Shown: piece after piece, positions 1 to 64,000 of the stretch
Layout of the letters: the number at the start of each line of letters is the position of its first letter
Numbering within the stretch: position 1 is the stretch's first letter
NCBI GenBank assembly: GCA_965200115.1
Contig: OZ241336.1
Location: forward strand, 748,059 to 812,058
Direction of reading: 5' to 3'
DNA from: an uncultured Rhodobacter sp.
GTDB taxonomy: Bacteria; Pseudomonadota; Alphaproteobacteria; Rhodobacterales; Rhodobacteraceae
Length of the DNA stretch: 64,000 bases
Position numbers and translations under genes: made by a program
Notes under the pieces: model-generated
Told to the model about the DNA's origin: nothing
The model's database searches: none
Seen by the model: only the letters and a program-made list of their open reading frames with translations

Positions 1-660
1 TCAAGATACGCGACCGCGTCCGGATGCCGGTGCGCCCGGTTCCCTTCGTCCCGCGTCATGGCCCATGCTCCTGCCTTGCCTCTCAACGCGCACCGCCCGC
101 CGGTTCGTCCGGCAGTCACCCGGTGCGCGGCAGGGCAAGCGTAGCGGAAGCGAAGCGCAGCCGCCAACTAATATGGGATATACCCCGCCCGCATGATCCG
201 GGTGGGAGCCAGCCTGCCGGCGGGCCGGACGGGTGCCGATGGCCGTCCGTTCCGGGTTCCGGTTTTCCGCACTTCCCCATGGCCCATGCCGGAGCCATAT
301 CCGCCGGTCCGGAACTTAAGGTTCGCTGAAAAGCCCTGACGTTTCCCCGGCGCGTGACCGGTTTCCCCTTGGGACGCGGCCCGGTCACGGTCCACCCTTG
401 GTAAATCTCACGCACCTGACGGCGATTCCCGCGACACCTGACGGGGAATCCTGCGCACTTGACGGGTGAGGTCGTATCGGCCCCCATCTGACGCGCGCCG
501 ACCCCCAATTCCATGAAAGCCCGGTCTTCAGCCTCACGGGATTCGTTCCGCCGGCCGATGGGGCGCGCGGTTTCGGGACCCGGTTCCACCAACGCAGGCG
601 CGAACACCCCGCTCGGGAAATCGAACGGTGCGGCGGGTTCGCTACCGCTTCCGTCCGCCC

Positions 661-861
661 CCGAAGGCGGCGGTCGGGCGGACCCGGCGGCTCCCGCGCG
701 GGTGGGGACTGTCCATGTGACTGATACATAACGTTTTTCCCGAAAGCGCGTAATCGCGGATTATGACCCGTCCCGCCCGCGCCCGGAGACCGATTCGCGG
801 AGCGGTGGCGAGGTGCCACGGCCCGCGGGGGAGGTCCCAACGCAACAGTAGGAGAAACGTT
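661..861 (+). promoter_or_regulatory. Conserved porin upstream module, copy 1 (AT-rich promoter island, palindrome TAATCgcgGATTA at 751-763, structured leader, GGAG RBS)
   Basis: Near-identical to blocks at 7587-7853(-), 11205-11428(+) and 18816-19081(-). Shared string: TGATACATAACGTTTTTCCCGAAAGCGCGTAATCGCGGATTATGACCCGTCCC...CCCGGAGACCGATTCGCGG...CAACGCAACAGTAGGAGAAA just before the ATG. Confidence 0.6.
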
Positions 862-1839
862 ATGAAGAGACTACTTCTTGCCAGTTCCGCGCTCTGCCTG
901 GGCGCGGGAATGGCGGCGGCGCAGGACATGGAGATGTCCATGTCGTCCGTCACGGTCGGCGGCGACGGGCGCATGGGCGTCGTGTTCGACGACGACGAGA
1001 ACGCGAAATTCAGCAGCCGGGTGCGGGTCAGCTTCGCGCTGGCGGCGACGCTTGACGGCGGCATGACCGCCGGCGGCTCGATACGGGCCGACAACGCCCC
1101 GGGCGGCGCTGCCGGCACCGGGGGAAGCATCTTCCTTGAGGGACCGTTCGGCAAGCTGGCGATGGGCGACGTGGATCCGGGGGCGAAGGCCGCGCTCGGC
1201 AACGTGGACGCGGTCGGCTACAGCCTTCTGGACGAGCACAACAACCTCACCTACATCCGCGGCGGCGACCCGGACCCGACGCTGCTTTACACGCTGCCCA
1301 AGATGGGACCGGTGCAGGCGTACGCCTCCGTCAGCCAGGAGGCCATGGCCGACGGCGTGGAGACGGCCTACTCGCTGGACGAGACGGGAAAGCCCGTGCA
1401 GGCGGCCAAGACGAGGAACGAGGTCTCGTTCGACACGTTCTCGATCGGCGCGAAGGCCGACCTCTCGTTCGGCGACGTCGGCACCGCGTGGCTCGGCGCG
1501 GGCTTCGAGGGCGCGCCCGGCGACGGCGACGGCCACCTGATGGTCGGCGCGGGCGCGAGCGCCTCCGGCTTCACCGGCAAGCTGCTGGTCGGAACGCGGG
1601 ACGACAACAACCAGTACGCGGTCTCCGCGGGCTATTCCGCCGGGGTGATCGGCGCGACGGTCTTCTACGCCGACGACACGGAGATGGACGCCAAGGACAG
1701 CGCGGAGGCGCTCGGCGTCGGCCTTGAGTGGTCGATCGGCGGCGGCGCGGCGATCAAGGGCGGCGTCGTGAACAACATAGGCCAGAACGGGGCAGACGAC
1801 ACGCGCAAGGCCGACCTTGGCGTGACGTTCAGCTTCTGA
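862..1839 (+). CDS. Outer-membrane general porin (paralog 1)
   Basis: Internal ATG of ORF 763..1839, preceded by the GGAG RBS. Signal peptide MKRLLLASSALCLGAGMAAAQ. Gly/Asp-rich alternating beta pattern. C-terminal DLGVTFSF ending in Phe. Confidence 0.85.
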   Translation: MKRLLLASSALCLGAGMAAAQDMEMSMSSVTVGGDGRMGVVFDDDENAKFSSRVRVSFALAATLDGGMTAGGSIRADNAPGGAAGTGGSIFLEGPFGKLAMGDVDPGAKAALGNVDAVGYSLLDEHNNLTYIRGGDPDPTLLYTLPKMGPVQAYASVSQEAMADGVETAYSLDETGKPVQAAKTRNEVSFDTFSIGAKADLSFGDVGTAWLGAGFEGAPGDGDGHLMVGAGASASGFTGKLLVGTRDDNNQYAVSAGYSAGVIGATVFYADDTEMDAKDSAEALGVGLEWSIGGGAAIKGGVVNNIGQNGADDTRKADLGVTFSF

Positions 1840-1858
1840 GCAATTCAGGAAAGGAAAC

Positions 1859-3181
1859 ATGACGATGGAAAACAGACTTATACCCATCGCGCTGCTGGCG
1901 GGGGCGCTCGCGCTCGCGGGCTGCGGAGGCGGTGACGATTCCATGGAAGAGATGGAAGTGGATCCCCCGGTCGTTGAACCGGAACCCGAACCGGAGCCTG
2001 AACCGGAACCGGAACCCGAGCCTGAGCCTGAACCGGAAGTGAAAACTACGGACCTGCTTCCCAACGACGGAGTTCTGAGCGGTGGTCTAAGCGGAGCGAC
2101 CTTCACGGTTCCGAACGGAGGATATCTAAGGATCTCAGGCGTCTGGTATTCATGCACGGGTGGGGAGGCCTGCGTCGCATCCGTTCCCGCTGGCACGATC
2201 GTTAACAGAGTCTCCTATACCGGCGGAACGCTGGAAGTCTCTGCCACAGATCCCAGGCCAACGGACTCAAGTGCTGGAACCACGCCGCGGTCTGCCGAGT
2301 CAACAGACCCGTTGAGCAACGACGTTCTGGTCAAGGCGATAAGAGGCACTGGTAGGGTCGCCGCCGACAATACTGTTTGGAATTCAGGCACGGGTGCGGG
2401 AACCCGGATCACCGCAGATGGTTCGATGGTGGTTTTCACGCCCTTGGGAGGCGACAGAATCCATCTTCGGCTTGCCGCGAGCGGCGGAAGCAACGCCGCG
2501 TATTACGGGTATTGGGCGAAAAGCGGATCGGACATCACAGGCACTTCGCCCGCCGCCAGCTTGGCTGGAAGTACCGACCGCTCTGTCAGCGACGCCGGAA
2601 CCGTTTACGGCGGCGCGACGCCCTATGGAAAGAAGCCCGAAACTCGGCTCGGAACCGCTACGTATGACGGCACCGGAAATGTGCTGCTATACTTCAGCAC
2701 CGACGACTCGGACCATGACAACTGGAGACCTGGAGCGAGTCAAGCGGATCTCAATTTGACCGCCAATTTCACCAGCGGCAATGTCGGCGGAACGATCGAT
2801 ATCGATGATGAGCTCACCGGAATCACGAACCCAACGGGTTCCGGTGGCCAAATCGGCGCTGACAACGACATCCGTCTCGGGTCAACCCCGATAGGAATGG
2901 AAGGAACGTTCTCCGGAACGGATGTTACATTCGTCAATTCAAACGTCGACAGGGAGAACGGACGCTGGGAAGGCGGCTTCTTTGGCCAAACGACGCGAGT
3001 TGCCAATAACGTGCAAATGCACAACCATCCCGACAATGTCGCGGGCGAGTTCACAATCTCCAGACCGGAGATTCGCGCCAACACCCCTGACAGAACGTTG
3101 CTGCAGAACGAACTGCATATACGCGGGGCGTTCACGGGAGGGGCATGCATGACTGGCACTCCAGCGGCAGCCTGCCCCTGA
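1859..3181 (+). CDS. Long lipoprotein with (EP)n linker and TbpB/fHbp-like C-terminal beta-barrel domain
   Basis: Lipobox LALAGC followed by GGG. C-terminal motifs GTATYDGTG, ADLNLTANFTSGNVGGTIDID, WEGGFFGQ, VAGEFTI, IRGAFTGG. Starts 19 nt after the porin stop. Confidence 0.8.
   Translation: MTMENRLIPIALLAGALALAGCGGGDDSMEEMEVDPPVVEPEPEPEPEPEPEPEPEPEPEVKTTDLLPNDGVLSGGLSGATFTVPNGGYLRISGVWYSCTGGEACVASVPAGTIVNRVSYTGGTLEVSATDPRPTDSSAGTTPRSAESTDPLSNDVLVKAIRGTGRVAADNTVWNSGTGAGTRITADGSMVVFTPLGGDRIHLRLAASGGSNAAYYGYWAKSGSDITGTSPAASLAGSTDRSVSDAGTVYGGATPYGKKPETRLGTATYDGTGNVLLYFSTDDSDHDNWRPGASQADLNLTANFTSGNVGGTIDIDDELTGITNPTGSGGQIGADNDIRLGSTPIGMEGTFSGTDVTFVNSNVDRENGRWEGGFFGQTTRVANNVQMHNHPDNVAGEFTISRPEIRANTPDRTLLQNELHIRGAFTGGACMTGTPAAACP
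1976..2038 (+). repeat. Hexanucleotide (GAACCG-like) tandem repeat, about 10.5 units, encoding (Glu-Pro)n
   Basis: Direct reading of gaaccggaacccgaaccggagcctgaaccggaaccggaacccgagcctgagcctgaaccggaa. In frame within CDS 1859..3181. Confidence 0.9.
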
Positions 3182-3207
3182 TTCTCATGACCTAACCCAA
3201 GCCACGA

Positions 3208-3233
3208 CCCCCGGCGGCGCGTTTCGCCGGGGG
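3208..3233 (+). terminator. GC-rich hairpin after the long lipoprotein (CCCCCGGCG-8nt-CGCCGGGGG)
   Basis: Perfect 9-bp arms 27 nt after the stop. The same hairpin sequence recurs at 14068-14092. No clear U-tract here. Confidence 0.5.
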
Positions 3234-3336
3234 TAACTCCAAAGGGGCGAGAGCGATGCCCGCCCGGCGGCCATGGGTCCGGCGCGGCGGCACGCTCCGC
3301 CCGCAACCCTTTTCCAGAGAACATGAAGGTGGAACG

Positions 3337-4356
3337 ATGAAAGCGAATAATCCAGCGAAACGCATGGGAACGGCCATGGCCGCGCTCGCGGCAACCGCTG
3401 CGCTCACCGCCTGCGGCGGCGGCGGGGGCGGAACCCCGCCCGACCCGCAGCACTTCCAGGGCAAGAATGATAGCTTGGTGAACCGGATTTCGGGCGCGGC
3501 GACCTCTGAGGAGGCCATCGCCCTCACCGCGATGACCGTCGGGGTGGACTACGCCGACGGGGGAGCGACACTGGCGGACCCGGAGGAGATCAGCGTGAGG
3601 ATATTCCGCACCGCCCCGGACGCGGTGCCGACCGTCGAGCTGACGCGGGGCGACGACGTCAGGACGTTCGGCCCCGCCCACGCCTCCGGGAGGGACAACT
3701 ACCGCGTTCCCCCGTCGGGCGAGGGCGCTCAGGACAGAAGTAACCTGTGGACGTGGGCGGGTTATCCAATCGACCACGCTAACGGATGGTACGTCAGCAG
3801 CGACGGAGAGCGCAAATCGCAGAGACGGAAGCACCTCATTCCCATCGGCTTCTACCAGGACACCGAAACCGTTGACGTCGAGCGCCGCGCCGTCATCGGC
3901 CTGCGGACCCCGCCCGGCGGCATGCCGACGCACGACGTCACCGCGTCCTACGTGGGGGAGGTCCGGGTTGACACGTGGGCGGTCGGGGACGGCGGGGATC
4001 AACGCCGGTGGGACAGCGAGATTCTCCTTGAGGCCGACTTCGCCGGCGGCACGGTTTCCGGCACCCTGGACAGGTGGGAGCTACAGGATTTCGAACTGGA
4101 GGACGGCACTGTGGTCGACCTGCTGTATGAAGGCACCGCCTACCTGGTTCCGGAAACCCCGATCACCGGCAACGGCTTCAGCGGAAGTCTGGTCGCGGCC
4201 CCGGGCTGCGAGGACTGCTTCGAACTCACGTCCTCCGCCATTGAGGGCGGCTTCTACGGCCCCTACGCGGAGGAGGCCGGGGGAACGCTACAGGGCGGGT
4301 TCACCCTCGACGGCTCCGACCACGTCATGAACGGAATCTTCTACGCGAACCGCTGA
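3337..4356 (+). CDS. Short lipoprotein with TbpB/fHbp-like C-terminal beta-barrel domain
   Basis: Internal ATG of ORF 3256..4356 with a GAAGGTGGA RBS. Lipobox LTAC followed by GGGGGG. C-terminus EGGFYGPYAEEAGGTLQGGF...GIFYANR. Confidence 0.8.
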   Translation: MKANNPAKRMGTAMAALAATAALTACGGGGGGTPPDPQHFQGKNDSLVNRISGAATSEEAIALTAMTVGVDYADGGATLADPEEISVRIFRTAPDAVPTVELTRGDDVRTFGPAHASGRDNYRVPPSGEGAQDRSNLWTWAGYPIDHANGWYVSSDGERKSQRRKHLIPIGFYQDTETVDVERRAVIGLRTPPGGMPTHDVTASYVGEVRVDTWAVGDGGDQRRWDSEILLEADFAGGTVSGTLDRWELQDFELEDGTVVDLLYEGTAYLVPETPITGNGFSGSLVAAPGCEDCFELTSSAIEGGFYGPYAEEAGGTLQGGFTLDGSDHVMNGIFYANR

Positions 4357-4386
4357 CGGACCTTCGTTCCTGACGGACACGGAAAA

Positions 4387-4411
4387 CCCCGGCGACTTCC
4401 CGTCGCCGGGG
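4387..4411 (+). terminator. Intrinsic-type terminator hairpin (CCCCGGCGAC-5nt-GTCGCCGGGG, then CTTTC)
   Basis: Perfect 10-bp arms 30 nt after the stop at 4356. Confidence 0.6.
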
Positions 4412-4444
4412 CTTTCAAGTGCCCAGGCCACGATCTCCGGTCGA

Positions 4445-5117
4445 TCAGGGACGTTCCGCCCCGAACGCGCCGGCGACGCCTCCCCGCTCAAACACGCCAC
4501 CGGCCTCCCCGGCGTCGCGCCCGTGGAACCCGCCCCTGATGCAGTCGTCAGGGCGAAGCCTCTCCGAGAACCCGCCGCCGTCGATGGGCAGGCGTTCCCA
4601 GCGCATCGCCGCCCGCGCACGCGGAGTCAGGGTCACGTCGGCGAGCGGGGTCGGTGAGGTCGGCCACCGTGATCTCCGCTCCCCCGCGCACGGCGTGGCT
4701 GTCGCCGTCCGGGCCGACCATGTCCCCGCGCCAGTTTGCGGAACCCATCGCGGGCAGGCTGCCGGAATGAACGACGCCGCCAGCGGCCGCGCAGCGGGCG
4801 GTGATGCCGTCAACCCGGCCATAGACGGCGAACGCCGCCATGTCGCTCCAGTCACCCAGCGTGTTGCAAACCGTTCCCGACACGCCGTCGGCGTCATCCC
4901 CATCGATCTGGAAACCGACGGTCCGCCCGCAAACTGTCAGTTCGCGGGAACCGCCGGGGGTGCATGAGACGCTAGAAGCGCGCGCCGGCGGTCCGTTCGC
5001 GAGGCGGAAGCGCACGTCGCCGAGGGTTATGGAGCTAGCGTCAATGCCGGCGAGGAGAACTATGAGCGGGACGGCCGGCGCTCCCGTTCCGCGCGGGAAT
5101 TTCCCCAACGCTGCCAT
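4445..5117 (-). pseudogene. Decayed short TbpB-like lipoprotein (frameshifted, no lipobox)
   Basis: The N-part is in frame of ORF 4548..5117 (LGDWSDMAAFAVYG, ANWRGDMVG...GGAEITVADL). The C-part is in frame of ORF 4445..4903 (LADVTLTP...GGFHGRDAGEAGGVFERGGVAGAFGAERP). The frame switch lies near 4640-4680. The N-terminus lacks a Cys lipobox. Homologous to 14621..15556. Confidence 0.55.
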
Positions 5118-5176
5118 CGTCGGTCGCTCCCCGTGTCCGGTCGATCAAAGGGGGCGGCCCGTAGACCGCCCCCGAC

Positions 5177-5196
5177 GCGCCCGCCGGAACGGACGC
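5177..5196 (-). terminator. Conserved 3' hairpin after the long lipoprotein (8-bp stem, UCCG loop on the minus-strand RNA)
   Basis: The block 5159-5205 is near-identical to 16122-16168. The mismatches become G-U wobbles only on the minus (sense) strand. Confidence 0.45.
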
Positions 5197-5215
5197 GGTG
5201 TCTGTCGTTGGCCAT

Positions 5216-6607
5216 TCAGTCGTCGTCAAGTTCCGCGCCGAACGCGCCCGCGAGCCGCGAGTCGTCGTTGTGGACCTGGAACATGCCGCCCAGCGCCTTG
5301 GGGACGTCGGCTGAGCTGTCGGCGGTGTTAACCCCGCCATATCCGCGCACGAAATACCCGCCGTCATCGGCGATCTTATCGTCCCCGTCATGCCAGCTTA
5401 TGTTGCCGTCACCGGCGCCAAAGGGATTTGCGAGAGCGGCACCCGCGATGGCCTGTTCGTCGAGCTTGACTTCCCAGCCGGGCTTCGCCTTGCCGTCGAC
5501 CTGAAAGCCGTTGACCGTCCCGCTCACCATAGAATCCGTGTAGGTGTCCGAATCGAATTCGGCGGTCAGTTCAACGGAGGCCGTGAAGGCCCCGTGATCG
5601 CTTGAATCGTCGCTGTGGCTTGCGTACTGCCCTGCCGCGCCGCCCCTGTAGGTGGCCGTGTCCGCGGGTGAAGCGGTCCGGAGCGTATAGCCCTTTCCAG
5701 AGTCGTCGGTTCCGGGGCGGCCGTTTAGGTGTAGCGTGAAGTGCTCCAGATCCCCATCCTCGCTTTCCGTGATCCACCATCCGAACCGGAGGCTGTCGTC
5801 GGTAACGTCAGCGGTGATTTTGGCGTCCTTCCCGGCGCTTGGCGCGAAGTGCCATTGGCTTGCGATTAACGTAGTCGCTCCGGTGCTTCTGTTTTTGACC
5901 ACCGTGCAACCGTCTGGCAACACGCAGATGTACCGTCCCGACAGGCCGTAAAACTCGCCCGTCACGGAAGCGCCTACGGTGTGGGAGGTTCGGCCGTTGC
6001 CAAAGCCGGTTACTTTGTCACCGTCCGGAATCGCGTTGATGTTTATCCGATTGGTGTCGCCTCCGACCCAGACTCCGGCATAAAGGTCGGGCGCGTCACC
6101 GCCCGTATCCGCCGTGACGGGCTCTTCCTTCTCGGTCTTCCCGATGGCGAAGATCACGCCGCTTTGCGTTTCGGTACCAGCTTTTCCGCTGTACTCGTAA
6201 CCGTCTATGGTTCCGGCCTTCAGGGGATCGCCCTTGTCCGTCAGATTGCCAAACGAGGTTGACCCTGGATCCCGTATAACGCCGGCTCCTGCAGGCGCGC
6301 CATCAAAGATGTCACTGTCATCGGTGCCGGCACCGTCTTTCCCAAGGTTTCCGAGCGCGGCCACAAGCGCCTCGGCCCTCTTGGCCTTCGCCGTGTTCTT
6401 CGAGGCGTTTTCCTCGCCCTCCTTCACCCCGGCTTCCTTGATTTGATCGGCGGTCATGCACGAGCCGTTGTACTCAATTTCGCCTTCGTCGCAGCCCTCG
6501 CCGCCCGGATCCTTCTTCATAGGGCCGTCACTTCCCCCGCCGCAGCCGGCCAGGGCGAGCGCGCCCGCCAGCGCGAGCGCTGGCATCAATAGTCTGGATA
6601 TTCTCAT
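5216..6607 (-). CDS. Long lipoprotein with TbpB/fHbp-like C-terminal beta-barrel domain
   Basis: MRISRLLMPALALAGALALAGCGGGSDG lipobox. C-terminal ATYRGGAAGQYA, FTASVELTAEFD, SGTVNGFQVDG, LGGMFQV, LAGAFGAE. Confidence 0.85.
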   Translation of the reverse strand: MRISRLLMPALALAGALALAGCGGGSDGPMKKDPGGEGCDEGEIEYNGSCMTADQIKEAGVKEGEENASKNTAKAKRAEALVAALGNLGKDGAGTDDSDIFDGAPAGAGVIRDPGSTSFGNLTDKGDPLKAGTIDGYEYSGKAGTETQSGVIFAIGKTEKEEPVTADTGGDAPDLYAGVWVGGDTNRININAIPDGDKVTGFGNGRTSHTVGASVTGEFYGLSGRYICVLPDGCTVVKNRSTGATTLIASQWHFAPSAGKDAKITADVTDDSLRFGWWITESEDGDLEHFTLHLNGRPGTDDSGKGYTLRTASPADTATYRGGAAGQYASHSDDSSDHGAFTASVELTAEFDSDTYTDSMVSGTVNGFQVDGKAKPGWEVKLDEQAIAGAALANPFGAGDGNISWHDGDDKIADDGGYFVRGYGGVNTADSSADVPKALGGMFQVHNDDSRLAGAFGAELDDD

Positions 6608-6632
6608 ATCTGGTTTCCTTTTCCCGTATGGA

Positions 6633-7586
6633 TCAGAACGCGAACGTCACGCCGAGGTCGGCCCGGCGGTCGCTTTCAACGCCTTCCGCGTCAAAGCTCT
6701 CGGTGGTGATGCCGGCCTTGAGGGAGGCTCCGCCGCCCAGCCCGAAGCTGACGCCCGCGCCGAACGCCTCGCTGACGTCAGAATTGTCATTGAAGAAGAC
6801 GTTCGCGCCCATTCCTCCGGCCGAGTAGCCGAGGGAAACGCCGAAGCGCTCAACGTCCTCGCCCTCGTCCATGCCCTGGCTGCTGCCGACGATCTTGGCC
6901 GTGAAGCCGACGGCGGACACTCCCGCGCCGATCGCGAGCTGGCCGTCCTCGCCCTCGCTGACCGAGCTTTCGTAGCCCGCGGCGACCCAAGCCGTGCCTT
7001 CCCCGATGGTGAGGTCGGCCTTCGCGCCGAGCGCGGCCGTGTCGGCGGCGATCTCCTTCCCGTCCTCGTCGTCCGGGTCGTCATGCTGCCCGAGGGAAAC
7101 GTACGCCTGAACCATGCCCATCTTCGGCAGGGTGTACAGAAGCATCGGGTCCTCCGGATCCGTTCCCCGGATGTACGCGATTTCGTTCGGGTCCCCCAGG
7201 CCGGTGAAGCCCGCTCCGTCAACCTGACCGACCGCGGCCTTCGCGGCTGAGTCAAGCGACCCCATCGCGAGTTTCCCGAACGGACCGGAAAGGGCGATAT
7301 GCCCCTTCGTGCCTGAACTGGCTTTCACCGCTTCATGGGCCCAGAACTCGCCGGACATGGAAAGCCCGCTGTCCAGTTCCTTGGCGACCGAGACCTTCAG
7401 CCGAACGCGGCTGCTGAACCTGATTCCGTCCGGATTGTCCGCGCCGGAATTGTCGTGTGACGTGATCCCCATGCGGGCGTCACCGCTCAGGCTTATCGGC
7501 GACGCCATTTCCATCATGCCGTCCTGCGCGAACGCCACCCCGGCGCTCATTCCCAGCGCTGTGCTGGCAAGAAGTACTCTCTTCAT
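6633..7586 (-). CDS. Outer-membrane general porin (paralog 2)
   Basis: MKRVLLASTALGMSAGVAFAQ signal peptide. C-terminal DLGVTFAF. Conserved leader upstream. Confidence 0.85.
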   Translation of the reverse strand: MKRVLLASTALGMSAGVAFAQDGMMEMASPISLSGDARMGITSHDNSGADNPDGIRFSSRVRLKVSVAKELDSGLSMSGEFWAHEAVKASSGTKGHIALSGPFGKLAMGSLDSAAKAAVGQVDGAGFTGLGDPNEIAYIRGTDPEDPMLLYTLPKMGMVQAYVSLGQHDDPDDEDGKEIAADTAALGAKADLTIGEGTAWVAAGYESSVSEGEDGQLAIGAGVSAVGFTAKIVGSSQGMDEGEDVERFGVSLGYSAGGMGANVFFNDNSDVSEAFGAGVSFGLGGGASLKAGITTESFDAEGVESDRRADLGVTFAF

Positions 7587-7853
7587 AACGTTTCTCCTAC
7601 TGTTGCGTTGTGACCTTCTCCGCGGGCCGGGACGCCATGCGTCCGCCCCCGCGAATCGGTCTCCGGGCGCGGGCGGGACGGGTCATAATCCGCGATTACG
7701 CGCTTTCGGGAAAAACGTTATGTATCAGTCACATGGACGTTCCCTGACCGCGCCGGAGCCGGCGGGGCCGCCCGCTCCGGCGCCGGCGGACCCGCCATCC
7801 GGCGCGGTCCGGGCGGGACAGATCGACACGTCTGCCCGACCGCCGCTTTCGGG
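7587..7853 (-). promoter_or_regulatory. Conserved porin upstream module, copy 2 (palindrome at 7686-7698)
   Basis: Reverse complement aligns base-for-base with copies 1, 3 and 4, including the distal block CCGAAAGCGGCGG..GTGTCGATCTGTCCCGCC. Confidence 0.6.
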
Positions 7854-7989
7854 GGCGGGCGGCCAGCCCGCGTTGGTGGCTTTGGCTTCCCCCTCGCAGC
7901 GCGGGATCTCCCGGCGGACGCTCGAACGTCAGTGCGGGACCGATGCGGCGCACCCCGGCGCCATCCTCGCCGTTCCCGGCCGGGCGGCG

Positions 7990-8160
7990 AGCGCCGTGAT
8001 CTGCTCGGAAAACCGAGGCGGACTGCACCAGCCGGTCGAGATCGCCCGTCTTCCGGAGATGGCCGAGGCGGCCTAGCGTGTCAGTGGCGCGCTGGCGGAC
8101 TTTCTTGCCGTCGCGGCGGTTACCGACGATCTGGAGGTAAGTGTTGGACCCACTGGCCTT
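7990..8160 (-). pseudogene. N-terminal fragment of an IS1634/IS4-family transposase
   Basis: Within ORF 7729..8226: SNTYLQIVGNRRDGKKVRQRATDTLGRLGHLRKTGDLDRLVQS. This resembles the Y-L-Q-x-V...GKVRQR...LGRL N-terminus of that family as I recall it. No DDE domain follows. Confidence 0.45.
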
Positions 8161-8401
8161 GGTGGCACAGCATGGGTTTCTCCATAAGGACACCACATAT
8201 CCCGCGCCCGTTCTACGCCAATGCAAACCCCGGTGCCGACTATACCGATATTCCTACCCCATTCGTGGCGCTACATATTTTGCTGCCCGACCAGCACCAG
8301 CCCGTGCCAAAGTCACGAAATGCATGGGAATCATCAAACGCCAATCGCGAAATCGGCGACCAAACTGTCGAAGATGAGCCAGACATAGGGCGCGGGATGT
8401 T

Positions 8402-9490
8402 TCAGTACCTTGCCGCACCGTTGAAGAGTTTAACTTCCCGCTTGCCCACGTCGGCCTTTGGAAAGCGAATGCGAACATGGCCGCAACGATAGACCGAACT
8501 CGCAATCTCGAGTCTCGACGTACGGATTTGTTTGGTTACCGCCTGAGGGTAGCGTCTCTTCAGGGCCTGCGGCTTCTCGGCAGTTATATACGCTTCTTTC
8601 GAAAGCCCTGAAATCCGTGCTTTGTCCGTTTGCGTGGGTAGTCTTTTCCCGGCCAAACCCCACGGAGTGACTACCGAGATAACGTCTTCGGCCAGCAGTT
8701 CAGACCATACCCTGCAATGATGAGCGCCCTCCGAGCCGTGATGGGGAATTTTGATTACGGACGACTTTGGCCCCTTTCCACTGCGGTTGTGGATCACCGC
8801 CGCCCAGCCAAGGTCCGGGTCGTGGCGATACTCAAGATCCGCGCCGAGCAATACAGACAGGTCACCGACTTCAAGCACTGAAGCTATCGAAAGGTCGTTT
8901 TTCCCGGCCGTGAGTCTCTTTTTCGCCTTGAGGGGAAGCGCTTGGAACTCGGCTCCTATCATTCGGAGGAACAGGTCGAACTGCTTGCTGGATGGCGAGA
9001 GGGCCAGCAGGCGAGTCGCGCGACCGTGGGCAAGAGTGGCGGCCGGCCAATCGGCAATGAGTGTATCCTCGAGAAGTCGCTTGGTCTTTCTGCCAGACGC
9101 ATTCATCAGCCTGATGCATTCCAGCATCTCCGTCCCGCCGCGGTCCAGCTTCGTTGGTTGGTTGTCATGAGCCGCGAGAAATGCGAGAAACTCGCCTTTC
9201 GTCAGCGCCGCCGAGTGCCAAAAGTCGGCGGCAGCGCATGCGCGCAAAACCGTGCTCAGACCCTTTATGTGATCGTCATGCCAGTGCGTCGCGACGACCG
9301 CGCAAACATCGGTGGAGGCGTCAAGGCCCAGATCCGACATGTATTTCAATGGGGCCGGCGTCCGTCGGTCATCCGCCAGACAGGAGTCGATCACTATCCA
9401 CCGCCTCGACCCGACATGAACCAGAATAGACTCACCGTAGCCCGGACCGAAGACGCTGATCTCGACCTCATCATCTCGAGGGGGTGTCAT
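8402..9490 (-). CDS. Stand-alone MBL-fold metallo-hydrolase, ComEC/Rec2-type (candidate nuclease)
   Basis: The internal ATG at 9490 overlaps the upstream gene by 20 nt. Motifs HWHDDHIKG (HxHxDH) and IKIPHHGS. No TM segments. GC is visibly lower than the flanks. Confidence 0.75.
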   Translation of the reverse strand: MTPPRDDEVEISVFGPGYGESILVHVGSRRWIVIDSCLADDRRTPAPLKYMSDLGLDASTDVCAVVATHWHDDHIKGLSTVLRACAAADFWHSAALTKGEFLAFLAAHDNQPTKLDRGGTEMLECIRLMNASGRKTKRLLEDTLIADWPAATLAHGRATRLLALSPSSKQFDLFLRMIGAEFQALPLKAKKRLTAGKNDLSIASVLEVGDLSVLLGADLEYRHDPDLGWAAVIHNRSGKGPKSSVIKIPHHGSEGAHHCRVWSELLAEDVISVVTPWGLAGKRLPTQTDKARISGLSKEAYITAEKPQALKRRYPQAVTKQIRTSRLEIASSVYRCGHVRIRFPKADVGKREVKLFNGAARY

Positions 9491-10115
9491 CCCACTCCCG
9501 GGCATCCAGCCATGCCCCGATTCTCTCCAGGGTCTCGTCCATCTCTCTTCGCGAATGCGCGGGAAGCCTCCGGAAAAACAGCTCGGACACTCTCTGCTTG
9601 TTGCCATTCGGAAGTCTTTGCAGGCCTATCACCCACCTGAAGATGGCGCCCTTTTCCAGGTTCCCGCGCTGGACGTCATTCAGGTCGGAAACGGGAAACC
9701 GCGCTTCCTCTGTCGGCAGGATCTCGCCCGTGGTCACGTTGCATAGACGTGCGACGAACCCGTCGCCCTCTATGCTTTCCACGCTCCCCTCCCATTCCAT
9801 TATCGGAGTCAGGGACCGTACTCCCGAATTCACGGGCGTCTTTCGGGCCGCGCGAACCTCCCATGACCTGACCAAGTCATCGATCGGGTCATCCCTCCCC
9901 TTTTGATTGCTGGAAGAGCGATGGTCGGCCGTGCTATCGGGTTCATCGGTAGCCGCATTGTGCCTCTCAACGCCCTCGAAGCGACGCGACGCGCGTTGAT
10001 AGTCTTCAATGTAGCTTACCCCTGCATCCCGGTCACCAGCCCTTTCGCCAGAGTAGGCGGTCTTCTCGTACCTGCTGTCAAGGATGTCTTGCTCGGTCAA
10101 AGAGTGAAGCGCCAT
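9471..10115 (-). CDS. Hypothetical protein (acidic, disordered N-half and a beta-rich C-half)
   Basis: The internal ATG (MALHSLTEQ...) lies 1 nt after the stop of 10117..10812. The upstream extension of ORF 9471..10334 overlaps that gene and is rejected. No family recognised. Confidence 0.6.
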   Translation of the reverse strand: MALHSLTEQDILDSRYEKTAYSGERAGDRDAGVSYIEDYQRASRRFEGVERHNAATDEPDSTADHRSSSNQKGRDDPIDDLVRSWEVRAARKTPVNSGVRSLTPIMEWEGSVESIEGDGFVARLCNVTTGEILPTEEARFPVSDLNDVQRGNLEKGAIFRWVIGLQRLPNGNKQRVSELFFRRLPAHSRREMDETLERIGAWLDAREWDDTPSR

Positions 10116-10116
10116 G

Positions 10117-10812
10117 CTAGAAACGTTCCATGATTGCGTTGATGATCGAGTCAGCCTCGGAAACACGGAGATCAAAGGAGTCCGCCAAAATCTCAACGGC
10201 CGGGCGGGCGCCGTTGCCCTGATCGCAGTCCGATAGCGTATGATGGTGGTTGACTTCCATGAATATTCCCGTGTTCCCGGACAACCTGATCGATGGCTCG
10301 ATCTTGGCATTTGTGTTGAGGGAAAACGCTTCAAGGCATTTCTGTCGCCGCATCGTGAGGCTTAGCAGGCCGCCGATTTGAGATGGGTCGTCAGATTCCA
10401 TCCCTGAACCAAATTCACCCCAGGGTTCGATGGGTGCGAGTTCGCGTCCGATCTTGGTCCTTGCCTCTATGCTTGAAACGTTGAAGTGCACCGTCCTGTT
10501 GATCCCGAACCCGCGGATCGGGGTGTGAACGAGAATTTCGTCGAAGATCTGCCTGATGATGTCGGCGACGGCGACCCAGGGCGCCGTGCTGGTCTCCAGC
10601 GTAAAGCGATCAGGCATGACGGTGTAGGTTCGGGTGTCAATGCGGAATGACGAGATTTCCCGAGTGACGATCCGGATGTCCGTGATCGCATCTGAAATGT
10701 CGCTCTCGGCGCCGGCCGCGTGAAGCCATGACGGGTGAACGATCGCCGGATTGAAGTCACCCAGCATCACCACCGAACAGCCGGAAATCTCCGGCTCAAT
10801 GCTAAGCGCCAT
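10117..10812 (-). CDS. Hypothetical protein (possibly TIGR04255-like, unverified)
   Basis: 231-aa ORF with a GGAGG RBS 7 nt before the ATG and a TTGACA hexamer about 50 nt upstream. First gene of a three-gene coupled unit. Confidence 0.6.
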   Translation of the reverse strand: MALSIEPEISGCSVVMLGDFNPAIVHPSWLHAAGAESDISDAITDIRIVTREISSFRIDTRTYTVMPDRFTLETSTAPWVAVADIIRQIFDEILVHTPIRGFGINRTVHFNVSSIEARTKIGRELAPIEPWGEFGSGMESDDPSQIGGLLSLTMRRQKCLEAFSLNTNAKIEPSIRLSGNTGIFMEVNHHHTLSDCDQGNGARPAVEILADSFDLRVSEADSIINAIMERF

Positions 10813-11204
10813 GGATTGCCTCCGTATCTGCCGTCAGCGTGTGCATCCCGCGGTCAAGTTGTCAACAAGTCAGGGTGTGCCGGTGAAATCCGGGGGCGCC
10901 ATCAACGGTTCCCGGGAGCCAACAAACAGGCATTCGATTTCTGGCTAGCCCTTAAGGAAAGCCGACTTCAAACACTCCACGACTTTCTTCCCGCTTCCTG
11001 ATCTCCGCAACATCCTGCCCGATAGCGTTATCCCCCGTCCTCTTCATTCCCTAGGCTTTCCCCGAAAGCGGCGTTCGGACCCGTCTTCCCCAATCGCATT
11101 GGTACCGCAGAGTTTCAACCCCGTATCCGTCCATGCGCTGTCACGCCCTCTCATCGGGCCCGGTTTTCCTGCCCACCGCCGATACGGCCCGCCGCCTCGA
11201 CGCA

Positions 11205-11428
11205 TTTCCGTGTCGATCTGTCCCGCCGGAGCCGCGCCGGATGGCGGCCCCCCTGGCTCCGGCGCGGGCGGGGAACGTCCATCTACCTGATACATAACGT
11301 TTTTCCCGAAAGCGCGTAATCGCGGATTATGACCCGTCCCACGCGCGCCCGGAGACCGATTCGCGGGGCGTTGGCGAGGCGCCACGGCCCGCGGGGGAGG
11401 TCCCAACGCAACAGTAGGAGAAAACGCT
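11205..11428 (+). promoter_or_regulatory. Conserved porin upstream module, copy 3 (palindrome 11317-11329; leader stem 11362-11393)
   Basis: Same block as copies 1, 2 and 4. The distal motif CCCGAAAGCGGCG reappears at about 11058, separated by an insertion of about 140 bp. Confidence 0.6.
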
Positions 11429-12652
11429 ATGAAGAGAGTACTTCTGGCCAGTACCGCGCTCTGCCTGGGCGCGGGAACGGCGGTCGCCCAGGACATGGGC
11501 ATGGACGGGCCGTCGCTCGCCCTGAGCGGCTTCGCCGAGATGGGCGTCGCCGGGTCCAAGGACGACGAGGCGCGGTTCCACACGGACATCGACGTGACGT
11601 TCAAGGCCACCGGCGTGACGGACGCCGGGGTCATGTGGAGCGCGGACGTCGACCTTGACGAGGGCGGGGCCGGCGCGCCCGCCGTCGCCGACGACGAGGA
11701 CGACGGCGGCGCGACGGTCTCGATCAGCCAGCCGGCGGGCTTCGGCACCATCACGATGGGAGACACGGCGGGCACGATCGCGTGGGCGGTCTCCGACGCG
11801 CGGGGCGCGGGTCCGGCGTCCATCCGCGACAACCACGAGCACGGCGGCTCCAGCGGCAACGACGGGCTGGACGCGCGGCACGACAACCAGATCCTGCGCT
11901 GGAACCGCGCCATAGGCTCCGGCTTCAGCATGGCCGCCTCCATCGAGATAGACGACGACGCGGACGGAACGCCGAACACCAACACCTTCGACCCGATCCT
12001 CGGCGTCGGCGGCACGTATTCCATGGGAATGGGCGTCGGCACCCTGGGCCTCGGCGCGGGCTTCCAGATGGGCAGCTACGACCACGAGATCAAGGCGCCG
12101 CAGGTGAACTCGGCCCGCATGGCGGGAACGGAGAACGCCGCGACGTCCATCTGGAACAAGGAAGAGGTTGACGCCACCGCGTTCGGCGCGAGCGTCTCGC
12201 TCGACTTCGCCAACGGCGGCGACGGGATCAAGGTGATCGGCGACGCGGGCATCCTGGAGGCCGACGGCAGCCGCCTCGCCGGCACTCCCAGCGTCGTCAC
12301 GCACGTCGCCGACGTGCAGATGACGCACCTTGGCCTTGGCCTCGGCTACACGGTCGGCGCGATCTCGATCGGCGTGAACGTCGGAACGAAGAACCACGAG
12401 GAAATGGTCGACTCGACGCCCGCCGTCGCCGGCGGCGTCACCAAGGTCGAGACGACCGTCAACGGCGTCGGCTTCAGCGCGGCCTACAAGCTGGGCGGAG
12501 GCGCGGAGCTGCAGTTCGGCGTCGGAAGCCACGAGACCGAGTACGACTGGACGGTTGACGGCGACGCCACCCTCTCGGGGGGGACCGCCGCCGGCTACGA
12601 CCATTCCACCGACACGAACTCATGGTCGCTCGGCCTGAAGTTCGCGTTCTGA
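11429..12652 (+). CDS. Outer-membrane general porin (paralog 3)
   Basis: MKRVLLASTALCLGAGTAVAQ signal peptide. C-terminal SWSLGLKFAF. Confidence 0.85.
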   Translation: MKRVLLASTALCLGAGTAVAQDMGMDGPSLALSGFAEMGVAGSKDDEARFHTDIDVTFKATGVTDAGVMWSADVDLDEGGAGAPAVADDEDDGGATVSISQPAGFGTITMGDTAGTIAWAVSDARGAGPASIRDNHEHGGSSGNDGLDARHDNQILRWNRAIGSGFSMAASIEIDDDADGTPNTNTFDPILGVGGTYSMGMGVGTLGLGAGFQMGSYDHEIKAPQVNSARMAGTENAATSIWNKEEVDATAFGASVSLDFANGGDGIKVIGDAGILEADGSRLAGTPSVVTHVADVQMTHLGLGLGYTVGAISIGVNVGTKNHEEMVDSTPAVAGGVTKVETTVNGVGFSAAYKLGGGAELQFGVGSHETEYDWTVDGDATLSGGTAAGYDHSTDTNSWSLGLKFAF

Positions 12653-12677
12653 AACACTGCGAGAGAGGATAGAAAAG

Positions 12678-14024
12678 ATGAGAATATCCAAATTCATGCT
12701 ACCGGCGGTTATGGTGGCGGGTGCGCTCGCCCTGGCCGGCTGCGGCGGGGGGAGCTCGACTCCGGCCAGCGATCCCGGCGGAAACGACGACGGCGAGGAA
12801 GGCGACATGATGCCACCTGCAAACAATAATGGTGGCTTCTCGGAAGTTATAGTCAGCGGAGGGTTCACCTATGCTGATCGAGTTCAGGGCGAAAACGGTT
12901 CGATCAAAGCCGGGGAAAAAGTGTACCTTGGCGAGGTAGGAACCGGAGCCGTGATCTCTTGCCCGGATACCGCGACAAATGGCTGCCGTTGGAGGTACGA
13001 AAACGGACAACTATACGCGACCGGCGGAGCGATGGGCGATCCCTGGGAAACTCCGGCTGCGCCGAAAGTAGGTGGAGCCACGGCAACCAGCGGCGAAACC
13101 AACCTGAACTGGCTGTCGCAGGATGCGCTTGTCAACGCCATACGGCCGGATAGGTCAGTCGAACTTCAGAGAAGAGCGGCCGGAAGGACCGTGCGGCACT
13201 CATTGGGAGGCGCAGGCACACAATGGGTAGCGCCAGCGCGTGGCGTAGACGGCGATACCGCGACCGCCAACACTTTTGAACGAGAGCTCACGATTGACGA
13301 GACCGAGGATCCAACCGCCGACGCACTCGAAGGCCTCGACACCAACATAAGGCTGGTCCACACCCGCGGTCGGACCGCCAGCGGTACTCCTCTTATACAA
13401 GACGCCGACAGGCCCGATGACTATCTCGTTTACGGCACGTGGGAAACGACCGCCCGCTCCGGACTTGATCCAAAGGGATATCCGAAAGCCGATGTCATGT
13501 GGGCGGGAAGCATTCCCTACACTCAGAGGCTGCGCTTCAGCACCGGCACCGCGAGGTATACTGGCACCGCTTTGGGCCACTATAGAAACAACAACAGTGG
13601 CGCTCCCGGCGGTGCATGGACTGAATGGGAAGGAAACGTGCGGCTGGACGCGGATTTCGCGACAGACAGAGTTGAGGGTATGGTATGGACCGGCATTGCA
13701 GATAGCATAACCGGTGCGGATCGTCCTAATCTCGGAACGATTAACCTGAGAATAACCGATCTCGTAGAAAACGTTGATGGAACCGCGAAGATCGCTGGCA
13801 GCACCGGCGGCGGATCGTGGCAGGCGAACTTCTACGGTACGCGGGCGATCCAAGGACAGCCAAGTGGCGTAGCGGGTGGGTTCAAGGCCGATAGACCCTT
13901 CACCATCGTTCTAGGCGGCGATGACGGAACTACCTATGTAAGCGGGCACTCCGGGGCTACGGTCCAGGGCGCGTTCGGCGCTCACAATACGGGGTGCGTC
14001 CCCGGGGGAACCTGCACGGAGTAG
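12678..14024 (+). CDS. Long lipoprotein with TbpB/fHbp-like C-terminal beta-barrel domain
   Basis: MRISKFMLPAVMVAGALALAGCGGGSS lipobox. C-terminal ARYTGTALGHY, VRLDADFATDRVEG, WQANFYG, GVAGGF, VQGAFGA. Confidence 0.85.
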   Translation: MRISKFMLPAVMVAGALALAGCGGGSSTPASDPGGNDDGEEGDMMPPANNNGGFSEVIVSGGFTYADRVQGENGSIKAGEKVYLGEVGTGAVISCPDTATNGCRWRYENGQLYATGGAMGDPWETPAAPKVGGATATSGETNLNWLSQDALVNAIRPDRSVELQRRAAGRTVRHSLGGAGTQWVAPARGVDGDTATANTFERELTIDETEDPTADALEGLDTNIRLVHTRGRTASGTPLIQDADRPDDYLVYGTWETTARSGLDPKGYPKADVMWAGSIPYTQRLRFSTGTARYTGTALGHYRNNNSGAPGGAWTEWEGNVRLDADFATDRVEGMVWTGIADSITGADRPNLGTINLRITDLVENVDGTAKIAGSTGGGSWQANFYGTRAIQGQPSGVAGGFKADRPFTIVLGGDDGTTYVSGHSGATVQGAFGAHNTGCVPGGTCTE

Positions 14025-14067
14025 CGAAAGTTAACGAACGTCCTTAACAAACCAACCCAAATCACGA

Positions 14068-14092
14068 CCCCCGGCGGCGCGTTCGCCGGGGG
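14068..14092 (+). terminator. Terminator hairpin CCCCCGGCG-7nt-CGCCGGGGG followed by TTTCC
   Basis: Same arms as the hairpin at 3208-3233. It lies 44 nt after the stop at 14024. Confidence 0.6.
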
Positions 14093-14524
14093 TTTCCATT
14101 CCAGGCGGACCGTTGGCTTTCCGAGACGCGTTCCTCGCGGGTTCCGAGCCCATAATGGAGCAGTGCGCGAACAAGTATCCGGTCACGTATATAGACAGTT
14201 CTCCGGGAACACCGGAAGTCACGGCGGAGAATGTAACCGGCATGGGTTCATCTAGCGATTCCCGCCTGTTTGAGGCGGCGGGAGAGATTACCGGCCCGGA
14301 CGTCATAGGGTGAGGACGGTGCGGGAACCGGTGCGAGGTCACCGGTCTTTGCCGCGCCGTCAATCACTGCGCGATCATGGTTTGGTGCCATACTTGGGAG
14401 CGTCATGGCGCCATTGGGGCGGTCAGGCACCGCCTGTCCGGCCGGATTGGCCCCGTCCGCCGTGCGGCGGCGGGTGCGGCCGGAAACGCGGCGTAGAGCG
14501 CGCCGGCGAGCCGGCGCGGGACTC

Positions 14525-14540
14525 GGGGGGGGGGGGGGGG
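14525..14540. repeat. Homopolymer G16 (C16 on the minus strand)
   Basis: Counted directly in actcGGGGGGGGGGGGGGGGagac. Intergenic, 81 nt downstream of the stop of the minus-strand lipoprotein 14621..15556. Confidence 0.95.
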
Positions 14541-14620
14541 AGACGGACGGGACGTTCTTCACCCGGTGGGATGCCGCGGAGCGCCCGCGGAGGAGGATCT
14601 GGCCAGGCCGGCGGCGGACG

Positions 14621-15556
14621 TCAGTCGGATATGCCCCGCCTGGCCCCGAACGCGCCCACGATGTTTTGCTGCTCGAAGATCCCGGCGGTCTCCGCGTGGG
14701 CCGGCCCCGCGAAGCCGCCCTGTATGCGGTTTCCGGCCCCGCGGCCCGCCGCATAGGTTCCGTCGGCCGCGACGGGAACGTTTAGGAAACGCACTTCGGA
14801 AACCGGGTGCGGCGCGTTGCGGTCGAGATCCACGATGCCGGTGAAGTCCGCGGCCAGCGTCTGGTTTCCGAAACGGTAGTTCAGCTCCGCGTCGCCCTGC
14901 AAAACGTTTCCGCGCCGGTCGCCGCGGGCCGGCGTTCCGACCATCAGCCCGCGCCATTTCGCGCTAGCCGCGGGCCGCGATCCCGTGAGGTCGCTGCCGG
15001 CGGCGGCGACACGGACGGTCAGGGTCACGCCACCGTCCGGCGTCTCGATCGCCCCAAAGCCGTCTTCCACCTGGAACGCGCCGTGATCCAGCCAGCCTCC
15101 GTAGGAACGGCCATTGAAACCGCCGGAACGGCCCCGCGTCTCGATCAGGGTGACGCCGTTCTTCGTCAGGACGGCCCGCGAGCGCCCGGTTCCCGGATCG
15201 GCGGTCCGGAGATCCTCAAGCGTGATCGTGTCCGAGAAACCGCTTTGGGGTTCCGTGAGCGTACAGCGCGTTCCCCGGCAATTCGTGGCGGTGATAAAGT
15301 CCTCTCCCTCGATTTCCGCGTAATAGGTCGAGGCGACGAGCGAATCGATCCGGTCGGATATCGCGGCCGACCGCGCGGTCTGGCCGGCGACCGTCTCCCC
15401 GGGTGGCGCGGATCCCGTCAGGACGCGGGCGCGGTCCGGGGAGAAAGACCCGGGCGACGGTCCGTCCGGTCCACCGCCGCCGCAGGCCGCGAGAAAGGCG
15501 AGTCCGGCGGCGGCCAGGGCCTTCGCTCCGTACCGGGTTTCGGTCGGGTAGTTCAT
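14621..15556 (-). CDS. Short lipoprotein with TbpB/fHbp-like C-terminal beta-barrel domain
   Basis: Internal ATG (MNYPTETRYGAKALAAAGLAFLAACGGGG). C-terminal AKWRGLMVG, GDAELNYRF, LAADFTG, IQGGFAGPAHAETAGIF, VGAFGARR. Confidence 0.8.
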   Translation of the reverse strand: MNYPTETRYGAKALAAAGLAFLAACGGGGPDGPSPGSFSPDRARVLTGSAPPGETVAGQTARSAAISDRIDSLVASTYYAEIEGEDFITATNCRGTRCTLTEPQSGFSDTITLEDLRTADPGTGRSRAVLTKNGVTLIETRGRSGGFNGRSYGGWLDHGAFQVEDGFGAIETPDGGVTLTVRVAAAGSDLTGSRPAASAKWRGLMVGTPARGDRRGNVLQGDAELNYRFGNQTLAADFTGIVDLDRNAPHPVSEVRFLNVPVAADGTYAAGRGAGNRIQGGFAGPAHAETAGIFEQQNIVGAFGARRGISD

Positions 15557-15895
15557 GGTTCGGTTTCCTTCGCTTCGTGAACCGGCGGCGGGAGCGTATC
15601 CCGCCCCGAGACGGCGGGGCAACCCCCCGCGCCGCTGGCGGGCGCGCCCTGTCCCTTCGTCGGGAAATGCCCTAGACCGCCCTCGCGGGGCGGCGCTGGC
15701 TGATGCGGTTGTTTCCCGCTTCCCCTCAATCCCGCCGCTCCCGCCATGACGCCAGCGAGGCCGCCGCGCCTCCCGGCCGCGGGAACCGCCCGTGCGTGCG
15801 CGATGCCGGTTTTCGGGGGGTGTTGGGGCGTCCGAAGCGCGGAAGCCGCTCCAGGGGCCTTTCAGCGGGCCGTGCCGGGCGGCCCATAGGTTCCG

Positions 15896-16077
15896 TCAGG
15901 CGTCTTCCGCCGCGTGTTTCAGGATGTCCGCGCGGATCACGTTCCGCAGCATTTCCCCCCCTTCCATCCCCAGACGACTATCGCCTGGCCCTTGGCGTCG
16001 ATACTATTCACGGTCATTTGCGGCCCGCCGGACTTCAGTTTCACCACGTCACCGGCCTTGATCGGTTGGTCCGCCAT
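15896..16077 (-). pseudogene. Small DUF2158-like gene interrupted at a C7/G7 homopolymer
   Basis: My own translation gives MADQPIKAGDVVKLKSGGPQMTVNSIDAKGQAIVVWGWKGG, then a stop at 15937. One extra G in the run at 15955-15961 would restore ...EMLRNVIRADILKHAAEDA, ending at 15896. The span is 182 nt, not a multiple of 3. Confidence 0.5.
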
Positions 16078-16139
16078 CGTTCGCTTCCTTTCGCGTGCGG
16101 GGGTAAGAGGGCAAGGGCGATCCGTAGACCGCCCCCGAC

Positions 16140-16159
16140 GCGCCCGCCGGAGCGGACGC
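16140..16159 (-). terminator. Conserved 3' hairpin after the long lipoprotein (GCGUCCGC-UCCG-GCGGGCGC on the minus-strand RNA)
   Basis: The block 16122-16168 matches 5159-5205. Confidence 0.45.
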
Positions 16160-16181
16160 GGTGTCTGTTTTGGACAAGAGA

Positions 16182-17717
16182 TCAGTTGGCCGGATCCTCG
16201 TCAGCCCCGAACGCACCCCTCATCCTATGGGTGTTTTCGTATCTCGCCTCAAAGTGGCCCGCCACGGATTCCGGAAGGTTCGGCCTGTCAAGCGTGTTCT
16301 CTTGATAGAGGCCGCCATGCCAGTAACCGTTGGGATCGTCTTTTTCCGTCCCGATGGTCCATGTCGTTTCGGAACGGATGAGTGGTGAAGCATTCTCATC
16401 ACTGCCCGGCTTTATGAAACTGCCGTCAGTGTGTATGCTGGCTTTCATAAGACCGACTTTCCAGTTCTTTGACTGTCCGTCAGCCATGAAGCCTTCAAGC
16501 GTTCCCTCTATCGTTCCGCCTTCATTATTCGCACCGAAATCAGCCGTCAGGGTCGCGGTCGCGGTGAAGTCGCCCGCCTCGTTGTCGGCATTTCCGCTTC
16601 CACGGCTGATAGCGTACTGCCCCGCGGCACCGCCCTTGTAGGTGGCCTTTCCGACTAGTTGCACGGCGGTTGGATTAGTATTTTCATCAGTCCCAGTGTC
16701 GCTCACTACATTTGCGCCTGTCGGGTCAACGAAGTTGGCTAGGTTCCCCCAATCATCACTGGAATCTTCTTCAGGCCGTTCCGTCCAGTAGCCAAAGCGG
16801 ATGAACGAACCGTCTTCCGTCATCGCCATAGCGTTTCTGGCCGGAATGAACCGCCAATCGCCGCCAGCGGGCCTTCCATTCAACGAAGTACAGGCTTGGT
16901 CGAAGTTACAGGCAAAGGTACCTTGCGCGCCGTCCAGCGTACCGGCAACGGTTGCGGTATGCGTTACGTTGCGATTTCCGGTCGGGAAGCCCGTGATTTT
17001 TAGCGTTCCGAAATTGTCGTCAAGAACATGGGCGGGAACGCCAGCAACAGCGGCTACAATGTTATCCGCGTGCTTCGTTGCGAAAGGCGTTGCCGTAGGA
17101 GCGGCCTGGTTGTGGTAGATGACGGCGCGGTGCCTGTCGTCATCGTCGTCCTTGGCGTATTCCGCCCCCTTCCAGCCGGTGATGGCGCGAACGACAGCGT
17201 TCGTCTTTTCAAGAGTGACAGTGTTGCCGTCAGTGCCCCCTGAATCTGTACCATTGTAATCGAGGGTCCCTGTCACTTTGTCAGCGGTATCGAAATCAAG
17301 GGATCCGACTGAGGCCCTGTCGTTTCGAAGGGCGCTCCATGTCCGTTCCAGTTCGAGTGCCGCTGCGGCTGCGTCAGCGTCGGTCGTGTCGGGATAGCAT
17401 ACGCCGTCGCGCTCCACAGTACCTGTACCGCAGGTGCGCGGGTTTTCGGGCGTCGTTATGACGAAGCCCGCCGTCCTGAGCTGCGCCGGGGTCTCCTGGA
17501 CCTCGCCGTCAGCATCACGCGTATATTCGCACCCGTCATCTGCATCGCAGGTGTACCGGTTGGTGTCGTCGCCAAAGTACGCGCCTTTCACGAGCTTTAT
17601 TGTTACGGGATCCGGGTCGGTATCCACCGCCGGGCCGTCACTCCCCCCGCCGCAACCGGCCAGGGCGAGAGCGCCCGCCAGCGTGACGGCGGGCATCAAT
17701 AGTCTGGATATTCTCAT
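16182..17717 (-). CDS. Long lipoprotein with TbpB/fHbp-like C-terminal beta-barrel domain
   Basis: MRISRLLMPAVTLAGALALAGCGGGSDG lipobox. C-terminal ATYKGGAAGQYA, FTATATLTADFG, IEGTLEGF, VAGHFEA, MRGAFGAD. Confidence 0.85.
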   Translation of the reverse strand: MRISRLLMPAVTLAGALALAGCGGGSDGPAVDTDPDPVTIKLVKGAYFGDDTNRYTCDADDGCEYTRDADGEVQETPAQLRTAGFVITTPENPRTCGTGTVERDGVCYPDTTDADAAAAALELERTWSALRNDRASVGSLDFDTADKVTGTLDYNGTDSGGTDGNTVTLEKTNAVVRAITGWKGAEYAKDDDDDRHRAVIYHNQAAPTATPFATKHADNIVAAVAGVPAHVLDDNFGTLKITGFPTGNRNVTHTATVAGTLDGAQGTFACNFDQACTSLNGRPAGGDWRFIPARNAMAMTEDGSFIRFGYWTERPEEDSSDDWGNLANFVDPTGANVVSDTGTDENTNPTAVQLVGKATYKGGAAGQYAISRGSGNADNEAGDFTATATLTADFGANNEGGTIEGTLEGFMADGQSKNWKVGLMKASIHTDGSFIKPGSDENASPLIRSETTWTIGTEKDDPNGYWHGGLYQENTLDRPNLPESVAGHFEARYENTHRMRGAFGADEDPAN

Positions 17718-17744
17718 ATCTGGTTTTCCTTTCGTGTCCGGGGA

Positions 17745-18815
17745 TCAGAAGCTGAACGCGACGCCGAGCGACCACCTGTTGGTGTCGGTGTCCCGAGAAT
17801 CCTCGTCCTCGATCTCCGGCCAGTCGGTCTCCGCGGTGCTCGCGCCGAACTTCAGCGACGCGCCGCCGCCCAGGTCGTAGTTGACCGCCATTCCGATGCC
17901 GGTGGTGTCGCGGTCGTCACTCTCGCCCAGCGCGTCGGTTTCCTGGCTTCCCATGTTGACGCTCAGGGAGACCGGACCCGCCGCGTAGCCGATGCCGAGG
18001 CCGGCGAAGTTCACCGTCCGCTCGAAATTCTCCGCGTCCACGCTGTCCTCGTGGTGCTCCCGGACGTAATTGCCGATCAGGGTGATCCCGTAGGTGGTCG
18101 TCACGTCCACGCTCGCGCCGACCGCGGTCATGTCGTTCGCGACGACCGCGCCGTCACGCATAACGGGATCGCCGTCGGCGTCCAGGACGGCCTCCCTGCC
18201 CATCTGGTAGCCGACGCCGGCCCCGACGGTGTTGCCGCCCATGTCCATCGAGTACTTTCCGCCGAGGCCGACGATCGCCTCGCCGTCGCCGCCCTTGCCG
18301 CCGATCTCGTCGTCCAGCTCCAGGGAGCCGGCGAAGCCGAAGCCGCTGAACGAGTAGTCGTAACGGAGGATCTGGTGGCCTTCGTGCTTTGCGTCAAGTC
18401 CGGCGTTGTCCATGCGGCCCGGGCTGCGGTGCTCGTCGCCGATGGATCCGGCGAGGCCGTCGTCGGTCTCCCGGAGCGCGTAGTCGAGCGCGCCGTCGGT
18501 GTCGCCGAGCGTCAGGCTGCCGAACGGCCCCTTCAGGTGGACGGCGATGCCGCCGGACTCGTCCCTGCTTGAACTGTCGCCGTCGGCCAGCTCGACCGTG
18601 GTGCCGAACTCGACCCCGCCGTCGGTGGCGCCGGACATGACGAACTCAAGCCCTATGTCGGTGTGGAACCGGGCGCTGCCGTCCTTGTCGCCGGCGATCC
18701 CCATCTCCGCCGCGCCCTTGAGCTTGATCGGCGGCTCCGCCATGGCCATGTCCTGCGCCGCCGCCATTCCCGCGCCCAGGCAGAGCGCCGTGGTCGCCAT
18801 CAGTATTCTCTTCAT
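17745..18815 (-). CDS. Outer-membrane general porin (paralog 4)
   Basis: MKRILMATTALCLGAGMAAAQ signal peptide. C-terminal RWSLGVAFSF. Confidence 0.85.
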   Translation of the reverse strand: MKRILMATTALCLGAGMAAAQDMAMAEPPIKLKGAAEMGIAGDKDGSARFHTDIGLEFVMSGATDGGVEFGTTVELADGDSSSRDESGGIAVHLKGPFGSLTLGDTDGALDYALRETDDGLAGSIGDEHRSPGRMDNAGLDAKHEGHQILRYDYSFSGFGFAGSLELDDEIGGKGGDGEAIVGLGGKYSMDMGGNTVGAGVGYQMGREAVLDADGDPVMRDGAVVANDMTAVGASVDVTTTYGITLIGNYVREHHEDSVDAENFERTVNFAGLGIGYAAGPVSLSVNMGSQETDALGESDDRDTTGIGMAVNYDLGGGASLKFGASTAETDWPEIEDEDSRDTDTNRWSLGVAFSF

Positions 18816-19081
18816 AGCGTTTTCTCCTACTGTTGCGTTGGGACCTCTCCGGCGGGCTCGGGCGCCATGCGTCCGCCCCCGCGAATCGGTCTCCGGGCGC
18901 GGGTGGGACGGGTCATAATCCGCGATTACGCGCCTTCGGGAAAAACGTTATGTATCAGGTAGATGGACAGTCCCCGACCGCGCCGGAGCCGGCGGGACCG
19001 CCCGCGCAGGAGCCGGGGACCCGCCGTCCGGCGCGGTCCGGGCGGGACAGATCGACACGCCTGCCCGGCCGCCGCTTTCGG
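18816..19081 (-). promoter_or_regulatory. Conserved porin upstream module, copy 4 (palindrome at 18916-18928)
   Basis: Reverse complement aligns with copies 1-3. It is closest to copy 2 over the leader. Confidence 0.6.
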
Positions 19082-19088
19082 TGAATAA

Positions 19089-19510
19089 CTACCGGCTGGC
19101 GCCGGTAGCGTCAGGGAGGTGCCTGCCAGGATACTGAAGCACGGGTCCGTCCGTGATGGCGCCGATGGTCGCCGAGAAGTATCCACGGCCCCAGAACCGG
19201 CGTCCCCGGCACCGCCTGCGGATTTCGGGGAACCCGCGCTGGACCCTGTGGGACGAACGGCCATCATCCTGCGCACCAGATCGGGGACGGCGGGTTTTGG
19301 GGGCACGGACACGGACATGCGCGCGCGGTCGCCCGGGAGCGCCCCATGCGGGATGGAAACGCCGTTCCCGCGGCGGACCCGGCGGCGGACGGTCCGAACC
19401 CGGAGACGCGGGTCACCGACCAGGACCCCGTGGCGGCACTTCGTCGCCCGGACGATATGGAACCGGTGGCAATGGACGCAATGCGCGGAGCGATCATATT
19501 GCATGACCAT
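19089..19510 (-). pseudogene. IS200/IS605-type TnpA (Y1 HUH transposase) relic, frameshifted with a mutated HUH motif
   Basis: ORF 18926..19552 carries RFHIVRATKCRHGVL...GDRARMSVSVPPKPAVPDLVRR, where the expected HxH reads RAR. The C-terminal part SSHRVQRGFPEIRRRCRGRRFWGRGYFSATIGAITDGPVLQY is in another frame and ends at TAG 19089-19091. Confidence 0.6.
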
Positions 19511-19572
19511 GTCCTTCCGGAAATGAGCCTTCGCCCTGAACGGACGGCTCATTTCCGGAAGGACATGGTCAT
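19503..19572. repeat. Perfect 27-bp inverted repeat with a 16-nt loop (IS200-type subterminal hairpin)
   Basis: Arms are atgaccatgtccttccggaaatgagcc (19503-19529) and ggctcatttccggaaggacatggtcat (19546-19572). It overlaps the 5' end of the tnpA relic. Confidence 0.85.
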
Positions 19573-19653
19573 AACACGATTCGTTCTAGCTGAAGCAATA
19601 TCCGACTGGAAGTCGGAGGCTTCGAACCAACGAGTGGAAAGTGACCCGCCGTG

Positions 19654-21222
19654 TCAGGAGGGGACGGCCGGCTCCGCCCGGACCTCCAGCAGGTTGCGCG
19701 CCTCGCGCCCGCAGGCGACGGCGACCAGGTGGACGGTTTTGCCGCGATACGTGTCCGCATACCCCCGTTCCCGCATCTGGGTGAACGCCGCGTCGAGCGC
19801 CGCCCCGGCGTCGTCTGCGCTTTCCGCCATCTTGAACTCCAGCACGAACACCCGGTCCCCGAGATGGACCACCATGTCGGCGCGCCCGTGGCTTGTGGCC
19901 TCCTCGGCGCGCGCGTCCACCCCGACCGCCCGGAAGGCCATGTGCAGCAGGCTCGCGTACCAGGCCTCGTAGCGCGCCAGGTCACCCGTCGCGTGCCACT
20001 GGTAGGGAATGCCGGCCAGCCAGGCCCTGAGCGTGTCCGCGAAGCCCGTGAAGTCACCCGCCTCGAGCCGGGCGCGCAGGGTTTCCCCCTCGTCCAGGGG
20101 AACCCTGTCCCGCGGGTCCAGCGCGGCCAGCAGGTGATCGGTCAGGCTGAGCCTGACCTCCTGGTTGGGATAGTCCAGCCGGTAGAGGGTGCGGTGGCCC
20201 CGGCGGATCTCGTCCGTGATGGTGAGGTACCCCGTCTGGAACAGCAGGGCCTCGGCGCTGATGTCGTCGATGTCGAACCTGGAGACCAGCGCCTCGTCGG
20301 CCAGGCATCCCTCCAGTTCCAGCGGGCTGACCGACTTTGCCCTGAGCGTGTCGAACAGGAAGGTCGGCGAGCCGGTCTCGAACCAGTAGGGACGGAACTC
20401 CCTCTTCCGCAGGAGCAGGAGCACGTCGAAGGGATTGTAGAGCCGCGCCTCCCCCCGCCAGCTGTAGCCGTCGTACCAGGCGCGGATCTCCTCCCGGTCC
20501 AGCCCCGCGAGCTCTGGGGCGAACACGGTGTCGAGATCGGCGTCGGTGTACCCGCAGAGCGTGGCGTAGCGGGGATCGAGGCTGATGTCCTCGAGGTTGT
20601 TGAGATCGGAGAACAGGCTCACCTTGGAGAACATGCTCACGCCGGTGACGAGGACGAAGCGGACGTGCTCGGCGCTGTCCTTGATGACGCCGTAGACGCC
20701 GCGCAGGCACTCCCGGTTGGCCCGGGCCATATCGGGGTCATGCAGCCCGTCGAGGATCGGCTTGTCGTACTCGTCGACGAGGATCACCACCCGCCGGCCC
20801 GTCTTGCGGTGCAGGTGGTAGAGAAGCGTCCGCAGACGCTCGGGGGCCGCGTCCGTGCCGGTCACCGGATCCAGTCCGGCCGCGTGTTCGGTCAGGTCCA
20901 GCTGCGCGCGGACGCTGCGCGCGATGTCCTGCGGGCCATCGTACTTCCCGCCAAAGCTCAGGCGCACCACGGGGTGGGTGACGGACCAGTCCCAGCTGTC
21001 ATGGATGGCCAGTCCCCGGAACAGGTCCTCCCGCCCCTCGAAGAGGGCCCGGATCGTGTCCACCAGAAGGCTCTTGCCGAACCTTCGGGGCCGGGAGAGG
21101 AAGTAATGCCGCCCCTCGTCCACAAGCCGCCGGACAAGAGGGGTCTTGTCGACGTAATAGAAACCTTCGCTCCGGATCGTCGCGAAGTCCTGGATGCCGA
21201 TGGGCAGGCGCTGACGGGTCAT
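19654..21222 (-). CDS. AAA-ATPase-like / PD-(D/E)XK nuclease family protein
   Basis: The N-terminus LPIGIQDFATIRSEGFYYVDKTPLVRRLVDEGRHYFLSRPRRFGKSLL is typical of the predicted AAA-ATPase (PF09820-like) family with a C-terminal PD-(D/E)XK module. The start is either 21222 (ATG, MTRQRL) or 21249. Confidence 0.75.
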   Translation of the reverse strand: MTRQRLPIGIQDFATIRSEGFYYVDKTPLVRRLVDEGRHYFLSRPRRFGKSLLVDTIRALFEGREDLFRGLAIHDSWDWSVTHPVVRLSFGGKYDGPQDIARSVRAQLDLTEHAAGLDPVTGTDAAPERLRTLLYHLHRKTGRRVVILVDEYDKPILDGLHDPDMARANRECLRGVYGVIKDSAEHVRFVLVTGVSMFSKVSLFSDLNNLEDISLDPRYATLCGYTDADLDTVFAPELAGLDREEIRAWYDGYSWRGEARLYNPFDVLLLLRKREFRPYWFETGSPTFLFDTLRAKSVSPLELEGCLADEALVSRFDIDDISAEALLFQTGYLTITDEIRRGHRTLYRLDYPNQEVRLSLTDHLLAALDPRDRVPLDEGETLRARLEAGDFTGFADTLRAWLAGIPYQWHATGDLARYEAWYASLLHMAFRAVGVDARAEEATSHGRADMVVHLGDRVFVLEFKMAESADDAGAALDAAFTQMRERGYADTYRGKTVHLVAVACGREARNLLEVRAEPAVPS

Positions 21223-21677
21223 GTTAAACTGTTCGACACTTTGCGGCACTCTCCAATTCTCCCGCGTCGGCCCGCCCGGATCCCGGTTTCATCCCTTCGG
21301 TAAAATCACCCTGGCTCCACTCCGAAGCGCGACGCCCTCCGGCCCCCCTGATTCCGCGCGGAAACGGCTCGGTCCCGTCCGGAACGAGACTATGCGAGGG
21401 ATACGGGCGGCGCAAGACACGCATGCGGGCGCGCCGGGGACGGGCCGCGCCGCGGGGGCGACCCGTCCGGGGGTTTCCTCGGGGAGACCGCGCCCGCGGG
21501 AACGCCTCCGCCGGCGTCAGGTAATCCAGCATCCGGCGCGGGCGCGCGTCCGGCCGGTTCTCGCGGACCAGTTCCACGCCAGACCGTTGGAGATCCGCCG
21601 CTTCCTCAAAAGCCATCTCGAGGCAGGACGGACCGCGCGGCCTCAACCACAGGCTGGCGGGATGTGTCGCGGCCCTT

Positions 21678-23012
21678 TCAGGCAACCTCGGCGCCAAGGC
21701 CGTACAGAAGCTCGTCCTGAAGCCGGCGAAGTTCGACGATTCGGGATTCGATCGGTAGCGTCACGTTGTCGGCGGTGATCAACTCACCCCGGCGGATGGT
21801 GTCGGTCACCCTGCCCCCGGTCAGCAGTCCGGCGGGATGTGCCCGCATCGCGCGTGCGCGCGATACCTCCATCGCCCATGCCCGGTAGGTATATTCGCCG
21901 ATTTGGTCAAGCGTTTCACCGGGCGCGAGATCCCGCTTGGCCACCGCGCATACCTCGGCCACCGGACGGTCCAGCGGAATCATGTCGGCGCTTCCGTAAA
22001 GAACCGCGCGCGCGCAGGTCAGCGGCACCTCAAGCGAGGTAAGATGATAGGGCCGGATGAAGGAGAAATACGGCCCCGGTCCCATCTTGAGATCTTTCAT
22101 GCGTTCCAGAACACGCGGATGCTCGGCCTCAACGACGACGAACACGCCCGGCGCCAAACCTTTGCCAACCGAGAAGTCAACCCGGCCGATATCCGAAAGG
22201 ACGCCGCCGTCCCGCTCGGGAACCAGGGTAGTCGCGAGATCCTGCGGCCCGACCGCCGGGCCATGCATGCCATCGCAATCCGGAACCAGTCCGGTGGCGT
22301 TGGCGATAGCCGACATCTCCACCATGGTCTTTGAGCCGTCAACGAATTCAACCAGCAGGCGTGGATTCATGTCCCGCGCTTTCGCCTCGGCGGCGTAGCG
22401 GTCCGGAGTCGCGTCAAAATTCAGCGGATTGTTCTTGCCTTTCCCGGCGCACACGATCCTGTGACCCATCGCGGAGGCGAATTCGATCAATTCCATGCAG
22501 GCCGAGGGCTCGTCACCCGCGCCAAGTGAATAGACCACGCCCAGTCGATCAGCCTCACGCCTGAGGTAGGCACCGATCGCAACGTCCGCCTCGACGTTCA
22601 TCATCACCAGATGCTTGCCGTGTTCCATGGCTTTCAGGCCAATCTCGGCGCCCACGGCCGGAACGCCGGTCGCGTCCACGATCACGTCGATCAGGCCGGA
22701 CTCGATAAGGGCGTCGGCATCGTCGGTGACGGCGGTCATGCCACCCTCGACGGCCGCGTTCAAAGCGCCCGCGTTGGAGACGTCAATGCTGTGGCCCGTC
22801 GTTCGCCGCGCGATTTCCACGGCACGGTGGGCCTCGGAGGGATCCAGTTCCGAGATGGCCGCCACCTCGACCCCGTCCATCATCCCCACCCGGGTCACGA
22901 TATCGGTTCCCATCTCTCCGCAGCCGACCAGGCCAATCCGCACGGGGCGGCCCGAATCCGCGCGGGCGGCGAGATCTTTCGCGAGACCCGTAAGTGAAAC
23001 GTTTGACGTCAT
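21678..23012 (-). CDS. NAD(P)-binding oxidoreductase with C-terminal SAF domain (COG4091-like)
   Basis: VRIGLVGCGEMGTDIV Rossmann motif. C-terminal GRVTDTIRRGELITADNV, SAF-like. Confidence 0.7.
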   Translation of the reverse strand: MTSNVSLTGLAKDLAARADSGRPVRIGLVGCGEMGTDIVTRVGMMDGVEVAAISELDPSEAHRAVEIARRTTGHSIDVSNAGALNAAVEGGMTAVTDDADALIESGLIDVIVDATGVPAVGAEIGLKAMEHGKHLVMMNVEADVAIGAYLRREADRLGVVYSLGAGDEPSACMELIEFASAMGHRIVCAGKGKNNPLNFDATPDRYAAEAKARDMNPRLLVEFVDGSKTMVEMSAIANATGLVPDCDGMHGPAVGPQDLATTLVPERDGGVLSDIGRVDFSVGKGLAPGVFVVVEAEHPRVLERMKDLKMGPGPYFSFIRPYHLTSLEVPLTCARAVLYGSADMIPLDRPVAEVCAVAKRDLAPGETLDQIGEYTYRAWAMEVSRARAMRAHPAGLLTGGRVTDTIRRGELITADNVTLPIESRIVELRRLQDELLYGLGAEVA

Positions 23013-23613
23013 GTGTCTTTACTCCCTGTGGCCCGGGGAAGAGGATCACGCCTTAACGACGGGGACCGTCGCCCCTAACCGGTAACGGTGATTTCCAGAA
23101 TTTCCTGCCGGACCTTCGCCCCATACCTTGCCGAACGCGGGTATAGTCTGAAGCTTTGCGACCGCGGCCGCAAGATGAATCCGACCACCCTCGGTCGCGG
23201 GCCAATCCCTGCGCATTCCGTCCGTTCCCGAGCCGTTGGCCGGGGCATATCCGGCCAATGCGGCCCGTTACCGGTCAAGGAGTTCGGCTCACGGATCCCA
23301 AGGATGCCGGGCATCGGCTGCGAACGGTACCCAATGGCGGGACTGGACGGCGATGCGGTCAGTGCCGCGGATGGCCATGGGCGTGGCATGAGGGCCGTAC
23401 GCCCGAACGGCCATGGCGGGGCCATTACTCCGGATCCGGGAGCCCGGCTACGGAAAGGCGGGGCGTGCCACCGACTCCAGGGCAGCGTCAGCCGCCGGGG
23501 CCGGTCTTGGAGAGCGGACGCACATCCGCCCGTGCCGGGGAATTCTCCACCCCATAAAGCGAGATCGGGAAGCGGGAGGCCCCGGATTCGACGGCGATGA
23601 TCCACCACCGGCC

Positions 23614-24483
23614 TCAACCGCCCAGAAAGAGCCGGCCGACCTCCGGATTCTCCAGCAGTTCGTCACCCCTGCCCGCGATCGCCAGCTCGCCTGAAACGAG
23701 AACATATCCCAGGTCGGCAAACTCCAGACCCTTTCGGGCGTTCTGCTCAACCATGATGATCGTCTTTCCGTCACTGTGCTGGAGATCGCGAAGTATGTCG
23801 AAAACCATGTCGATGTAACGGGGCTCCAGACCGATCGACGGTTCGTCAACAAGCAGAATCTCCGGATCCATCACCAGTGCGCGGGAGATCTCCAGAAGAC
23901 GGCGCTCACCGCCCGAAAGCACCTTCGCCTGATGCTTCCGGCGATCCGCCAGCCGGGGATATCTCTCGAAAATCCGCTCGGCCGCGTCTTTCGCGTCCTT
24001 CGGGCCGTCTTTAAGGAAACCGCCCATCCAGAGGTTTTCCTCCACCGTCATACCGGGAAACACCGACTTGTCCTGAAGGATATAGGCAATTCCGGCCTCG
24101 CTCAGCTTGGAGGTGGGGTCCAGCCGCGTGATGTCACGTTTCCCCGGCCCGTCACCGGCCTTTATCGATCCGGAGAATATGTCGCTGAACCCGAAAACCG
24201 CGTGCAGGACGGTCGACTTACCGGCGCCGTTCGGCCCGATGAGGCAAAGTGACTGACGACGGGCAACCGCCAGATCCAACCCGTGCAGGATTTCCATCCG
24301 GCCGTATCCGGCACGCAGGTTCTCCACCAGGATGTATGGATCGTCATTGGCCAGCGCCAGAATCTCCGGAAGCCCGATCTTCCCGGCGAGCCCGGCCGCC
24401 TGGCGCGATACGGCGTCCACGGAAATCACCGTGTCGACCGAGCCGACGTGATAGCCGCCGGCGCGTGACTGGCCATTCGCCAT
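23614..24483 (-). CDS. livF: Branched-chain amino acid-type ABC transporter ATP-binding protein (LivF-like)
   Basis: Walker A GPNGAGKST, signature LSGGERR, Walker B LLVDEPS. The ATG overlaps the livG-like stop (TGATG). Confidence 0.8.
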   Translation of the reverse strand: MANGQSRAGGYHVGSVDTVISVDAVSRQAAGLAGKIGLPEILALANDDPYILVENLRAGYGRMEILHGLDLAVARRQSLCLIGPNGAGKSTVLHAVFGFSDIFSGSIKAGDGPGKRDITRLDPTSKLSEAGIAYILQDKSVFPGMTVEENLWMGGFLKDGPKDAKDAAERIFERYPRLADRRKHQAKVLSGGERRLLEISRALVMDPEILLVDEPSIGLEPRYIDMVFDILRDLQHSDGKTIIMVEQNARKGLEFADLGYVLVSGELAIAGRGDELLENPEVGRLFLGG

Positions 24484-25229
24484 CAATGCGCGCCCAGATA
24501 GGCGTTGACGACACGCCGGTCGTGCTGGATCTCCTCCGGCGCGCCGCTGGCCAGCATCCGGCCGTGCGCGAGACAGTATATCGTGTCGGCCATATTCATG
24601 ATCACGCGCATATTATGTTCGATAATTAACAACGTGATGCCGAACTCCGCGTTCGCGAGCCTGAGACGGTCGATCAGGCCGTTGATCAGGGTGGGATTTA
24701 TGCCCGCGGTTGGTTCGTCGAGCAGGAGCGCCTCGGGTTCGTTCATTAGCGCCATCGCGAACTCAAGGAGCTTTTGCTGGCCAAAACTGAGCGAGCCGGC
24801 CCGCAGAAGGCGTTTCCGGTACAGTCCGACAAACTCAAGCAGGGTTTCCGCCCTCTCGCGATCCTCGGTCGAGTTCCTTCTGAACGCGTCGCGGATCGAC
24901 ATCTTTCGGTGCGGCAGCGAGACCAGCATGTTCTCGGCGCAGTTCATCGCTCCATAGATTCGGGTCTGCTGGAACGTGCGAAGCAACCCCAGGCGGGCGA
25001 TTTCCGGAACCGCCATTCCGCTGATATCGCGGTTTGCGAACCTGATGGAGCCCGAATCGATCGGATGGTAGCCGACGATTGAGTTGAACAGGGTCGTCTT
25101 GCCGGATCCGTTCGGTCCGATCAGTCCCGTGATGCCACCCTTTTCGACCGACATCGAGATGTCGGCGTTCGCCCTGACACCGCCAAAGGACTTCGAGACA
25201 CCCGACACTTCGATGATAGCGCCCGTCAC
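24483..25229 (-). CDS. livG: ABC transporter ATP-binding protein (LivG-like)
   Basis: GPNGSGKTT, LSFGQQKLLE, LLLDEPTAG. GTG start in a GTGA overlap with the upstream permease stop. The longer ORF extension is rejected. Confidence 0.8.
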   Translation of the reverse strand: MTGAIIEVSGVSKSFGGVRANADISMSVEKGGITGLIGPNGSGKTTLFNSIVGYHPIDSGSIRFANRDISGMAVPEIARLGLLRTFQQTRIYGAMNCAENMLVSLPHRKMSIRDAFRRNSTEDRERAETLLEFVGLYRKRLLRAGSLSFGQQKLLEFAMALMNEPEALLLDEPTAGINPTLINGLIDRLRLANAEFGITLLIIEHNMRVIMNMADTIYCLAHGRMLASGAPEEIQHDRRVVNAYLGAH

Positions 25230-26254
25230 GGGGTCTCTCCCGCATCGACGCGCATTCCGAACCAGTCGGGCCGCCTCTGGCGGAGATAGCCCATCAGACC
25301 GTCCTGGAAATACACCACCACGACGACGATAAGCGCGCCAAGCGCGATCCACTGCCAGCCGAGGAAGTAGCTCCATGTGGCCTCCTTGAACGCATGGAAC
25401 ATGACCGCGCCGATGACCGGCCCCCAAAGCGTTCCCTTGCCGCCGAGAAGCACGCAGACAACCATGAATATGCCGAGGTTGATGGTCTGGTAGGCGGTTT
25501 CAAGGGGTTCGAAGTGAATGAGCTGGAAGGCGGAGACCGCTCCGGCCGCGCCCACGAAGACCGCCGCCATCGCCCAGGTGACCATCTTGTAGCGCAGCGT
25601 GTGGATACCCATCGCCTCGGCCTTCTCCTCGTCATCGCGGATCGCGTTGATCGCGGCCCCGAAACGCGTGGAGTAGAGCCAGGACACGAAAACGAACAAC
25701 GTTATGCCGAGCGCGGCGAACAGGTAGTAGATCAGGAGCTTGAACCGCTCGAAATCGCCGGGATAGTTGGGCATCGTTATCCCCTGCCCGCCGCCGACCC
25801 AGTCCCAGTTGGACACGAGCTCACCGGCGGCGATCGCGACACCCAGGGTACCGATGGCGAAATACGGCCCGCGCAGGCCAAACGTGATCCAGCCGATAAC
25901 CGCGGCGCAGACCGCGCAGAAAAGGCCCGCTCCCAGCGTTCCGATCACGAGGCCGGCGAAATACTGCCCCCGCGTCCAAGTGTAGATTCCACCCCCGGAC
26001 GCGGCCGTGTACTCCCCGACGTCGTGGGCGATCGCGATCGTGATCACCGCGGCGACATACATGCCCGTTCCGTAAAAGAATATGTTGCCCAGGCTGTTGT
26101 AACCCATCTGGCCGCCCGTCATGTCCCAGCTCAGCGCGACGATAATCATCAGCCAAAGCGTGGCCAGCTGCGTCTTGAACGCCGGAAACAGGAATGGCGC
26201 GGCCAGTGAGAGGGCCAGGAGCGCGCCGTAGAAAACCAGCCTGCGCATGGTCAT
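25226..26254 (-). CDS. livM: ABC transporter permease (LivM-like)
   Basis: Multi-TM protein. Internal ATG (MTMRRLVFYG) lies 10 nt after the livH-like stop. Confidence 0.8.
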   Translation of the reverse strand: MTMRRLVFYGALLALSLAAPFLFPAFKTQLATLWLMIIVALSWDMTGGQMGYNSLGNIFFYGTGMYVAAVITIAIAHDVGEYTAASGGGIYTWTRGQYFAGLVIGTLGAGLFCAVCAAVIGWITFGLRGPYFAIGTLGVAIAAGELVSNWDWVGGGQGITMPNYPGDFERFKLLIYYLFAALGITLFVFVSWLYSTRFGAAINAIRDDEEKAEAMGIHTLRYKMVTWAMAAVFVGAAGAVSAFQLIHFEPLETAYQTINLGIFMVVCVLLGGKGTLWGPVIGAVMFHAFKEATWSYFLGWQWIALGALIVVVVVYFQDGLMGYLRQRRPDWFGMRVDAGETP

Positions 26255-26264
26255 CGGCGCGCCC

Positions 26265-27206
26265 TCATTCCAGGACCCGCCGCTGCCGGCGCTGCCGCGC
26301 CAGCTTCCACACGAGAACGAGAAGGAGCAGAAGGACGGCGATCGCCTGCTGGTACCCGATGCCGAACACATGGCTTCCATACTGCTCGGCTGCGCCGATA
26401 CCGAGACCGGCGGCGATTACGCCCGGCAGGTTGCCGAGGCCGGCCGCCGTGACGATGACGAACGCGCGGATCGAATAGGTGATTCCATAAAATGGCTGGA
26501 TAACCCAGACCATCACGATGATGGCGCCGGCGGCGCCGCAGATGGCCGCGTTCAGCGAGAAGGTGAAAGCGTAGACCCGCTCCGTGTCAATTCCCAGAAC
26601 GCGGGCGGCGCGGCTATCCTGCGAGGTGGCCCGGATCGCCTGCCCCATTCGGCTGTTTTTCATGAACAGGATCACGGCGACCGCCAGACCTGCCGCCATG
26701 CAGACGCCAATGAGCTTGGCGATCGGTACGTCGATCAGCCCGTCGGCGAAGTAAAGGGTGTCGTATTCGAGTTTCAGCGACTGCGTGTCCGAGCCGAAGA
26801 GCAGGTTCATGATCTGCGCCATCATGATGGCGAGACCGAACGTCGCGAGAAGCGAGGTGAACAGGTCGCGCTCGACCACCCGGGTGATGACCAGCCTGTA
26901 GCAGATCCAGCCTATACCGGCCATGACGGCAATCGCCACCGGAACGCCGATCAGGGCGGCCGCGTTGTCGCTCAGGCCAAGGCCCTGCAGCCATCCCGTC
27001 CTGACCAGGAACCAGGAGGTGTAGCCGCCCGCGATCACGAAATCTCCCTGCGCGAGATTTTTTACGTTCATTACGCCCCAGACCAGCGCGAGGCCGTACG
27101 CGGCCAACGCAAAGATGGCTCCGATCATCAGGCCGTCGATGACTATCTTCAGATTTACGAGCGGGAACTGGAACAGTAGCCCAATATTGAACAGGATCTG
27201 ATCCAT
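26265..27206 (-). CDS. livH: ABC transporter permease (LivH-like)
   Basis: MDQILFNIGLLFQF...IDGLMIGAIFALAAYGLALVWG is typical of the LivH family. Confidence 0.8.
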   Translation of the reverse strand: MDQILFNIGLLFQFPLVNLKIVIDGLMIGAIFALAAYGLALVWGVMNVKNLAQGDFVIAGGYTSWFLVRTGWLQGLGLSDNAAALIGVPVAIAVMAGIGWICYRLVITRVVERDLFTSLLATFGLAIMMAQIMNLLFGSDTQSLKLEYDTLYFADGLIDVPIAKLIGVCMAAGLAVAVILFMKNSRMGQAIRATSQDSRAARVLGIDTERVYAFTFSLNAAICGAAGAIIVMVWVIQPFYGITYSIRAFVIVTAAGLGNLPGVIAAGLGIGAAEQYGSHVFGIGYQQAIAVLLLLLVLVWKLARQRRQRRVLE

Positions 27207-27316
27207 GTCGGGCGCGCCTCGTGCGGTGGGCCGGATTTCCGTTAGCGGCGGCTATCGGCAACGCGACGCCGGGCGCGACCGATTTGCCCGGCGTGGCGTT
27301 CCAACCGCGGACGCAG

Positions 27317-28537
27317 TCAGGGACGGGGCCAGATCAGGTCGTGGCTGGCGAACGCGGACGGCGCCACGACATTATACCGGCCGTTCTGGATCTGGCGAAG
27401 CACCATCGGCTTCGCGATGTTGTTACCCGCTTCCGAGAACCTGATCTGGCCGTAGAAACTCGCGAGATCCGTCTCCGCGATGGCGTCACGGACCGCCTCC
27501 CTGTCGAGTGAACCGGCGCGCTCGAACGCGTCCTTGAACACGTAGACCGCGGCCGACGCCTGGGCGGCCTGATAGGGAACCGGTTTTTCGGCGTACTCCG
27601 GATAGGCCGCCTTGAACTCCGCGTTGTAGTTCGCCGCCGAACCGAAGATCGGGTCCTCGTAGGTGAGCGTTTCGGCCCATTGCGTCGAGCAGAGGATATT
27701 CTCGGCGAACTCGCCGAAATTTCCCGTGACGTCGGCGGCCTCGCAGTGCGTCATGGCGATCATGGGAACGCTGATCCTCTGTTCGCCGATCTGGCGCACG
27801 GCCGTGGCGGCTCCCTTGGAATGGCCCGAGACGATCAGCACGTCAGGTCGGACGAGTTTGACTTTCGTCAGGATCGCGGTCAGGTCGGACAGGTCCCGCG
27901 GAAGCTTCTCGTCCAGAACGATCCGCATGCCGTGTTCCCCGGCGTGCTCCAGTACGCCGGCACGGATGTCCAGCGAGAACGGATCGTTCTCGACCGCGAT
28001 CGCGATCGTAACCTCGGACGGATCCTTACCCGTCGCCTTCGCCTTCTCGGCGGCCAGGGCAATGGCGGACGCCAGGTACTGCTCGGAGGTTGACAGAACC
28101 GCGAACAGGTATCTGTAGCCCTTGTTGAACAGCGAGCGGGACGCGCCCTCGGCCTCCACCATCGGAATCCGGTATTTCTCCGTCACCGGCGCGATCGCCT
28201 TCGTCAGGCCGGAACTGTATGGCCCCAGCATGTACTGAACGCCGTCCTGGTTGATCAGACGCTCCGCGAGCGTCGCACCGCGGTCACCCTTGGATTCGTC
28301 ATCGTAATAGACGACCTCGAAATGGTGGCATTTGTCACCGACCGTGATTCCGCCGCTCTCGTTGATTTTGCTTACGGCGAACTCGTAACCGTTCTGGGCG
28401 TGAACGCCGTTGGTGGCGTATTTTCCGGTCAGCGAGATGGCCGATCCGAGCGTGATCGTCCCGCATTCCATGGCCGATGCGGACGAACCCAATGCGACGG
28501 CAGATGCCGCGGACAGCAGCGCGTTCCTTACATTCAT
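27317..28537 (-). CDS. Periplasmic substrate-binding protein, Leu/Ile/Val-binding (type I PBP) family
   Basis: Signal peptide, then ITLGSAISLTGKYATNGVHAQNGYEFAV...GPYSSGLT. First gene of the Liv-type operon. Confidence 0.8.
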   Translation of the reverse strand: MNVRNALLSAASAVALGSSASAMECGTITLGSAISLTGKYATNGVHAQNGYEFAVSKINESGGITVGDKCHHFEVVYYDDESKGDRGATLAERLINQDGVQYMLGPYSSGLTKAIAPVTEKYRIPMVEAEGASRSLFNKGYRYLFAVLSTSEQYLASAIALAAEKAKATGKDPSEVTIAIAVENDPFSLDIRAGVLEHAGEHGMRIVLDEKLPRDLSDLTAILTKVKLVRPDVLIVSGHSKGAATAVRQIGEQRISVPMIAMTHCEAADVTGNFGEFAENILCSTQWAETLTYEDPIFGSAANYNAEFKAAYPEYAEKPVPYQAAQASAAVYVFKDAFERAGSLDREAVRDAIAETDLASFYGQIRFSEAGNNIAKPMVLRQIQNGRYNVVAPSAFASHDLIWPRP

Positions 28538-28849
28538 GGGTTTCTTCCTTCACTGACCGTCCGGGCGGATATGGACCCGGGCCGTAGAGCACGGACGGCC
28601 GGTTGTTTCAAGCTGGCTCCGGACGCCCGTCGCGGATCCGGTCCGCGAAAGGTTCCCCGGATCGGGACGCCATTCGACCGGCGATACGCGTTCGACGCGA
28701 ATACCCAACGCCGGAAACGAACCGCGGGAGAGGCAAACGGGGATCCTGGCACGGGGTTCGCGCGCCCGCGGGATTTGCCTGGAACCCTGTCGGTGCCACG
28801 CCATCCGATCCGGATATCCCGGCGGGCCATGGAAACGCGCCCTCCCCCG

Positions 28850-29155
28850 TTACCGGTCAACGACCATTTCAGCGACGAGGGCGGCGTAGGACGCCCCATG
28901 CATATCCCGATCGGCCCGCCTGCCCTGGACCACGGGCCTTGGCAGGGAGAACTTGACGACGTTCAATGACGCGATCTCAAAGCGTTTCGTCTCTCCGGGA
29001 TCACTGTCAAACAGCTTCGCCACACGTTCGGTGGGGACACCATGGCATACCCGCTCGAACGTCTCCGCCGTGCCGCAGAATATGTCTATGGTGAGCCAGA
29101 ACGGCCCCGCGTTCTTGCTGCGCACTTTCTCCACGATCCGGCCGAGCTCAACCAA
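28850..29155 (-). CDS. DUF4387 domain protein
   Basis: RSKNAGPFWLTIDIFCGTAETFERV...FSLPRPVVQG. The start is uncertain: TTG at 29155, ATG at 29209 or an internal GTG. It always follows the DUF1446 gene. Confidence 0.65.
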   Translation of the reverse strand: MVELGRIVEKVRSKNAGPFWLTIDIFCGTAETFERVCHGVPTERVAKLFDSDPGETKRFEIASLNVVKFSLPRPVVQGRRADRDMHGASYAALVAEMVVDR

Positions 29156-30506
29156 TCTCGCGAACCTCCAGAACGAACGCTTCCATGGGATCCCGAAGCT
29201 CCATGACATGGTTGAGGCAGAATTCGAACACCTCGCCGCGCTCGAGTTCGGCGGGGGAGAAGGGAAACGCGAAGGTGGGCTGCTCCTCGTCGAGGGTCAG
29301 CGGGTGATGCAGCAGATAGGGATTGAGCGTCTTGCCGATTTCGTCGACGGCGTCCCGCGAGCCGGCGGTCACTATGGCAAGCACCCCCAGCTCGACCGCG
29401 TCGTTAACGCGGTTCTCCAACGATCCCAGCGTCGCGTTCCGCCCGATGACGCGCAGCTCGATGTCAAACCCCTCCGGCTCAAGGCCAAGTCTCGCCGAGA
29501 CCTTGGCCCTGCACCCGGACAGGACTCCGGAACACCAGTCATCCACGTTCCGGACGTATCGCCGGTCCCGCAGCAGCGCCAGCATAACGCACTGATATCC
29601 AACCCGCCGCGCGCCCTCCAGCTTCACCGTATACCGCTCGGAAGGAACCCATCTGGACCCCGTCACGCGTACCCGCGTCGCGTCGAGCGCCCGGTAACGC
29701 GCGTCGGTCACGTCGAGGTGCCCTCCGGGCTCGTGGAGAATGAATGGATCCGCGTTTTCGTAAAGCATATGCGCCGAGACGGTATGGGGAGTGGCGCGCG
29801 CGCCGTCCGCCAGCGGCGAGACGTTGAATCCCTCACCGTCAAACTCCAGCATGATCACGCCCGACTGGGGATTGGTCGCGCATAGCGCGCCGCATTCGCC
29901 GATCTTCGCCCCGTGCCACGCGCCGCCCGGATGGCATCCCCGCGCCAGCGGAAGCGCGGCGATTATGGCCGTGTCGGTCGTTCGCCCGGCGATGACGATG
30001 TCGGCGCCGGTGTCGAGCGCCGCGTTGACCTGTTCCGCGCCGGCCAGGGCGACGATGTTTCCGCAGCCGCCAAGGACCTCCCCGTCGATATCCGGTGCGG
30101 GATGTAGCGGCGTGATCCGGCCGGACGCGAGCGCCCGCCCGACATCCGCCGCGCTCTGGCCGGATTTGAGAACCGCGACTCTCGCGCTCCCGCCGGTTTC
30201 CGCCAGGATTTCCTCCGTGATCCCGACAAGCCAGTCAACCGCCCCGTCAGCCCCGCAGGTACCCGCCGTGCCGATCACCAGCGGAACGCCGGCCGCGGCG
30301 GCCGCCTCGATAAGTCCGCTCCACTCGGCCTTCGTCGACGCGCGCGAGTACTTGCTGACGCCGCGCCCGAGATAGGACGGCCCGCTGTCGGTGGAGCCTC
30401 CGTCAATCGCGATTATGTCCGGTTCGGCCGCGATTCCACGCCTCATGGCCGCGGCGTCATAACCGAGACCCAGGGCGCCCGAGGGGACGAGTACCCGGAC
30501 CGTCAT
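29148..30506 (-). CDS. AtuA-like (DUF1446) acyclic terpene utilisation family protein
   Basis: True start MTVRVLVPSGALGLGYD in an ATGA overlap with the tctA stop. The 249-aa N-terminal extension of ORF 29148..31253 overlaps tctA and is rejected. Confidence 0.75.
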   Translation of the reverse strand: MTVRVLVPSGALGLGYDAAAMRRGIAAEPDIIAIDGGSTDSGPSYLGRGVSKYSRASTKAEWSGLIEAAAAAGVPLVIGTAGTCGADGAVDWLVGITEEILAETGGSARVAVLKSGQSAADVGRALASGRITPLHPAPDIDGEVLGGCGNIVALAGAEQVNAALDTGADIVIAGRTTDTAIIAALPLARGCHPGGAWHGAKIGECGALCATNPQSGVIMLEFDGEGFNVSPLADGARATPHTVSAHMLYENADPFILHEPGGHLDVTDARYRALDATRVRVTGSRWVPSERYTVKLEGARRVGYQCVMLALLRDRRYVRNVDDWCSGVLSGCRAKVSARLGLEPEGFDIELRVIGRNATLGSLENRVNDAVELGVLAIVTAGSRDAVDEIGKTLNPYLLHHPLTLDEEQPTFAFPFSPAELERGEVFEFCLNHVMELRDPMEAFVLEVREIG

Positions 30507-32008
30507 CCGCTTCCGGCGTTCGGTTTGCGCAGTAACGGACGCAGGAACATCGGCGCGACGAAGCCCGCGACCGCCGCGAGCCAGAGTCCGATGGCGATCG
30601 GTGACGAGAACAGGAAGGTCCAGTCGCCGTCGGACAGGACCATCGCGCGGCGCAGGCTGTCCTCCATATGGTTCCCGAGCAGGATGCCGAGTATGATCGG
30701 CACCGTCGGCACGTCCAGCTTGCGCAGCAGGTAGCCAAGCGCTCCGAAGCCCACCATCAGAAGAAGGTCGAAATAGCTGCCCGACAGCGAGTAGATGCCC
30801 ACGAACGAAACCATCATCACTCCCGGCAGGAGAACCCAGGGCGGAACCTGCAGCACGCGGACGAAGATCCGCACCAGCGGAACGTTCAGGAGAAGAAGGA
30901 CGAAGTTCGCGATCAGGAGCGAAGCGATCAAGCCCCAGACCACCTCGGGCCGGTCGGTGAACAGCGTCGGACCCGGGGTTATATTGAGCGTCATGAGCAG
31001 CGCCAGAAGCACCGCGGTGGTACCGGAACCGGGAACGCCCAAAGTGAGCATGGGAACCAGCGCGCCGCCGGCGGCCGCGTTGTTGCCCGCTTCGGGCGCG
31101 GCGACCCCCCGGGGCACGCCGGTGCCGAAACCACCCCGTTCGCCGGCGATGGATTTCTCGCTCATATAAGCGAGGAACGAGCCGAGGGACGCCCCGGCTC
31201 CGGGAAGCACGCCGGCGATGAATCCAACGCCCGACGCGCGAAGCATCGTCCATCCACTGGCGGCGATGTCCCTGACCGGAACCGTGACCCGTTCCAGCCT
31301 GACGCCGATCGACGTGTTCCTGCCGTGGCTTTCGATGAAAAAGAACACCTCGGCGACGGCGAACAGTCCCACTATCGCGACCAGAAAGTCCACTCCGTCC
31401 ATCAGATGCAGGTGCCCGAAGGTCAGCCGGGGCATGCCCGACGTGTTGTCCAGCCCGATCATGGCGATCCCCAGCCCGATGCAGGAGGCGATGGCCGCCT
31501 TCGCCTGATTCCTCGACGCGAGCCCGCCAAGCGTGCAGAACGCCAGGAGATACAGCGCGAAATATTCCGCCGGACCGAAGTGGTACGCGACGCGGGACAG
31601 CAGTGGAGCGAGGAACATCAACCCGACCGTCGCCAGCAGCGCCCCGACGAACGACGCGACGCCGGACAGCACCAACGCGTCTCCGGCACGGCCTTTCTTC
31701 GCCATGGGATAACCGTCAAGCGTGGTCATCAGCGCCGGTTCGTCGCCCGGGATATTCAGCAGGATCGACGAAATCCGCCCGCCGTACATCGCGCCGTAAT
31801 AGACCGACGTCATCAGGACCAGGGCGCTCGTGGCGTCCAGTCCCAGCGTGAACGTTATCGGTATCAGGATCGCGACGCCGTTCGACGGTCCAAGACCCGG
31901 AAGCGCTCCGATGACCGTTCCCAGAACGCAGCCGATCACCGCCAGCGTCAGCGTGAAGGGCGAGAGCGCGACGCCGAAACCCAGCGCGAGATTCGCCAGT
32001 ATATCCAT
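30503..32008 (-). CDS. tctA: Tripartite tricarboxylate transporter large permease
   Basis: MDILANLALGFGVALSPFTL...GALPGLGPSNGVAILIPITF. 501 aa, multi-TM. Confidence 0.85.
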   Translation of the reverse strand: MDILANLALGFGVALSPFTLTLAVIGCVLGTVIGALPGLGPSNGVAILIPITFTLGLDATSALVLMTSVYYGAMYGGRISSILLNIPGDEPALMTTLDGYPMAKKGRAGDALVLSGVASFVGALLATVGLMFLAPLLSRVAYHFGPAEYFALYLLAFCTLGGLASRNQAKAAIASCIGLGIAMIGLDNTSGMPRLTFGHLHLMDGVDFLVAIVGLFAVAEVFFFIESHGRNTSIGVRLERVTVPVRDIAASGWTMLRASGVGFIAGVLPGAGASLGSFLAYMSEKSIAGERGGFGTGVPRGVAAPEAGNNAAAGGALVPMLTLGVPGSGTTAVLLALLMTLNITPGPTLFTDRPEVVWGLIASLLIANFVLLLLNVPLVRIFVRVLQVPPWVLLPGVMMVSFVGIYSLSGSYFDLLLMVGFGALGYLLRKLDVPTVPIILGILLGNHMEDSLRRAMVLSDGDWTFLFSSPIAIGLWLAAVAGFVAPMFLRPLLRKPNAGSG

Positions 32009-32017
32009 GACGCGGCT

Positions 32018-32458
32018 CTATCCGAGCCAGGTCTTGGGAACCGCGGACAGCCCAAGCCCGAGAGCGTACCTGAACAACAGGAAGAGACCGACCGACAGCG
32101 CCACTCCGGTGACCGTCGCCTGAACCGGACGCGGGGATATCTGGTAGCTCAGGAACCCGGCCGCGAGCGCCGTCGGAAGCAGAAAGCCAAGCGGCTTGAG
32201 CAGATACGCGTAGGCCACCAGCGCCGCGACGGTCAGCGCGAGCGCGCCGAAGGTACGCGGGCCGGGCCAGTCCGGATCGGGATCGGGACGTACCAGCACC
32301 GTCACGCCGCAAAGCGCCATCACGCCGCCGATCAGGTATGGAAACGTTCGCGGCCCGACCGGATCGGACAGGAAGCTCATCTGTATCTGGGTGGCGCTCA
32401 GGACGTACCCGAGCGCCACGGTCAGTATAACCAGACCGAAGATCCGGTCGGATACCAT
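32018..32458 (-). CDS. tctB: Tripartite tricarboxylate transporter small permease
   Basis: 146-aa four-TM protein between tctC and tctA. TAATG overlap with the tctC stop. Confidence 0.75.
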   Translation of the reverse strand: MVSDRIFGLVILTVALGYVLSATQIQMSFLSDPVGPRTFPYLIGGVMALCGVTVLVRPDPDPDWPGPRTFGALALTVAALVAYAYLLKPLGFLLPTALAAGFLSYQISPRPVQATVTGVALSVGLFLLFRYALGLGLSAVPKTWLG

Positions 32459-33420
32459 TACTGGATCACACCGATGTCCTTCGACATCCGGTTTATGTCC
32501 GCGATCAGACTATCGATGTAGCCCTGGAAGTCGTCGCCGACCATGGTGAAGGGCGCGAGCCCGTTAGCCGCCATGGCTTCCATCCACTGGTCGCTTCCCG
32601 CCACCTGAGCCAGCTTCTCCGCCCATTCCCGGAAACGCTCATCGCTGATTCCCCTGGGAACGTACAGGCCCCGCCAGTTTCCGGCAACGACGTCGTAGCC
32701 CTGCTCCCTCGCGGTCGGAATGTCCTCAAAGCCCGGGACGCGCTCCTCGGTGAGGACCGCGAGCGCGCGGACCTCTCCCGCCTTGAGGAAACCGACGATT
32801 TCGGAGATGTCGCCCGTCATGGCCTGCGTGAAGCCGCCTATCGTCTGGGTGATGGCGTCCGCGCCGCCGTCGACGCCGATATATTTGACCTTGGTGATAT
32901 CCGTGAGCCCGCCTTCCATGAGGATCATGAGAGGTTTGAGGTGATCGAACCCTCCGGTGGCGGAACCGCCCGCGAACGCGACCGCGCCGGGGTCCTCCAC
33001 GGCCGCCTCAACCAGATCCCTGAGCGACATGAAGGGACTGTCAGCGGCGACGGCGATCACGCCGGGATCGATTCCGATGGCGCCCACAAACCGCACCTGG
33101 TCAGCCGTCATGCCCGCGTAGGCGTTCTGCGCCAGACGGGTCGCCGTCGCGGAGGAGGCGGCGACGATCAGATCGGGATCGTCATTGCGCTCGTTAACGA
33201 CATGGCTATAGGCCAGCCCGCCGCCGCCGCCCGCCATGTTGGTCACCTGGACCGGCTTGTCGACGGCGCCGATCTCATGCAGGATTTTTCCGATCTGTCG
33301 GCAGGTGAAGTCCCATCCTCCACCGGGGTTGGCGGGAGCGATGCACTCGGCGGCCGACGCCGCGCCGGCGGCTCCAAACAGGAAAGCGCTGACTCCCAGC
33401 GCGCGTATAGAAAAGGTCAT
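32458..33420 (-). CDS. tctC: Tripartite tricarboxylate transporter substrate-binding protein (Bug family)
   Basis: Internal ATG (MTFSIRALGVSAFLFGAAGAASA). NMAGGGGGLAYSHVV motif. Confidence 0.8.
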   Translation of the reverse strand: MTFSIRALGVSAFLFGAAGAASAAECIAPANPGGGWDFTCRQIGKILHEIGAVDKPVQVTNMAGGGGGLAYSHVVNERNDDPDLIVAASSATATRLAQNAYAGMTADQVRFVGAIGIDPGVIAVAADSPFMSLRDLVEAAVEDPGAVAFAGGSATGGFDHLKPLMILMEGGLTDITKVKYIGVDGGADAITQTIGGFTQAMTGDISEIVGFLKAGEVRALAVLTEERVPGFEDIPTAREQGYDVVAGNWRGLYVPRGISDERFREWAEKLAQVAGSDQWMEAMAANGLAPFTMVGDDFQGYIDSLIADINRMSKDIGVIQ

Positions 33421-33911
33421 GAAGTTCCTCCCGGAAAGTTCGCAAGACGTGAAGCGGGCGGGAACCCATGGAATCTCTCCCGGGTCTGGCCACCCATGAA
33501 ACCGCGAATGATTCACGAAAAGTCCGACGATGTAAACATGGTTTGCCACCCGATTCCGGCACGGGAACGGACGGGGATTCGGTCGTCGGGTGACGGGCGG
33601 GATCCGCCCTGAACCGTTACGGCCGCGCGACAGCCGCCCGACCCGAACCCGGCCGTGGCGGAGGGGCCGCTCCCGAGACCATTGGCCATCAGGGGAAAGC
33701 GGAAGCCGCTCCCTTCGCCGGACCCAGAGGGTGAACGGCCGTCTTTCGGACCGGTGGCGCGTTCGTAACCCGGGCATCGGAAAGAGTTCCCGCCACGCGC
33801 CGCTCCCCGGAAAGGGGCGTGACCCAATCGGGCTGGAGCCCCGGAAATAATCCCTTTCGGACGCGGCGAGTCTGCGTTAACAGGCCGCGTTCGAACAAAG
33901 GAGATCGCGCC

Positions 33912-34934
33912 GTGGCTTACAGGGTCGTGGTCGCCGGCGCCACGGGCAACGTGGGCCGCGAAATGCTGAACATACTCGCCGAACGCCGCTTCCCCGTCTC
34001 GGAGATGGCCGCGCTCGCCTCCCGGGCATCCCTGGGGACCGAAGTCGGTTTCGGCGACCGGACGGTGAAGACCAGGGATCTGGAGACGTTTGACTTCTCC
34101 GGCTGGGACATCGCGCTTTTCGCGGTCGGCGCGGACGCGACCGGGAAACACGCCCCCCGCGCGGCCGGCGCCGGCTGCAGGGTGATCGACAACAGTTCGC
34201 TCTATCGCCAGGATCCCGACGTTCCCCTGATCGTTCCGGAGGTCAACCCCGGCACCATCCACAGCGGTTCGGACCGGGGCATCATCGCCAATCCCAACTG
34301 CTCCACGGCGCAGATGGTCGTGGCGCTCAAGCCGCTTCATGACCGGGCGAAAATCCGGCGCGTCGTGGTGTCCACCTATCAATCGGTATCGGGCGCCGGC
34401 AAGGAGGGAATGGACGAACTCTGGACACAGACCAGGGGAATCTACGTTCCCGGTCAGGAGAGGGAGCCAACGAAGTTCCAGAAGCAGATCGCGTTCAACG
34501 TGATTCCGCATATCGACGTCTTTATGGAAGACGGCACGACGAGGGAGGAGTGGAAAATGGTCGCCGAGACCAAGAAAATCCTCGATCCCTCGATCAGGCT
34601 GACGGCTACCTGCGTCCGGGTGCCGGTCTTCGTGGGCCATTCCGAAGCGCTGAACATAGAGTTTGAGGATTTCCTGGATGAGGACGAGGCGCGGGACATA
34701 CTGCGTCAGGCGCCGGGCATACTGGTCATCGACAAACGGGAGGAAGGCGGCTACATCACGCCGGTCGAATGCGTGGGAGAGTACGCTACCTACATTTCGC
34801 GGATCCGGCAGGACCCGACGGTCGAGAGCGGCCTGAACCTATGGTGCGTCAGCGACAACCTACGCAAGGGCGCGGCGCTCAATGCCGTGCAGATCGCCGA
34901 GTTGCTTGGCCGTGAGGTACTTCGTAAGGGATAG
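33912..34934 (+). CDS. asd: Aspartate-semialdehyde dehydrogenase
   Basis: GTG start after an AAAGGAGA RBS. VVVAGATGNVGREMLNILAERRFPV, NPNCSTAQMV, and family-typical sequence throughout. Confidence 0.9.
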   Translation: MAYRVVVAGATGNVGREMLNILAERRFPVSEMAALASRASLGTEVGFGDRTVKTRDLETFDFSGWDIALFAVGADATGKHAPRAAGAGCRVIDNSSLYRQDPDVPLIVPEVNPGTIHSGSDRGIIANPNCSTAQMVVALKPLHDRAKIRRVVVSTYQSVSGAGKEGMDELWTQTRGIYVPGQEREPTKFQKQIAFNVIPHIDVFMEDGTTREEWKMVAETKKILDPSIRLTATCVRVPVFVGHSEALNIEFEDFLDEDEARDILRQAPGILVIDKREEGGYITPVECVGEYATYISRIRQDPTVESGLNLWCVSDNLRKGAALNAVQIAELLGREVLRKG

Positions 34935-34951
34935 TGTCTGAGGTTCGGGCC

Positions 34952-35341
34952 CTACCCTTCGGCCCGACAACGTCGACGTACTTCCCGTTTCCGCGGCCGG
35001 GCGCGCGGCTGGCCCGTTCCGCGGTTCGTTTCACCCTTGAAAAACCGGGGGGTGAAGCGTCTCATGGTAGGGTCCGGCGGGAGACTTGAGGCAGGCAGAC
35101 TGATCAGGATGCCAAGAATAGCGACCGCCAGACCGATCATGCCCGCCACGGCCAGCAGCATCCGTGTCTCGCGCTTGGCCATGTCCGCCTTCCAATCAGC
35201 CATGTCTGCCTTCCAGTCGGCCATGTGCGCCTGCATGCCGGCAAGGCGGGCCTCAATACGCGATTCCATGGCGTCATTCTCCGCACGTGACGTTTTGATC
35301 CCGCCGTCCAGCCGAACGATCTGTCGGGCCAGCGTCTCCAT
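34952..35341 (-). CDS. Heptad-repeat (ADWKADM) coiled-coil protein with C-terminal TM anchor, copy A
   Basis: METLARQIVRLDGGIKTSRAENDAMESRIEARLAGMQAHMADWKADMADWKADMAKRETRMLLAVAGMIGLAVAILGILISL. Paralog of the next gene. Confidence 0.6.
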   Translation of the reverse strand: METLARQIVRLDGGIKTSRAENDAMESRIEARLAGMQAHMADWKADMADWKADMAKRETRMLLAVAGMIGLAVAILGILISLPASSLPPDPTMRRFTPRFFKGETNRGTGQPRARPRKREVRRRCRAEG

Positions 35342-35647
35342 GGATTGCGCGAGTCCGCAGCAGGACGCGCGTCAGTTGCCCAACAGAGAGACAAGATTGG
35401 CGATGGCCGCGGAATTGGACAGGATCGGAATGATGACAATGGCCGCAATGAAGAGGCCAGTCACCCAGCGCTGGCTGTCCTTGTCGCGCCTGGCCATGTC
35501 CGCCTTCCAGTCAGCCATGTCTGCCTTCCAGTCGGCCATGTGCGCCTGCATGCCGGCAAGGCGGGCCTCAATGCGTGATTCCATGGCGTCATTCTCCGCC
35601 CGTGATGTTTTGATCTCGCCGTCCAGTCGAACGATCTGTCGGGCCAG
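35176..35647 (-). repeat. Tandem gene-level duplication (157-bp blocks 35176-35332 and 35491-35647, about 95% identical) with an internal 21-bp repeat
   Basis: Aligned by eye. Each block contains gccatgtccgccttcca.tca / gccatgtctgccttccagtcg / gccatgtgcgcctgcatgccg. Confidence 0.85.
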
Positions 35648-35674
35648 ATCATGCATGTCCGGATCGGAAGTCAT
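35372..35674 (-). CDS. Heptad-repeat (ADWKADM) coiled-coil protein with C-terminal TM anchor, copy B
   Basis: Internal ATG (MTSDPDMHDLARQIVRLDGEIKTSRAEN...MADWKADMADWKADMARRD...LFIAAIVIIPIL). The upstream part of ORF 35372..35998 looks non-coding. Confidence 0.6.
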   Translation of the reverse strand: MTSDPDMHDLARQIVRLDGEIKTSRAENDAMESRIEARLAGMQAHMADWKADMADWKADMARRDKDSQRWVTGLFIAAIVIIPILSNSAAIANLVSLLGN

Positions 35675-35958
35675 GCCCGCAGGATACAGCGGGGGCCGAC
35701 GGCGGTCAACGGGCGGGATGGATCGGGCAGGGTCATCCCACGCTGATTTTTCTTGACAGCGAACCGCCGCCTGGGCCCGGAAATCCGGAAAACGAATCGC
35801 CTTTCGGGCCCGAAAAGGACCCGTTTCGGTGTCCGTACGGCCACCGCTGGCGGCAAGCCGCTTCGGCGACCGGAAATCGGCGGCGTTCTTTTCCGGTTTC
35901 CACGGGAGATTTCCTGATCTAGATTCCCGCCAGTCTCCTTCAGTTCGGAAAATCACCC

Positions 35959-37341
35959 ATGTCACTGACATTCGCGCAAGCCGATGTCCCATCGACACCG
36001 ATCCACGTCATCGCCGACGGCGGAGTCGCCAGCTGGGCGGCGGGGCAGCCGGATCATGTACGGACATGGATCGAGAGACTCGGGTTTGTCGGCCGCCCGG
36101 GAAGCGTGGCGATGCTTCCAGGCGAGGACGGAAACATCGTCGCGGCACTGGTCGGGGTGGGCACCGAAGCGCAGCGCGCCCGCGCCAGGTTCGCGCTTGC
36201 CGCGGCCCAGCCGAAGCTGCCCGAAGGCGTCTACCACGTCGCGGGAGATTTGCGCGGACTCGATCCCGACGAACAGGCTCTCGGCTGGCTGCTTTCCCGC
36301 TACCGTTTCGGGCGCTACAGGGAGGTCAGGTCACCGGGCGCGGGACTCAAGCCGCCGCGGGGTGTCGATAGGGCGCGGATTGAGGCGATCGCGGCGGGCG
36401 AGGCCATGACCCGCGACCTGATAAACACGCCGGCGGGCGACATGGGACCCGAGGAGCTGGAACTGGCCACCGGGGATCTGGCGCGGGAGTTCGGTGCCGG
36501 CGTGGAGTCGGTCTCGGGCGATCGTCTGGAGAGGGATTTCCCGATGATCCATGCGGTCGGACGGGCGGCGTCAGACGCCCCGAGGCTCCTTGACATGCGT
36601 TGGGGCGCGGACGGGCCGGCGCTGACCCTGGTCGGCAAGGGAGTTTGCTTCGATACCGGCGGACTGAACGTCAAGCCGGCCAGGGGCATGGGTCTGATGA
36701 AAAAGGACATGGGCGGAGCCGCCACGGCACTCGGACTTGCGCGAATGATCATGGCGCTCGAACCGCGGCTCAGGCTGAGGGTCCTCGTACCGGCCGTCGA
36801 GAACGCCATAAGCGGTCGGTCGATGCGCCCGGGGGACGTGCTGACCAGCCGCAAGGGCCTGACCGTGGAGATCAACAACACCGATGCCGAAGGCCGTCTC
36901 GTAATGGCGGACGCGCTGGCCCTGGCGGATGAGGAGCGACCGGAACTCATTGTCTCCATGGCAACCCTTACAGGCGCGGCGCGGGTCGCGGTCGGTCCGG
37001 ACATCGCCCCGTTTTTCGCCACCGAACCCGCCGTGGCGGACGCGATACGCGACGGCGGAGCCGCGGTGGCCGACCCGGTCTGGGAACTGCCGTTTCACGA
37101 TCCTTACGAGACCATGATCGAGCCGGCGATCGCCGATCTCGATAACGCTCCCTCCGGCGGGTTCGCCGGCTCCATCACGGCGGCCCTGTTTCTCAGGCGG
37201 TTCGTCACCAGTACATCACGCTACGCGCATTTCGACATCTACGGCTGGCAGAACAAGGCGGCGCCCGGACGGCCGGCGGGAGGAGTGGGCCAGGGCGCGC
37301 GGGCCTTACTCGCCGCGCTCCCCAAGCTTCTCGGCGTTTGA
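35959..37341 (+). CDS. M17-family leucyl aminopeptidase-like protein
   Basis: VGKGVCFDTGGLNVKP, MKKDMGGAA and NTDAEGRLVMADAL catalytic motifs. Confidence 0.85.
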   Translation: MSLTFAQADVPSTPIHVIADGGVASWAAGQPDHVRTWIERLGFVGRPGSVAMLPGEDGNIVAALVGVGTEAQRARARFALAAAQPKLPEGVYHVAGDLRGLDPDEQALGWLLSRYRFGRYREVRSPGAGLKPPRGVDRARIEAIAAGEAMTRDLINTPAGDMGPEELELATGDLAREFGAGVESVSGDRLERDFPMIHAVGRAASDAPRLLDMRWGADGPALTLVGKGVCFDTGGLNVKPARGMGLMKKDMGGAATALGLARMIMALEPRLRLRVLVPAVENAISGRSMRPGDVLTSRKGLTVEINNTDAEGRLVMADALALADEERPELIVSMATLTGAARVAVGPDIAPFFATEPAVADAIRDGGAAVADPVWELPFHDPYETMIEPAIADLDNAPSGGFAGSITAALFLRRFVTSTSRYAHFDIYGWQNKAAPGRPAGGVGQGARALLAALPKLLGV

Positions 37342-38175
37342 ATGAACCCCCGCGTCACGCCCGGAAACGGCCGCGTCGCGGCATCGCACCTGCGCGGGCG
37401 GGTCAGGGCGGAGCGCTTTGTCGACGGCCATCGAATGCGGGTCGCGGTTCCAATGGCGGATCTGCTGGACATGCCGGGAGGGTCAAGACTCCGCCAGATC
37501 CAGATGGGAGAAGCCGTAACCGTTTACGAAACGCTGGACGGCTGGGCTTTCGTGCAGGCGATCAAGGACGGTTATGTCGGATACGTCGAGAGCCGCGTAC
37601 TGGCGGACCGCCCCGAACCGACCCACTGGCTCGCCGTACCGGCCTCGCACTGTTACAGGGCCGCTGACCTCAGGTCACCCGATATCTCGTGGCTGGGTTT
37701 CGGCAGTCTGCTGACGGTCGTTTCCTTCCAGTCGGGCTTCCTTGAGACCGACCGGGGCCAGTTCCTGCCCGAGCGGCATCTCTGGCCGGTGGGAAAGAGA
37801 TTTTCCGATCACGTGAACGCCGCGCAGCTGCACTTTGGAACACCCTATCTATGGGGCGGCAACTCCATACGGGGAATCGACTGCTCGGGACTGGTGCAGG
37901 CTTCGCTGACGGCGGCGGGACGTCCCTGTCCCGGCGACAGCGACATGCAGGAAACCGAACTTGGTTACGAACTGCCTTCGGGCACGCCGCCCGAACGTGG
38001 TGACCTTCTGTTCTGGAAAGGACACGTGGCGATCGCGGTGGACGGCGAGACGCTCCTGCACGCGAACGCGCATCATATGGCGGTCGCCTATGAGCCGACG
38101 CTGAAAGCCATCCGGCGGATCGACGCGCAGGGAGGCGGGCATGTCACCTCGCACCGGCGGTTGCTCCGCGAATGA
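37342..38175 (+). CDS. NlpC/P60 (C40) peptidase with N-terminal SH3b-like domain
   Basis: YLWGGNSIRGIDCSGLV...GDLLFWKGHVAIAV...LLHANAHHM (Cys-His-His triad). Confidence 0.8.
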   Translation: MNPRVTPGNGRVAASHLRGRVRAERFVDGHRMRVAVPMADLLDMPGGSRLRQIQMGEAVTVYETLDGWAFVQAIKDGYVGYVESRVLADRPEPTHWLAVPASHCYRAADLRSPDISWLGFGSLLTVVSFQSGFLETDRGQFLPERHLWPVGKRFSDHVNAAQLHFGTPYLWGGNSIRGIDCSGLVQASLTAAGRPCPGDSDMQETELGYELPSGTPPERGDLLFWKGHVAIAVDGETLLHANAHHMAVAYEPTLKAIRRIDAQGGGHVTSHRRLLRE

Positions 38176-38215
38176 AGGCGCCGCATCCCGACGCTACCGA
38201 CCTGCACTCCAGCAG

Positions 38216-38563
38216 TCACTGGACCGTGCGGATCAATTTCCGCTCCAGCACACGGAGAACGGTCCCGAGGTCATGTCCAAGCCCCAGAATCCGGCCGTCC
38301 ATGCCGATTACGGAATAGGGCCCCTGACGACTGCGGAGCCGGGGGCGTTTCTCGATACGGTAGAGCGGCAGTTCGGACGTGCGGCGGAAGACGGCGAAGA
38401 CGGCGACCTCGCCAAGGCTGGAGATGCCGTAGTCACGCCACTCGCCAGCGGCGACCATGCGCCCGTATACCGATAGAATCACTCCGAGTTCCCTCCTGTC
38501 AAAACTGACCCGGTCCGAAGCGCCGGCCAGAAACCTGAGTGGACCCGAATTGTGAATCGCCAT
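38216..38563 (-). CDS. DUF2794-like small protein
   Basis: Internal ATG (MAIHNSGPLRFLAGASDRVSFDRRELGVILSVYGRMVAAGEWRDYGIS...). The long N-terminal extension of ORF 38216..39025 looks non-coding. Confidence 0.55.
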   Translation of the reverse strand: MAIHNSGPLRFLAGASDRVSFDRRELGVILSVYGRMVAAGEWRDYGISSLGEVAVFAVFRRTSELPLYRIEKRPRLRSRQGPYSVIGMDGRILGLGHDLGTVLRVLERKLIRTVQ

Positions 38564-39245
38564 GGTTCCTATAGTGGATACGATCCCCGGCAAAATCAAG
38601 CGCGGGCGGAGGGCCAGCGGGAGCATTCCGCGGTAGCCGCAATACTCCCCCCAATTCCCTCGATCGGCGGGACTTTCGCTCGGCCACGCTCGGGAATGCA
38701 AAATCCGACGCCATTTGGGAAAGGGAATACGGAGACCGTCACCATCGGCTGGCCACGGCCCGCGGTTGATCGATCGCATCGCGCTCCCCGTCCTGACCAT
38801 TCCGCCGCGGATCGATGCGGTTTCAGGAAAGTCGCCTGCGTCGGATTGTCGCGAAGCGCGCCTCAATCCGGTCGAGATCTCCCTTTGCCCCAGCGACGCC
38901 AACATGGTCGTCGCCCACCCGATCGGGAGGCCCGCGGCATGCCAGCGCCGCGGACTCCATTTCCGGAAGCCGCATGCCGCGTTGCCGCGCGTCCACGCCC
39001 ATGGTCTCGTCGGCGACGTCTTCAATACCGTACGTCCATGCGCCCTTCGAGAGTCCCCCGATCGCTGGGGTTCACCGGGCCGTGCACGTCAAGTGACTGG
39101 ATGATGAACGGCGAATGCGTCGTCGCGAAGAGAATCGGCTCGACATGGACAAGGCGCAAAACGCCGTCCACCCGCCGGTCAACCGTCCGTGGGTCGATCG
39201 GCGGCCTTCACGGAATACGCGGGCCGGATCCCCGCGTAGGGCCGT

Positions 39246-40040
39246 TCAGGCCGGGTCGTCCCTTTCCGCCAGCGCATCCCGCAGAGCGTCTCCGGCGAGG
39301 TTTATGACAAGAACGCAGACCACGACCGCCAGACCGGGCCAGATCATCTGAAGTGGCGTCGAGAGCATATGGATTCTGGCGTCCAGCAGCATCGTTCCCC
39401 ATTCCGGCAGCGGCGGCTGCACGCCAAAGCCGAGAAAGCCAAGGGCGGAGATGCCGAGAATCGCGCGGGCAAACATGCCGGTCCAGACGACGGTCAGCGA
39501 CGGAAGAAGTGACGGCAGATAGTGCCACCGGGCAATCGCAAGCGGCGACATGACCGCGAGTTTGGCCTGGAGCACGTAGCCTCGGGTCGCCAACGAAAGG
39601 CCAATTCCCCTGGCGACCCGCGCGTAACGCATCCACCCGGTTACGCTTAGGGCTAGAACCAGACTTCCCGTCCCCGCTCCCAGCAATCCCGCGATCACCA
39701 CGGCGGCCACTAGGTCCGGGAAGGCAAGAAACGTATCCGTGGTCCGCATAACCAGCCAGTCGGCCAATCTGCCTCCCAAAGCGGCGGCGAGCCCGGCAAG
39801 CGTCCCGATCAACAGGCCGATCACTGAGACCAGGAATGCCAATCCGAGAGACCAGCGTGCCCCATGCAGGAGTCTGGAAAGAATGTCCCGGCCAAGGGCA
39901 TCGGTACCGAGAAACCATTCCGCGCCCGGCGAACTCAGCCGGTTCGGAACATTGATCGCCGAAGGATCATGGGGCGCCACGAGCGGACCGAAGACCGCGA
40001 CCAGAACGAACGCGCCGAACAAGGCAATCACGCTACGCAT
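39246..40040 (-). CDS. Peptide/nickel-type ABC transporter permease (DppC/NikC-like)
   Basis: FGPLVAPHDP...FLGTDALGRDILSRLLHGARWSL. The ATG overlaps the upstream permease stop by 8 nt. Confidence 0.8.
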   Translation of the reverse strand: MRSVIALFGAFVLVAVFGPLVAPHDPSAINVPNRLSSPGAEWFLGTDALGRDILSRLLHGARWSLGLAFLVSVIGLLIGTLAGLAAALGGRLADWLVMRTTDTFLAFPDLVAAVVIAGLLGAGTGSLVLALSVTGWMRYARVARGIGLSLATRGYVLQAKLAVMSPLAIARWHYLPSLLPSLTVVWTGMFARAILGISALGFLGFGVQPPLPEWGTMLLDARIHMLSTPLQMIWPGLAVVVCVLVINLAGDALRDALAERDDPA

Positions 40041-40971
40041 CACGCTCGCCGATGCGGGGGTCGATGAGGCGATAGACGACATCGACAAGCAGATTGACCA
40101 CGACAAACACCAGCGCCGTCAGAAGGACGACGGCCTGAACCTTGGGGAAGTCCCTCGCCGCGATGGCGGCCACCAGAAAGCTGCCAAGGCCGGGTCTTCC
40201 GAAAATAACCTCCACCATCACCGTCCCTTCAAGAAGGAACGCCAGCTCCAGGCCAAAGACGGTAACCACGGGAATCGCCGCGTGCGGAACCACGTGATCC
40301 CGTCCGATGGCCCGGTCCGATACACCCCGTCGGCGAAGGGCGGGAAGGAATTGCTGGCCTCTCGCCTCAAGAATACCGGATCGGATGATTCGGGTGAGGG
40401 AGGCGGCGACGCCAAGCCCCAGCGTCAGGGCGGGCAATATCACATGGGCCCGTGTGCGTGCCCCCATGGCCGGAAGCCAGCCCAGGTGGACCGCGAAAAG
40501 CAGGATCAGTAAAAGCCCAAGCCAATAGGCCGGGACCGCCGCCCCAAGTGACGCCAGGGCCACCGCAAAGCGGTCCGTCCACCCGCCGGGCGCGCGCGTT
40601 GCGATCACGGCGAGAGGCACCGAGATAGCCAGGCCGATGCCCAGTCCCGCAACCGCCAGCGGCACGGTATACGAGCCCGCCGCCGCGAGTTCAGGCCATA
40701 CCGCCCGGCCGGTCACGGACGACCGCCCCAGGTCACCGGCCATCAACGGTCCGACCCACCCCTTGAAGGCGGCCCAGAAACCACCGTCCAGACCAGCCTC
40801 GACCCGCACTCTGTCGATCACGTCGGCGGGCACCACCGTGTCGTAGCGCGCCAGCGCGATGGCAAGTGCGGGATCTCCCGGGGCATTCCAGAGCAGCGCG
40901 AATGTGGCCAATGCCACGCCCGTCAGGACCACGCACGCGCGAAGTACCAGGCCGAGAATGCCTCGCGTCAT
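40033..40971 (-). CDS. Peptide/nickel-type ABC transporter permease (DppB/NikB-like)
   Basis: 312 aa, multi-TM, C-terminal VVNLLVDVVYRLIDPRI. ATGA-type overlap with the upstream ATPase gene. Confidence 0.8.
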   Translation of the reverse strand: MTRGILGLVLRACVVLTGVALATFALLWNAPGDPALAIALARYDTVVPADVIDRVRVEAGLDGGFWAAFKGWVGPLMAGDLGRSSVTGRAVWPELAAAGSYTVPLAVAGLGIGLAISVPLAVIATRAPGGWTDRFAVALASLGAAVPAYWLGLLLILLFAVHLGWLPAMGARTRAHVILPALTLGLGVAASLTRIIRSGILEARGQQFLPALRRRGVSDRAIGRDHVVPHAAIPVVTVFGLELAFLLEGTVMVEVIFGRPGLGSFLVAAIAARDFPKVQAVVLLTALVFVVVNLLVDVVYRLIDPRIGERDA

Positions 40972-41690
40972 GCCGCCCGCTCAAATGCACCGAGCGCGAC
41001 CGCCGCGTCTCTTAACTTGCGGCCATAAGCGGTTCGCGGGCTTGCGATAAAGTCCTTCGGGCGCGTCAACTCCTCGATCCGGCCGGAGCGCAGCACCGCG
41101 ATGTCGTCCGCATAGGCGCAGGCATAGCCAAGATCATGGGTGACAATGAGTGCCGCGAAGCCCTCCTCCGCCTGCAGGTCAGCGATCAGCCTCGCCGTGC
41201 GTTTCTGCGTGAAGGCATCCAGCGCCGACAGGGGTTCATCGAACAGTACCAGTGGCGGCGCGGCGATCAGGGCACGCAGGAGGCCGAGCCTCTGGGCCTG
41301 ACCGATGGAAACCTCCAGCGGCCGTCTGTCCAGCAGGTCATGGGTCAATTCCAGACCGCGACAGAGTCGTTCCATTCGGTCCAGCGGCGGCGGTCGGCGG
41401 GCCGCGACAGGTTCCATGACGGACCGCCGTAAGGTCAACGTCGGATTGAACGCCGCTCGGGGTTCCTGCATGACCAGTGAGGGAGCGCAGTCGCGCACCG
41501 GTGCCCCGGCCCAGGAAATCTCGCCCCGCCATGGACGCAGGAACCCCAGTACCGCGGCTATCAGAGTGGATTTTCCGGCACCGCTTTCCCCCACGACGGC
41601 AAGGGTTCTGCCGGGCTCCAGCGAGAGCGAAACATCCTCCAGCGTCATGGTCCTGCCGCGTCTCACCGAAACGCTCTCGACCCTCAGCAT
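40968..41690 (-). CDS. ABC transporter ATP-binding protein (NikE/DppF-like)
   Basis: GESGAGKST Walker A, LFDEPLSALD Walker B. Internal ATG (MLRVESV) overlaps the previous stop by 7 nt. Confidence 0.8.
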   Translation of the reverse strand: MLRVESVSVRRGRTMTLEDVSLSLEPGRTLAVVGESGAGKSTLIAAVLGFLRPWRGEISWAGAPVRDCAPSLVMQEPRAAFNPTLTLRRSVMEPVAARRPPPLDRMERLCRGLELTHDLLDRRPLEVSIGQAQRLGLLRALIAAPPLVLFDEPLSALDAFTQKRTARLIADLQAEEGFAALIVTHDLGYACAYADDIAVLRSGRIEELTRPKDFIASPRTAYGRKLRDAAVALGAFERAA

Positions 41691-42367
41691 GGCACCGCGA
41701 GCCAGCTTCTGTGCGCGCAAAGGGACTTCGCCGCGCCTGTCCGGGGACACTCCAGCAGATCCTGGGTCGAAGCCGCCTCCACGACGCGTCCCTCATCCAT
41801 CACCATCAGTCGTGAGACCCGCCGGGCCGCCAACCCAAGATCATGGGTGATCAGGAGCGTCGCCGTTCCGGTGCCATTGAGGTGACTTTCGAGCAGGTCC
41901 ATTGTGTCCGCCGCGATTACCGGATCCAGCGCTGAAGTCGGCTCGTCAAGCACGATCAGTTCCGGGGAACCGATCAGCGCCATCGCGATAACGAAACGCT
42001 GCTGCATGCCCCGACTCCATCCCCAGGGCCGTTTACCGAGATCGCCGCCGGCGATTTTCAGCGCGGAGAGCAATCGTTTCCGACGGTCAGCGTCAGGTGG
42101 CGCCTTCAGTGCGAGCTCGGCCTCGCTCCAGTGGAACTCCAGACTGCGGAGCGGGTCCAGCGCCTCATCCGGGCTTTGGGGAACATGGGCGACACCGCGG
42201 CCCTGCGCCCGCAGATCATCGATCAGGGCGTGGCCGAGCGTGGACTTGCCGGAGCCGGACGCGCCGACCAGACCTATACGGTCGCCGGACGCGATCTCAA
42301 GAGACGTCGGGTGCAGAATGGTCCGGCCCGAGCGCACGGCGCCCAGGCCGGAGACGGAAAGCGTCAT
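41684..42367 (-). CDS. ABC transporter ATP-binding protein (NikD/DppD-like)
   Basis: GASGSGKST, LDEPTSALD. Internal ATG in an ATGA overlap with the SBP stop. Confidence 0.8.
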   Translation of the reverse strand: MTLSVSGLGAVRSGRTILHPTSLEIASGDRIGLVGASGSGKSTLGHALIDDLRAQGRGVAHVPQSPDEALDPLRSLEFHWSEAELALKAPPDADRRKRLLSALKIAGGDLGKRPWGWSRGMQQRFVIAMALIGSPELIVLDEPTSALDPVIAADTMDLLESHLNGTGTATLLITHDLGLAARRVSRLMVMDEGRVVEAASTQDLLECPRTGAAKSLCAHRSWLAVPC

Positions 42368-43905
42368 TCGGCCAGCGCGACCCCGATGTGCATCCAATAG
42401 GTTTCGGCCGGATGGACGGCAAAGCCCGTAAGCCCGGCGCGCCCGACGCTGACCTGGCTGGCGTGAAACACCGGGATCAGCGCTGTGTCCTCGGCGATGA
42501 TGGCCTGCACGCGTTCGTAAATCGCCCGCCGCGCGTTCTCATCGAAGGTCTGCCGCCCTTCCGCCAGCAGCGCATCCAGCTCAGGGTTGGAGTAACCCCC
42601 CACGTTCGAGCCCGAACCCGTCCCGATAATCGTCTCCGGGAAGTAACTGGGATCGCCCTGCGGGGCGGTGCCCCACGCCTGCAGGTGCATGTCCGCCGCA
42701 CCGCTGGCGATGGCATCGTTGTTGGCGCCGAATTCGCCGATGGAAACCGTGGCCGCGACCCCGATGGCCTGAAGATAGGCCTGCGTCAGTTCCGCGGTTG
42801 GCGGCAGGGCGGCGCGGGACGAATAGGTCACGATATCGATCTCAAGCGGGGCGCCGTCAAGCATCCAGCGGCCGCCCTCTTTCACCGCACCGGCCTCGGC
42901 CAGCAACCGCTCCGCGCGGTTTGGGTCGTATGAGGGGGCGATGTCGGCGGCCCAGGCCATCATGGCCGGGAAGACGGTGCCGGCCGGTACCCCGCCAACG
43001 CCCGAAAGGGCCGCCTCCACGACTCCCTGTCGGTCGATGGCGAGGGACACCGCGCGTCGGATGAGCCGGTTTTCCAACGGCCCGTTCGTGACGTTCAGCC
43101 CGTAAAAGAACAGCCGTGTCGTGGGGGCGGCAAAGCCCTGGGCGCCGGCGCTCAGGACGCGGTCATAGTCGGTCTCGGGGTAATTGATGACCAGATCGAC
43201 CTCGCCCGCCTCGAAGGCCAGCGCGGCCGCGGCCGGATCACCGGTCTTGACGACACGCACCTCGGCCAGCGCGGGCGGACCATCGCGATAGTTCGGATAG
43301 GCCTCAACGCGATATAGCTGATCAGGCACCGCCTCGCGGAAAACGAAGGGGCCGGTCGCGTTGATCGGGAAGGCCTCGGAAGCGGGGCCCAGGACGGCGA
43401 CCCCGGGCTCCGTCAGCGTCCATGGAAAGGCGGCGTTTGGGCTGTTGGTGCGGAAAACGACGGTAAGCGCGCCATCCGCCTCCATTCCCGCCAGATCCAT
43501 AAGCCTTACAAGCCTCGGATTGTGTGCCGCGTGACCCTCCTGGGCCATCGGCAAGAGGCTATCGATAACCGATTGCGCCGTCACCGGACCGCCGTCGTGA
43601 AAGGTGAGGTTATCGCGCAGGGTCACGCGCCATGTCGTGGGGTCGGTTCGCTCGATATTCTTGGCCAGCCGCGGATAGAGCTGGAGGTCGCTGTCGAGGC
43701 CCATCAGCGTTTCCGTGACCCCCGCCTGGTTCGACAGCCAGCCGTATTGGCGCGCACGGGGGTCCGGCACCTCGCTGGCGGGCCCGGAATGGTAGGCGAT
43801 GGTAACGCTCCCCTCCCCGGCGGACACCGGCGACACGGGGCCCAGCGCGACTACGGCGGCAAGCGCGGCGGGAGCGGTATAGACGAACGGAGCAAGTCGG
43901 GACAT
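42364..43905 (-). CDS. Family-5 (peptide/nickel/opine) ABC substrate-binding protein
   Basis: 513 aa with a signal peptide. LTFHDGGPVTAQSV and ...YPNYRDGPP are typical of SBP_bac_5. Confidence 0.8.
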   Translation of the reverse strand: MSRLAPFVYTAPAALAAVVALGPVSPVSAGEGSVTIAYHSGPASEVPDPRARQYGWLSNQAGVTETLMGLDSDLQLYPRLAKNIERTDPTTWRVTLRDNLTFHDGGPVTAQSVIDSLLPMAQEGHAAHNPRLVRLMDLAGMEADGALTVVFRTNSPNAAFPWTLTEPGVAVLGPASEAFPINATGPFVFREAVPDQLYRVEAYPNYRDGPPALAEVRVVKTGDPAAAALAFEAGEVDLVINYPETDYDRVLSAGAQGFAAPTTRLFFYGLNVTNGPLENRLIRRAVSLAIDRQGVVEAALSGVGGVPAGTVFPAMMAWAADIAPSYDPNRAERLLAEAGAVKEGGRWMLDGAPLEIDIVTYSSRAALPPTAELTQAYLQAIGVAATVSIGEFGANNDAIASGAADMHLQAWGTAPQGDPSYFPETIIGTGSGSNVGGYSNPELDALLAEGRQTFDENARRAIYERVQAIIAEDTALIPVFHASQVSVGRAGLTGFAVHPAETYWMHIGVALAE

Positions 43906-43916
43906 TGGAGCTTCCT

Positions 43917-44189
43917 TCAGGTTTGGGAATTAAGCTTGAAAAGAGTTGATCGCCGGTCGCGGGCCAGTGTTCGGGCCTCGGCCCGGCTCAGCAGGACCAG
44001 CGTCTCTTCCTGCGTCAGGCCCCTGGCCAGTGACTTTGACCAAATGCGCCGCGCCGATGCGGGGGACCAGGGCAATGCGGCCTGCGAGAGCCATTGACGC
44101 AAGGGGGGCGGCAGGCCGTCAAAGGCCGCCATTGGATCGCCCGGACGCCGCCTTCTGCGCAGGCTGGTTTCGCCGATGTTGCCGCTCAC
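43917..44189 (-). CDS. Small conserved protein (DUF6525-like as I recall it, unverified)
   Basis: GTG start in a GTGA overlap with the DUF1826 stop. NIGETSLRRRRRPGDPMAAFDGLPPPLRQWLSQAALPWSP. Confidence 0.5.
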   Translation of the reverse strand: MSGNIGETSLRRRRRPGDPMAAFDGLPPPLRQWLSQAALPWSPASARRIWSKSLARGLTQEETLVLLSRAEARTLARDRRSTLFKLNSQT

Positions 44190-44821
44190 ACTTCGTCTTC
44201 CGGATCGAAAACGGGGTCCAGAAAGAGAATCAACCGGGTTTCGCCCTTGCCCTCGATCGGTGGCGATCGATGAAGCAGTCCAGCCGATGGCGTCTCCGGC
44301 CAAAGCGTTCCCCGAAGGAGGATCGGCGCTCCGGTCGGAACGGTGAGGATATCGCTCGGGTCTTCCCGGTTGGCGGAAATCCCGTATTGGGTGCCGGTTC
44401 CGCGATAGGTGCAGATCAGCCGGGCCGTTATCGCGTCTATGTGGAATTTACGGCATGAGTTGGTCGTCACCACGTCCAGCCGCAGCCGCAGGAACCTTGC
44501 TGACATCAAGTCCGCGAACATCCCGGCCAGCGCGGCGACGTCCTTCTGGAGCCAGTCCCGTTCCGGCCCCGGTGGCGTTTGGGCGATGTCACACAGTTGG
44601 CCAAAAGTATCGGCGACCTCATCCGGGCGCAGGATGACCCGGCCGCGTGGGAGGCGTTCGGGATCAAGTCGGTCCAGCCAGTCCTGAATGTCCTCCGGCG
44701 TCTGCCTGCGCCAGATCGAGGCGGCGCATTCCGGTCGCGCGAACGCGCTGAGCGACGCCGGACCGTCCGCGACGTCAATGGCGGCCACGGGGTTACTCAC
44801 CTTGATGGGATCGAAATTCAT
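44186..44821 (-). CDS. DUF1826 domain protein
   Basis: [24 protein letters not shown]...[14 protein letters not shown] overlap with the COG0523 stop. This family is commonly adjacent to COG0523 genes. Confidence 0.7.
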
Positions 44822-46044
44822 GCCGCCCGTTCCTCCCGTCGCCAGATCGGGAACGGATCGGGGTAGTCAGGCAGGTCATCGGGCCCACTGGCCGCCGAAG
44901 CGGGCATCAGACAGCGATCGAGGCGTTCCTCGAGCGCGGGCCAGTCCATTCCCGCCCCGATGAAGACGATCTCCTGACGGCGGTCTCCCCACGGCTCCCG
45001 CCAATGCGACCTGATCCACTCACGGGTGTCCTCATGTTCGGGCCAGCGCTCTTTCGGCACCGACGCCCACCATGTGCCCAGCGGCTTGACGCTTGACAGG
45101 GCCCCGGCCAGGGAAAACTCGGCAACCCAATCCGGCCGTGTCGCGATCCAGAAATGACCCTTGGCGCGGATCACGCCCGGCAGATCGCCGTTCAGGAAAT
45201 CAAAGACGCGTTCGGGAACGAACGGCAGGCGGGCCCGGTAGACATGGGAGGTGACCCCATATTCCTCCGTCTCGGGCACGTGGTCGGCAAAGCCATACAG
45301 CTCCTTCGCCCACATTGGGTGTTCATGGGCCTTCCCGAAATCGAAGCTACCCGTGTCCAGGATCGCGCCTGCGGGTACCTCGGATCGATCCGTCTCGATG
45401 ATCCTTGCGTCACCGTTCAGGCTGCGGATGATCTTGCGGGCCGCATCCACCCTCTCCGGGCCGGCATCGCTTACCTTGTTCAGGATCACGACGTCGGCGA
45501 ACTCGATCTGGTCGGTCAGCAGATGCACCAGAGTGCGTTCATCCCCGTCACCCATGGTCTCGCCCCGATCGCGCAGGAAGTCATGGGAGGAGTAGTCCCG
45601 CAGAAGGTTCACCGCATCGACCACCGTCACCATGGTGTCGAGCCGGGCGACATCCGACAGGCTGTCACCCGATTCATCCCGAAACTCGAATGTCGCGGCC
45701 ACGGGGAGAGGCTCGGAGATGCCTGTGGACTCGATCAGAAGGTAGTCGAATCGCCCTTCGGCGGCGAGACGGCGCACCTCTTCCAGAAGGTCATCGCGCA
45801 GGGTGCAGCAGATGCAGCCGTTCGACATCTCGACCAAGGTTTCGTCCGTCCGGCTAAGTTCGGTATCGGCACGAACCAGATCCGCGTCGATGTTGACCTC
45901 CGACATATCGTTGACAATGACCGCCACCCGGCGGCCCTCGCGATTTCCGAGGACCCGATTGAGCAGGGTGGTTTTCCCCGCCCCGAGGAACCCGGAAAGG
46001 ACCGTGACGGGGAGTCGGGCGTCTGGCATTCGACTGTCTGGCAT
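44818..46044 (-). CDS. COG0523 (CobW/ZigA/YeiR-type) metallochaperone GTPase
   Basis: [16 protein letters not shown]-loop, [12 protein letters not shown] metal-binding motif and a C-terminal CobW_C-like region. Confidence 0.85.
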
Positions 46045-46075
46045 ACTACGCTCCGAATATCTGTGGCGTGAACGA

Positions 46076-46120
46076 TGTAACTCGCACGGTTACTGGAAAG
46101 ATGCAACAGAAAAGGTTACA
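46076..46120. promoter_or_regulatory. Candidate operator half-sites in the divergent COG0523/Rrf2 promoter region
   Basis: TGTAAC (46076-81), GTTAC (46089-93) and GTTACA (46115-20). The first two form TGTAAC-N7-GTTAC dyad symmetry. Confidence 0.3.
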
Positions 46121-46150
46121 TTTGAAACTCCGTTCGGAGAGAAACTTCGC

Positions 46151-46555
46151 ATGAAGCGCAACAGCCGCCTGTCCCTCGCCCTGCACACCCTCGGTCACAT
46201 GGCCGGAGACCCGGATCGCGTACGCACTTCCGCCGCGATCGCGGAACATGCGGGCACCAACCCGGTCGTCGTTCGCCGTGTACTGGGGCGGCTAAGGGAA
46301 GCGGGATTGCTGACCTCCGAAAAGGGACACGCGGGCGGCTGGCGGCTGGCCCGGAAACCCGGGGAAATCACCCTCGCCGATGTCTACCTCGCGCTCAATG
46401 AGCGCCTGGTGGCGGGCCGTGAAAACGCCGACACTCCGGAGTGCGCCGTCGAACGGGCGCTGCAGGAGCGGGTCGCCGCCGTTCTGGAAGACATCGAAAG
46501 GAGCCTTGTCAAAAGGCTCACGGAAACCTCGATCTCCGAAGTTCGCGGCGGCTGA
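46151..46555 (+). CDS. Rrf2-family transcriptional regulator
   Basis: Internal ATG (MKRNSRLSLALHTLGHMA...SAAIAEHAGTNPVVVRRVLGRLREAGLLTSEKGHAGGWRLAR). Confidence 0.8.
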   Translation: MKRNSRLSLALHTLGHMAGDPDRVRTSAAIAEHAGTNPVVVRRVLGRLREAGLLTSEKGHAGGWRLARKPGEITLADVYLALNERLVAGRENADTPECAVERALQERVAAVLEDIERSLVKRLTETSISEVRGG

Positions 46556-46987
46556 CTGACCGTCGTGGCGATAACCCGATGGCACCCACCCCAACGCGGT
46601 GCCGCATTCCGCCGGCGGTCGCGGTTGACCCGCGGATCCTGGCGGTTCCTTACGGAAACGGGGTTTTCCGGCGGACACCACGCCATTTCCCGGGCTGGAT
46701 CACTCCATCGCGCAAAATTCGGCGGGACGTGACGATGGATTTGCCGCGCCCTGAGCGGATTCGATTGGGGCTGCTTCCGGCTCCCATCCCCCGGGACATT
46801 CTTCCGGGCGTTCGGTCCGGACGCGCCCCCCGCCGTTCTGCCGGGAACGTGTCGTGAACGACGGGATCGGACGAAAAAGGGATTTCCCTTCCCGCGCGAC
46901 ATCCGCCGTTCACGGGCAACGGTCCGGAACCTCCGCGCGCGGGCGCGCACCGGTTCAAGGTTGTCTTCCTGGTCCGGATTATCGCCT

Positions 46988-47041
46988 TGCTTGCCTCCGC
47001 GCGCGGGCGCGCACCCGACTACCCGCGCGCGGAGGCAAGCA
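46988..47041 (-). terminator. Perfect 20-bp inverted repeat (14-nt loop) overlapping the holA stop
   Basis: Arms are tgcttgcctccgcgcgcggg and cccgcgcgcggaggcaagca. The right arm encodes the last holA codons. No U-tract. Confidence 0.45.
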
Positions 47042-48050
47042 TCGAGAGGCGAATCAATGTCCGCTCGACCAAAGCCATCTGCGGCGCGTTCTGGTTTGCG
47101 GACCGGAGCCGAAGATCCGTATCCGTCAGCATTCCCAGAGCCCGCTCCAACCGGCCGAGACCCCAGCGCCGCGCCTGCCGCTGCATGCGGTCTCGGCGCG
47201 GCCCGAACACCGGCGGACGCAGCTTCGCGATCCCGACACCGGGCCCGCCGGGATCACAGGAAGCCGCGTGAAGCGCCCGGAAATGCCGTGTCACGCCTAT
47301 GCACAGGCTGACCGGCGTGACGCCCTGGCCCTGCAGCGTCTGGACAAGCGGACCGATGTCTTTCGTTCGCGCCTCGGCGACAACGTCAAGCAGGTCTCCC
47401 AGCTCAACCTCGGACGTAGCGGGCGCACAGGCCTCGACATCCTCCGCCGTCGTCGGCGAATCATCCCCGAGCTTGTACAGGCCAAGCTTTGAAATGGTCT
47501 GCCACAGGTCGCCGGGATCGATCCGGTGGGCCAGTTCCGATAGCGCCGACATGGCATGGCCGTCAATGTCGCGCAGACCCGCCAGTCGCAGCCTGTCCCT
47601 GATTTCGCCCTGGGCGGGGGGATCATCGTAAACTCCCGCCGCATAGGCCGTCCTGTCGGCCTCGAACGCCTTCCGCAGGCTGGAACGCTTCGTGAGGGCC
47701 CCGGCGGTTACGACGATCTGGGCATCTCCGGGTCTCCAGGCGGCGAGCGCGGCGGCGATGGCCTTGGTGACGGCGTCCCCGGCCTCCTCCACGAGAACCG
47801 CCCGCCGCCCGGGAAAGAACGCCCGCACCCTGATCATGTCCGAAAGTAGCGCGGGTTCCTTGCGCAGCCTGGCCGCGGGGATCCGCTCCAGACGCATCTC
47901 CTCCTCGCCACCGGGGCCGACGATGCCGGCGATGAGTTCCTGGCGTTTCAGGGCGACGCGCATGACGTCCTGACCGTAGACCAGGAACCCGTTCGCGTCC
48001 GGGTCGGGATTGGCGAAATCCAGCTTTCGTCCCGACCCGGAGCGCCTCAA
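47019..48050 (-). CDS. holA: DNA polymerase III subunit delta
   Basis: Conserved leuS-lptE-holA synteny. N-terminal PDPDANGFLVYGQD. TTG start in a TTGA overlap with the lptE stop. Confidence 0.75.
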   Translation of the reverse strand: MRRSGSGRKLDFANPDPDANGFLVYGQDVMRVALKRQELIAGIVGPGGEEEMRLERIPAARLRKEPALLSDMIRVRAFFPGRRAVLVEEAGDAVTKAIAAALAAWRPGDAQIVVTAGALTKRSSLRKAFEADRTAYAAGVYDDPPAQGEIRDRLRLAGLRDIDGHAMSALSELAHRIDPGDLWQTISKLGLYKLGDDSPTTAEDVEACAPATSEVELGDLLDVVAEARTKDIGPLVQTLQGQGVTPVSLCIGVTRHFRALHAASCDPGGPGVGIAKLRPPVFGPRRDRMQRQARRWGLGRLERALGMLTDTDLRLRSANQNAPQMALVERTLIRLSMLASARG

Positions 48051-48598
48051 CCCGACCAGTCCCTGTAGGTGGCGAGAACGCGAACCGTCACCTGGTCGGC
48101 CAGGATGACCATCAGGCGCTCACTGGCGTCACGGCCCGCGGCCCGCGCGCCGGTCAGGGGGATCGCCGCCGAGTAGCTTGTGAGGCTCTCGACCTTTCCC
48201 GAATGCACGGTCCGGTCCGCGCCGAGATCGATCACCCGGTATTCGGCTATACCGGTTACGTTGTAACGGGTTACCCGCTGCTCCGGCGTACGCCCCACAC
48301 CTTCGGACCTCGTCTCGATACCGTAGTCAAGCCGGTAGCGCGCGCCCTGCGGACGGCCCAGCCGCTGCTCCAGCCGCGCGGTGAAGACATATTCCTCATG
48401 GTTCCCGGGTTCCCGAACGAGAATCGCGCCGGCCAACCCCTCGCCAACCGCTCCGGGGCCGAAAACCGGACGGTAACCGCAGGAGGCGAGCCACAGGAGG
48501 CACAGGCTGAATATCGCGAAACATGCCCACGGGGCGGCGGGGAGGCGGCGGCGAAGCCGCGCCACGCTGGCGCCGTCAGGGGTTCGGCAGAACGACAT
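48047..48598 (-). CDS. lptE: LPS-assembly lipoprotein LptE
   Basis: Lipobox [12 protein letters not shown]. Located between leuS and holA. The start is either ATG 48598 (overlapping leuS by 23 nt) or GTG 48565. Confidence 0.75.
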
Positions 48599-51221
48599 TG
48601 ACTATACGGCCCGGGACAACCACGAGTTTTTTCGGAACGCCCCCATTCAGCGCCTTTACCACCGCCTGGTCGGCCAGGACGAGTCTCTCAACCTCATCCC
48701 GTCCGAGGTCCCTTGCGACGGTGATTTCCGAACGGCGTTTGCCGTTCACCTGGATCGGTAGCGTGACCATGGAGTCGACAAGCATTGCAGGATCGGCCTC
48801 CGGCCATGGGGCATTGGCCAGAAGGCCCTGTCCACCGAGCGTTTCCCACATCTCCTCCGACAGATGCGGGGTGAACGGTGACATGAGATGTGCGAGTGTC
48901 CTTATAGCCTCCAACCGGGTCGCGGTGCCCGGCTTCGCCTTCGCGATGGTACCGGTGAACGCGTAAAGCCTCGCGATGGCGGCGTTGAATCCGAAGCTCT
49001 CTATCCCCATGGTCACGTCGTGGATCGCCCTGTGCATGGCCCTGACCAGACCAGGGTCGACCTCGGACGGGGTCTCAGGATCATCGGCGGCTTCCATGGC
49101 CATACGGTGGACGCGCACGAGGTGTCTGTGGGCGGCCTCCACCCCCGCGGCGGTCCACTCAACGTCCCGCTCCGGCGGGCTGTCGGACAGGACGAACCAG
49201 CGAGCCGTGTCGGCGCCGTAGGATTCGATTATGCTCACCGGATCCACGACGTTCTTTTTTGACTTCGACATCTTGACCGCGGGAAGAACCTCGAGCTTAC
49301 GGCTCTCCCCGTCCTCCCGCTTCAGGTAGTGGTTCCCGTCGGAACGCAGCTCGACTTCCTCTGGGAAGAAATACGACCTGCGACGAACTGACGTTACGGC
49401 GTCCTCGCCGGGCGGGACGTCACGGGCCGTGTCCGGATCGATCTTTGTGACGGCTTCCCGATCCCTGTAGTACGCCTGGTGCGTCACCATGCCCTGGGTG
49501 AACAACGCATTGAACGGCTCGACCGCCGACTCGGGTAGATGGCCGCATATACGCATCGCGCGCGCGAAAAACCTGGAATAGAGCAGGTGCAGGATCGCGT
49601 GCTCGATGCCACCGATGTACTGATCGACGTTCATCCAGTATCCGACGCTGTCGGAGTCGGTCGGAGTGGCGGAGCCGGGGGCCGTGAAACGCGCGAAGTA
49701 CCAGGATGAATCCACGAAGGTATCCATCGTGTCGGTCTCGCGCCGCGCGGGTCGACCGCATTTCGGGCATGCGCGGATACGCCACGAGGGATGCCGGTCA
49801 AGCGGATTGCCGGGAGCGTCGAAGGTTACGTCCTCCGGCAGCGTGACGGGAAGGTTCTCTTTGGGTTCCGGTACGACTCCGCACCTGTCGCAGTGCACGA
49901 CCGGAATCGGACATCCCCAGTAGCGCTGCCGCGAAATCCCCCAGTCACGCAGACGGTATTTCACGACCCCATGGCCCAGCCCCCGGCGCTCGCAGATCGA
50001 GATGGCGGCCTCGATCGCCTCCTCCCCGGTCGCGTCCTCCGGCCAGCCGAAACCCTTCGTCCATCTAACCCGCTGGCTCTTGGGCGGAACGAACGCCTCG
50101 ACCCCGACCGGCTTTCCGTGCTCGATGTCAACGAAGGTGTCTATCACTTCGAGGCCGTATGCCCGGGCGAAATCAAGATCGCGCTGGTCGTGCGCCGGGC
50201 AACCGAATATGGCGCCGGTTCCGTAATCCATCAAAATGAAATTCGCGATGTACACCGGAAGCTCCCATTCCGGATCAAACGGGTGGCGGCAGCGCAGCCC
50301 GGTGTCGAGGCCCTTCTTTCCCGCCCGCTCCAGCTCCTCCTCGGACGTACCGCCACCACGGCACCCGGCATTGAATTCGGCGATTTCCGGATCATGCCGC
50401 TCCAGCGCCGCCGCCAGCGGATGGTCCGCGGAGATGGCGACAAAGGACGCGCCCATCAGGGTGTCGGGGCGCGTGGTGTAGACCTCGATGCCGTCGTGAC
50501 CTTCCACGCCATCGACGAGACTGAACGAAAACTGCAGGCCACGGGACTTCCCGATCCAGTTGCGCTGCATTAGCTTGACCTTTTCGGGCCACGCGTCCAA
50601 CCCGTCGAGGGCGCTGAGCAGTTCCTCGGAGAAGTCGCTGATCCTGAAGAACCACTGCGTCAGTTCACGCCGCTCCACCGTGGCGCCGGATCTCCAGCCC
50701 TTGCCGTCAATCACCTGTTCATTCGCCAGAACGGTCATGTCCACCGGATCCCAGTTGACCGTGGCCGCCTTGCGGTAGACCAGTCCCCGGTCGAGGAAAT
50801 CGATGAACAGCGACTGTTGCTGGCGGTAGTATTCGGGATCGCAGGTGGCGAACTCGCGGGTCCAGTCAATTGAAAGGCCCAGCGGTTTCATCTGGGCCCG
50901 CATGTCACGGATGTTTCCGTAGGTCCATTCCCTGGGGTGTCCGCCCCGTTCCATCGCGGCATTCTCGGCCGGCATGCCGAAAGCGTCCCATCCCATCGGG
51001 TGAAGAACGCTGAACCCGCGGGATGCCTTGTACCGGGCGATGACATCGCCCATCGTGTAATTCCGCACATGTCCCATGTGGATGCGCCCGGAGGGATACG
51101 GGAACATCTCCAGCACGTAGTATTTGGGCCTGGATGGGTCGCTGCGGGCGAGGAAGGTGTTCGCCCCATCCCACCTTTCCTGCCATTTCTGCTCGATGTC
51201 CTTTGCGGAATAGCGGGACAT
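48576..51221 (-). CDS. leuS: Leucine--tRNA ligase
   Basis: [15 protein letters not shown] (HIGH) and KMSKSKKN (KMSKS) motifs. 881 aa. Confidence 0.95.
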
Positions 51222-51312
51222 TCGGTCGAGTTCCTCGATTATTTCGATTTCCGGGCGATTCGCGATGCGGTCCGACCCGGGCGTTTCGGGCGTTATGGAC
51301 CGGTCAAATGGT

Positions 51313-51837
51313 CTAGAGCCTCTCGTCCTGGTGCCTTAGGTATCGGGCCCGCGTCAGGATCGCGTCCTCGACGGCAAGGACGGTTTCGCGCGCGACGGGA
51401 CCGCCGCGGGTCTGCAGGGAAACGGCCAGTGAGCGGGCGTCGAGGGCCGGATCGCGTACGTGGATCGTCGCGCGATAGGCGCGTCCGCCGCCCGGAGGCA
51501 TGCCATAGCCGGTCAGGATGAGGCCGGAGAACGGGTCGGTCGCCTCGACGGGAAGGAAATCGAGCACGTCCAGGGAGGCGAACCAGAGGTACTTGTTAAC
51601 CCTGATGGTGGTGTTTGGATCGTCCCGGTTCCCGAAGAGATCCCAGATGGTTTCCCGCTCCTCGGCCTCGTCGGCCAGTGCGGCGGCGCGCTGTGGTCCG
51701 ACCGTCTCTCTGGTCTGGCTGTCGCCACCTCGTTTGCCGAAAAGGCCCTCCCGGCCCCCTTCCCTGTCACCGCATGCGGCCAGGGCGAGCAGGGCGAGGA
51801 GAACCGCGCCTGCCTTGGTTGTTCGACTCAATATCAT
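51313..51837 (-). CDS. DUF3576 lipoprotein
   Basis: Lipobox [25 protein letters not shown]...[11 protein letters not shown]. Confidence 0.7.
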
Positions 51838-52208
51838 CCGGTTTTCCCGCCAGCCGTTTCAAGCCAATTACGGTCTTTAGTATCCGAGGTCTCTGTCGGC
51901 GGCAAGGGGTCCGGAGCATGCCGGTAGGGCAATCGGGTTTGAGGGAATCTCCCGGAAGTTTCTCCCTGGCTTCCGCCCGCCCGCGTGAATCTATATTGGA
52001 AAACAGCGGCCTGAGGCGGCGAACCGCGGGGACTCCGGACGAATCCCCGACGGAGTGCCGCACCCGGAACGGCGAGGCGACCCGCCACGATCGCCATGAA
52101 AAGCGGATGGTCGCGCTTCGCCCATGTTCCGCTGCGGCGGGACATGCGCCGGCAAGCAGCTCGCGTCGCCCTACGGAGATGTTCCACGGGCGCTTCATGG
52201 AACCCGGA

Positions 52209-52655
52209 CTAGCGGACGAGGCGTTCCAGGGGGTCGTACGAAATGCCGGAACTGGCATCCCAGGCAACCAGCGGCAGGCTGTCGGGCTTGTAACGAATGT
52301 CACGGAGCTCGGTCCGGCTGAAGAACCGGCGCTCGGTGACGATCCCCGCCGGATCGGTCCAGCGCTCGGGCAGCCTCCCTTCGGCGAGGCAGCGGAAGTA
52401 TATGTCGACCTGGTGCAGGTCACGCTCCGGATCATGGAACTCATTGACCAGCGCCGGAGCGCCTACCGTGACGGTCAGTCCGGTTTCTTCCCGAACCTCA
52501 CGCACAAGGCTTTCGGGCAGGGACTGATGCGCATTGACGCCGCCGCCGGGGGCGCACCAAAGATCGGATCTCCCATCGGGATAGGCATTGACCAGCAGCA
52601 ACCGCCGGTCCCGCAGTATCAGGGCTCGAACGGCGATGCGGGGCGGTCGGGACAT
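52209..52655 (-). CDS. NUDIX hydrolase
   Basis: The Nudix box GAPGGGVNAHQSLPESLVREVREETGL fits GX5EX7REUXEEXGU. Internal ATG (MSRPPRIAV). Confidence 0.8.
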   Translation of the reverse strand: MSRPPRIAVRALILRDRRLLLVNAYPDGRSDLWCAPGGGVNAHQSLPESLVREVREETGLTVTVGAPALVNEFHDPERDLHQVDIYFRCLAEGRLPERWTDPAGIVTERRFFSRTELRDIRYKPDSLPLVAWDASSGISYDPLERLVR

Positions 52656-52721
52656 AACGGAACCCTGTCTGACGCGGTTTCCGGCTGGCGGCAAGACCGG
52701 AGTTCGCGGGACCGGCCCGGA

Positions 52722-53795
52722 TCAGGCGTTGCGCGGAATTCGGTTCACATGGCCCATCTTGCGGCCCGGGCGAACGCTCTCCTTACCGTAAATATGGATC
52801 GCGGCGCCGGTCTCCTCAAGCAGTAACGGAAGACGGTCGATATCCTCGCCGATAAGGTTTTCCATCATGACGTCGCTATGGCGGCGCCCGTCTCCGAGCG
52901 GCCAGCCGGCGATTGCCCTGATGTGCTGTTCGAACTGGTCGACGAAACAGCCGTTCTGTGTCCAGTGTCCCGAATTGTGTACCCGCGGAGCGATTTCATT
53001 GACGACCAGGCCAGACGGCGTGACGAATAGTTCCACCCCAAGAACGCCCACGTACTCCAGTTCCTCCAGGATCCGGGCGGCCATTAGCAGGGCGTCCGTA
53101 CGTTCCGCCGAACCAAGACGGGCCGGAACCTCCGTGGTGCGCAGGATCCCGTCGCGATGGACGTTCTCGCCTGGGTCGAAACAGGAGATATCGCCGCTAA
53201 GACCACGGGCGGCAATCACGCTGACCTCGTGGCTGAAGTCAACGAAACCCTCAAGGATCGCCGAAACACCGTTCAGGAGGGCAAGCGCGGCGGCAGGATT
53301 GTCAGAGGAGCCGAGGCACACCTGGCCCTTCCCGTCATAGCCGAACCGTCGGGTCTTGAGCACCGCGGGCAGTCCGGTAGCGCGGACCGCCCCGTCCAGA
53401 TCGGCGGCCGCGTCGACGGGGGCGAAAGGGGCCGTGGCAAGGCCAAGGCCCCGGAGGAACCTTTTTTCGCGCAGTCGATCCTGACTGACCGCAAGGGCAC
53501 GGCGGTTCGGACGCACCGGGCGATGCTCTTCCAGGACATCAATCGCCTCGGAGGGGATGTTCTCGAACTCGAAGGTAATCACGTCAACGCTTCGGGCAAA
53601 CGCGGCCAGAGCGGCCTCATCGCCGTAGTCGGCCGTTGTGGTCCTGTGCGCGACGTGACCCGCCGCGGGATCAGGCCCCGGCTCGAACACATGGCAACGA
53701 AATCCCAGACGTGCGGCGGCGACCGAAAGCATACGCCCGAGCTGGCCACCACCGAGAATCCCGACGGTGCCGCCGGGTTCGAGACGTTCAGCCAC
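52722..53795 (-). CDS. purK: N5-carboxyaminoimidazole ribonucleotide synthase
   Basis: [16 protein letters not shown]-grasp N-terminus. GTG start overlapping the purE stop. Confidence 0.85.
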
Positions 53796-54297
53796 CCGCG
53801 GGCTCTTCCGGAACCGATGAGGCGAGTTTCTCGCGCCAGGTATCCAGGCGCTTCGCGATATCCGCGTCCGTGAGGGCCAGTATCTCGGCGGCAAGAACCG
53901 CCGCGTTCGCCGCGTTGTCTATTCCCACGGTCGCGACAGGACACCCGCGCGGCATCTGCACGATGGAATAAAGGCTATCCAACCCGCCAAGCGCCTCGGT
54001 GCGGACAGGCACCCCGATCACCGGAAGGCGGGTCTTGGAGGCCATCATGCCGGGAAGATGCGCCGCCCCTCCGGCGCCGGCGATAATAACCTGAAGGCCG
54101 CGTCTCACCGCCGAATTTCCATACTCCCACAGTCGTTCGGGGGTGCGATGCGCGGAAACGATCCGGGCCTCACAGACAATACCAAGCTCGTCGAGAAGCT
54201 CGACGGCCACCTTCATGGTGGGCCAGTCGGACTGACTGCCCATGACAATGCCAACCTGTGTAACCAAATCAACCACGCCCACTCCAGCATGACGCAC
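53788..54297 (-). CDS. purE: N5-carboxyaminoimidazole ribonucleotide mutase
   Basis: [14 protein letters not shown]...[12 protein letters not shown]...[10 protein letters not shown]. The exact start is uncertain (GTG at 54297 or a downstream GTG). Confidence 0.85.
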
Positions 54298-54546
54298 CCT
54301 ACAGTGTGTTGGCGCCCCTACGCAATGAAGTCGGAAATAGCCGGTTGACCCGGCGGTGCCAAATCACGATGAATGCATGCCCGAGCGATTATGATTGCAG
54401 GTTGCCACACTTACGTATTCCATCTCTCTGAGGTCCCCCTGGAGAGCGTCTGGATCACCGAAACCACCGCCCCTCGTTGAGGCGATCAACCGCTCGATTT
54501 CGTCCTCCAGCTTACCCATGGAATTCGGCGTGGAATCGGCATGGCA

Positions 54547-54797
54547 TCAGCCTGCCGAAAGCATCCAGCCGACGGCGGCGATAACCGCGGCGGCGCTGAC
54601 GGAGTTCAGGGCGAGGCCAACAATGATGATGCGCCAGGTCAGGCGAGTTTCCAGTTCCGCCAGATCGGCCTTGGTCGCCACCCCACCGGTCACGCCGGTA
54701 CGCACGGCCTCGGCGGTCGCCCCAACCTGATCGGAGTCAAAGCCTCTGGTCTTGAGCTGGCGAGCGCCGCAAGGGTATCAAATGATGCATCGGCCAT
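54547..54797 (-). pseudogene. DUF1640-like coiled-coil/TM protein with a frameshift
   Basis: My own translation gives MADASFDTLAA in one frame and ARQLKTRGFDSDQVGATAEAVRTGVTGGVATKADLAELETRLTWRIIIVGLALNSVSAAAVIAAVGWMLSAG* in another. The span is 251 nt, not a multiple of 3. Confidence 0.45.
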
Positions 54798-55688
54798 ACC
54801 TTTGGATATGCGCTCCCCAGCCTCGCCAGTCAAGCCTCTGGACGCGACGTCAGACGGGCGTTTCACGCACGCACCCGCCCATTCGGGCCCGGATCCGTCT
54901 CGGGCCCTCGGCGTTCTCTCCTGGATCGACGTCGCCCCGAAGGAGACGGAAAGGCACAGGGAATGCCGGGACAGGGCGCGGGAGGCGACCGGCCGAGGAG
55001 ATGCGCCGTCACACTCAAACCTTGACGGTTCGACCCGTTCGCGAACGGTGCGGGTTTGGGCCAGTGAGCGCGGGCCCGTCGTACGCGATCCGCGTTTGGA
55101 CCCTCCGACGGAGGCGCTCGGTCCGGGCCCGAAATCACTATGGGCGCGTGCTGGGGCGGCCATGACCGCAAGTCGCCACGACCGGAAGCTCCTGGACGAC
55201 CGTCGGTCTCGCATCGTTTTCACCTCGTTTGGCCAGCAGAATGATGATTACCGGCCGCTTCCGGCCAGTGCGAACCGGTCAGACGAGTCGATTGTCAAAA
55301 AAAATCCGGACTACACTCGCGTGAAGCTCGTTTTCTGGGGCAGCGGAAGGTCAACAGCTTGATGGAGCTTGCTTCCGGATCGAATTGCGTCGAGGCGACA
55401 TGGCGGTGAAGGCATTCTTTATCAGTGCCGTGGCCGTCCTAGGATCTTGCCGCCTCGCCCCACACGAACCCAAGCGCCGTTCGAAGCTGACTGTAGGCGC
55501 TGACCGGTTATGGCATGCGGGATGACCGAGCATACCGATCCCACCGTGGGGCTATCGACGTCCGGCGGCACATCTATCCGAACCCGGGACGCCCGCCACC
55601 CATCCCGTTAGGGCTCCATCATCGGACGTCACGGGCACCCCGAAATACCCGATCACCGGGCGGGGAAAACAAATCGCGCCGGGTATGG

Positions 55689-55716
55689 TTGCGGATTGCC
55701 GACCATAACCCCATAT
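55689..55716 (+). promoter_or_regulatory. Candidate RpoH (sigma-32)-type promoter of the hsp20 gene
   Basis: TTGCGG (55689-94), a 14-nt spacer, then CCCCATAT (55709-16). Compare the consensus CTTGAA-N13-14-CCCCATNT. It lies 72 nt upstream of the ATG. Confidence 0.4.
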
Positions 55717-55787
55717 CATCACCGTCAGCTTGCCGTAAGGGAGCCGATATAACCGCCGCCTTTGGGGTTTTGGGGAAGGACGCGTCC

Positions 55788-56219
55788 ATGACTAAGCTAG
55801 GCTTGGGATCGCACCCACATTTTCTGGGATTCGACCGGCTCGAACGACTGATGGAGCAGACGACCCGATCCGACAGTGACGGCTATCCTCCCTACAACAT
55901 CGAACGGAAGGGTTCGAACGCCTACCGAATTACGCTGGCGGTGGCCGGTTTCAGCGAGGCGGACCTTAACGTCACGGTAGAGGACAGGCAGCTGGTCGTC
56001 CGTGGCAAACACGCGGACGAGGACGGGCAGCGGGTCTTTCTTCATCGCGGAATAGCCGCGAGGCGTTTCCAGCGCACCTTCGCCCTTGCGGAAGGGGTCG
56101 AGGTTTCCGGGGCCTGGCTCGAACACGGTATTCTGCATATCAAGCTCGAAAGGATCGAGCCCGAAAAGAACGTGCAGACGATCAAGATCGGCCGGCCCAA
56201 AGCGGGAGAACCGGCATGA
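55788..56219 (+). CDS. Hsp20/IbpA-family small heat-shock protein
   Basis: Internal ATG (MTKLGLG...). YPPYNIERKGSNAYRITLAVAGFSEADLNVTVEDRQLVVRGK...GILHIKLER alpha-crystallin domain. Confidence 0.85.
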   Translation: MTKLGLGSHPHFLGFDRLERLMEQTTRSDSDGYPPYNIERKGSNAYRITLAVAGFSEADLNVTVEDRQLVVRGKHADEDGQRVFLHRGIAARRFQRTFALAEGVEVSGAWLEHGILHIKLERIEPEKNVQTIKIGRPKAGEPA

Positions 56220-56443
56220 ACCATTCATACGATTTCGGCCAGGAGACCGATAACAGGATAGTCTATGTCAGGCCCGTAGCGACAAAGGACCTGCCGCAGG
56301 ACGTGCGGAAGCGGATCGGCGGCACCGAAACCGTCTTTGCCGTGCATAGCTCCAAGGGTGAACGGCTAGCCCTGGTGCGGGACCGACATCTCGCTTTCGC
56401 GCTGGCCCGTCGGAATGATCTCGCGCCAGTGAGCGTGCATTAG
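56216..56443 (+). CDS. DUF1150 family protein
   Basis: ATGA overlap with hsp20. IVYVRPV...LPQDV...VFAVHSSKGERLALVRDRHLAFALARRNDLAPVSVH. Confidence 0.75.
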   Translation: MNHSYDFGQETDNRIVYVRPVATKDLPQDVRKRIGGTETVFAVHSSKGERLALVRDRHLAFALARRNDLAPVSVH

Positions 56444-57110
56444 GGCCCGTTGACAGTCATCCTGCGAATCGCCCGGTTTGATGCCATTTTCCGCTCCAAC
56501 GACCGCCGGAACGGCGGCACGACAGGCAACGATTACATGGGCGAGCGGAGCGATGAACGCGGACAGAACGGTGCTGATCCGACACCCTGTCCGAGGAGTC
56601 CGGCCTGGAGGGCGTGTCCGGCGGCGGCACGGTCGTCCAGGCGCACCGGAAGGCGGCGGGCTCAAAAGGGGGGGCTCAAGCCAGGGCATCGGACGCTCCC
56701 GGGGCGGCCTGACGACCAGGGCCGTGGCCGTGGTGGACGCGCTGGGATATCCCGTGAGGTTCACGATCCTTCCCGGACAGGCGCACGACCCGAGGGGGTG
56801 CCGGAGCTTCCCGGCGGCCTCCCGTTCGGGACCCTCGTCGGCGACGGGGCGTCCGGCGCCGACTGGCTGCTGGAGGATCTGGCGGAGCGCGGCGCGGAGG
56901 CGGTGATTCCGTCGAGGCGGAACCGGACGGCGGCGCGGGGGCGTGACCGGGACGTGTACGGCCGGCGGCGCCCGGTGGAGAATTTCTTCGCCGGGACCAG
57001 GGAGTTCCGGGCGATCGCGACCAGGTACGACAAGACCGAAGGGAGCTTCGCCGCCGGGATTCACCCCGTCGCCGGCGTGGTCGCCGCGAGATGACTGTCA
57101 ACGGGCCCTA
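56441..57110 (+). mobile_element. Defective IS5-family (IS427-like) element with perfect 20-bp terminal inverted repeats
   Basis: IRL is tagggcccgttgacagtcat (56441-60) and IRR is atgactgtcaacgggcccta (57091-110). The transposase is split over three frames: IGRSRGGLTTRAVAVVDALGYPVRFTILPGQAHD, then LVGDGASGADWLLEDLAERGAEAVIPSRRNR...RRRPVENFFAGTREFRAIATRYDKT. The N-terminal part is missing. Confidence 0.8.
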
Positions 57111-57195
57111 GGAGAACCGGACCGTTAGGGTCGATCAAACGGATCGCCGCCGGGCGTCCTTCGCCCGGAAATGACCCAATCCCGGCGTGCGGGAC

Positions 57196-58197
57196 CTACT
57201 GAAGCCGCAACGCCCCAAGCGTCCCGAGCGGAACCGGCCCGACACTGATCCGCCCGCGCCTTAGCGTCAGCGGAACCTCAAGCGCCCCGGACTTTCCGTA
57301 AAGCCTGTCCAGAAAGGCGGCACCCGTCTCCAGAACGCTGAGCCGAGATTCGGAAAGCCATCCGGCGGCGGAGGCGGCCGACAGCATTTCCCGCCAGTCA
57401 CCAATCCGAACGGAAACGGTTCCGCTCGCGAGACCATCGACGTCCACGGTCAGGTCTCCCGCAGCCTTGAGCTTTAGGTCGCCCCTCTCGACATTGAGAA
57501 GGTCCAGCCTGATGGAACTAAGCATTGGATAGCGTGTCTCGATGGCATGACGGTCCCAGACGGAGTCGAATTCCAGCTCCGCGTCGAGTTTCAGATCCGC
57601 GGGAACGTCCGGAACCCCACCTGCATTCGCCGGATCATCCGATCCCATGACCGACGAGCGAACCCCCGTCGCCTCTACACCCAGACTGACGGCGTGCGGC
57701 TTGGTATCCGACACGTGTGCGGCGAACCGGCCCTCCGTCACCTCCGCCGACCAACCCGTGGAGGAGTCCAGATCGATGTCCTCGAACACCGCCGTCACGC
57801 GATCCACAGCCATATCCGCGCCGGGCTCGAGCACAACGCTGGCCCGGGCCTGGCGCGTTCTGAGTGTGACCCGCCCCTCCGGAATGGCGAACGTCTGTTC
57901 CCCCGGCCATACCGCGATTAAGTGGTGCGGACGATAACTGAGCCGGAGTATCTGGAAAAGCGGAGCGGACCAGGCGACACCGTTCGAGGGGTCCGCGAGC
58001 TGAAGCCCCTCGACGGTGGTGTCAAAACGGTTTGGATAGCCCCGGGTCCGAACGGAATCATAGTTGGAGACCCAGCCGACATCCGTCCGTCCGTCGAGCC
58101 AGTCGCGAAGACCGGATTCGATGGCCCGCGATCCGAACCACCAATATCCGGACCAGATAGCCGAGGCCGCTACGACCGCAATCAGGAGGAAACGCAT
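57196..58197 (-). CDS. DUF2125 domain protein
   Basis: Internal ATG (MRFLLIAVVAASAIWSGYWWFGSRAIESGLRDWL...GYPNRFDTTVEGL). Confidence 0.7.
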   Translation of the reverse strand: MRFLLIAVVAASAIWSGYWWFGSRAIESGLRDWLDGRTDVGWVSNYDSVRTRGYPNRFDTTVEGLQLADPSNGVAWSAPLFQILRLSYRPHHLIAVWPGEQTFAIPEGRVTLRTRQARASVVLEPGADMAVDRVTAVFEDIDLDSSTGWSAEVTEGRFAAHVSDTKPHAVSLGVEATGVRSSVMGSDDPANAGGVPDVPADLKLDAELEFDSVWDRHAIETRYPMLSSIRLDLLNVERGDLKLKAAGDLTVDVDGLASGTVSVRIGDWREMLSAASAAGWLSESRLSVLETGAAFLDRLYGKSGALEVPLTLRRGRISVGPVPLGTLGALRLQ

Positions 58198-58277
58198 CCA
58201 AATCCCTTTGATCCTTCCCCGGCATTGGTGTGTACAGGCTGGGGCGGCAAAGAACCAGAACCATGGAAGGCTGACGT

Positions 58278-58802
58278 ATGTGGATATTTGGATACGGTTC
58301 CCTGATCTGGAACCCCGGCTTTCCACATCGCGAGACAGTGCCGGCGACACTGCCGGGATACGCGCGAAGATTCTGCATGCGTTCAATCCATCATCGCGGG
58401 ACCCATGAGTGCCCCGGGCTGGTTCTGGCGCTCAGCGCCGACGAAGCGTCGAACTGCCGTGGCCTGGCGTTCGCTGTCCCGGACAATGCGCAATCCGAGA
58501 CGCTCAGGCGTCTGCGCGAGCGCGAACTGGTCTCTTCGGCCTACTTGGAACGCATAATGTACGTAGGGCTGTCGGACGGACGACGGGTCGAGGCGGTCGT
58601 CTACGTCGTGGACACCGATCACGAGCAGTATTGCGGCGATCTATCGCTTGAGCGGCAGGCCAGGATCATTGCCCGGGCATCGGGTGGACGCGGCCCGAAC
58701 GCCGAATATCTCCTCAACACAGCCGCGCGTCTGGCCGAACTTGGTATCGAAGACCACGACATTGCTTGGTTGGCGGATCGCGTGCGGGTATTGACAAAGT
58801 AG
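58278..58802 (+). CDS. chaC: ChaC-family gamma-glutamylcyclotransferase
   Basis: MWIFGYGSLIWNPGF...GLVLAL...RELVSSAY. Confidence 0.8.
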   Translation: MWIFGYGSLIWNPGFPHRETVPATLPGYARRFCMRSIHHRGTHECPGLVLALSADEASNCRGLAFAVPDNAQSETLRRLRERELVSSAYLERIMYVGLSDGRRVEAVVYVVDTDHEQYCGDLSLERQARIIARASGGRGPNAEYLLNTAARLAELGIEDHDIAWLADRVRVLTK

Positions 58803-58898
58803 CCTCACAACGCAAAAAAGGAGCCGCCGATGGGCGTGCGCCACGGGGCCGGAAATCGCCCTTCGCCCTACGCCAGAGTAACGGAACGGAAAGTCCAT

Positions 58899-60056
58899 AT
58901 GGACATATCTGAACGCGAGGCCGAGCCCTTCTTCACGCAACCGGTTCGCCAGTTCCTGCTGATGGGTGCCGTGCTCATGCTGACCGGCGTCGGGTGTTAC
59001 ATCGCATACCCACGTGTGGCGCCCGTGTTCCTGGCGAATCCATGGCTTAACGGATTTATTTTCCTCGTCTTCGTAGTGGGGATTCTCGCCTGCTTCTGGC
59101 AGGTAATCATGATCGCCGTCTCGGTGAGCTGGATCGTAAGGGTTGCCCAGCGGCGCCCCGAAGCTACGTACGCCAAACCGCCCAGGCTTCTCGCGCCCCT
59201 GGCCCAACTGCTGACATCGCATGACCAGCGGATTCAGATCAGTTCCACTTCGGCGCGATCAATCCTTGATTCGGTCGCCACCCGTATCGATGAACTGCGC
59301 GACCTGACCAGATATATCGTCAACCTGCTGATCTTTCTCGGACTCCTGGGCACTTTTTACGGTCTCGCCACCACCGTGCCCGCGATGGTCGATACGATAC
59401 GGTCCCTGGCTCCGCGGGAGGGCGAGGAAGGCGTCGTGGTGTTCAACCGGTTGATCACCGGACTGGAGGCGCAGCTCGGCGGGATGGGTGTCGCATTCGC
59501 GTCGTCGCTTCTGGGGCTTGCCGGATCCCTCGTGGTCGGACTGCTGGAATTGTTCGCGGGGCATGGACAGAACAGGTTCTATCGAGAGCTTGAGGAATGG
59601 CTATCCACGATCACGCGGCTGGGAGTGTCCGTCAGTGACGGCGAAGCCGGCGAACACGATGAATCGGCTGACGCGCTGACCCGAATATCCGAGCAGATGA
59701 AATACCTGCAGGAGACCTTTCTAAAGGTCACCGAGGACAGAACCGCTCTAGACGCCAGGATAGGCGGCCTGACCGATTCGATTGACCGGTTGGCGCAGGA
59801 CCTGCGGAACGAAAGTAGCGCCGGCCCGCTGGACCGGATCGCCAGCGGTCAGGCCGAGCTGCTGAAACTGCTCGCGGACAGGGACGGAACCGCCAATGGA
59901 TTCGATGCCGAGACCAGGATGCGGATCCGTTCGATCGACGTGCAGCTGTTGAGAATGCTTGAGGAAATGGCCGCCGGACGGCAGGAAACCACCTCGGATC
60001 TGCGAAACGAGATCGCGGCGCTTACCAAGGCCGTGCGCCAGCTCGCCGACCGGTAG
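58899..60056 (+). CDS. MotA/TolQ/ExbB-family proton-channel protein with a C-terminal coiled-coil tail of about 150 aa
   Basis: Internal ATG (MDISEREAEP). LLIFLGLLGTFYGL and GMGVAFASSLLGLAGSLVVGLLELF channel helices, followed by heptad-rich sequence. Confidence 0.75.
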   Translation: MDISEREAEPFFTQPVRQFLLMGAVLMLTGVGCYIAYPRVAPVFLANPWLNGFIFLVFVVGILACFWQVIMIAVSVSWIVRVAQRRPEATYAKPPRLLAPLAQLLTSHDQRIQISSTSARSILDSVATRIDELRDLTRYIVNLLIFLGLLGTFYGLATTVPAMVDTIRSLAPREGEEGVVVFNRLITGLEAQLGGMGVAFASSLLGLAGSLVVGLLELFAGHGQNRFYRELEEWLSTITRLGVSVSDGEAGEHDESADALTRISEQMKYLQETFLKVTEDRTALDARIGGLTDSIDRLAQDLRNESSAGPLDRIASGQAELLKLLADRDGTANGFDAETRMRIRSIDVQLLRMLEEMAAGRQETTSDLRNEIAALTKAVRQLADR

Positions 60057-60070
60057 CGGAGGGTCGTCTG

Positions 60071-62347
60071 ATGGCCCTTACCCGCAGATCCACCCGGCAC
60101 CTGACGGGAAACATATGGCCGGGTTTTGTCGACGCTATGACCGGTCTCCTGCTCGTGTTGATATTCGTTCTGACGATTTTCATGTTCGTGCAGTTCGTGC
60201 TTCGCGAGACGATCAGCGGCCAGGAAAGCGAAATGAGCCAGCTGAACACGGATATCACGCAGCTCGCGAGGGCTCTGGGAGCCGAGCAGCAGCTTACGTT
60301 TCGGCTGCAGGAAGAGGTCGGTTCCCTTACAGGCGAACTGGAGGAGTCCAGGGCCGGTGAGTCCGCGCAGCGGACATTAATCGCTTCGCTTCAGCTTCAG
60401 GTTGCGGAACAGAGGACGGCCCTGGATGCCCAAACTCTCCGGATCGCGGACTTCGAGGAACGGGTCGCCACGCTCCTGATACAGAGGGACGAGGCGCGCG
60501 ACACACAGGCCGCGCTGGAAACCGATCTGGCGGCCACGCGCGATCGGAACACCGAGTTGCTTTCGCAGGGCGAAGCTTTGCGGCTGGCGCTCGCGCAGGC
60601 ACGTAGCGAGATCGACGAACAGGCCGAGGCCGCCCGTCTCGCCGCGGCGCGGCGCGAAGCTCTCGATGCGCTGGTGGAGGATCTGCGCGGCCGGGTGCGG
60701 GAAGGCGAGACTTCATTGGTACGGGCGCTTCAGGGGCTTGAGGGTTCGCGCAAAGAGAACCGGACGCTGAACGAGAATCTGGCCATGGTTCAGGCGGCGC
60801 TCGACCAGGAGAGCGCCGCCAATGCCGGCGCATTGGCCAGGATCGCGGAACTTGAAACCGAACTGAGCGCGGCGCAGGCGCTCGCGATGGCCGAAGGAAC
60901 CGCGCTGGAGGATCTGCGGACCGGATTCGCGGCGCTTGAGGCGTCGCTCGATAAGGAGTCCGAGGCCAGGAAGACGGAGGCCGCCGAGGCGCTGGCGCTC
61001 CGCGAACGGCTCGAGAGCGCCGAGGCGAGGATCGAGGAGGAGGAAGCCGCCCGGCTGGTGGAGGCGGCCGCCGCCCTGGCGCTAAGGGAACGGCTGGAAG
61101 CCATGGAAAACAGGCTTACCGAGGAGGAGACCGAGCGGCTCGCGCAGGAAGCTGCCGCGGTTGCGCTCCACGAACGGCTCGGGAGCGCCGAGGCGAGGAT
61201 CGAGGAGGAGGAAGCCGCTCGACTGGCGGAGGCGGCAGCCGCCCTGGCGCTGAGGGAACGCCTGGAAGCGATGGAAAACAGGCTTACCGAGGAGGAGACC
61301 GAGCGGCTCGCGCAGGAAGCCGCCGCGGCGGCGCTCCGCGAACGGCTCGGGAGCGCCGAGGCGAGGATCGAGGAGGAGGAAGCCGCCCGGCTGGCGGAAG
61401 CGGCCGCCGCCCTGGCGCTAAGGGAACGGCTGGCCGACTCGCAGGCCGAGCTGTCGGCCATGGCGCTCGCTCTTGAGGAGCGCCGCCAGGAAGCGGAGCG
61501 GACGCTGACCCTGCTGGCGGCGGCACGGGCGGAGAAAGCGGACGCGAACCGGAAGCTGTCCGAGGCGGCCAGCGAGGCGAAGCGGCAGGCCGCCCTGCTT
61601 GAGACCGCCAACCGCCGGCTCGACGAGGAGGAGGCCCTGACCGCCGATAGCCTGAGGAAGGCGGAGGCCCTGCGGCTGCGGGCCGAGAACCTCACGGGCG
61701 AGATCCGGCGTCTGCAGGGAATGCTCGACATCGCCGAGGAACTGGACACCGAGTCCCGGGCGCGGATCGAGTCCCTGGGCCAGCAACTCAACGCCGCCCT
61801 GGCGAGGGTGGCGACGGAACAGAGGCTCAGAGCCGACATGGAAGAGGCGGAACGCCGGCGCCTCGAGGATGAAGCGCGGCAGCTGCAGGCATACCGATCC
61901 GAATTCTTCGGCGAACTGCGCAAGGTCCTGGAGAACCGGGAAGGCGTGAGGATCGAGGGCGACCGGTTCGTGTTCTCGTCGGAGGTGCTCTTCGAATCCG
62001 CCGAAGCCAGCCTGGCGCCGGCGGGAGAGGAGCAGATCGAACGGGTGGTGGAGATACTGCGGGAGGTGGCGGCCCGGATCCCGCCGGAGATCGACTGGGT
62101 GGTGCGGGTCGACGGGCACACGGACGACGTGCCCTTCGCCGGCGGGAATCCGGTCTATGCGGATAACTGGGAACTCAGTCAGGCGCGCGCGCTCTCGGTC
62201 GTACGGTTCATGACCGAAGAACTGGACTTTCCACCCGAAAGGCTGGCGGCGGCCGGGTTTGGCATGTTTCACCCCGAGAACCCGGACAGAACGCCGGAGG
62301 CTCGGGCGCAGAACCGCCGGATTGAACTGAAACTCACCGAGAAGTGA
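60071..62347 (+). CDS. MotB/OmpA-like peptidoglycan-binding protein with a coiled coil of about 570 aa
   Basis: N-terminal NIWPGFVDAMTGLLLVLIFVL (MotB-type TM). C-terminal VRVDGHTDDVP...NWELSQARALSVVRFM...AQNRRIELK (OmpA_C). The middle is Ala/Glu/Leu/Arg coiled coil. Confidence 0.8.
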   Translation: MALTRRSTRHLTGNIWPGFVDAMTGLLLVLIFVLTIFMFVQFVLRETISGQESEMSQLNTDITQLARALGAEQQLTFRLQEEVGSLTGELEESRAGESAQRTLIASLQLQVAEQRTALDAQTLRIADFEERVATLLIQRDEARDTQAALETDLAATRDRNTELLSQGEALRLALAQARSEIDEQAEAARLAAARREALDALVEDLRGRVREGETSLVRALQGLEGSRKENRTLNENLAMVQAALDQESAANAGALARIAELETELSAAQALAMAEGTALEDLRTGFAALEASLDKESEARKTEAAEALALRERLESAEARIEEEEAARLVEAAAALALRERLEAMENRLTEEETERLAQEAAAVALHERLGSAEARIEEEEAARLAEAAAALALRERLEAMENRLTEEETERLAQEAAAAALRERLGSAEARIEEEEAARLAEAAAALALRERLADSQAELSAMALALEERRQEAERTLTLLAAARAEKADANRKLSEAASEAKRQAALLETANRRLDEEEALTADSLRKAEALRLRAENLTGEIRRLQGMLDIAEELDTESRARIESLGQQLNAALARVATEQRLRADMEEAERRRLEDEARQLQAYRSEFFGELRKVLENREGVRIEGDRFVFSSEVLFESAEASLAPAGEEQIERVVEILREVAARIPPEIDWVVRVDGHTDDVPFAGGNPVYADNWELSQARALSVVRFMTEELDFPPERLAAAGFGMFHPENPDRTPEARAQNRRIELKLTEK
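60985..61430 (+). repeat. 168-bp (56-aa) in-frame tandem repeat, about 2.6 copies
   Basis: cgaacggctcg.gagcgccgaggcgaggatcgaggagg recurs at 61003, 61171 and 61339. The peptide unit is RLGSAEARIEEEEAARLAEAAAALALRERLEAMENRLTEEETERLAQEAAAAALRE. Confidence 0.9.
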
Positions 62348-62597
62348 GGGAGCGCGGAGCCGGCCCGTAGTAGGGGGTCTATCCCAACAGCGTCGTTCAC
62401 AGCGGCCTTGAAATCGACCGGAGCGGCGCGGAAGGGCCGGTCGCCGGCCTTTCCGGTGAGATCTTCGGTCAGGAAGACGCCGGATTCATCACTCAGAGTC
62501 AAGAGGTTGTGCGTTCTTGGGCGGGCATTGCATCGCTGTCACATTGGCGTCACACGTATTCGCTACTCCCAATGAGAACCAAACTCAGGGGAGCCCT

Positions 62598-64000
62598 ATG
62601 ACCTATCGCTTGATCTGCCTGACTTCTGCCGCCGCTCTGGCCGCGGGAGGTACTTTTGCGCAGGATATGAACTTCAACCGCATCGCGAGTTTTCCGGTCG
62701 TCGAGAACATGGCCGAGGGGGACGATATCACCCGCGAAACCTCGCCCGAGATCATCGCGGCAACCGCGGATGGCATGACGCTGGCTTACACGGACAGCCC
62801 GTTGGGTGTGTTGGGTATGATCGACATTACCGATCCCGCATCCCCTGCGCCCCTCGGGAATGTGGCACTGGATGGGGAACCGACCTCTGTCGTCATCGTG
62901 GGCGCGCGCGCCTATGTCGGGGTAAATACCTCGGAAAGTTATACCGCGCCGTCGGGGCATCTTGCCGTCATCGACATTGAGACGCGGGCCGAAGTGGGCC
63001 GCTGCGATCTGGGCGGTCAGCCCGATAGCGTGGCGGTCAACGGGAATGGCAGCTTCATTGCGGTGGCCATCGAGAACGAGCGTGATGAGGATCTGGGCGA
63101 TGGGCGTGTCGGGCAGATGCCTGCGGGCACGCTTGCGATGATTGATCTGGCGGAGAATACGGCGCAGTGCGACACGTACCGCACGACGGATCTGACAGGC
63201 CTTGCAGATGTTGCCCCGGAAGATCCCGAACCTGAGTTCGTGGATATCAACGGGCGGGACGAGGTTGTCGTCACCCTTCAGGAGAACAACCACATCGTCG
63301 TGGTATCTCGGGCGGGCGCGATCCTGAATCACTTTTCTGCCGGGGCGGTTGATCTGGAGAACGTGGATACGGCTGAAGAGCGGGCGCTGACCTTTGACGG
63401 CACGCTGACCGCGGTGGTTCGTGAGCCGGATGCCGTGAAGTGGATCGGTGACGATCACTTCGTCACGGCGAATGAAGGCGATATGGATGGCGGATCCCGC
63501 GGTTTCACGATCTTCCGGCAGGACGGGACGGTTGTTTATGAAAGCAACCTCGGCTTCGAATATGCCGTGGCGCAGATCGGGCATTACCCGGAGCGTCGGT
63601 CGGGCAACAAAGGGGTTGAGCCTGAATCGGTGACGGCAGGCACCTTTGGCGGCACGCCGATGTTGTTTGTGGGCGCGGAACGTTCGTCGGTCGTCGGAGT
63701 GTATGACATCACCGATCCAACGAAACCGAAGCTGAGGCAGCTTCTACCGTCTGGCGTTGGCCCGGAAGGCTATGTCACGATCCCCGAGCGAAACCTCTTG
63801 GTTTCCGCGAACGAAGCGGATCTGATCGAGGATGGTGGCGCAAGGGCTCATGTGATGGTGTTTGAGTACCAGGCCGCACCCGCCTCTTACCCACACCTGA
63901 CAAGTGTGGGGATCGAGCATGAGAATGGCGCGCCGGTTGGCTGGGGTGCGATCTCTGGCATGGTCGCCGATGCCGATGGCATGATCTACGCGGTGAATGA
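62598..64000 (+). CDS. Secreted beta-propeller protein (choice-of-anchor I / phytase-like esterase family), 3' partial
   Basis: Absent from the ORF track because it is open to the window end. My own translation gives MTYRLICLTSAAALAAGGTFAQD...ENERDEDLGDG...EPEFVDINGRDEVVVTLQENN...EPDAVKWIGDDHFVTANEGD...GVEPESV...PEGYVTIPERNLLVSANE. The antisense ORF 62550..63584 is rejected. Confidence 0.65.
   Translation, partial: MTYRLICLTSAAALAAGGTFAQDMNFNRIASFPVVENMAEGDDITRETSPEIIAATADGMTLAYTDSPLGVLGMIDITDPASPAPLGNVALDGEPTSVVIVGARAYVGVNTSESYTAPSGHLAVIDIETRAEVGRCDLGGQPDSVAVNGNGSFIAVAIENERDEDLGDGRVGQMPAGTLAMIDLAENTAQCDTYRTTDLTGLADVAPEDPEPEFVDINGRDEVVVTLQENNHIVVVSRAGAILNHFSAGAVDLENVDTAEERALTFDGTLTAVVREPDAVKWIGDDHFVTANEGDMDGGSRGFTIFRQDGTVVYESNLGFEYAVAQIGHYPERRSGNKGVEPESVTAGTFGGTPMLFVGAERSSVVGVYDITDPTKPKLRQLLPSGVGPEGYVTIPERNLLVSANEADLIEDGGARAHVMVFEYQAAPASYPHLTSVGIEHENGAPVGWGAISGMVADADGMIYAVN

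Follow-up and report, generated by a model that had tools for sequence, protein, structure and literature searches.

Four porin and lipoprotein operons with a common upstream module

The window, meaning the whole stretch of 64 kb of DNA that was analysed, was found to contain four near-alike blocks of about 200-270 bp, each directly 5' of a Porin_4 gene. They lie where the sequence-only reading had placed them. The genes and module copies are the following.

655-861, plus strand: module copy 1, 5' of porin P1, with a deletion of about 75 nt in the distal part
862-1839, plus strand: porin P1, Porin_4, 325 aa
1859-3181, plus strand: lipoprotein A1, lipobox LAGC, second gene of operon 1
3204-3235, plus strand: conserved GC hairpin T1 (ACGACCCCCGGCGGCGCGTTTCGCCGGGGGT), 3' of lipoprotein A1
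3256-4356, plus strand: lipoprotein B1, TbpB-type C-terminal beta-barrel
5216-6607, minus strand: paralog of lipoprotein A1
6633-7586, minus strand: porin P2, Porin_4, 317 aa
7587-7860, minus strand: module copy 2, 5' of porin P2, full length
11056-11428, plus strand: module copy 3, 5' of porin P3
11429-12652, plus strand: porin P3, Porin_4, 407 aa
12678-14024, plus strand: paralog of lipoprotein A1
14621-15622, minus strand: weaker paralog of B1
16182-17717, minus strand: paralog of lipoprotein A1
17745-18815, minus strand: porin P4, Porin_4, 356 aa
18816-19085, minus strand: module copy 4, 5' of porin P4, full length

The mature porins of the four operons share only 26-50% protein identity, and the A1 paralogs, with a conserved signal peptide, only 26-32% past the first 30 residues. 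Hairpin T1 is common to operons 1 and 3 (from 14064 in the latter), and a different hairpin, T2, to operons 2 and 4 (5152-5205 and 16115-16168). With their lipobox, the downstream lipoproteins resemble the TbpB/Slam-dependent surface lipoproteins (PF01298, NF041636; PMC5449769). This likeness includes the TbpB-type C-terminal barrel of B1, which scored 31.3 bits for TbpB_B_D, above the Pfam cut-off of 26, and matched PDB TbpB chains at E = 3e-6. Unlike in these systems, the first lipoprotein of each operon stayed under all curated cut-offs, with weak matches to slam_lipo and TbpB_B_D, the partner is a general Porin_4 porin and not a TonB-dependent receptor, and no Slam gene was seen.

Each module starts with the boundary motif CCCGAAAGCGGCGG (at 660, 7853, 11061 and 19082) and its homology runs on into the signal-peptide codons before it fades. 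The claim that the four blocks align almost base for base holds for the core (-150 to -1), with 89-94% identity among the window copies compared to 67-70% for the porin bodies. It does not hold for the distal part (70-81%), since P1 lacks about 75 nt there and P3 carries an insertion of about 125 nt between the boundary motif and GTGTCGATCTG at 11209. The same module stands before 15 further porin genes on related metagenome contigs, one of which, 2.9 Mb long, represents a second genome. All 19 copies directly precede the start codon of a Porin_4 gene, with a strong AGGAG, and none was found away from porins in 230 kb of window and related loci. As the module was recovered in independent assemblies from several samples, an assembly artefact is excluded. 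The flanks 5' of the module are unrelated from copy to copy, so that any common promoter must fall within it.

Promoter candidate, leader stem-loop and ribosome-binding stretch

The elements of the four module copies are listed here in the order of their coordinates.

722-764, plus strand: P1 AT-rich island (722-750) and interrupted palindrome TAATC-GCG-GATTA (751-763)
736-741 and 759-764, plus strand: P1 putative -35 TTTCCC and putative -10 GATTAT, separated by a 17-nt spacer
788-836, plus strand: P1 leader stem-loop, apical allele A
838-861, plus strand: P1 invariant single-stranded CAACGCAACAGTAGGAGAAA and spacer to the ATG at 862
7591-7610, minus strand: P2 CAACGCAACAGTAGGAGAAA stretch
7612-7661, minus strand: P2 leader stem-loop, apical allele B GGACGC-ATG-GCGTCC
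7685-7727, minus strand: P2 AT island, palindrome and putative -10 (GATTAT 7690-7685)
7742-7813, minus strand: P2 distal long inverted repeat (stem of about 30 bp), 5' of the AT island
11218-11271, plus strand: P3 equivalent of the distal inverted repeat
11288-11330, plus strand: P3 AT island, palindrome and putative -10 (GATTAT 11325-11330)
11354-11402, plus strand: P3 leader stem-loop, apical allele A
11404-11423, plus strand: P3 CAACGCAACAGTAGGAGAAA stretch
18821-18840, minus strand: P4 CAACGCAACAGTAGGAGAAA stretch
18842-18891, minus strand: P4 leader stem-loop, allele B with an A.C mismatch
18915-18957, minus strand: P4 AT island (one mismatch), palindrome and putative -10 (GATTAT 18920-18915)
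18972-19042, minus strand: P4 equivalent of the distal inverted repeat

The AT island, the palindrome and the ribosome-binding context had thus been located correctly in all four copies, apart from the single mismatch in the P4 island. For the island and the ribosome-binding context no match was expected in shuffles. The distal inverted repeat, which had been overlooked in P2, P3 and P4, is deleted in P1.

The AT island is the sole AT-rich part of the module, and this invariant segment of about 60 nt is most likely the promoter. The candidate agrees with the consensus at only 7 of 12 positions, and a promoter consensus scan listed no site in any module. Part of the island also resembles a segment 5' of a related porin (L021) in opposite orientation (p of about 0.013), which would point to a protein-binding site rather than to a directional promoter.

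The 49-nt extended stem-loop has the same architecture in 19 of 19 copies, the base being invariant and the tip hypervariable; in P1 it consists of a basal stem GACC/GGTC, a middle stem TCGCGG/CCGCGG and the apical hairpin. The 53-nt segment containing it was more stable than shuffles in five of the seven alleles folded (z of about -3.3 to -4.1), with weaker values for P4 (z = -2.1) and L5_c. Moreover, 8 of 12 alleles did better than shuffles of the variable part (p of at most 0.034), and 88.7% of cells were paired versus 43-50% in slid controls. The apical hairpin alone beat shuffles in only 4 of 13 alleles, and folds of the whole leader were no better than shuffles (z -0.5 to -0.8). Both hairpin types described in the sequence-only reading are present, not with the perfect pairing reported: P1 reads TGGCG-agg-TGCCA with one G.U, P4 reads GGACGC-atg-GCGCCC with one A.C mismatch, and the outer stem of P4 is imperfect, too. 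The two types pair in registers one nucleotide apart and consequently represent alternative hairpins, not column-wise covariation. The proposed covariation was not significant: changes on both sides were found in one pair only, and the observed score was reached by 90 of 500 shuffles. The structured 5' leader as such remains plausible from the shared architecture and its stability. An unrelated module 2 (L028, L021) carries a shorter hairpin after the same GATTCG motif, where one compensatory change from A-U to G-C has occurred. The mRNA is the most likely level of action for the stem-loop; the hairpin is equally present in the DNA, making a role at the DNA level conceivable. As a U-tract is missing and the Shine-Dalgarno sequence (AGGAG at 850-854 in P1, within the CAACGCAACAGTAGGAGAAA stretch) is not sequestered in a consistent way, the stem-loop most probably serves as a stability or processing determinant, comparable to the ompA 5'-UTR hairpins.

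Mosaic module copies and competing explanations

The proposal that gene conversion keeps the module homogeneous found strong support. All three 2:2 partitions of the window copies (P1P3 versus P2P4, P1P4 versus P2P3, P1P2 versus P3P4) are interleaved within 200 nt. In the four-gamete test 308 of 496 site pairs from 16 copies were incompatible, and 140 of 210 informative pairs still failed with the hairpin columns excluded. The lower bound for recombination events, Rm, was at least 10-14 (at least 10 without the hairpin columns). An identical porin is combined with different hairpin alleles in contigs L023/L026 versus L024/L025. On the 2.9 Mb contig the 83%-identical ortholog of P3 was found with a different upstream module and a 34%-identical lipoprotein, and two other porins of this contig carry module 1. 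Gene conversion between module copies is therefore strongly supported by these sequence patterns. Between the window and L029 the module copies have an overall identity of 84-88% and hardly vary except at the hairpin tip, compared to 76% identity at fourfold-degenerate sites of an orthologous porin. As the core is conserved in the second genome, too, it is most likely also under purifying selection.

The module, the signal-peptide block of the lipoproteins and T1/T2 might instead serve chiefly as homology arms for the exchange of bodies between paralogs or strains. Such exchange would provide surface variation against host phagocytes or phages, with the conservation of expression signals as a by-product. 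Conserved "punctuation" of this kind surrounds every variable body, hairpin alleles and module segments are reshuffled, the orthologous operons just described differ in lipoprotein and module class, and transposases, integrases and toxin-antitoxin genes are abundant in the related loci. We nevertheless consider this explanation unlikely: passive recombination is expected at any conserved homology, and every copy retains a complete upstream module and start codon. Neither a dedicated recombinase nor silent cassettes nor a single expression site were evident, no recombinase gene lies near the cluster in the window, and the alternative joints in the metagenome contigs were short-sided (20-35 nt), as is typical for assembly-graph branch points.

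Rather improbable in our view is the operator for a dimeric regulator proposed earlier, in which a repressor or activator bound to TAATC-GCG-GATTA would co-regulate all module-bearing operons and, as the palindrome overlaps the -10, occlude RNA polymerase. In 18 of the 19 copies, and across two genomes, the 13 nt do not vary, whereas the flanking bases do (G/A before, AC/GT three bases after). The sole copy with a 2-bp spacer deletion (L022:298) is otherwise decayed, its island being replaced, its hairpin weakened and its lipoprotein truncated beside a transposase. The weak -35 suggests a factor-dependent promoter. However, the palindrome with its 5-bp arms is by itself not beyond chance: comparable repeats (arms >= 5 bp, spacer <= 6) occurred in 25% of the 56-nt island shuffles and in 91% of the 200-nt module shuffles. 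The palindrome is not specially conserved either, since about 85 nt around it are almost equally invariant, and its right arm falls on GATTAT, the best candidate for the -10, which would account for the invariance with no operator involved. No further site was found in the 64 kb window with two mismatches allowed, and no regulator gene was consistently linked in the window or in 10 related loci. The proposal of an operator was thus left unsupported.

Transcription of the whole 200-270 nt module from farther upstream as a multi-hairpin regulator (riboswitch or sRNA platform) appears very improbable. Several stable hairpins are spread along the module (boundary, distal stem of about 30 bp, leader stem-loop), but the 5' flanks have no common sequence and hence no common promoter, P1, L004:10001 and L029:10001 have lost the distal hairpins with the remainder intact, and no Rfam family matched the module at either the gathering threshold or E <= 10. 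An outward promoter brought in by a MITE-like or IS-derived element, as the sharp common 5' boundary motif and the many mobile elements in related loci might suggest, is hardly credible for a module which is porin-linked in one orientation in 19 of 19 copies, extends its homology into the coding sequence, shows neither terminal inverted repeats nor target duplications and has no copies in viral contigs.

A probable shared expression cassette of surface proteins

The explanation we favour, and hold to be probable with some reserve, is that the module represents one shared cassette, made up of promoter, 5' UTR and signal peptide, of a porin/TbpB-like-lipoprotein family evolving in concert. The host is an uncultured, sponge-associated member of the Rhodobacterales with a multigene family of outer-membrane operons, each encoding a porin, a surface-type lipoprotein and at times a second, TbpB-like lipoprotein. 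From 5' to 3' the cassette would comprise the boundary hairpin, an indel-prone GC-rich inverted repeat missing in some copies, and the AT island as promoter, with an UP-like A/T tract, the weak -35 TTTCCC, the 17-nt spacer and the -10 GATTAT. The predicted 5' UTR of about 95-100 nt would start with a short C-rich segment, followed by the 49-nt stem-loop and the unpaired CAACGCAACAGU-AGGAG ribosome-binding stretch. Frequent short-tract gene conversion together with purifying selection would keep the core alike among ancient paralogs.

An upstream homology box (UHB) has reportedly been described for the ospE/ospF/elp (erp) lipoprotein families of Borrelia burgdorferi. Both recombination among the copies and co-regulation are linked to this box. 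As there, a conserved block of promoter, leader and signal-peptide start precedes divergent surface-protein paralogs. Unlike there, a chromosomal cluster of porin and lipoprotein operons is concerned instead of plasmids, in a different organism, and the sequences are unrelated; erp has known operator proteins, the module does not. The box is the subject of Marconi et al. 1996 (J Bacteriol 178:5615), a reference listed in PMC6719511. Outer-membrane paralogs also evolve in concert in Helicobacter pylori (babA/babB and hop genes) and Neisseria (opa), and Mycoplasma vsp/vlp genes have a conserved 5' UTR and signal peptide. Common to all are conserved ends, variable middles and mosaics from gene conversion between paralogs. 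The pathogens, however, achieve phase or antigenic variation via repeats, silent cassettes or site-specific inversion, none of which was found in this sponge symbiont. The 5' UTR of E. coli ompA contains stabilising stem-loops, with a protective hairpin at the very 5' end. Shared with it would be a long 5' UTR in the mRNA of an abundant outer-membrane protein and a stable hairpin 5' of an unpaired ribosome-binding region, with neither a terminator U-tract nor a sequestered Shine-Dalgarno sequence. The hairpin here would begin about 17 nt from the predicted start, and no sequence or Rfam relationship exists. To our knowledge, no counterpart has been described for a leader stem-loop whose tip is hypervariable.

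A shared upstream block is an already known arrangement in surface-protein gene families; the organism is new. The operons may be co-regulated, and porin transcripts were co-downregulated in a Rhodobacterales sponge symbiont, possibly another organism (PMC13543439). The likely consequence of the module would be that alternative porin and lipoprotein variants are placed under the same transcription and translation signals.

Modules upstream of the four porins

The sequence-only reading had placed near-identical blocks before four porin genes of the window, and these blocks were found where it had put them, each adjoining a Porin_4 gene. The four porins (P1–P4) scored 79–119 bits against the Porin_4 model (PF13609; gathering cutoff 27). 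The motifs reported for the blocks were recovered as well: the 29-nt AT island is present in four copies, of which one has a mismatch, exactly four matches were counted for both the 13-nt palindrome and the 20-nt context of the ribosome-binding site, and for the two long motifs zero matches were expected in shuffles. By repeat finder and four-way alignment the four module copies were 88–94% identical over 180–280 nt. The earlier description of the blocks was revised in three points: each module starts at a boundary motif; approximately 75 nt are missing from the distal part in P1, and P3 carries an insertion of approximately 125 nt; and a distal inverted repeat had gone unmentioned.

862-1839, + strand: porin P1, Porin_4, module immediately upstream
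6633-7586, - strand: porin P2, Porin_4, module immediately upstream
11429-12652, + strand: porin P3, Porin_4, module immediately upstream
17745-18815, - strand: porin P4, Porin_4, module immediately upstream
660, 7853, 11061 and 19082: boundary motif CCCGAAAGCGGCGG, start of the module, found at modules only
7742-7813 (-), 18972-19042 (-) and 11218-11271 (+): distal GC-rich inverted repeat with a stem of approximately 30 bp, just upstream of the AT island in P2, P4 and P3, respectively

The distal inverted repeat (z -1.9 to -3.1) was indel-prone, and it is lacking in P1 as well as in some of the related-locus copies. It may act as an insulator against upstream transcription. In one metagenome contig (run X2; 680 / 7832) the P1 upstream flank was joined to a full-length P2-like module, a hint that some strains have the 75-nt deletion at P1 and others do not.

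Upstream region and signal peptide were far more alike than the mature coding regions, as looked for in an upstream homology box. The identity profile along the operons ruled out a recent duplication as the source of the contrast between module core and porin body.

Identity among the four modules and porins by region
Module core (-150 to -1): 89-94% nucleotide identity
Module distal part: 70-81% nucleotide identity
Porin coding sequence, first 75 nt: 73-88% nucleotide identity
Porin coding sequence, remainder: 67-70% nucleotide identity
Mature porins: 26-50% protein identity

The four copies in the window were fine-scale mosaics: within 200 nt, each possible 2:2 grouping (three in all) occurs, the groupings being interleaved (P1 with P4 at 709-710; P1 with P2 at 717-720, at 775 and in the spacer of the ribosome-binding site; P1 with P3 in the hairpin). 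Using 16 aligned copies (15 distinct), 308 of 496 informative site pairs failed the four-gamete test, as did 140 of 210 when the hairpin columns were left out, and the Hudson-Kaplan lower bound came to 10–14 recombination events. Hairpins and whole modules were found swapped between orthologs, and contigs encoding an identical porin protein carried two very different hairpin alleles. The gene conversion proposed earlier is well supported by this mosaicism, by the four-gamete failures and by the allele swaps at identical porins, and very probably keeps the copies alike.

Related loci and operon context

Protein-guided retrieval yielded 15 more module copies in related contigs, every one directly upstream of a porin gene. 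A covariance model of the leader, run on 230 kb, recovered these copies and the four of the window, 19 in all, with no other credible match. Two copies lay in a different genome, on a 2.9 Mb contig (L029); the porin ortholog there shows differences at 24% of its fourfold-degenerate sites. The idea of a lineage-specific module was rejected once the module appeared there. Between the two genomes the core is conserved beyond the level of synonymous sites, which indicates purifying selection besides conversion. The same second genome holds L028, an 83% ortholog of P3 with a different upstream region of approximately 440 nt ("module 2"). Module 2 was common to L028:9560-10000, before a P3-like porin, and L021:1240-1637, before a P4-like porin from another metagenome, with 70.6% identity over 456 nt. 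It keeps the GATTCG motif of the original module, followed by a shorter hairpin of 8 bp, in which one compensatory change, A-U to G-C, separates L028 from L021 and speaks for conserved pairing. The region before the porin of a further related locus (L006) is of neither type, so that no fewer than three upstream classes circulate in the porin family, and orthologs may differ in class. One decayed copy of the original module was seen at L022:100-300 (porin at 298), with a 2-bp deletion in the palindrome (TAATC-G-GATTA), a replaced AT island and a weakened hairpin; the lipoprotein downstream of it is truncated and adjoins a UPF0236 transposase.

Scans with the patterns CGTAATCGCGGATTATGACC (genome_contigs) and TAATCGCGGATTATGACC (metagenome_contigs) gave chance matches only. 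They are no evidence of absence, because both patterns ended in …TATGACC, which was too strict, while L029 reads ...GATTATGGTCC. A tolerant pattern for module copies is TAATCGCGGATTATG-N70-100-AACGCAACAGTAGGAG; the covariance model (R1) can be used alternatively. A gapped module pattern had 0 matches in viral_contigs, and the module was not matched in the plasmid collection. For the 4.2 Mb source contig five more porins are listed, and read depth over the module was 5–10 times baseline, which together suggest further module copies in the source genome. Public runs containing the sequence came either from sponge metagenomes or from one coded organism, the region being evenly covered in a DNA-like manner, and the nearest named porins belonged to Rhodobacterales; from both, the host of the module is an uncultured sponge-associated Rhodobacterales bacterium.

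Each operon begins with its porin, followed by one or two lipoprotein genes.

862-4356, + strand: operon 1, porin P1 first
5216-7586, - strand: operon 2, porin P2 first
11429-14024, + strand: operon 3, porin P3 first
14621-18815, - strand: operon 4, porin P4 first
3204-3235 and 14064-14095: hairpin T1, conserved GC hairpin 3' of the first lipoprotein gene, operons 1 and 3
5152-5205 and 16115-16168: hairpin T2, conserved GC hairpin 3' of the first lipoprotein gene, operons 2 and 4

The first lipoprotein (440–511 aa) starts 20–27 nt after the porin. Its signal peptide is conserved (…LAGALALAGCGGG), the remainder being 26–32% identical between copies, and it matched the Slam-dependent lipoprotein and TbpB barrel models weakly and below cutoff (20–28 bits versus cutoffs of 26–80). 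Operons 1 and 4 have a second lipoprotein. Since this gene comes after T1 or T2 in some loci, the two hairpin classes may be intercistronic instead of terminal. A TbpB-type surface lipoprotein was defined by a lipobox plus a C-terminal barrel above the curated cutoff (PF01298 / NF041636). The second lipoprotein at 3256-4356 reached 31.3 bits for TbpB_B_D (cutoff 26) and matched TbpB chains in the PDB at E = 3e-6. A profile of 12 lipoproteins found no match among PDB sequences, and the structure prediction for the first lipoprotein of operon 3 (six-sequence alignment; pLDDT 32.5) was unusable. As a group, the operon lipoproteins combine a conserved lipobox signal peptide with extremely divergent bodies, at least one of them with a TbpB-type barrel. 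We know of no earlier description of a general porin paired with TbpB-like lipoproteins.

The remaining sequence of the window carries genes of an ordinary chromosome (ABC and Tct transporters, asd, pepA, leuS). Several features of the neighborhood were recorded. A gene for an AAA-ATPase_like and PDDEXK_9 protein (19654-21249, -) recurs beside porin operons in five related loci (L005, L006, L020, L022, L028); at 5–10 times baseline depth in metagenome contigs it must be multi-copy and is possibly mobile. Between operons 2 and 3, the region 8000-11050 has a lower GC content (54–61%) and contains ORFs without family match besides a metallo-beta-lactamase-fold gene (8402-9607); it resembles an inserted island. 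A 164-nt direct repeat (95% identity; 35169-35332 and 35484-35647, spaced 315 nt) lies between the genes 34952-35341 and 35959-37341, and five to six tandem 84-nt (28-aa) repeats occupy 60975-61478 within a 758-aa OmpA-family protein (ORF 60071-62347, +). The porin-locus flanks of L004, L022 and L029 contain toxin-antitoxin genes (PIN/PhdYeFM, PemK, DarT) and transposases, and L004:18817-21053 holds three tyrosine-recombinase genes in a row.

The leader stem-loop and the promoter candidate

Every copy forms the same extended stem-loop of 49–51 nt, composed of a basal stem (GACC/GGUC), a middle stem (UCGCGG/CCGCGG) and an apical hairpin of 4–7 bp with a loop of 3–5 nt. The hairpin tip is the sole hypervariable spot of an otherwise invariant leader and showed 13 distinct apical sequences. 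Whole-leader folds were no better than shuffles; only the delimited stem-loop was. As a 53-nt element it reached z = -3.3 to -4.1 versus dinucleotide shuffles in five of seven alleles; with the variable part alone shuffled, 8 of 12 alleles stood out at p <= 0.034, and the apical part by itself beat shuffles in 4 of 13. When 19 copies (14 distinct) were aligned by the covariance model, 88.7% of cells were paired versus 43–50% in slid controls. In this alignment only one of 17 pairs had changed on both sides (G-C to U-A); the observed score was not significant, 90 of 500 shuffles reaching it, and RNAalifold on the sequence alignment counted 0 compensatory pairs. Of the co-varying hairpin described earlier, a stem-loop with one fold in every copy and good thermodynamic support remains; the evidence for strict covariation is weak, the compared types pairing in registers one nucleotide apart.

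The stem-loop is followed by CCAACGCAACAG without a T run, and a terminator scan listed none in the modules. It ends 13 nt before AGGAG, at odds with a thermometer or riboswitch platform, and in whole-leader folds the Shine-Dalgarno sequence was unpaired (P2) or weakly and inconsistently paired. Lacking a T run and consistent sequestration of the Shine-Dalgarno sequence, the stem-loop is neither a terminator nor a thermometer-like element.

Since no relation was seen between the upstream flanks, and in some copies the entire distal part is missing, a shared promoter, if any, would lie within the AT island. The best -10 candidate is GATTAT, to which the right arm of the palindrome contributes, with A2 and T6 present. 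TTTCCC stands 17 nt upstream after an A/T tract, and TTTCCC-N17-GATTAT matches 7 of 12 consensus positions. A scan for sigma-70-type promoters (TTGACA/TATAAT, 16–18 nt apart, 9 or more of 12 positions matching) listed none within the modules. Promoters of high-GC alphaproteobacteria often deviate from the consensus, so that this negative scan makes the promoter reading less likely yet leaves it tenable. Inspection of the island by eye for EcfG, RpoH, sigma-54, FNR/CRP, Pho box, CtrA and OmpR motifs gave nothing convincing; CTGAT-N4-AACGT near -42, a half-match to an FNR/CRP box, is a lead only. An ATG inside the palindrome (ORF 763-1839) is in frame with the porin in P1; it was rejected as a start codon, being out of frame in P3 (11329, 100 nt before the porin ATG) and without Shine-Dalgarno sequence. 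No public RNA run holding the sequence was found, reads of RNA-labelled runs gave nothing, and the four public runs X1–X4 were DNA-like, with intergenic regions evenly covered.

Part of the AT island (GTGACTGATACATAACGTTTTTCCCG, 719-744) resembles, in opposite orientation, a segment that precedes the L021 porin (L021:1388-1413) at 23 of 26 positions (p ~0.013 versus shuffles), a weak similarity that hints at a putative orientation-independent binding site. Regarding an invertible promoter, all 19 copies had one orientation, the reverse similarity in L021 is this weak one, integrase genes lie near one related locus, and the cluster in the window has no recombinase gene.

Explanations of the module and their meaning

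With moderate confidence we read the module as an expression cassette of promoter, 5' UTR and signal peptide that is common to a multigene family of porins and surface lipoproteins, its copies kept alike by conversion and selection and its stem-loop perhaps serving as an mRNA stability or processing element. Through conversion and selection on the cassette, expression signals would be common to alternative surface variants. We are fairly confident that the module holds promoter and leader. The leader resembles the ompA 5' UTR, and mRNA stabilization by the stem-loop is put forward tentatively.

Selection of the conserved blocks as recombination handles for cassette exchange overlaps with the cassette reading and is, as an explanation in its own right, rather unlikely. 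The operator for a dimeric regulator that had been proposed at the palindrome TAATC-GCG-GATTA is not supported by the analysis and is improbable: its 5-bp arms are at chance level, such repeats arising in 25% of island shuffles and 91% of module shuffles, the window contains no further site of this kind, and the related loci showed no consistent linkage to a regulator gene. Similarly speculative is the view that modular "plug-and-play" blocks (the module including the hypervariable hairpin, the signal-peptide block of the lipoproteins, T1/T2) are selected because promoter classes and the bodies of porins and surface lipoproteins can be exchanged through them in new combinations among paralogs and co-resident strains of an obligate sponge symbiont. 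This would be recombination-driven surface variation, with at least three interchangeable upstream classes setting different expression programs, analogous to the antigenic-variation families of pathogens, but in a mutualist. A long structured leader transcribed from a promoter upstream of the module is very improbable; the Rfam check called for earlier matched no family to the leader (0 matches in the whole window at gathering thresholds; for 7560-7880 at the permissive E <= 10, irrelevant matches of 10–19 bits versus cutoffs of 50–150), and neither sequence nor model assigned the module to a described RNA family. A mobile element bringing a promoter is hardly credible, since all 19 covariance-model matches and all BLAST matches lie upstream of porins in one orientation, unlike a REP/MITE-like repeat, and the boundary motif is confined to modules.

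In surface-protein families of pathogens, upstream homology maintained by gene conversion is well known. The cassette arrangement resembles that of Mycoplasma and Helicobacter surface-protein families, whose 5' regions are conserved, and the upstream homology box of the Borrelia erp/ospE/ospF families, for which PMC6719511 lists the reference. The module is a further example of this known arrangement, and unusual are the organism and the combination of a general porin with TbpB-like lipoproteins. Porin transcripts of a Rhodobacterales sponge symbiont were reported in 2026 to fall together during host embryogenesis (PMC13543439). Such joint down-regulation would be compatible with a shared cassette; that symbiont may be another organism.

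If the cassette reading is true, one standardized promoter-leader cassette expresses a repertoire of very different porin/surface-lipoprotein pairs in a sponge symbiont, which reshuffles cassette, porin and lipoprotein by recombination. The module is a compact, ready test object for work on promoters, leaders and mRNA stability in Rhodobacterales. It would also offer a concrete handle on surface variation and co-regulation in an uncultured symbiont, which meets the phagocytes of its host and phages at this surface.

Follow-up and report, generated by a model that had tools for sequence, protein, structure and literature searches.

Gene cassettes pairing a general porin with a TbpB-like lipoprotein and their exchange at conserved sequence handles in marine bacteria

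A 64-kb stretch of DNA from an uncultured marine Paracoccaceae bacterium (the window) was found by inspection of its open reading frames (ORFs) to carry four two-gene units in which a porin gene is directly followed by a lipoprotein gene. The homology of the parts, the anatomy of the units, the conserved adjacency of the two genes, and the swapping of cassettes between contigs are all observed here. Beyond this, we tentatively favor a reading in which each unit is a co-expressed hypervariable surface module whose general porin and TbpB-like lipoprotein work as a pair. In the literature searched, no description of such a pairing was found, which agrees with the first-pass annotation of this DNA. 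New here are the shared upstream region, the allele differences within near-identical flanks, the breakpoints at conserved handles, the four combinations of types, and the adjacency seen in 19 of 19 cassettes.

RESULTS

Anatomy of the four cassettes

The first-pass annotation had placed four porin genes in the window, each followed 19 to 27 nt later by a 440- to 511-aa lipoprotein, and every one of these ORFs was confirmed with its coordinates and strand. The gaps in cassettes 1 to 4 are 19, 25, 25, and 27 nt; these spacers carry a ribosome-binding site (RBS), and no terminator was found in them. Hairpins stand 3' of every long lipoprotein gene in the window. Three conserved segments are called handles: handle 1 is the upstream region with the porin signal peptide, handle 2 the porin C-terminal strand with the spacer and the lipoprotein signal peptide, and handle 3 the 3' hairpin flank. 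The features are as follows (window coordinates, strand, description).

658..861, +, shared upstream region of cassette 1 (putative promoter and 5' UTR), 88 to 91% identical to the other three copies
862..1839, +, por1, type-A general porin, 325 aa (Porin_4 E 6e-22; 2POR E 2.5e-21; 46% identity with por2)
1816..1962, +, handle 2 of cassette 1, from the porin C-terminal strand through the 19-nt spacer (with its RBS) to the lipoprotein signal peptide and lipobox
1859..3181, +, lip1, long lipoprotein, 440 aa, X family, (EP)n linker, lipobox LAGC-GGG, GC3 0.64
3208..3233, +, GC-rich, terminator-like hairpin after lip1; the same hairpin follows lip3 (14068-14092)
3337..4356, +, slip1, short lipoprotein, 339 aa (TbpB_B_D 31.5 bits)
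4445..5117, -, decayed (frameshifted) small barrel gene, two overlapping ORFs
5152..5205, -, handle 3 after lip2: conserved 3' flank and hairpin (5152-5173), 94% identical to 16115-16168
5216..6607, -, lip2, long lipoprotein, 463 aa, Y family, with lipobox, 29% identity with lip4
6522-6656, -, handle 2 of cassette 2, counterpart of the cassette-4 handle 17632..17768
6633..7586, -, por2, type-A porin, 317 aa (Porin_4 E 1e-25)
7587..7852, -, shared upstream region of cassette 2, inverted relative to cassettes 1 and 3 (repeat families D1, D6, I2, I4)
11209..11428, +, shared upstream region of cassette 3
11429..12652, +, por3, type-B porin, 407 aa (Porin_4 E 3e-25; 37% identity with por4; GC3 0.93)
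12678..14024, +, lip3, long lipoprotein, 448 aa, X family (AF2/Foldseek; TbpB_B_D 23.1 bits)
14068..14092, +, GC-rich hairpin after lip3
14621..15556, -, slip3, short lipoprotein, 311 aa, downstream of lip4, lipobox LAAC-GGGG (weak TbpB_B_D and slam_lipo)
16115..16168, -, handle 3 after lip4: conserved 3' flank and hairpin
16182..17717, -, lip4, long lipoprotein, 511 aa, Y family, with lipobox; aligned with the Y family, barrel motifs included
17632..17768, -, handle 2 of cassette 4, 91% identity between cassettes 2 and 4 (D4)
17745..18815, -, por4, type-B porin, 356 aa (Porin_4 E 5e-34)
18816..19081, -, shared upstream region of cassette 4

Shorter lipoproteins had been described as a further member of three cassettes. 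slip1, slip3, and the decayed copy do lie nearby, but slip1 is probably a separate transcription unit and the short genes appear to stand outside the porin operons. Taken together, the two ORFs of the decayed copy resemble an intact 196-aa gene (9473-10063) of another locus, L005, which itself gives a weak TbpB_B_D match.

All four porins match Pfam Porin_4 over their full length (E 6e-22 to 5e-34), carry a signal peptide of the form MKR..A-x-A, and end in F; with the family match, the signal peptide, and the terminal aromatic residue, all four are predicted to be general diffusion porins. por1 aligns over its full length with the Rhodobacter capsulatus general porin (2POR/3POR; E 2.5e-21 with 2POR), and por4 gave no direct match in the search of PDB sequences. 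Unlike the R. capsulatus porin, window-type loci always have a lipoprotein gene after the porin, and the window holds four very divergent copies, with pairwise identities of 26 to 46%.

The lipoproteins are related to the neisserial surface-lipoprotein barrels

All six intact lipoproteins have a lipobox L-[AT]-[AG]-C directly followed by GGG, and a lipobox with a Gly-rich linker is likewise present in 15 lipoproteins from other loci; the Cys is followed by a tether that is Gly-rich, acidic, or (EP)n. The lipobox Cys and poly-Gly linker that had been ascribed to every lipoprotein are thus a property of the intact ones, since no lipobox was found in the decayed copy. An ordered series of C-terminal motifs had also been ascribed to all of them: the order is visible in the alignment (A-x-Y-x-G, L-x-A-[DN]-F, I-x-G, G-x-W..F-Y-G, A-G-x-F, G-A-F-G-A), but lip1, slip1, and slip3 follow it only approximately.

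With Pfam TbpB_B_D (PF01298, gathering score of 26), slip1 alone scored above threshold (31.5); lip3 reached 23.1, lip1, lip2, and slip3 stayed at 14 to 18 (slip3, 18), and lip4 had no Pfam match, TbpB_B_D included. The NCBIfam model slam_lipo gave 19 to 28 bits in five of the six intact lipoproteins (lip4, 20.5), below its cut-off of 80, and no match in lip2. lip1, weak with both models, matched the HMM of the X-family barrel with an E value of 1.8e-24. Searched against PDB sequences, a profile of the C-terminal domain retrieved LbpB (9.6e-6) and TbpB (1e-4). The AF2 model of lip3 (pLDDT 71.5) was matched by Foldseek to LbpB (2.7e-7), to the TbpB C-lobe, and to the C-domain of NHBA (TM 0.70), and the low-confidence model of lip2 has eight C-terminal strands and HpuA (5.9e-4), TbpB, NHBA, and fHbp as best fold matches. 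Altogether, profile and fold evidence support the lipoproteins as relatives of the neisserial surface-lipoprotein barrel family. The earlier claim of a TbpB-like barrel, examined by HMM search and structure prediction, can be kept in graded form: a TbpB/LbpB-type C-terminal barrel is well supported in lip3, lip1, and slip1, weakly supported in lip2 and slip3, and barely supported in lip4.

At L005, a related barrel is fused to ankyrin repeats, which are likely a host-directed passenger.

Most Gram-negative lipoproteins are periplasmic, and MlaA forms with OmpC/F a lipoprotein-porin complex on the periplasmic/membrane side. The cassette lipoproteins could similarly be anchored in the inner leaflet, face the periplasm, and serve the porin from beneath as modulator or anchor (for example, by gating or a link to peptidoglycan), and no translocon gene was seen nearby. 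We nevertheless hold this to be quite improbable: conserved signal peptides precede extremely variable mature parts, a pattern typical of exposed proteins, the L005 barrel carries its likely host-directed repeats, and the matched relatives (TbpB, LbpB, HpuA, NHBA, fHbp, and HphA) are all surface-exposed or secreted (PMC7857515). It is from the hypervariable mature parts and these structural relatives, hence indirectly, that we infer surface exposure.

Porin-lipoprotein adjacency is conserved beyond the window

Another 15 cassettes, at nine other loci, are arranged in the same way, which is therefore not due to chance. A porin gene directly precedes the lipoprotein gene in 19 of 19 cassettes at 10 loci, with gaps of 19 to 29 nt and one IS-interrupted case, a narrow sample because the loci, most of which belong to three metagenome assemblies, were found via the lipoprotein. 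At L003, the pairing is made with a Porin_1-type porin on a contig of 53.7% GC whose neighboring genes (LpoB, DUF1425, IAT_beta) point to a probable gammaproteobacterium. The porin, singled out at first from this genome as the invariant partner, thus keeps its place elsewhere, even when it belongs to a different family.

A shared upstream region precedes every cassette

An upstream region of ~200 to 260 nt is common to all four cassettes at 88 to 95% identity, versus 26 to 46% for the porins themselves, and is complete down to the start codon in each of them. Its core (722-774) is identical in por1-por3 and has one mismatch in por4, with 0 matches expected by chance. Five copies in the contigs L002 and L004 are 85 to 90% identical to those of the window; L004_a retains only the last ~113 nt. 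All oppositely oriented cassettes are connected by inverted repeat pairs of 126 to 225 nt with 79 to 94% complementarity.

A promoter consensus scan of the shared upstream regions found none, and Rfam returned nothing at gathering score, only a chance-level match (E 0.095). A structured cis-regulatory RNA (riboswitch or leader) was not supported by structure prediction either, with an RNAalifold covariation term of 0.01 and a folding energy z-score of -0.39.

The Campylobacter fetus sap locus and the neisserial variable surface-antigen loci hold several divergent cassettes in both orientations with a conserved 5' region able to act as a recombination substrate, and their alleles differ between close strains, as in these cassettes. 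The conserved 5' regions common to divergent, inverted cassettes (the 126- to 225-nt repeats) are a further likeness. In contrast to sap-type loci, every window cassette has the whole upstream region and an intact ORF, so that, judging from sequence, all four could be expressed; a single movable promoter is not evident, and one serving silent cassettes was discarded, since every window cassette keeps its entire conserved upstream region.

Cassette modules are exchanged at the handles

The flanks of the compared contigs share 96 to 97% DNA identity, yet their cassette alleles differ, and the breakpoints between contigs coincide with the conserved handles. The 96% block of L002 begins at 18746, within the por4 signal peptide; the L002 porin at the por4 position has 36% identity with por4 over the N-terminal ~115 aa, and the match of the adjoining lipoprotein to lip4 is restricted to the signal peptide. 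In L004, a 90% block (window 658-1962) ends at handle 2 of cassette 1, and the lipoprotein alone has been swapped, between this porin block and a 91% slip1 block (slip1 is 88% identical to L004 11370-12386). Handle 2 of cassette 1 is 88% identical to L002 5288-5404, and that of cassette 4 is 78 to 86% identical to the handles in L002 and L004. The combinations A+X, A+Y, B+X, and B+Y of porin and lipoprotein types are all present. An inversion between strains is suggested by L004 versus the window, and IS elements and transposase-like genes surround the cassettes.

The diversification of the copies proposed at the outset is borne out, with different alleles amid ~99% identical flanking proteins (99.1 to 99.8% in L002) and with dS of 0.15 to 0.63 and dN/dS of 0.35 to 0.49 in cassette genes, far above the 0.02 to 0.11 and 0.03 to 0.06 of flanking genes. 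Porin differences are concentrated in indel-rich segments separating conserved blocks, and the short lipoproteins are less variable.

These data also bear on a reading without any coupling, in which porin and lipoprotein are simply the two most exposed antigens or phage receptors, varying together in a co-regulated, recombination-prone locus. In its favor, porin and lipoprotein modules alike are hypervariable, their alleles being old (high dS) and their dN/dS raised; the modules re-assort independently; the cassettes lie among IS elements and transposase-like genes; and the neisserial relatives fHbp and NHBA, for example, function with no transporter as partner (PMC7857515). However, the strict order with gaps of 19 to 29 nt in all 19 cassettes, even with another porin family in another bacterial class, exceeds what co-location needs, and the short lipoproteins are less variable and not joined to the operon. 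We therefore regard the absence of coupling as unlikely, though well worth keeping in view.

Slam and the possible role of the porin in assembly

The absence of Slam (PF04575) and of a TonB-dependent receptor from the window, as first reported, was confirmed among ORFs of at least 330 aa. Near the nine other loci, no Slam was found in the called genes within 7 to 10 kb (the L005 flanks being partly covered), and no TonB-dependent receptor in the fetched flanks. None of 25 Slam homologues lies on a cassette-bearing contig or on the 4.2-Mb contig holding P0020, in a search that is weak because it was word-based. In Aquicoccus sp. SCR17 (Rhodobacterales), a Slam gene directly follows a lipoprotein gene whose barrel is 33% identical to that of slip1 (E 1e-13); going by these sequences, Slam is present in the order. 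That no Slam is needed was too much to conclude from 64 kb, and the Slam-adjacent slip1 homologue leaves a replacement of Slam by the porin unproven.

The porin could still be the assembly or export partner of the lipoprotein, either because the BAM machinery folds it around the lipoprotein tether or because it substitutes for Slam. Besides the lack of Slam in the window, near the loci, and (by the weak word-based search) on their contigs, versus its position beside its lipoprotein in Aquicoccus, the tight gene spacing and the Gly-rich, acidic, or (EP)n tethers agree with such a role, and free re-assortment suits non-specific threading. RcsF, a lipoprotein with a flexible N-terminal linker found with the abundant porins OmpA/OmpC/OmpF in BAM-built complexes, provides an established precedent for porin-dependent lipoprotein topology (PMC7857515; PMC9907809); it is unrelated in sequence and fold, and rcsF is not encoded with a porin, hence an analogy only. 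Against this role stand the lack of homology to RcsF or Slam, the constricted lumen of general porins, the short lipoproteins that appear outside the porin operons, the Slam-adjacent position of the slip1 family elsewhere, and a Slam absence that covers the window and flanks, so that a distant Slam is possible. An assembly role accordingly seems to us improbable, about on a par with the absence of coupling.

DISCUSSION

The working pair that we tentatively favor would parallel the tbpBA, lbpBA, and hpuAB receptor operons but be based on a porin. Both kinds of system have lipoproteins in which a Cys-Gly-rich tether leads into a variable N-terminal part followed by an eight-stranded TbpB_B_D-type barrel, have the lipoprotein gene beside an outer-membrane beta-barrel gene in one operon, and vary strongly from strain to strain in both partners. 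In the cassettes, however, the lipoprotein is paired with a 16-strand-type general porin (Porin_4, 2POR-like; Porin_1 in L003) rather than a 22-strand TonB-dependent transporter, the barrel gene comes first, the lipoprotein has one lobe instead of two, Slam is not nearby, and the organisms carrying them are uncultured marine bacteria (probably symbionts) instead of mammalian pathogens. With the cargo of Slam (DUF560)/type XI secretion, TbpB_B_D lipoproteins and hemophilin-like proteins, the cassettes share the C-terminal barrel family, the slip1 relative in Aquicoccus, and the layout of a variable N-terminal passenger on a C-terminal barrel, including the ankyrin fusion at L005, but neither the window nor the surroundings of the 19 cassettes showed a DUF560 gene.

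Two points of background count against the proposed pair: general porins can do without a capture protein, and passive diffusion offers no energy for releasing a tightly bound ligand. Moreover, porin and lipoprotein types re-assort freely, which speaks against a specific interface of their variable parts. The faint barrel assignment in lip2, slip3, and lip4 likewise weighs against the pair.

We propose a model in which each cassette would be a two-gene operon driven from the shared, near-identical upstream region and co-producing a general-diffusion porin and a lipoprotein. The latter would resemble one TbpB lobe, its lipid anchor joined by a Gly-rich or acidic tether to a variable N-terminal part that precedes an eight-stranded C-terminal barrel. 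Both proteins would lie on the external side of the outer membrane, paired physically or functionally, and the tethered lipoprotein would bind an external ligand, or cover the porin, beside a TonB-independent channel. The three handles would let porin and lipoprotein modules swap independently by homologous recombination, hence the four very different versions in one genome and the different ones in near-identical strains, and phages, grazers, or an animal host are likely to drive this through frequency-dependent selection. The porin may act as a conduit, an assembly partner, or a co-varying antigen; should it be the assembly or export partner, the pairing would concern biogenesis rather than transport.

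Four apparent porin-lipoprotein operons with a shared upstream region

The window carries four cassettes, each consisting of a porin gene (por1 to por4) and the gene of a long lipoprotein (lip1 to lip4), together with genes for two short lipoproteins (slip1 and slip3). All lie where the first-pass annotation had placed them.

Cassette genes and upstream regions in the window
658-861, upstream region of por1
862-1839, +, por1, Pfam Porin_4
1859-3181, lip1, long lipoprotein, 3' of por1
3337-4356, slip1, short lipoprotein
4445-5117, frameshifted small barrel gene
5216-6607, lip2, long lipoprotein, 3' of por2
6633-7586, -, por2, Pfam Porin_4
7587-7852, upstream region of por2
11209-11428, upstream region of por3
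11429-12652, +, por3, Pfam Porin_4
12678-14024, lip3, long lipoprotein, 3' of por3
14621-15556, slip3, short lipoprotein
16182-17717, lip4, long lipoprotein, 3' of por4
17745-18815, -, por4, Pfam Porin_4
18816-19081, upstream region of por4

The four porins match the whole Porin_4 profile (E 6e-22 to 5e-34); por1 also matches the R. capsulatus porin 2POR (E 2.5e-21), and no direct sequence match in the PDB was found for por4. With gaps of 19, 25, 25, and 27 nt between porin and long lipoprotein genes, the earlier description of four general porins, each followed by a lipoprotein after 19 to 27 nt, is borne out. So is the lipobox Cys with its poly-Gly stretch, since GGG follows the Cys in all six intact lipoproteins, and the frameshifted gene at 4445-5117 is indeed a decayed barrel gene, with an intact counterpart at L005, a homologous locus in a Paracoccaceae MAG. 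The ordered C-terminal motifs also described there are visible in our lipoprotein alignment (A3) but are only approximate in lip1, slip1, and slip3.

Judging from spacers that contain a ribosome binding site and no terminator, and from the GC-rich hairpin found 3' of each long lipoprotein gene, the operon appears to comprise the porin and the long lipoprotein, the short lipoproteins being separate units. Within these operons GC3 is 0.83 to 0.93 for the porins and 0.63 to 0.74 for the long lipoproteins, compared with 0.75 to 0.91 for housekeeping genes. The low values could reflect relaxed codon selection or a foreign origin, the latter considered because homologues occur on a 54% GC contig that is probably gammaproteobacterial.

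Over the ~200 to 260 nt that precede each of the four porin genes, identity is 88 to 95%, whereas the porins themselves are only 26 to 46% identical. A 53-nt core, of which no chance matches are expected, is the same in three window copies and differs at a single position in the fourth; the palindrome TAATCGCGGATTA lies within the shared region. The same region, at 85 to 90% identity to the window, precedes the porins of L002 and L004, two homologous loci on other contigs; one L004 copy is reduced to the last ~113 nt, and the nine copies on the three contigs have an invariant block of ~50 nt in common. A structured RNA was rejected as the cause (no Rfam match, covariation term of 0.01, folding z of -0.39 versus shuffles), so that the conservation is better explained by a promoter or regulatory function together with recombination. 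Scanning for consensus promoters and terminators returned nothing in the upstream regions, with sites no more numerous than in shuffles, such a consensus being uninformative for an alphaproteobacterium.

Evidence for a TbpB-like barrel in the lipoproteins

The first-pass annotation had assigned TbpB-like barrels to all the lipoproteins, and this stood firmly for one group and weakly for the other. In single-sequence Pfam searches of the six lipoproteins, only slip1 passed the TbpB_B_D gathering score of 26 (31.5); lip3 scored 23, lip1, lip2, and slip3 scored 14 to 18, and no match was found for lip4. The NCBIfam model slam_lipo gave 19 to 28 bits in five of the six, for a cut-off of 80, and no match in lip2. 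A profile of the last ~200 residues of 22 family members, all six window lipoproteins among them, matched the PDB sequences of LbpB (9.6e-6) and TbpB (1e-4). The AF2 model of lip3 (pLDDT 71.5, pTM 0.66) retrieved LbpB (2.7e-7), the TbpB C-lobe, the NHBA C-domain (TM 0.70), and HphA with Foldseek; that of lip2 is of low confidence (pLDDT 48), with eight C-terminal strands at pLDDT 60 to 86, and has HpuA, TbpB, NHBA, and fHbp as its best fold matches.

An HMM of the X family (lip1 and lip3) recognized lip3, lip1, and slip1 and did not detect lip2, lip4, or slip3, while the profile of the Y family (lip2 and lip4), A6, matched nothing among PDB sequences. The barrel assignment can thus be taken as solid for slip1 and the X family; in the Y family it is plausible but weak. 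For lip2, lip4, and slip3 it derives from weak matches and the motif alignment, to which only lip2 adds a model, the low-confidence one. With these lipoproteins the TbpB_B_D superfamily gains new members, and the porins belong to the ordinary Porin_4 type. A phage origin or phage-like fold of the lipoprotein was also considered and rejected, with no BFVD match at E ≤0.001.

An exhaustive profile search places them in a wider family of 2974 representatives at E ≤0.001 (111 at ≤1e-30), many of which are proteins of 1000 to 1800 aa with a C-terminal barrel; P0127, P0136, P0149, P0182, P0191, and others in this size range have up to 18 matched stretches and the barrel at their end. At L005, a porin-lipoprotein cassette is closely followed by the gene of a 478-aa protein (8040-9476), in which ankyrin repeats at the N-terminus are combined with a C-terminal family barrel that matches TbpB_B_D weakly. 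This fusion suggests that the barrel can carry host-directed passengers.

The pairing is conserved at other loci

Adjacency of porin and lipoprotein outside this genome, a check called for by the first-pass annotation, was found in 15 more cassettes at nine other loci. Altogether the porin precedes the lipoprotein in 19 of 19 cassettes at 10 loci including the window, with gaps of 19 to 29 nt and lipoboxes throughout, and a Porin_4 gene lies directly upstream in every cassette-type homologue with a readable contig.

Cassettes per locus
Window, 4 cassettes
L001, 1 cassette, IS inserted between porin and lipoprotein
L002, 2 cassettes
L003, 2 cassettes (3005-5549 and 8946-11329), Porin_1-type porins
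L004, 3 cassettes
L005, 1 cassette, Paracoccaceae MAG
L009, 2 cassettes
L011, 2 cassettes, one lipoprotein truncated by a transposase
L012, 1 cassette
L014, 1 cassette

The L003 porins match both Porin_1 and Porin_4. Their beta/gamma-proteobacterial-style N-terminus, the 53.7% GC of the contig, and its neighboring genes (LpoB, DUF1425, and IAT_beta) indicate that the host is probably a gammaproteobacterium. The pairing is therefore kept across porin families, which favors a real functional link. It speaks against the uncoupled alternative, ranked second and rather unlikely in our estimate, in which porin and lipoprotein are only coregulated, covarying surface antigens or phage receptors.

A word-indexed search with lip3 returned 58 homologues, nearly all metagenomic, the few others coming from MAGs and carrying the names Rhodobacter sp. 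or Thiotrichales bacterium. One 90%-identity cluster holds family proteins from NCBI MAGs under both labels, which could reflect horizontal transfer or a binning error. Scanning GTDB genomes with the lipoprotein alignment yielded L005 only, the search being dominated by the signal-peptide pattern. JGI metagenome scans found nothing, either with the C-terminal alignment (A3 being too divergent to use) or with the invariant upstream DNA pattern, and no match to lip3 was found by tblastn in the plasmid collection. Distant homologues in two large genomes (L006 and L007) are solitary. The habitat is probably a marine sponge, as inferred from the metagenome tag ROBB21-1_SAMN13943197 in one contig name and from the ankyrin-fused barrel, ankyrin repeats being enriched in sponge symbionts.

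Exchange of alleles between close strains

Diversification of the copies, proposed in the first-pass annotation, is evident from near-identical flanks that carry different porin and lipoprotein alleles. From inside the por4 signal peptide outward (window 18746-25000), L002 is 96% identical to the window in DNA, and its flanking proteins are 99.1 to 99.8% identical. Where the window has por4, L002 encodes a porin that shares 36% identity with it (N-terminal ~115 aa) and 67% with por1. The lipoprotein paired with this porin resembles lip4 in its signal peptide only, and por3 and lip3 are 64 to 66% identical to their L002 counterparts. L004 is 97% identical to the window in DNA over a three-gene insert between por2 and por3 (7521-11214). 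Adjoining it is a por1-like cassette that matches window 658-1962 at 90%, has an unrelated lipoprotein body, and resumes at 3199-4396 (slip1) at 91%. Judging from these block boundaries, the breakpoints fall on three conserved segments at module borders, here called handles.

Handles at cassette module borders
Handle 1, upstream region and porin signal peptide
Handle 2, porin C-terminus, spacer, and lipoprotein signal peptide
Handle 3, 3' flank

DNA identity between lip2 and lip4 is 91% at their N-termini and 94% over the 54 nt past their stop codons. All four combinations of porin types (A, por1 and por2; B, por3 and por4) with lipoprotein families X and Y are present in the window. Owing to this free reassortment, any contact between the partners must use conserved parts, namely the tether, the barrel, and the porin core. 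The cassette genes (dS 0.15 to 0.63, dN/dS 0.35 to 0.49) exceed the flanking genes (dS 0.02 to 0.11, dN/dS 0.03 to 0.06) in both measures, indicating alleles older than the strains and less constrained, and porin differences concentrate in indel-rich segments between conserved blocks. The L004 arrangement is compatible with an inversion by way of upstream regions 1 and 2; the left edge of the window, where 1-600 has no counterpart in L004, is too short to prove one. An 81-nt segment upstream of cassette 1 (398-478) is 95% identical to L009 8352-8431 and to a segment of L010, both located just downstream of a lipoprotein gene, and may be a further cassette boundary or a repeat element.

Genes neighboring the cassettes

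The insert between the divergent por2 and por3 cassettes (7853-11208) is of lower GC (0.59) and is flanked by inverted upstream regions.

Insert ORFs
8402-9607, -
9471-10334, -
10117-10812, -

The products are two proteins without any family match and one metallo-beta-lactamase-fold protein, whose weak PADLOC matches (LmuA and RTasMBL) are confined to its N-terminal part; the insert may be a small defense or mobile module. An IS200-like Y1 transposase ORF, possibly RAYT-like (18926-19552, -), immediately precedes the upstream region of cassette 4. At L002 (10214-10678) and L009 (9968-10198), too, cassettes are adjoined by Y1_Tnp genes, and Uma2-family genes recur beside cassettes in L002, L004, L009, and L011. 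The cassette region is bordered by an AAA-ATPase_like and PDDEXK_9 protein (19654-21249, -), 99.8% identical in L002 and represented by a 73% identical copy bordering the L004 cassette region. Farther away, a 408-aa protein with no family match and, after it, a 758-aa protein that carries an OmpA domain at its C-terminus (58830-62347, +) are another uncharacterized envelope gene pair.

Slam and TonB-dependent receptors

TbpB/fHbp-family lipoproteins of pathogens partner TonB-dependent transporters and need the Slam translocon (DUF560, PF04575). The reported absence of Slam and of a TonB-dependent receptor holds for window ORFs of at least 330 aa, and gene calls in the retrieved flanks of the other loci with cassettes likewise include neither; a Slam may nevertheless be encoded elsewhere in the genome. 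Slam systems do exist in Rhodobacterales, as L008 of Aquicoccus sp. SCR17 encodes a 314-aa TbpB_B_D lipoprotein with Slam directly after it (5860-8191; TPR and PF04575, 126 bits); the barrel of this lipoprotein shares 33% identity with the slip1 barrel (E 1e-13). A word-based search of limited sensitivity with this Slam gave 25 homologues, one from a Gemmobacter MAG, and none on the cassette-bearing contigs, which is thus a weak negative.

The consistent absence of an adjacent Slam at the cassettes and its presence in Aquicoccus keep alive a third-ranked alternative, which we consider unlikely, in which the porin is an assembly or export partner with a role as in the RcsF-OMP complexes made by BAM (PMC7857515, PMC9907809).

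A model of the cassette and its meaning

The cassette is a two-gene arrangement with operon anatomy, a shared upstream region, conserved adjacency, and modular exchange at its handles. We infer that both products are surface exposed and act as a pair, and any function, topology, or ligand ascribed to them is likewise presumptive; an orientation of the lipoproteins to the periplasm, ranked fourth, seems quite improbable. The reading that we rank first, and hold tentatively, is a bipartite surface module, a porin analogue of tbpBA/hpuAB, in which the tethered lipoprotein would bind an external ligand, or cover the porin, beside a TonB-independent channel. It is possible, though less likely than not, that the porin encoded in the same operon, and not Slam or a TonB-dependent transporter, is what the lipoproteins rely on, be it for display or in a TonB-independent capture-and-channel receptor. 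In the display version the lipoprotein would reach the surface, or be anchored there, by way of the porin, so that a whole lipoprotein family would be assembled independently of Slam, in an RcsF-like manner.

Like the TonB-dependent bipartite receptors, the cassette is a module of a surface lipoprotein and an outer-membrane barrel; unlike them, its barrel is a porin, which replaces the TonB-dependent transporter. In the literature searched we found no description of an obligate porin-lipoprotein operon with a TbpB-like lipoprotein, of the expansion of such an operon into four divergent copies that share a conserved upstream region, or of cassette-style exchange of porin and lipoprotein alleles between strains. 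To our knowledge, TbpB/fHbp-family surface lipoproteins are known almost only from animal pathogens. Obligate pairing with a porin would give the family another context, the third overall; its hosts here are uncultured marine bacteria, probably associated with sponges, and it extends over two families of porins and what are probably two classes of proteobacteria. It also poses a testable question, namely how the lipoprotein is delivered to the surface and functions with no Slam gene nearby. If true, either version of porin dependence would make these recombining cassettes carriers of an outer-membrane two-component module of a new kind. With handles flanking a porin module and a lipoprotein module, the locus is a natural example of modular surface variation, and its four versions in one genome, differing between close strains, make it a candidate locus for phage or host pressure on symbiont envelopes.
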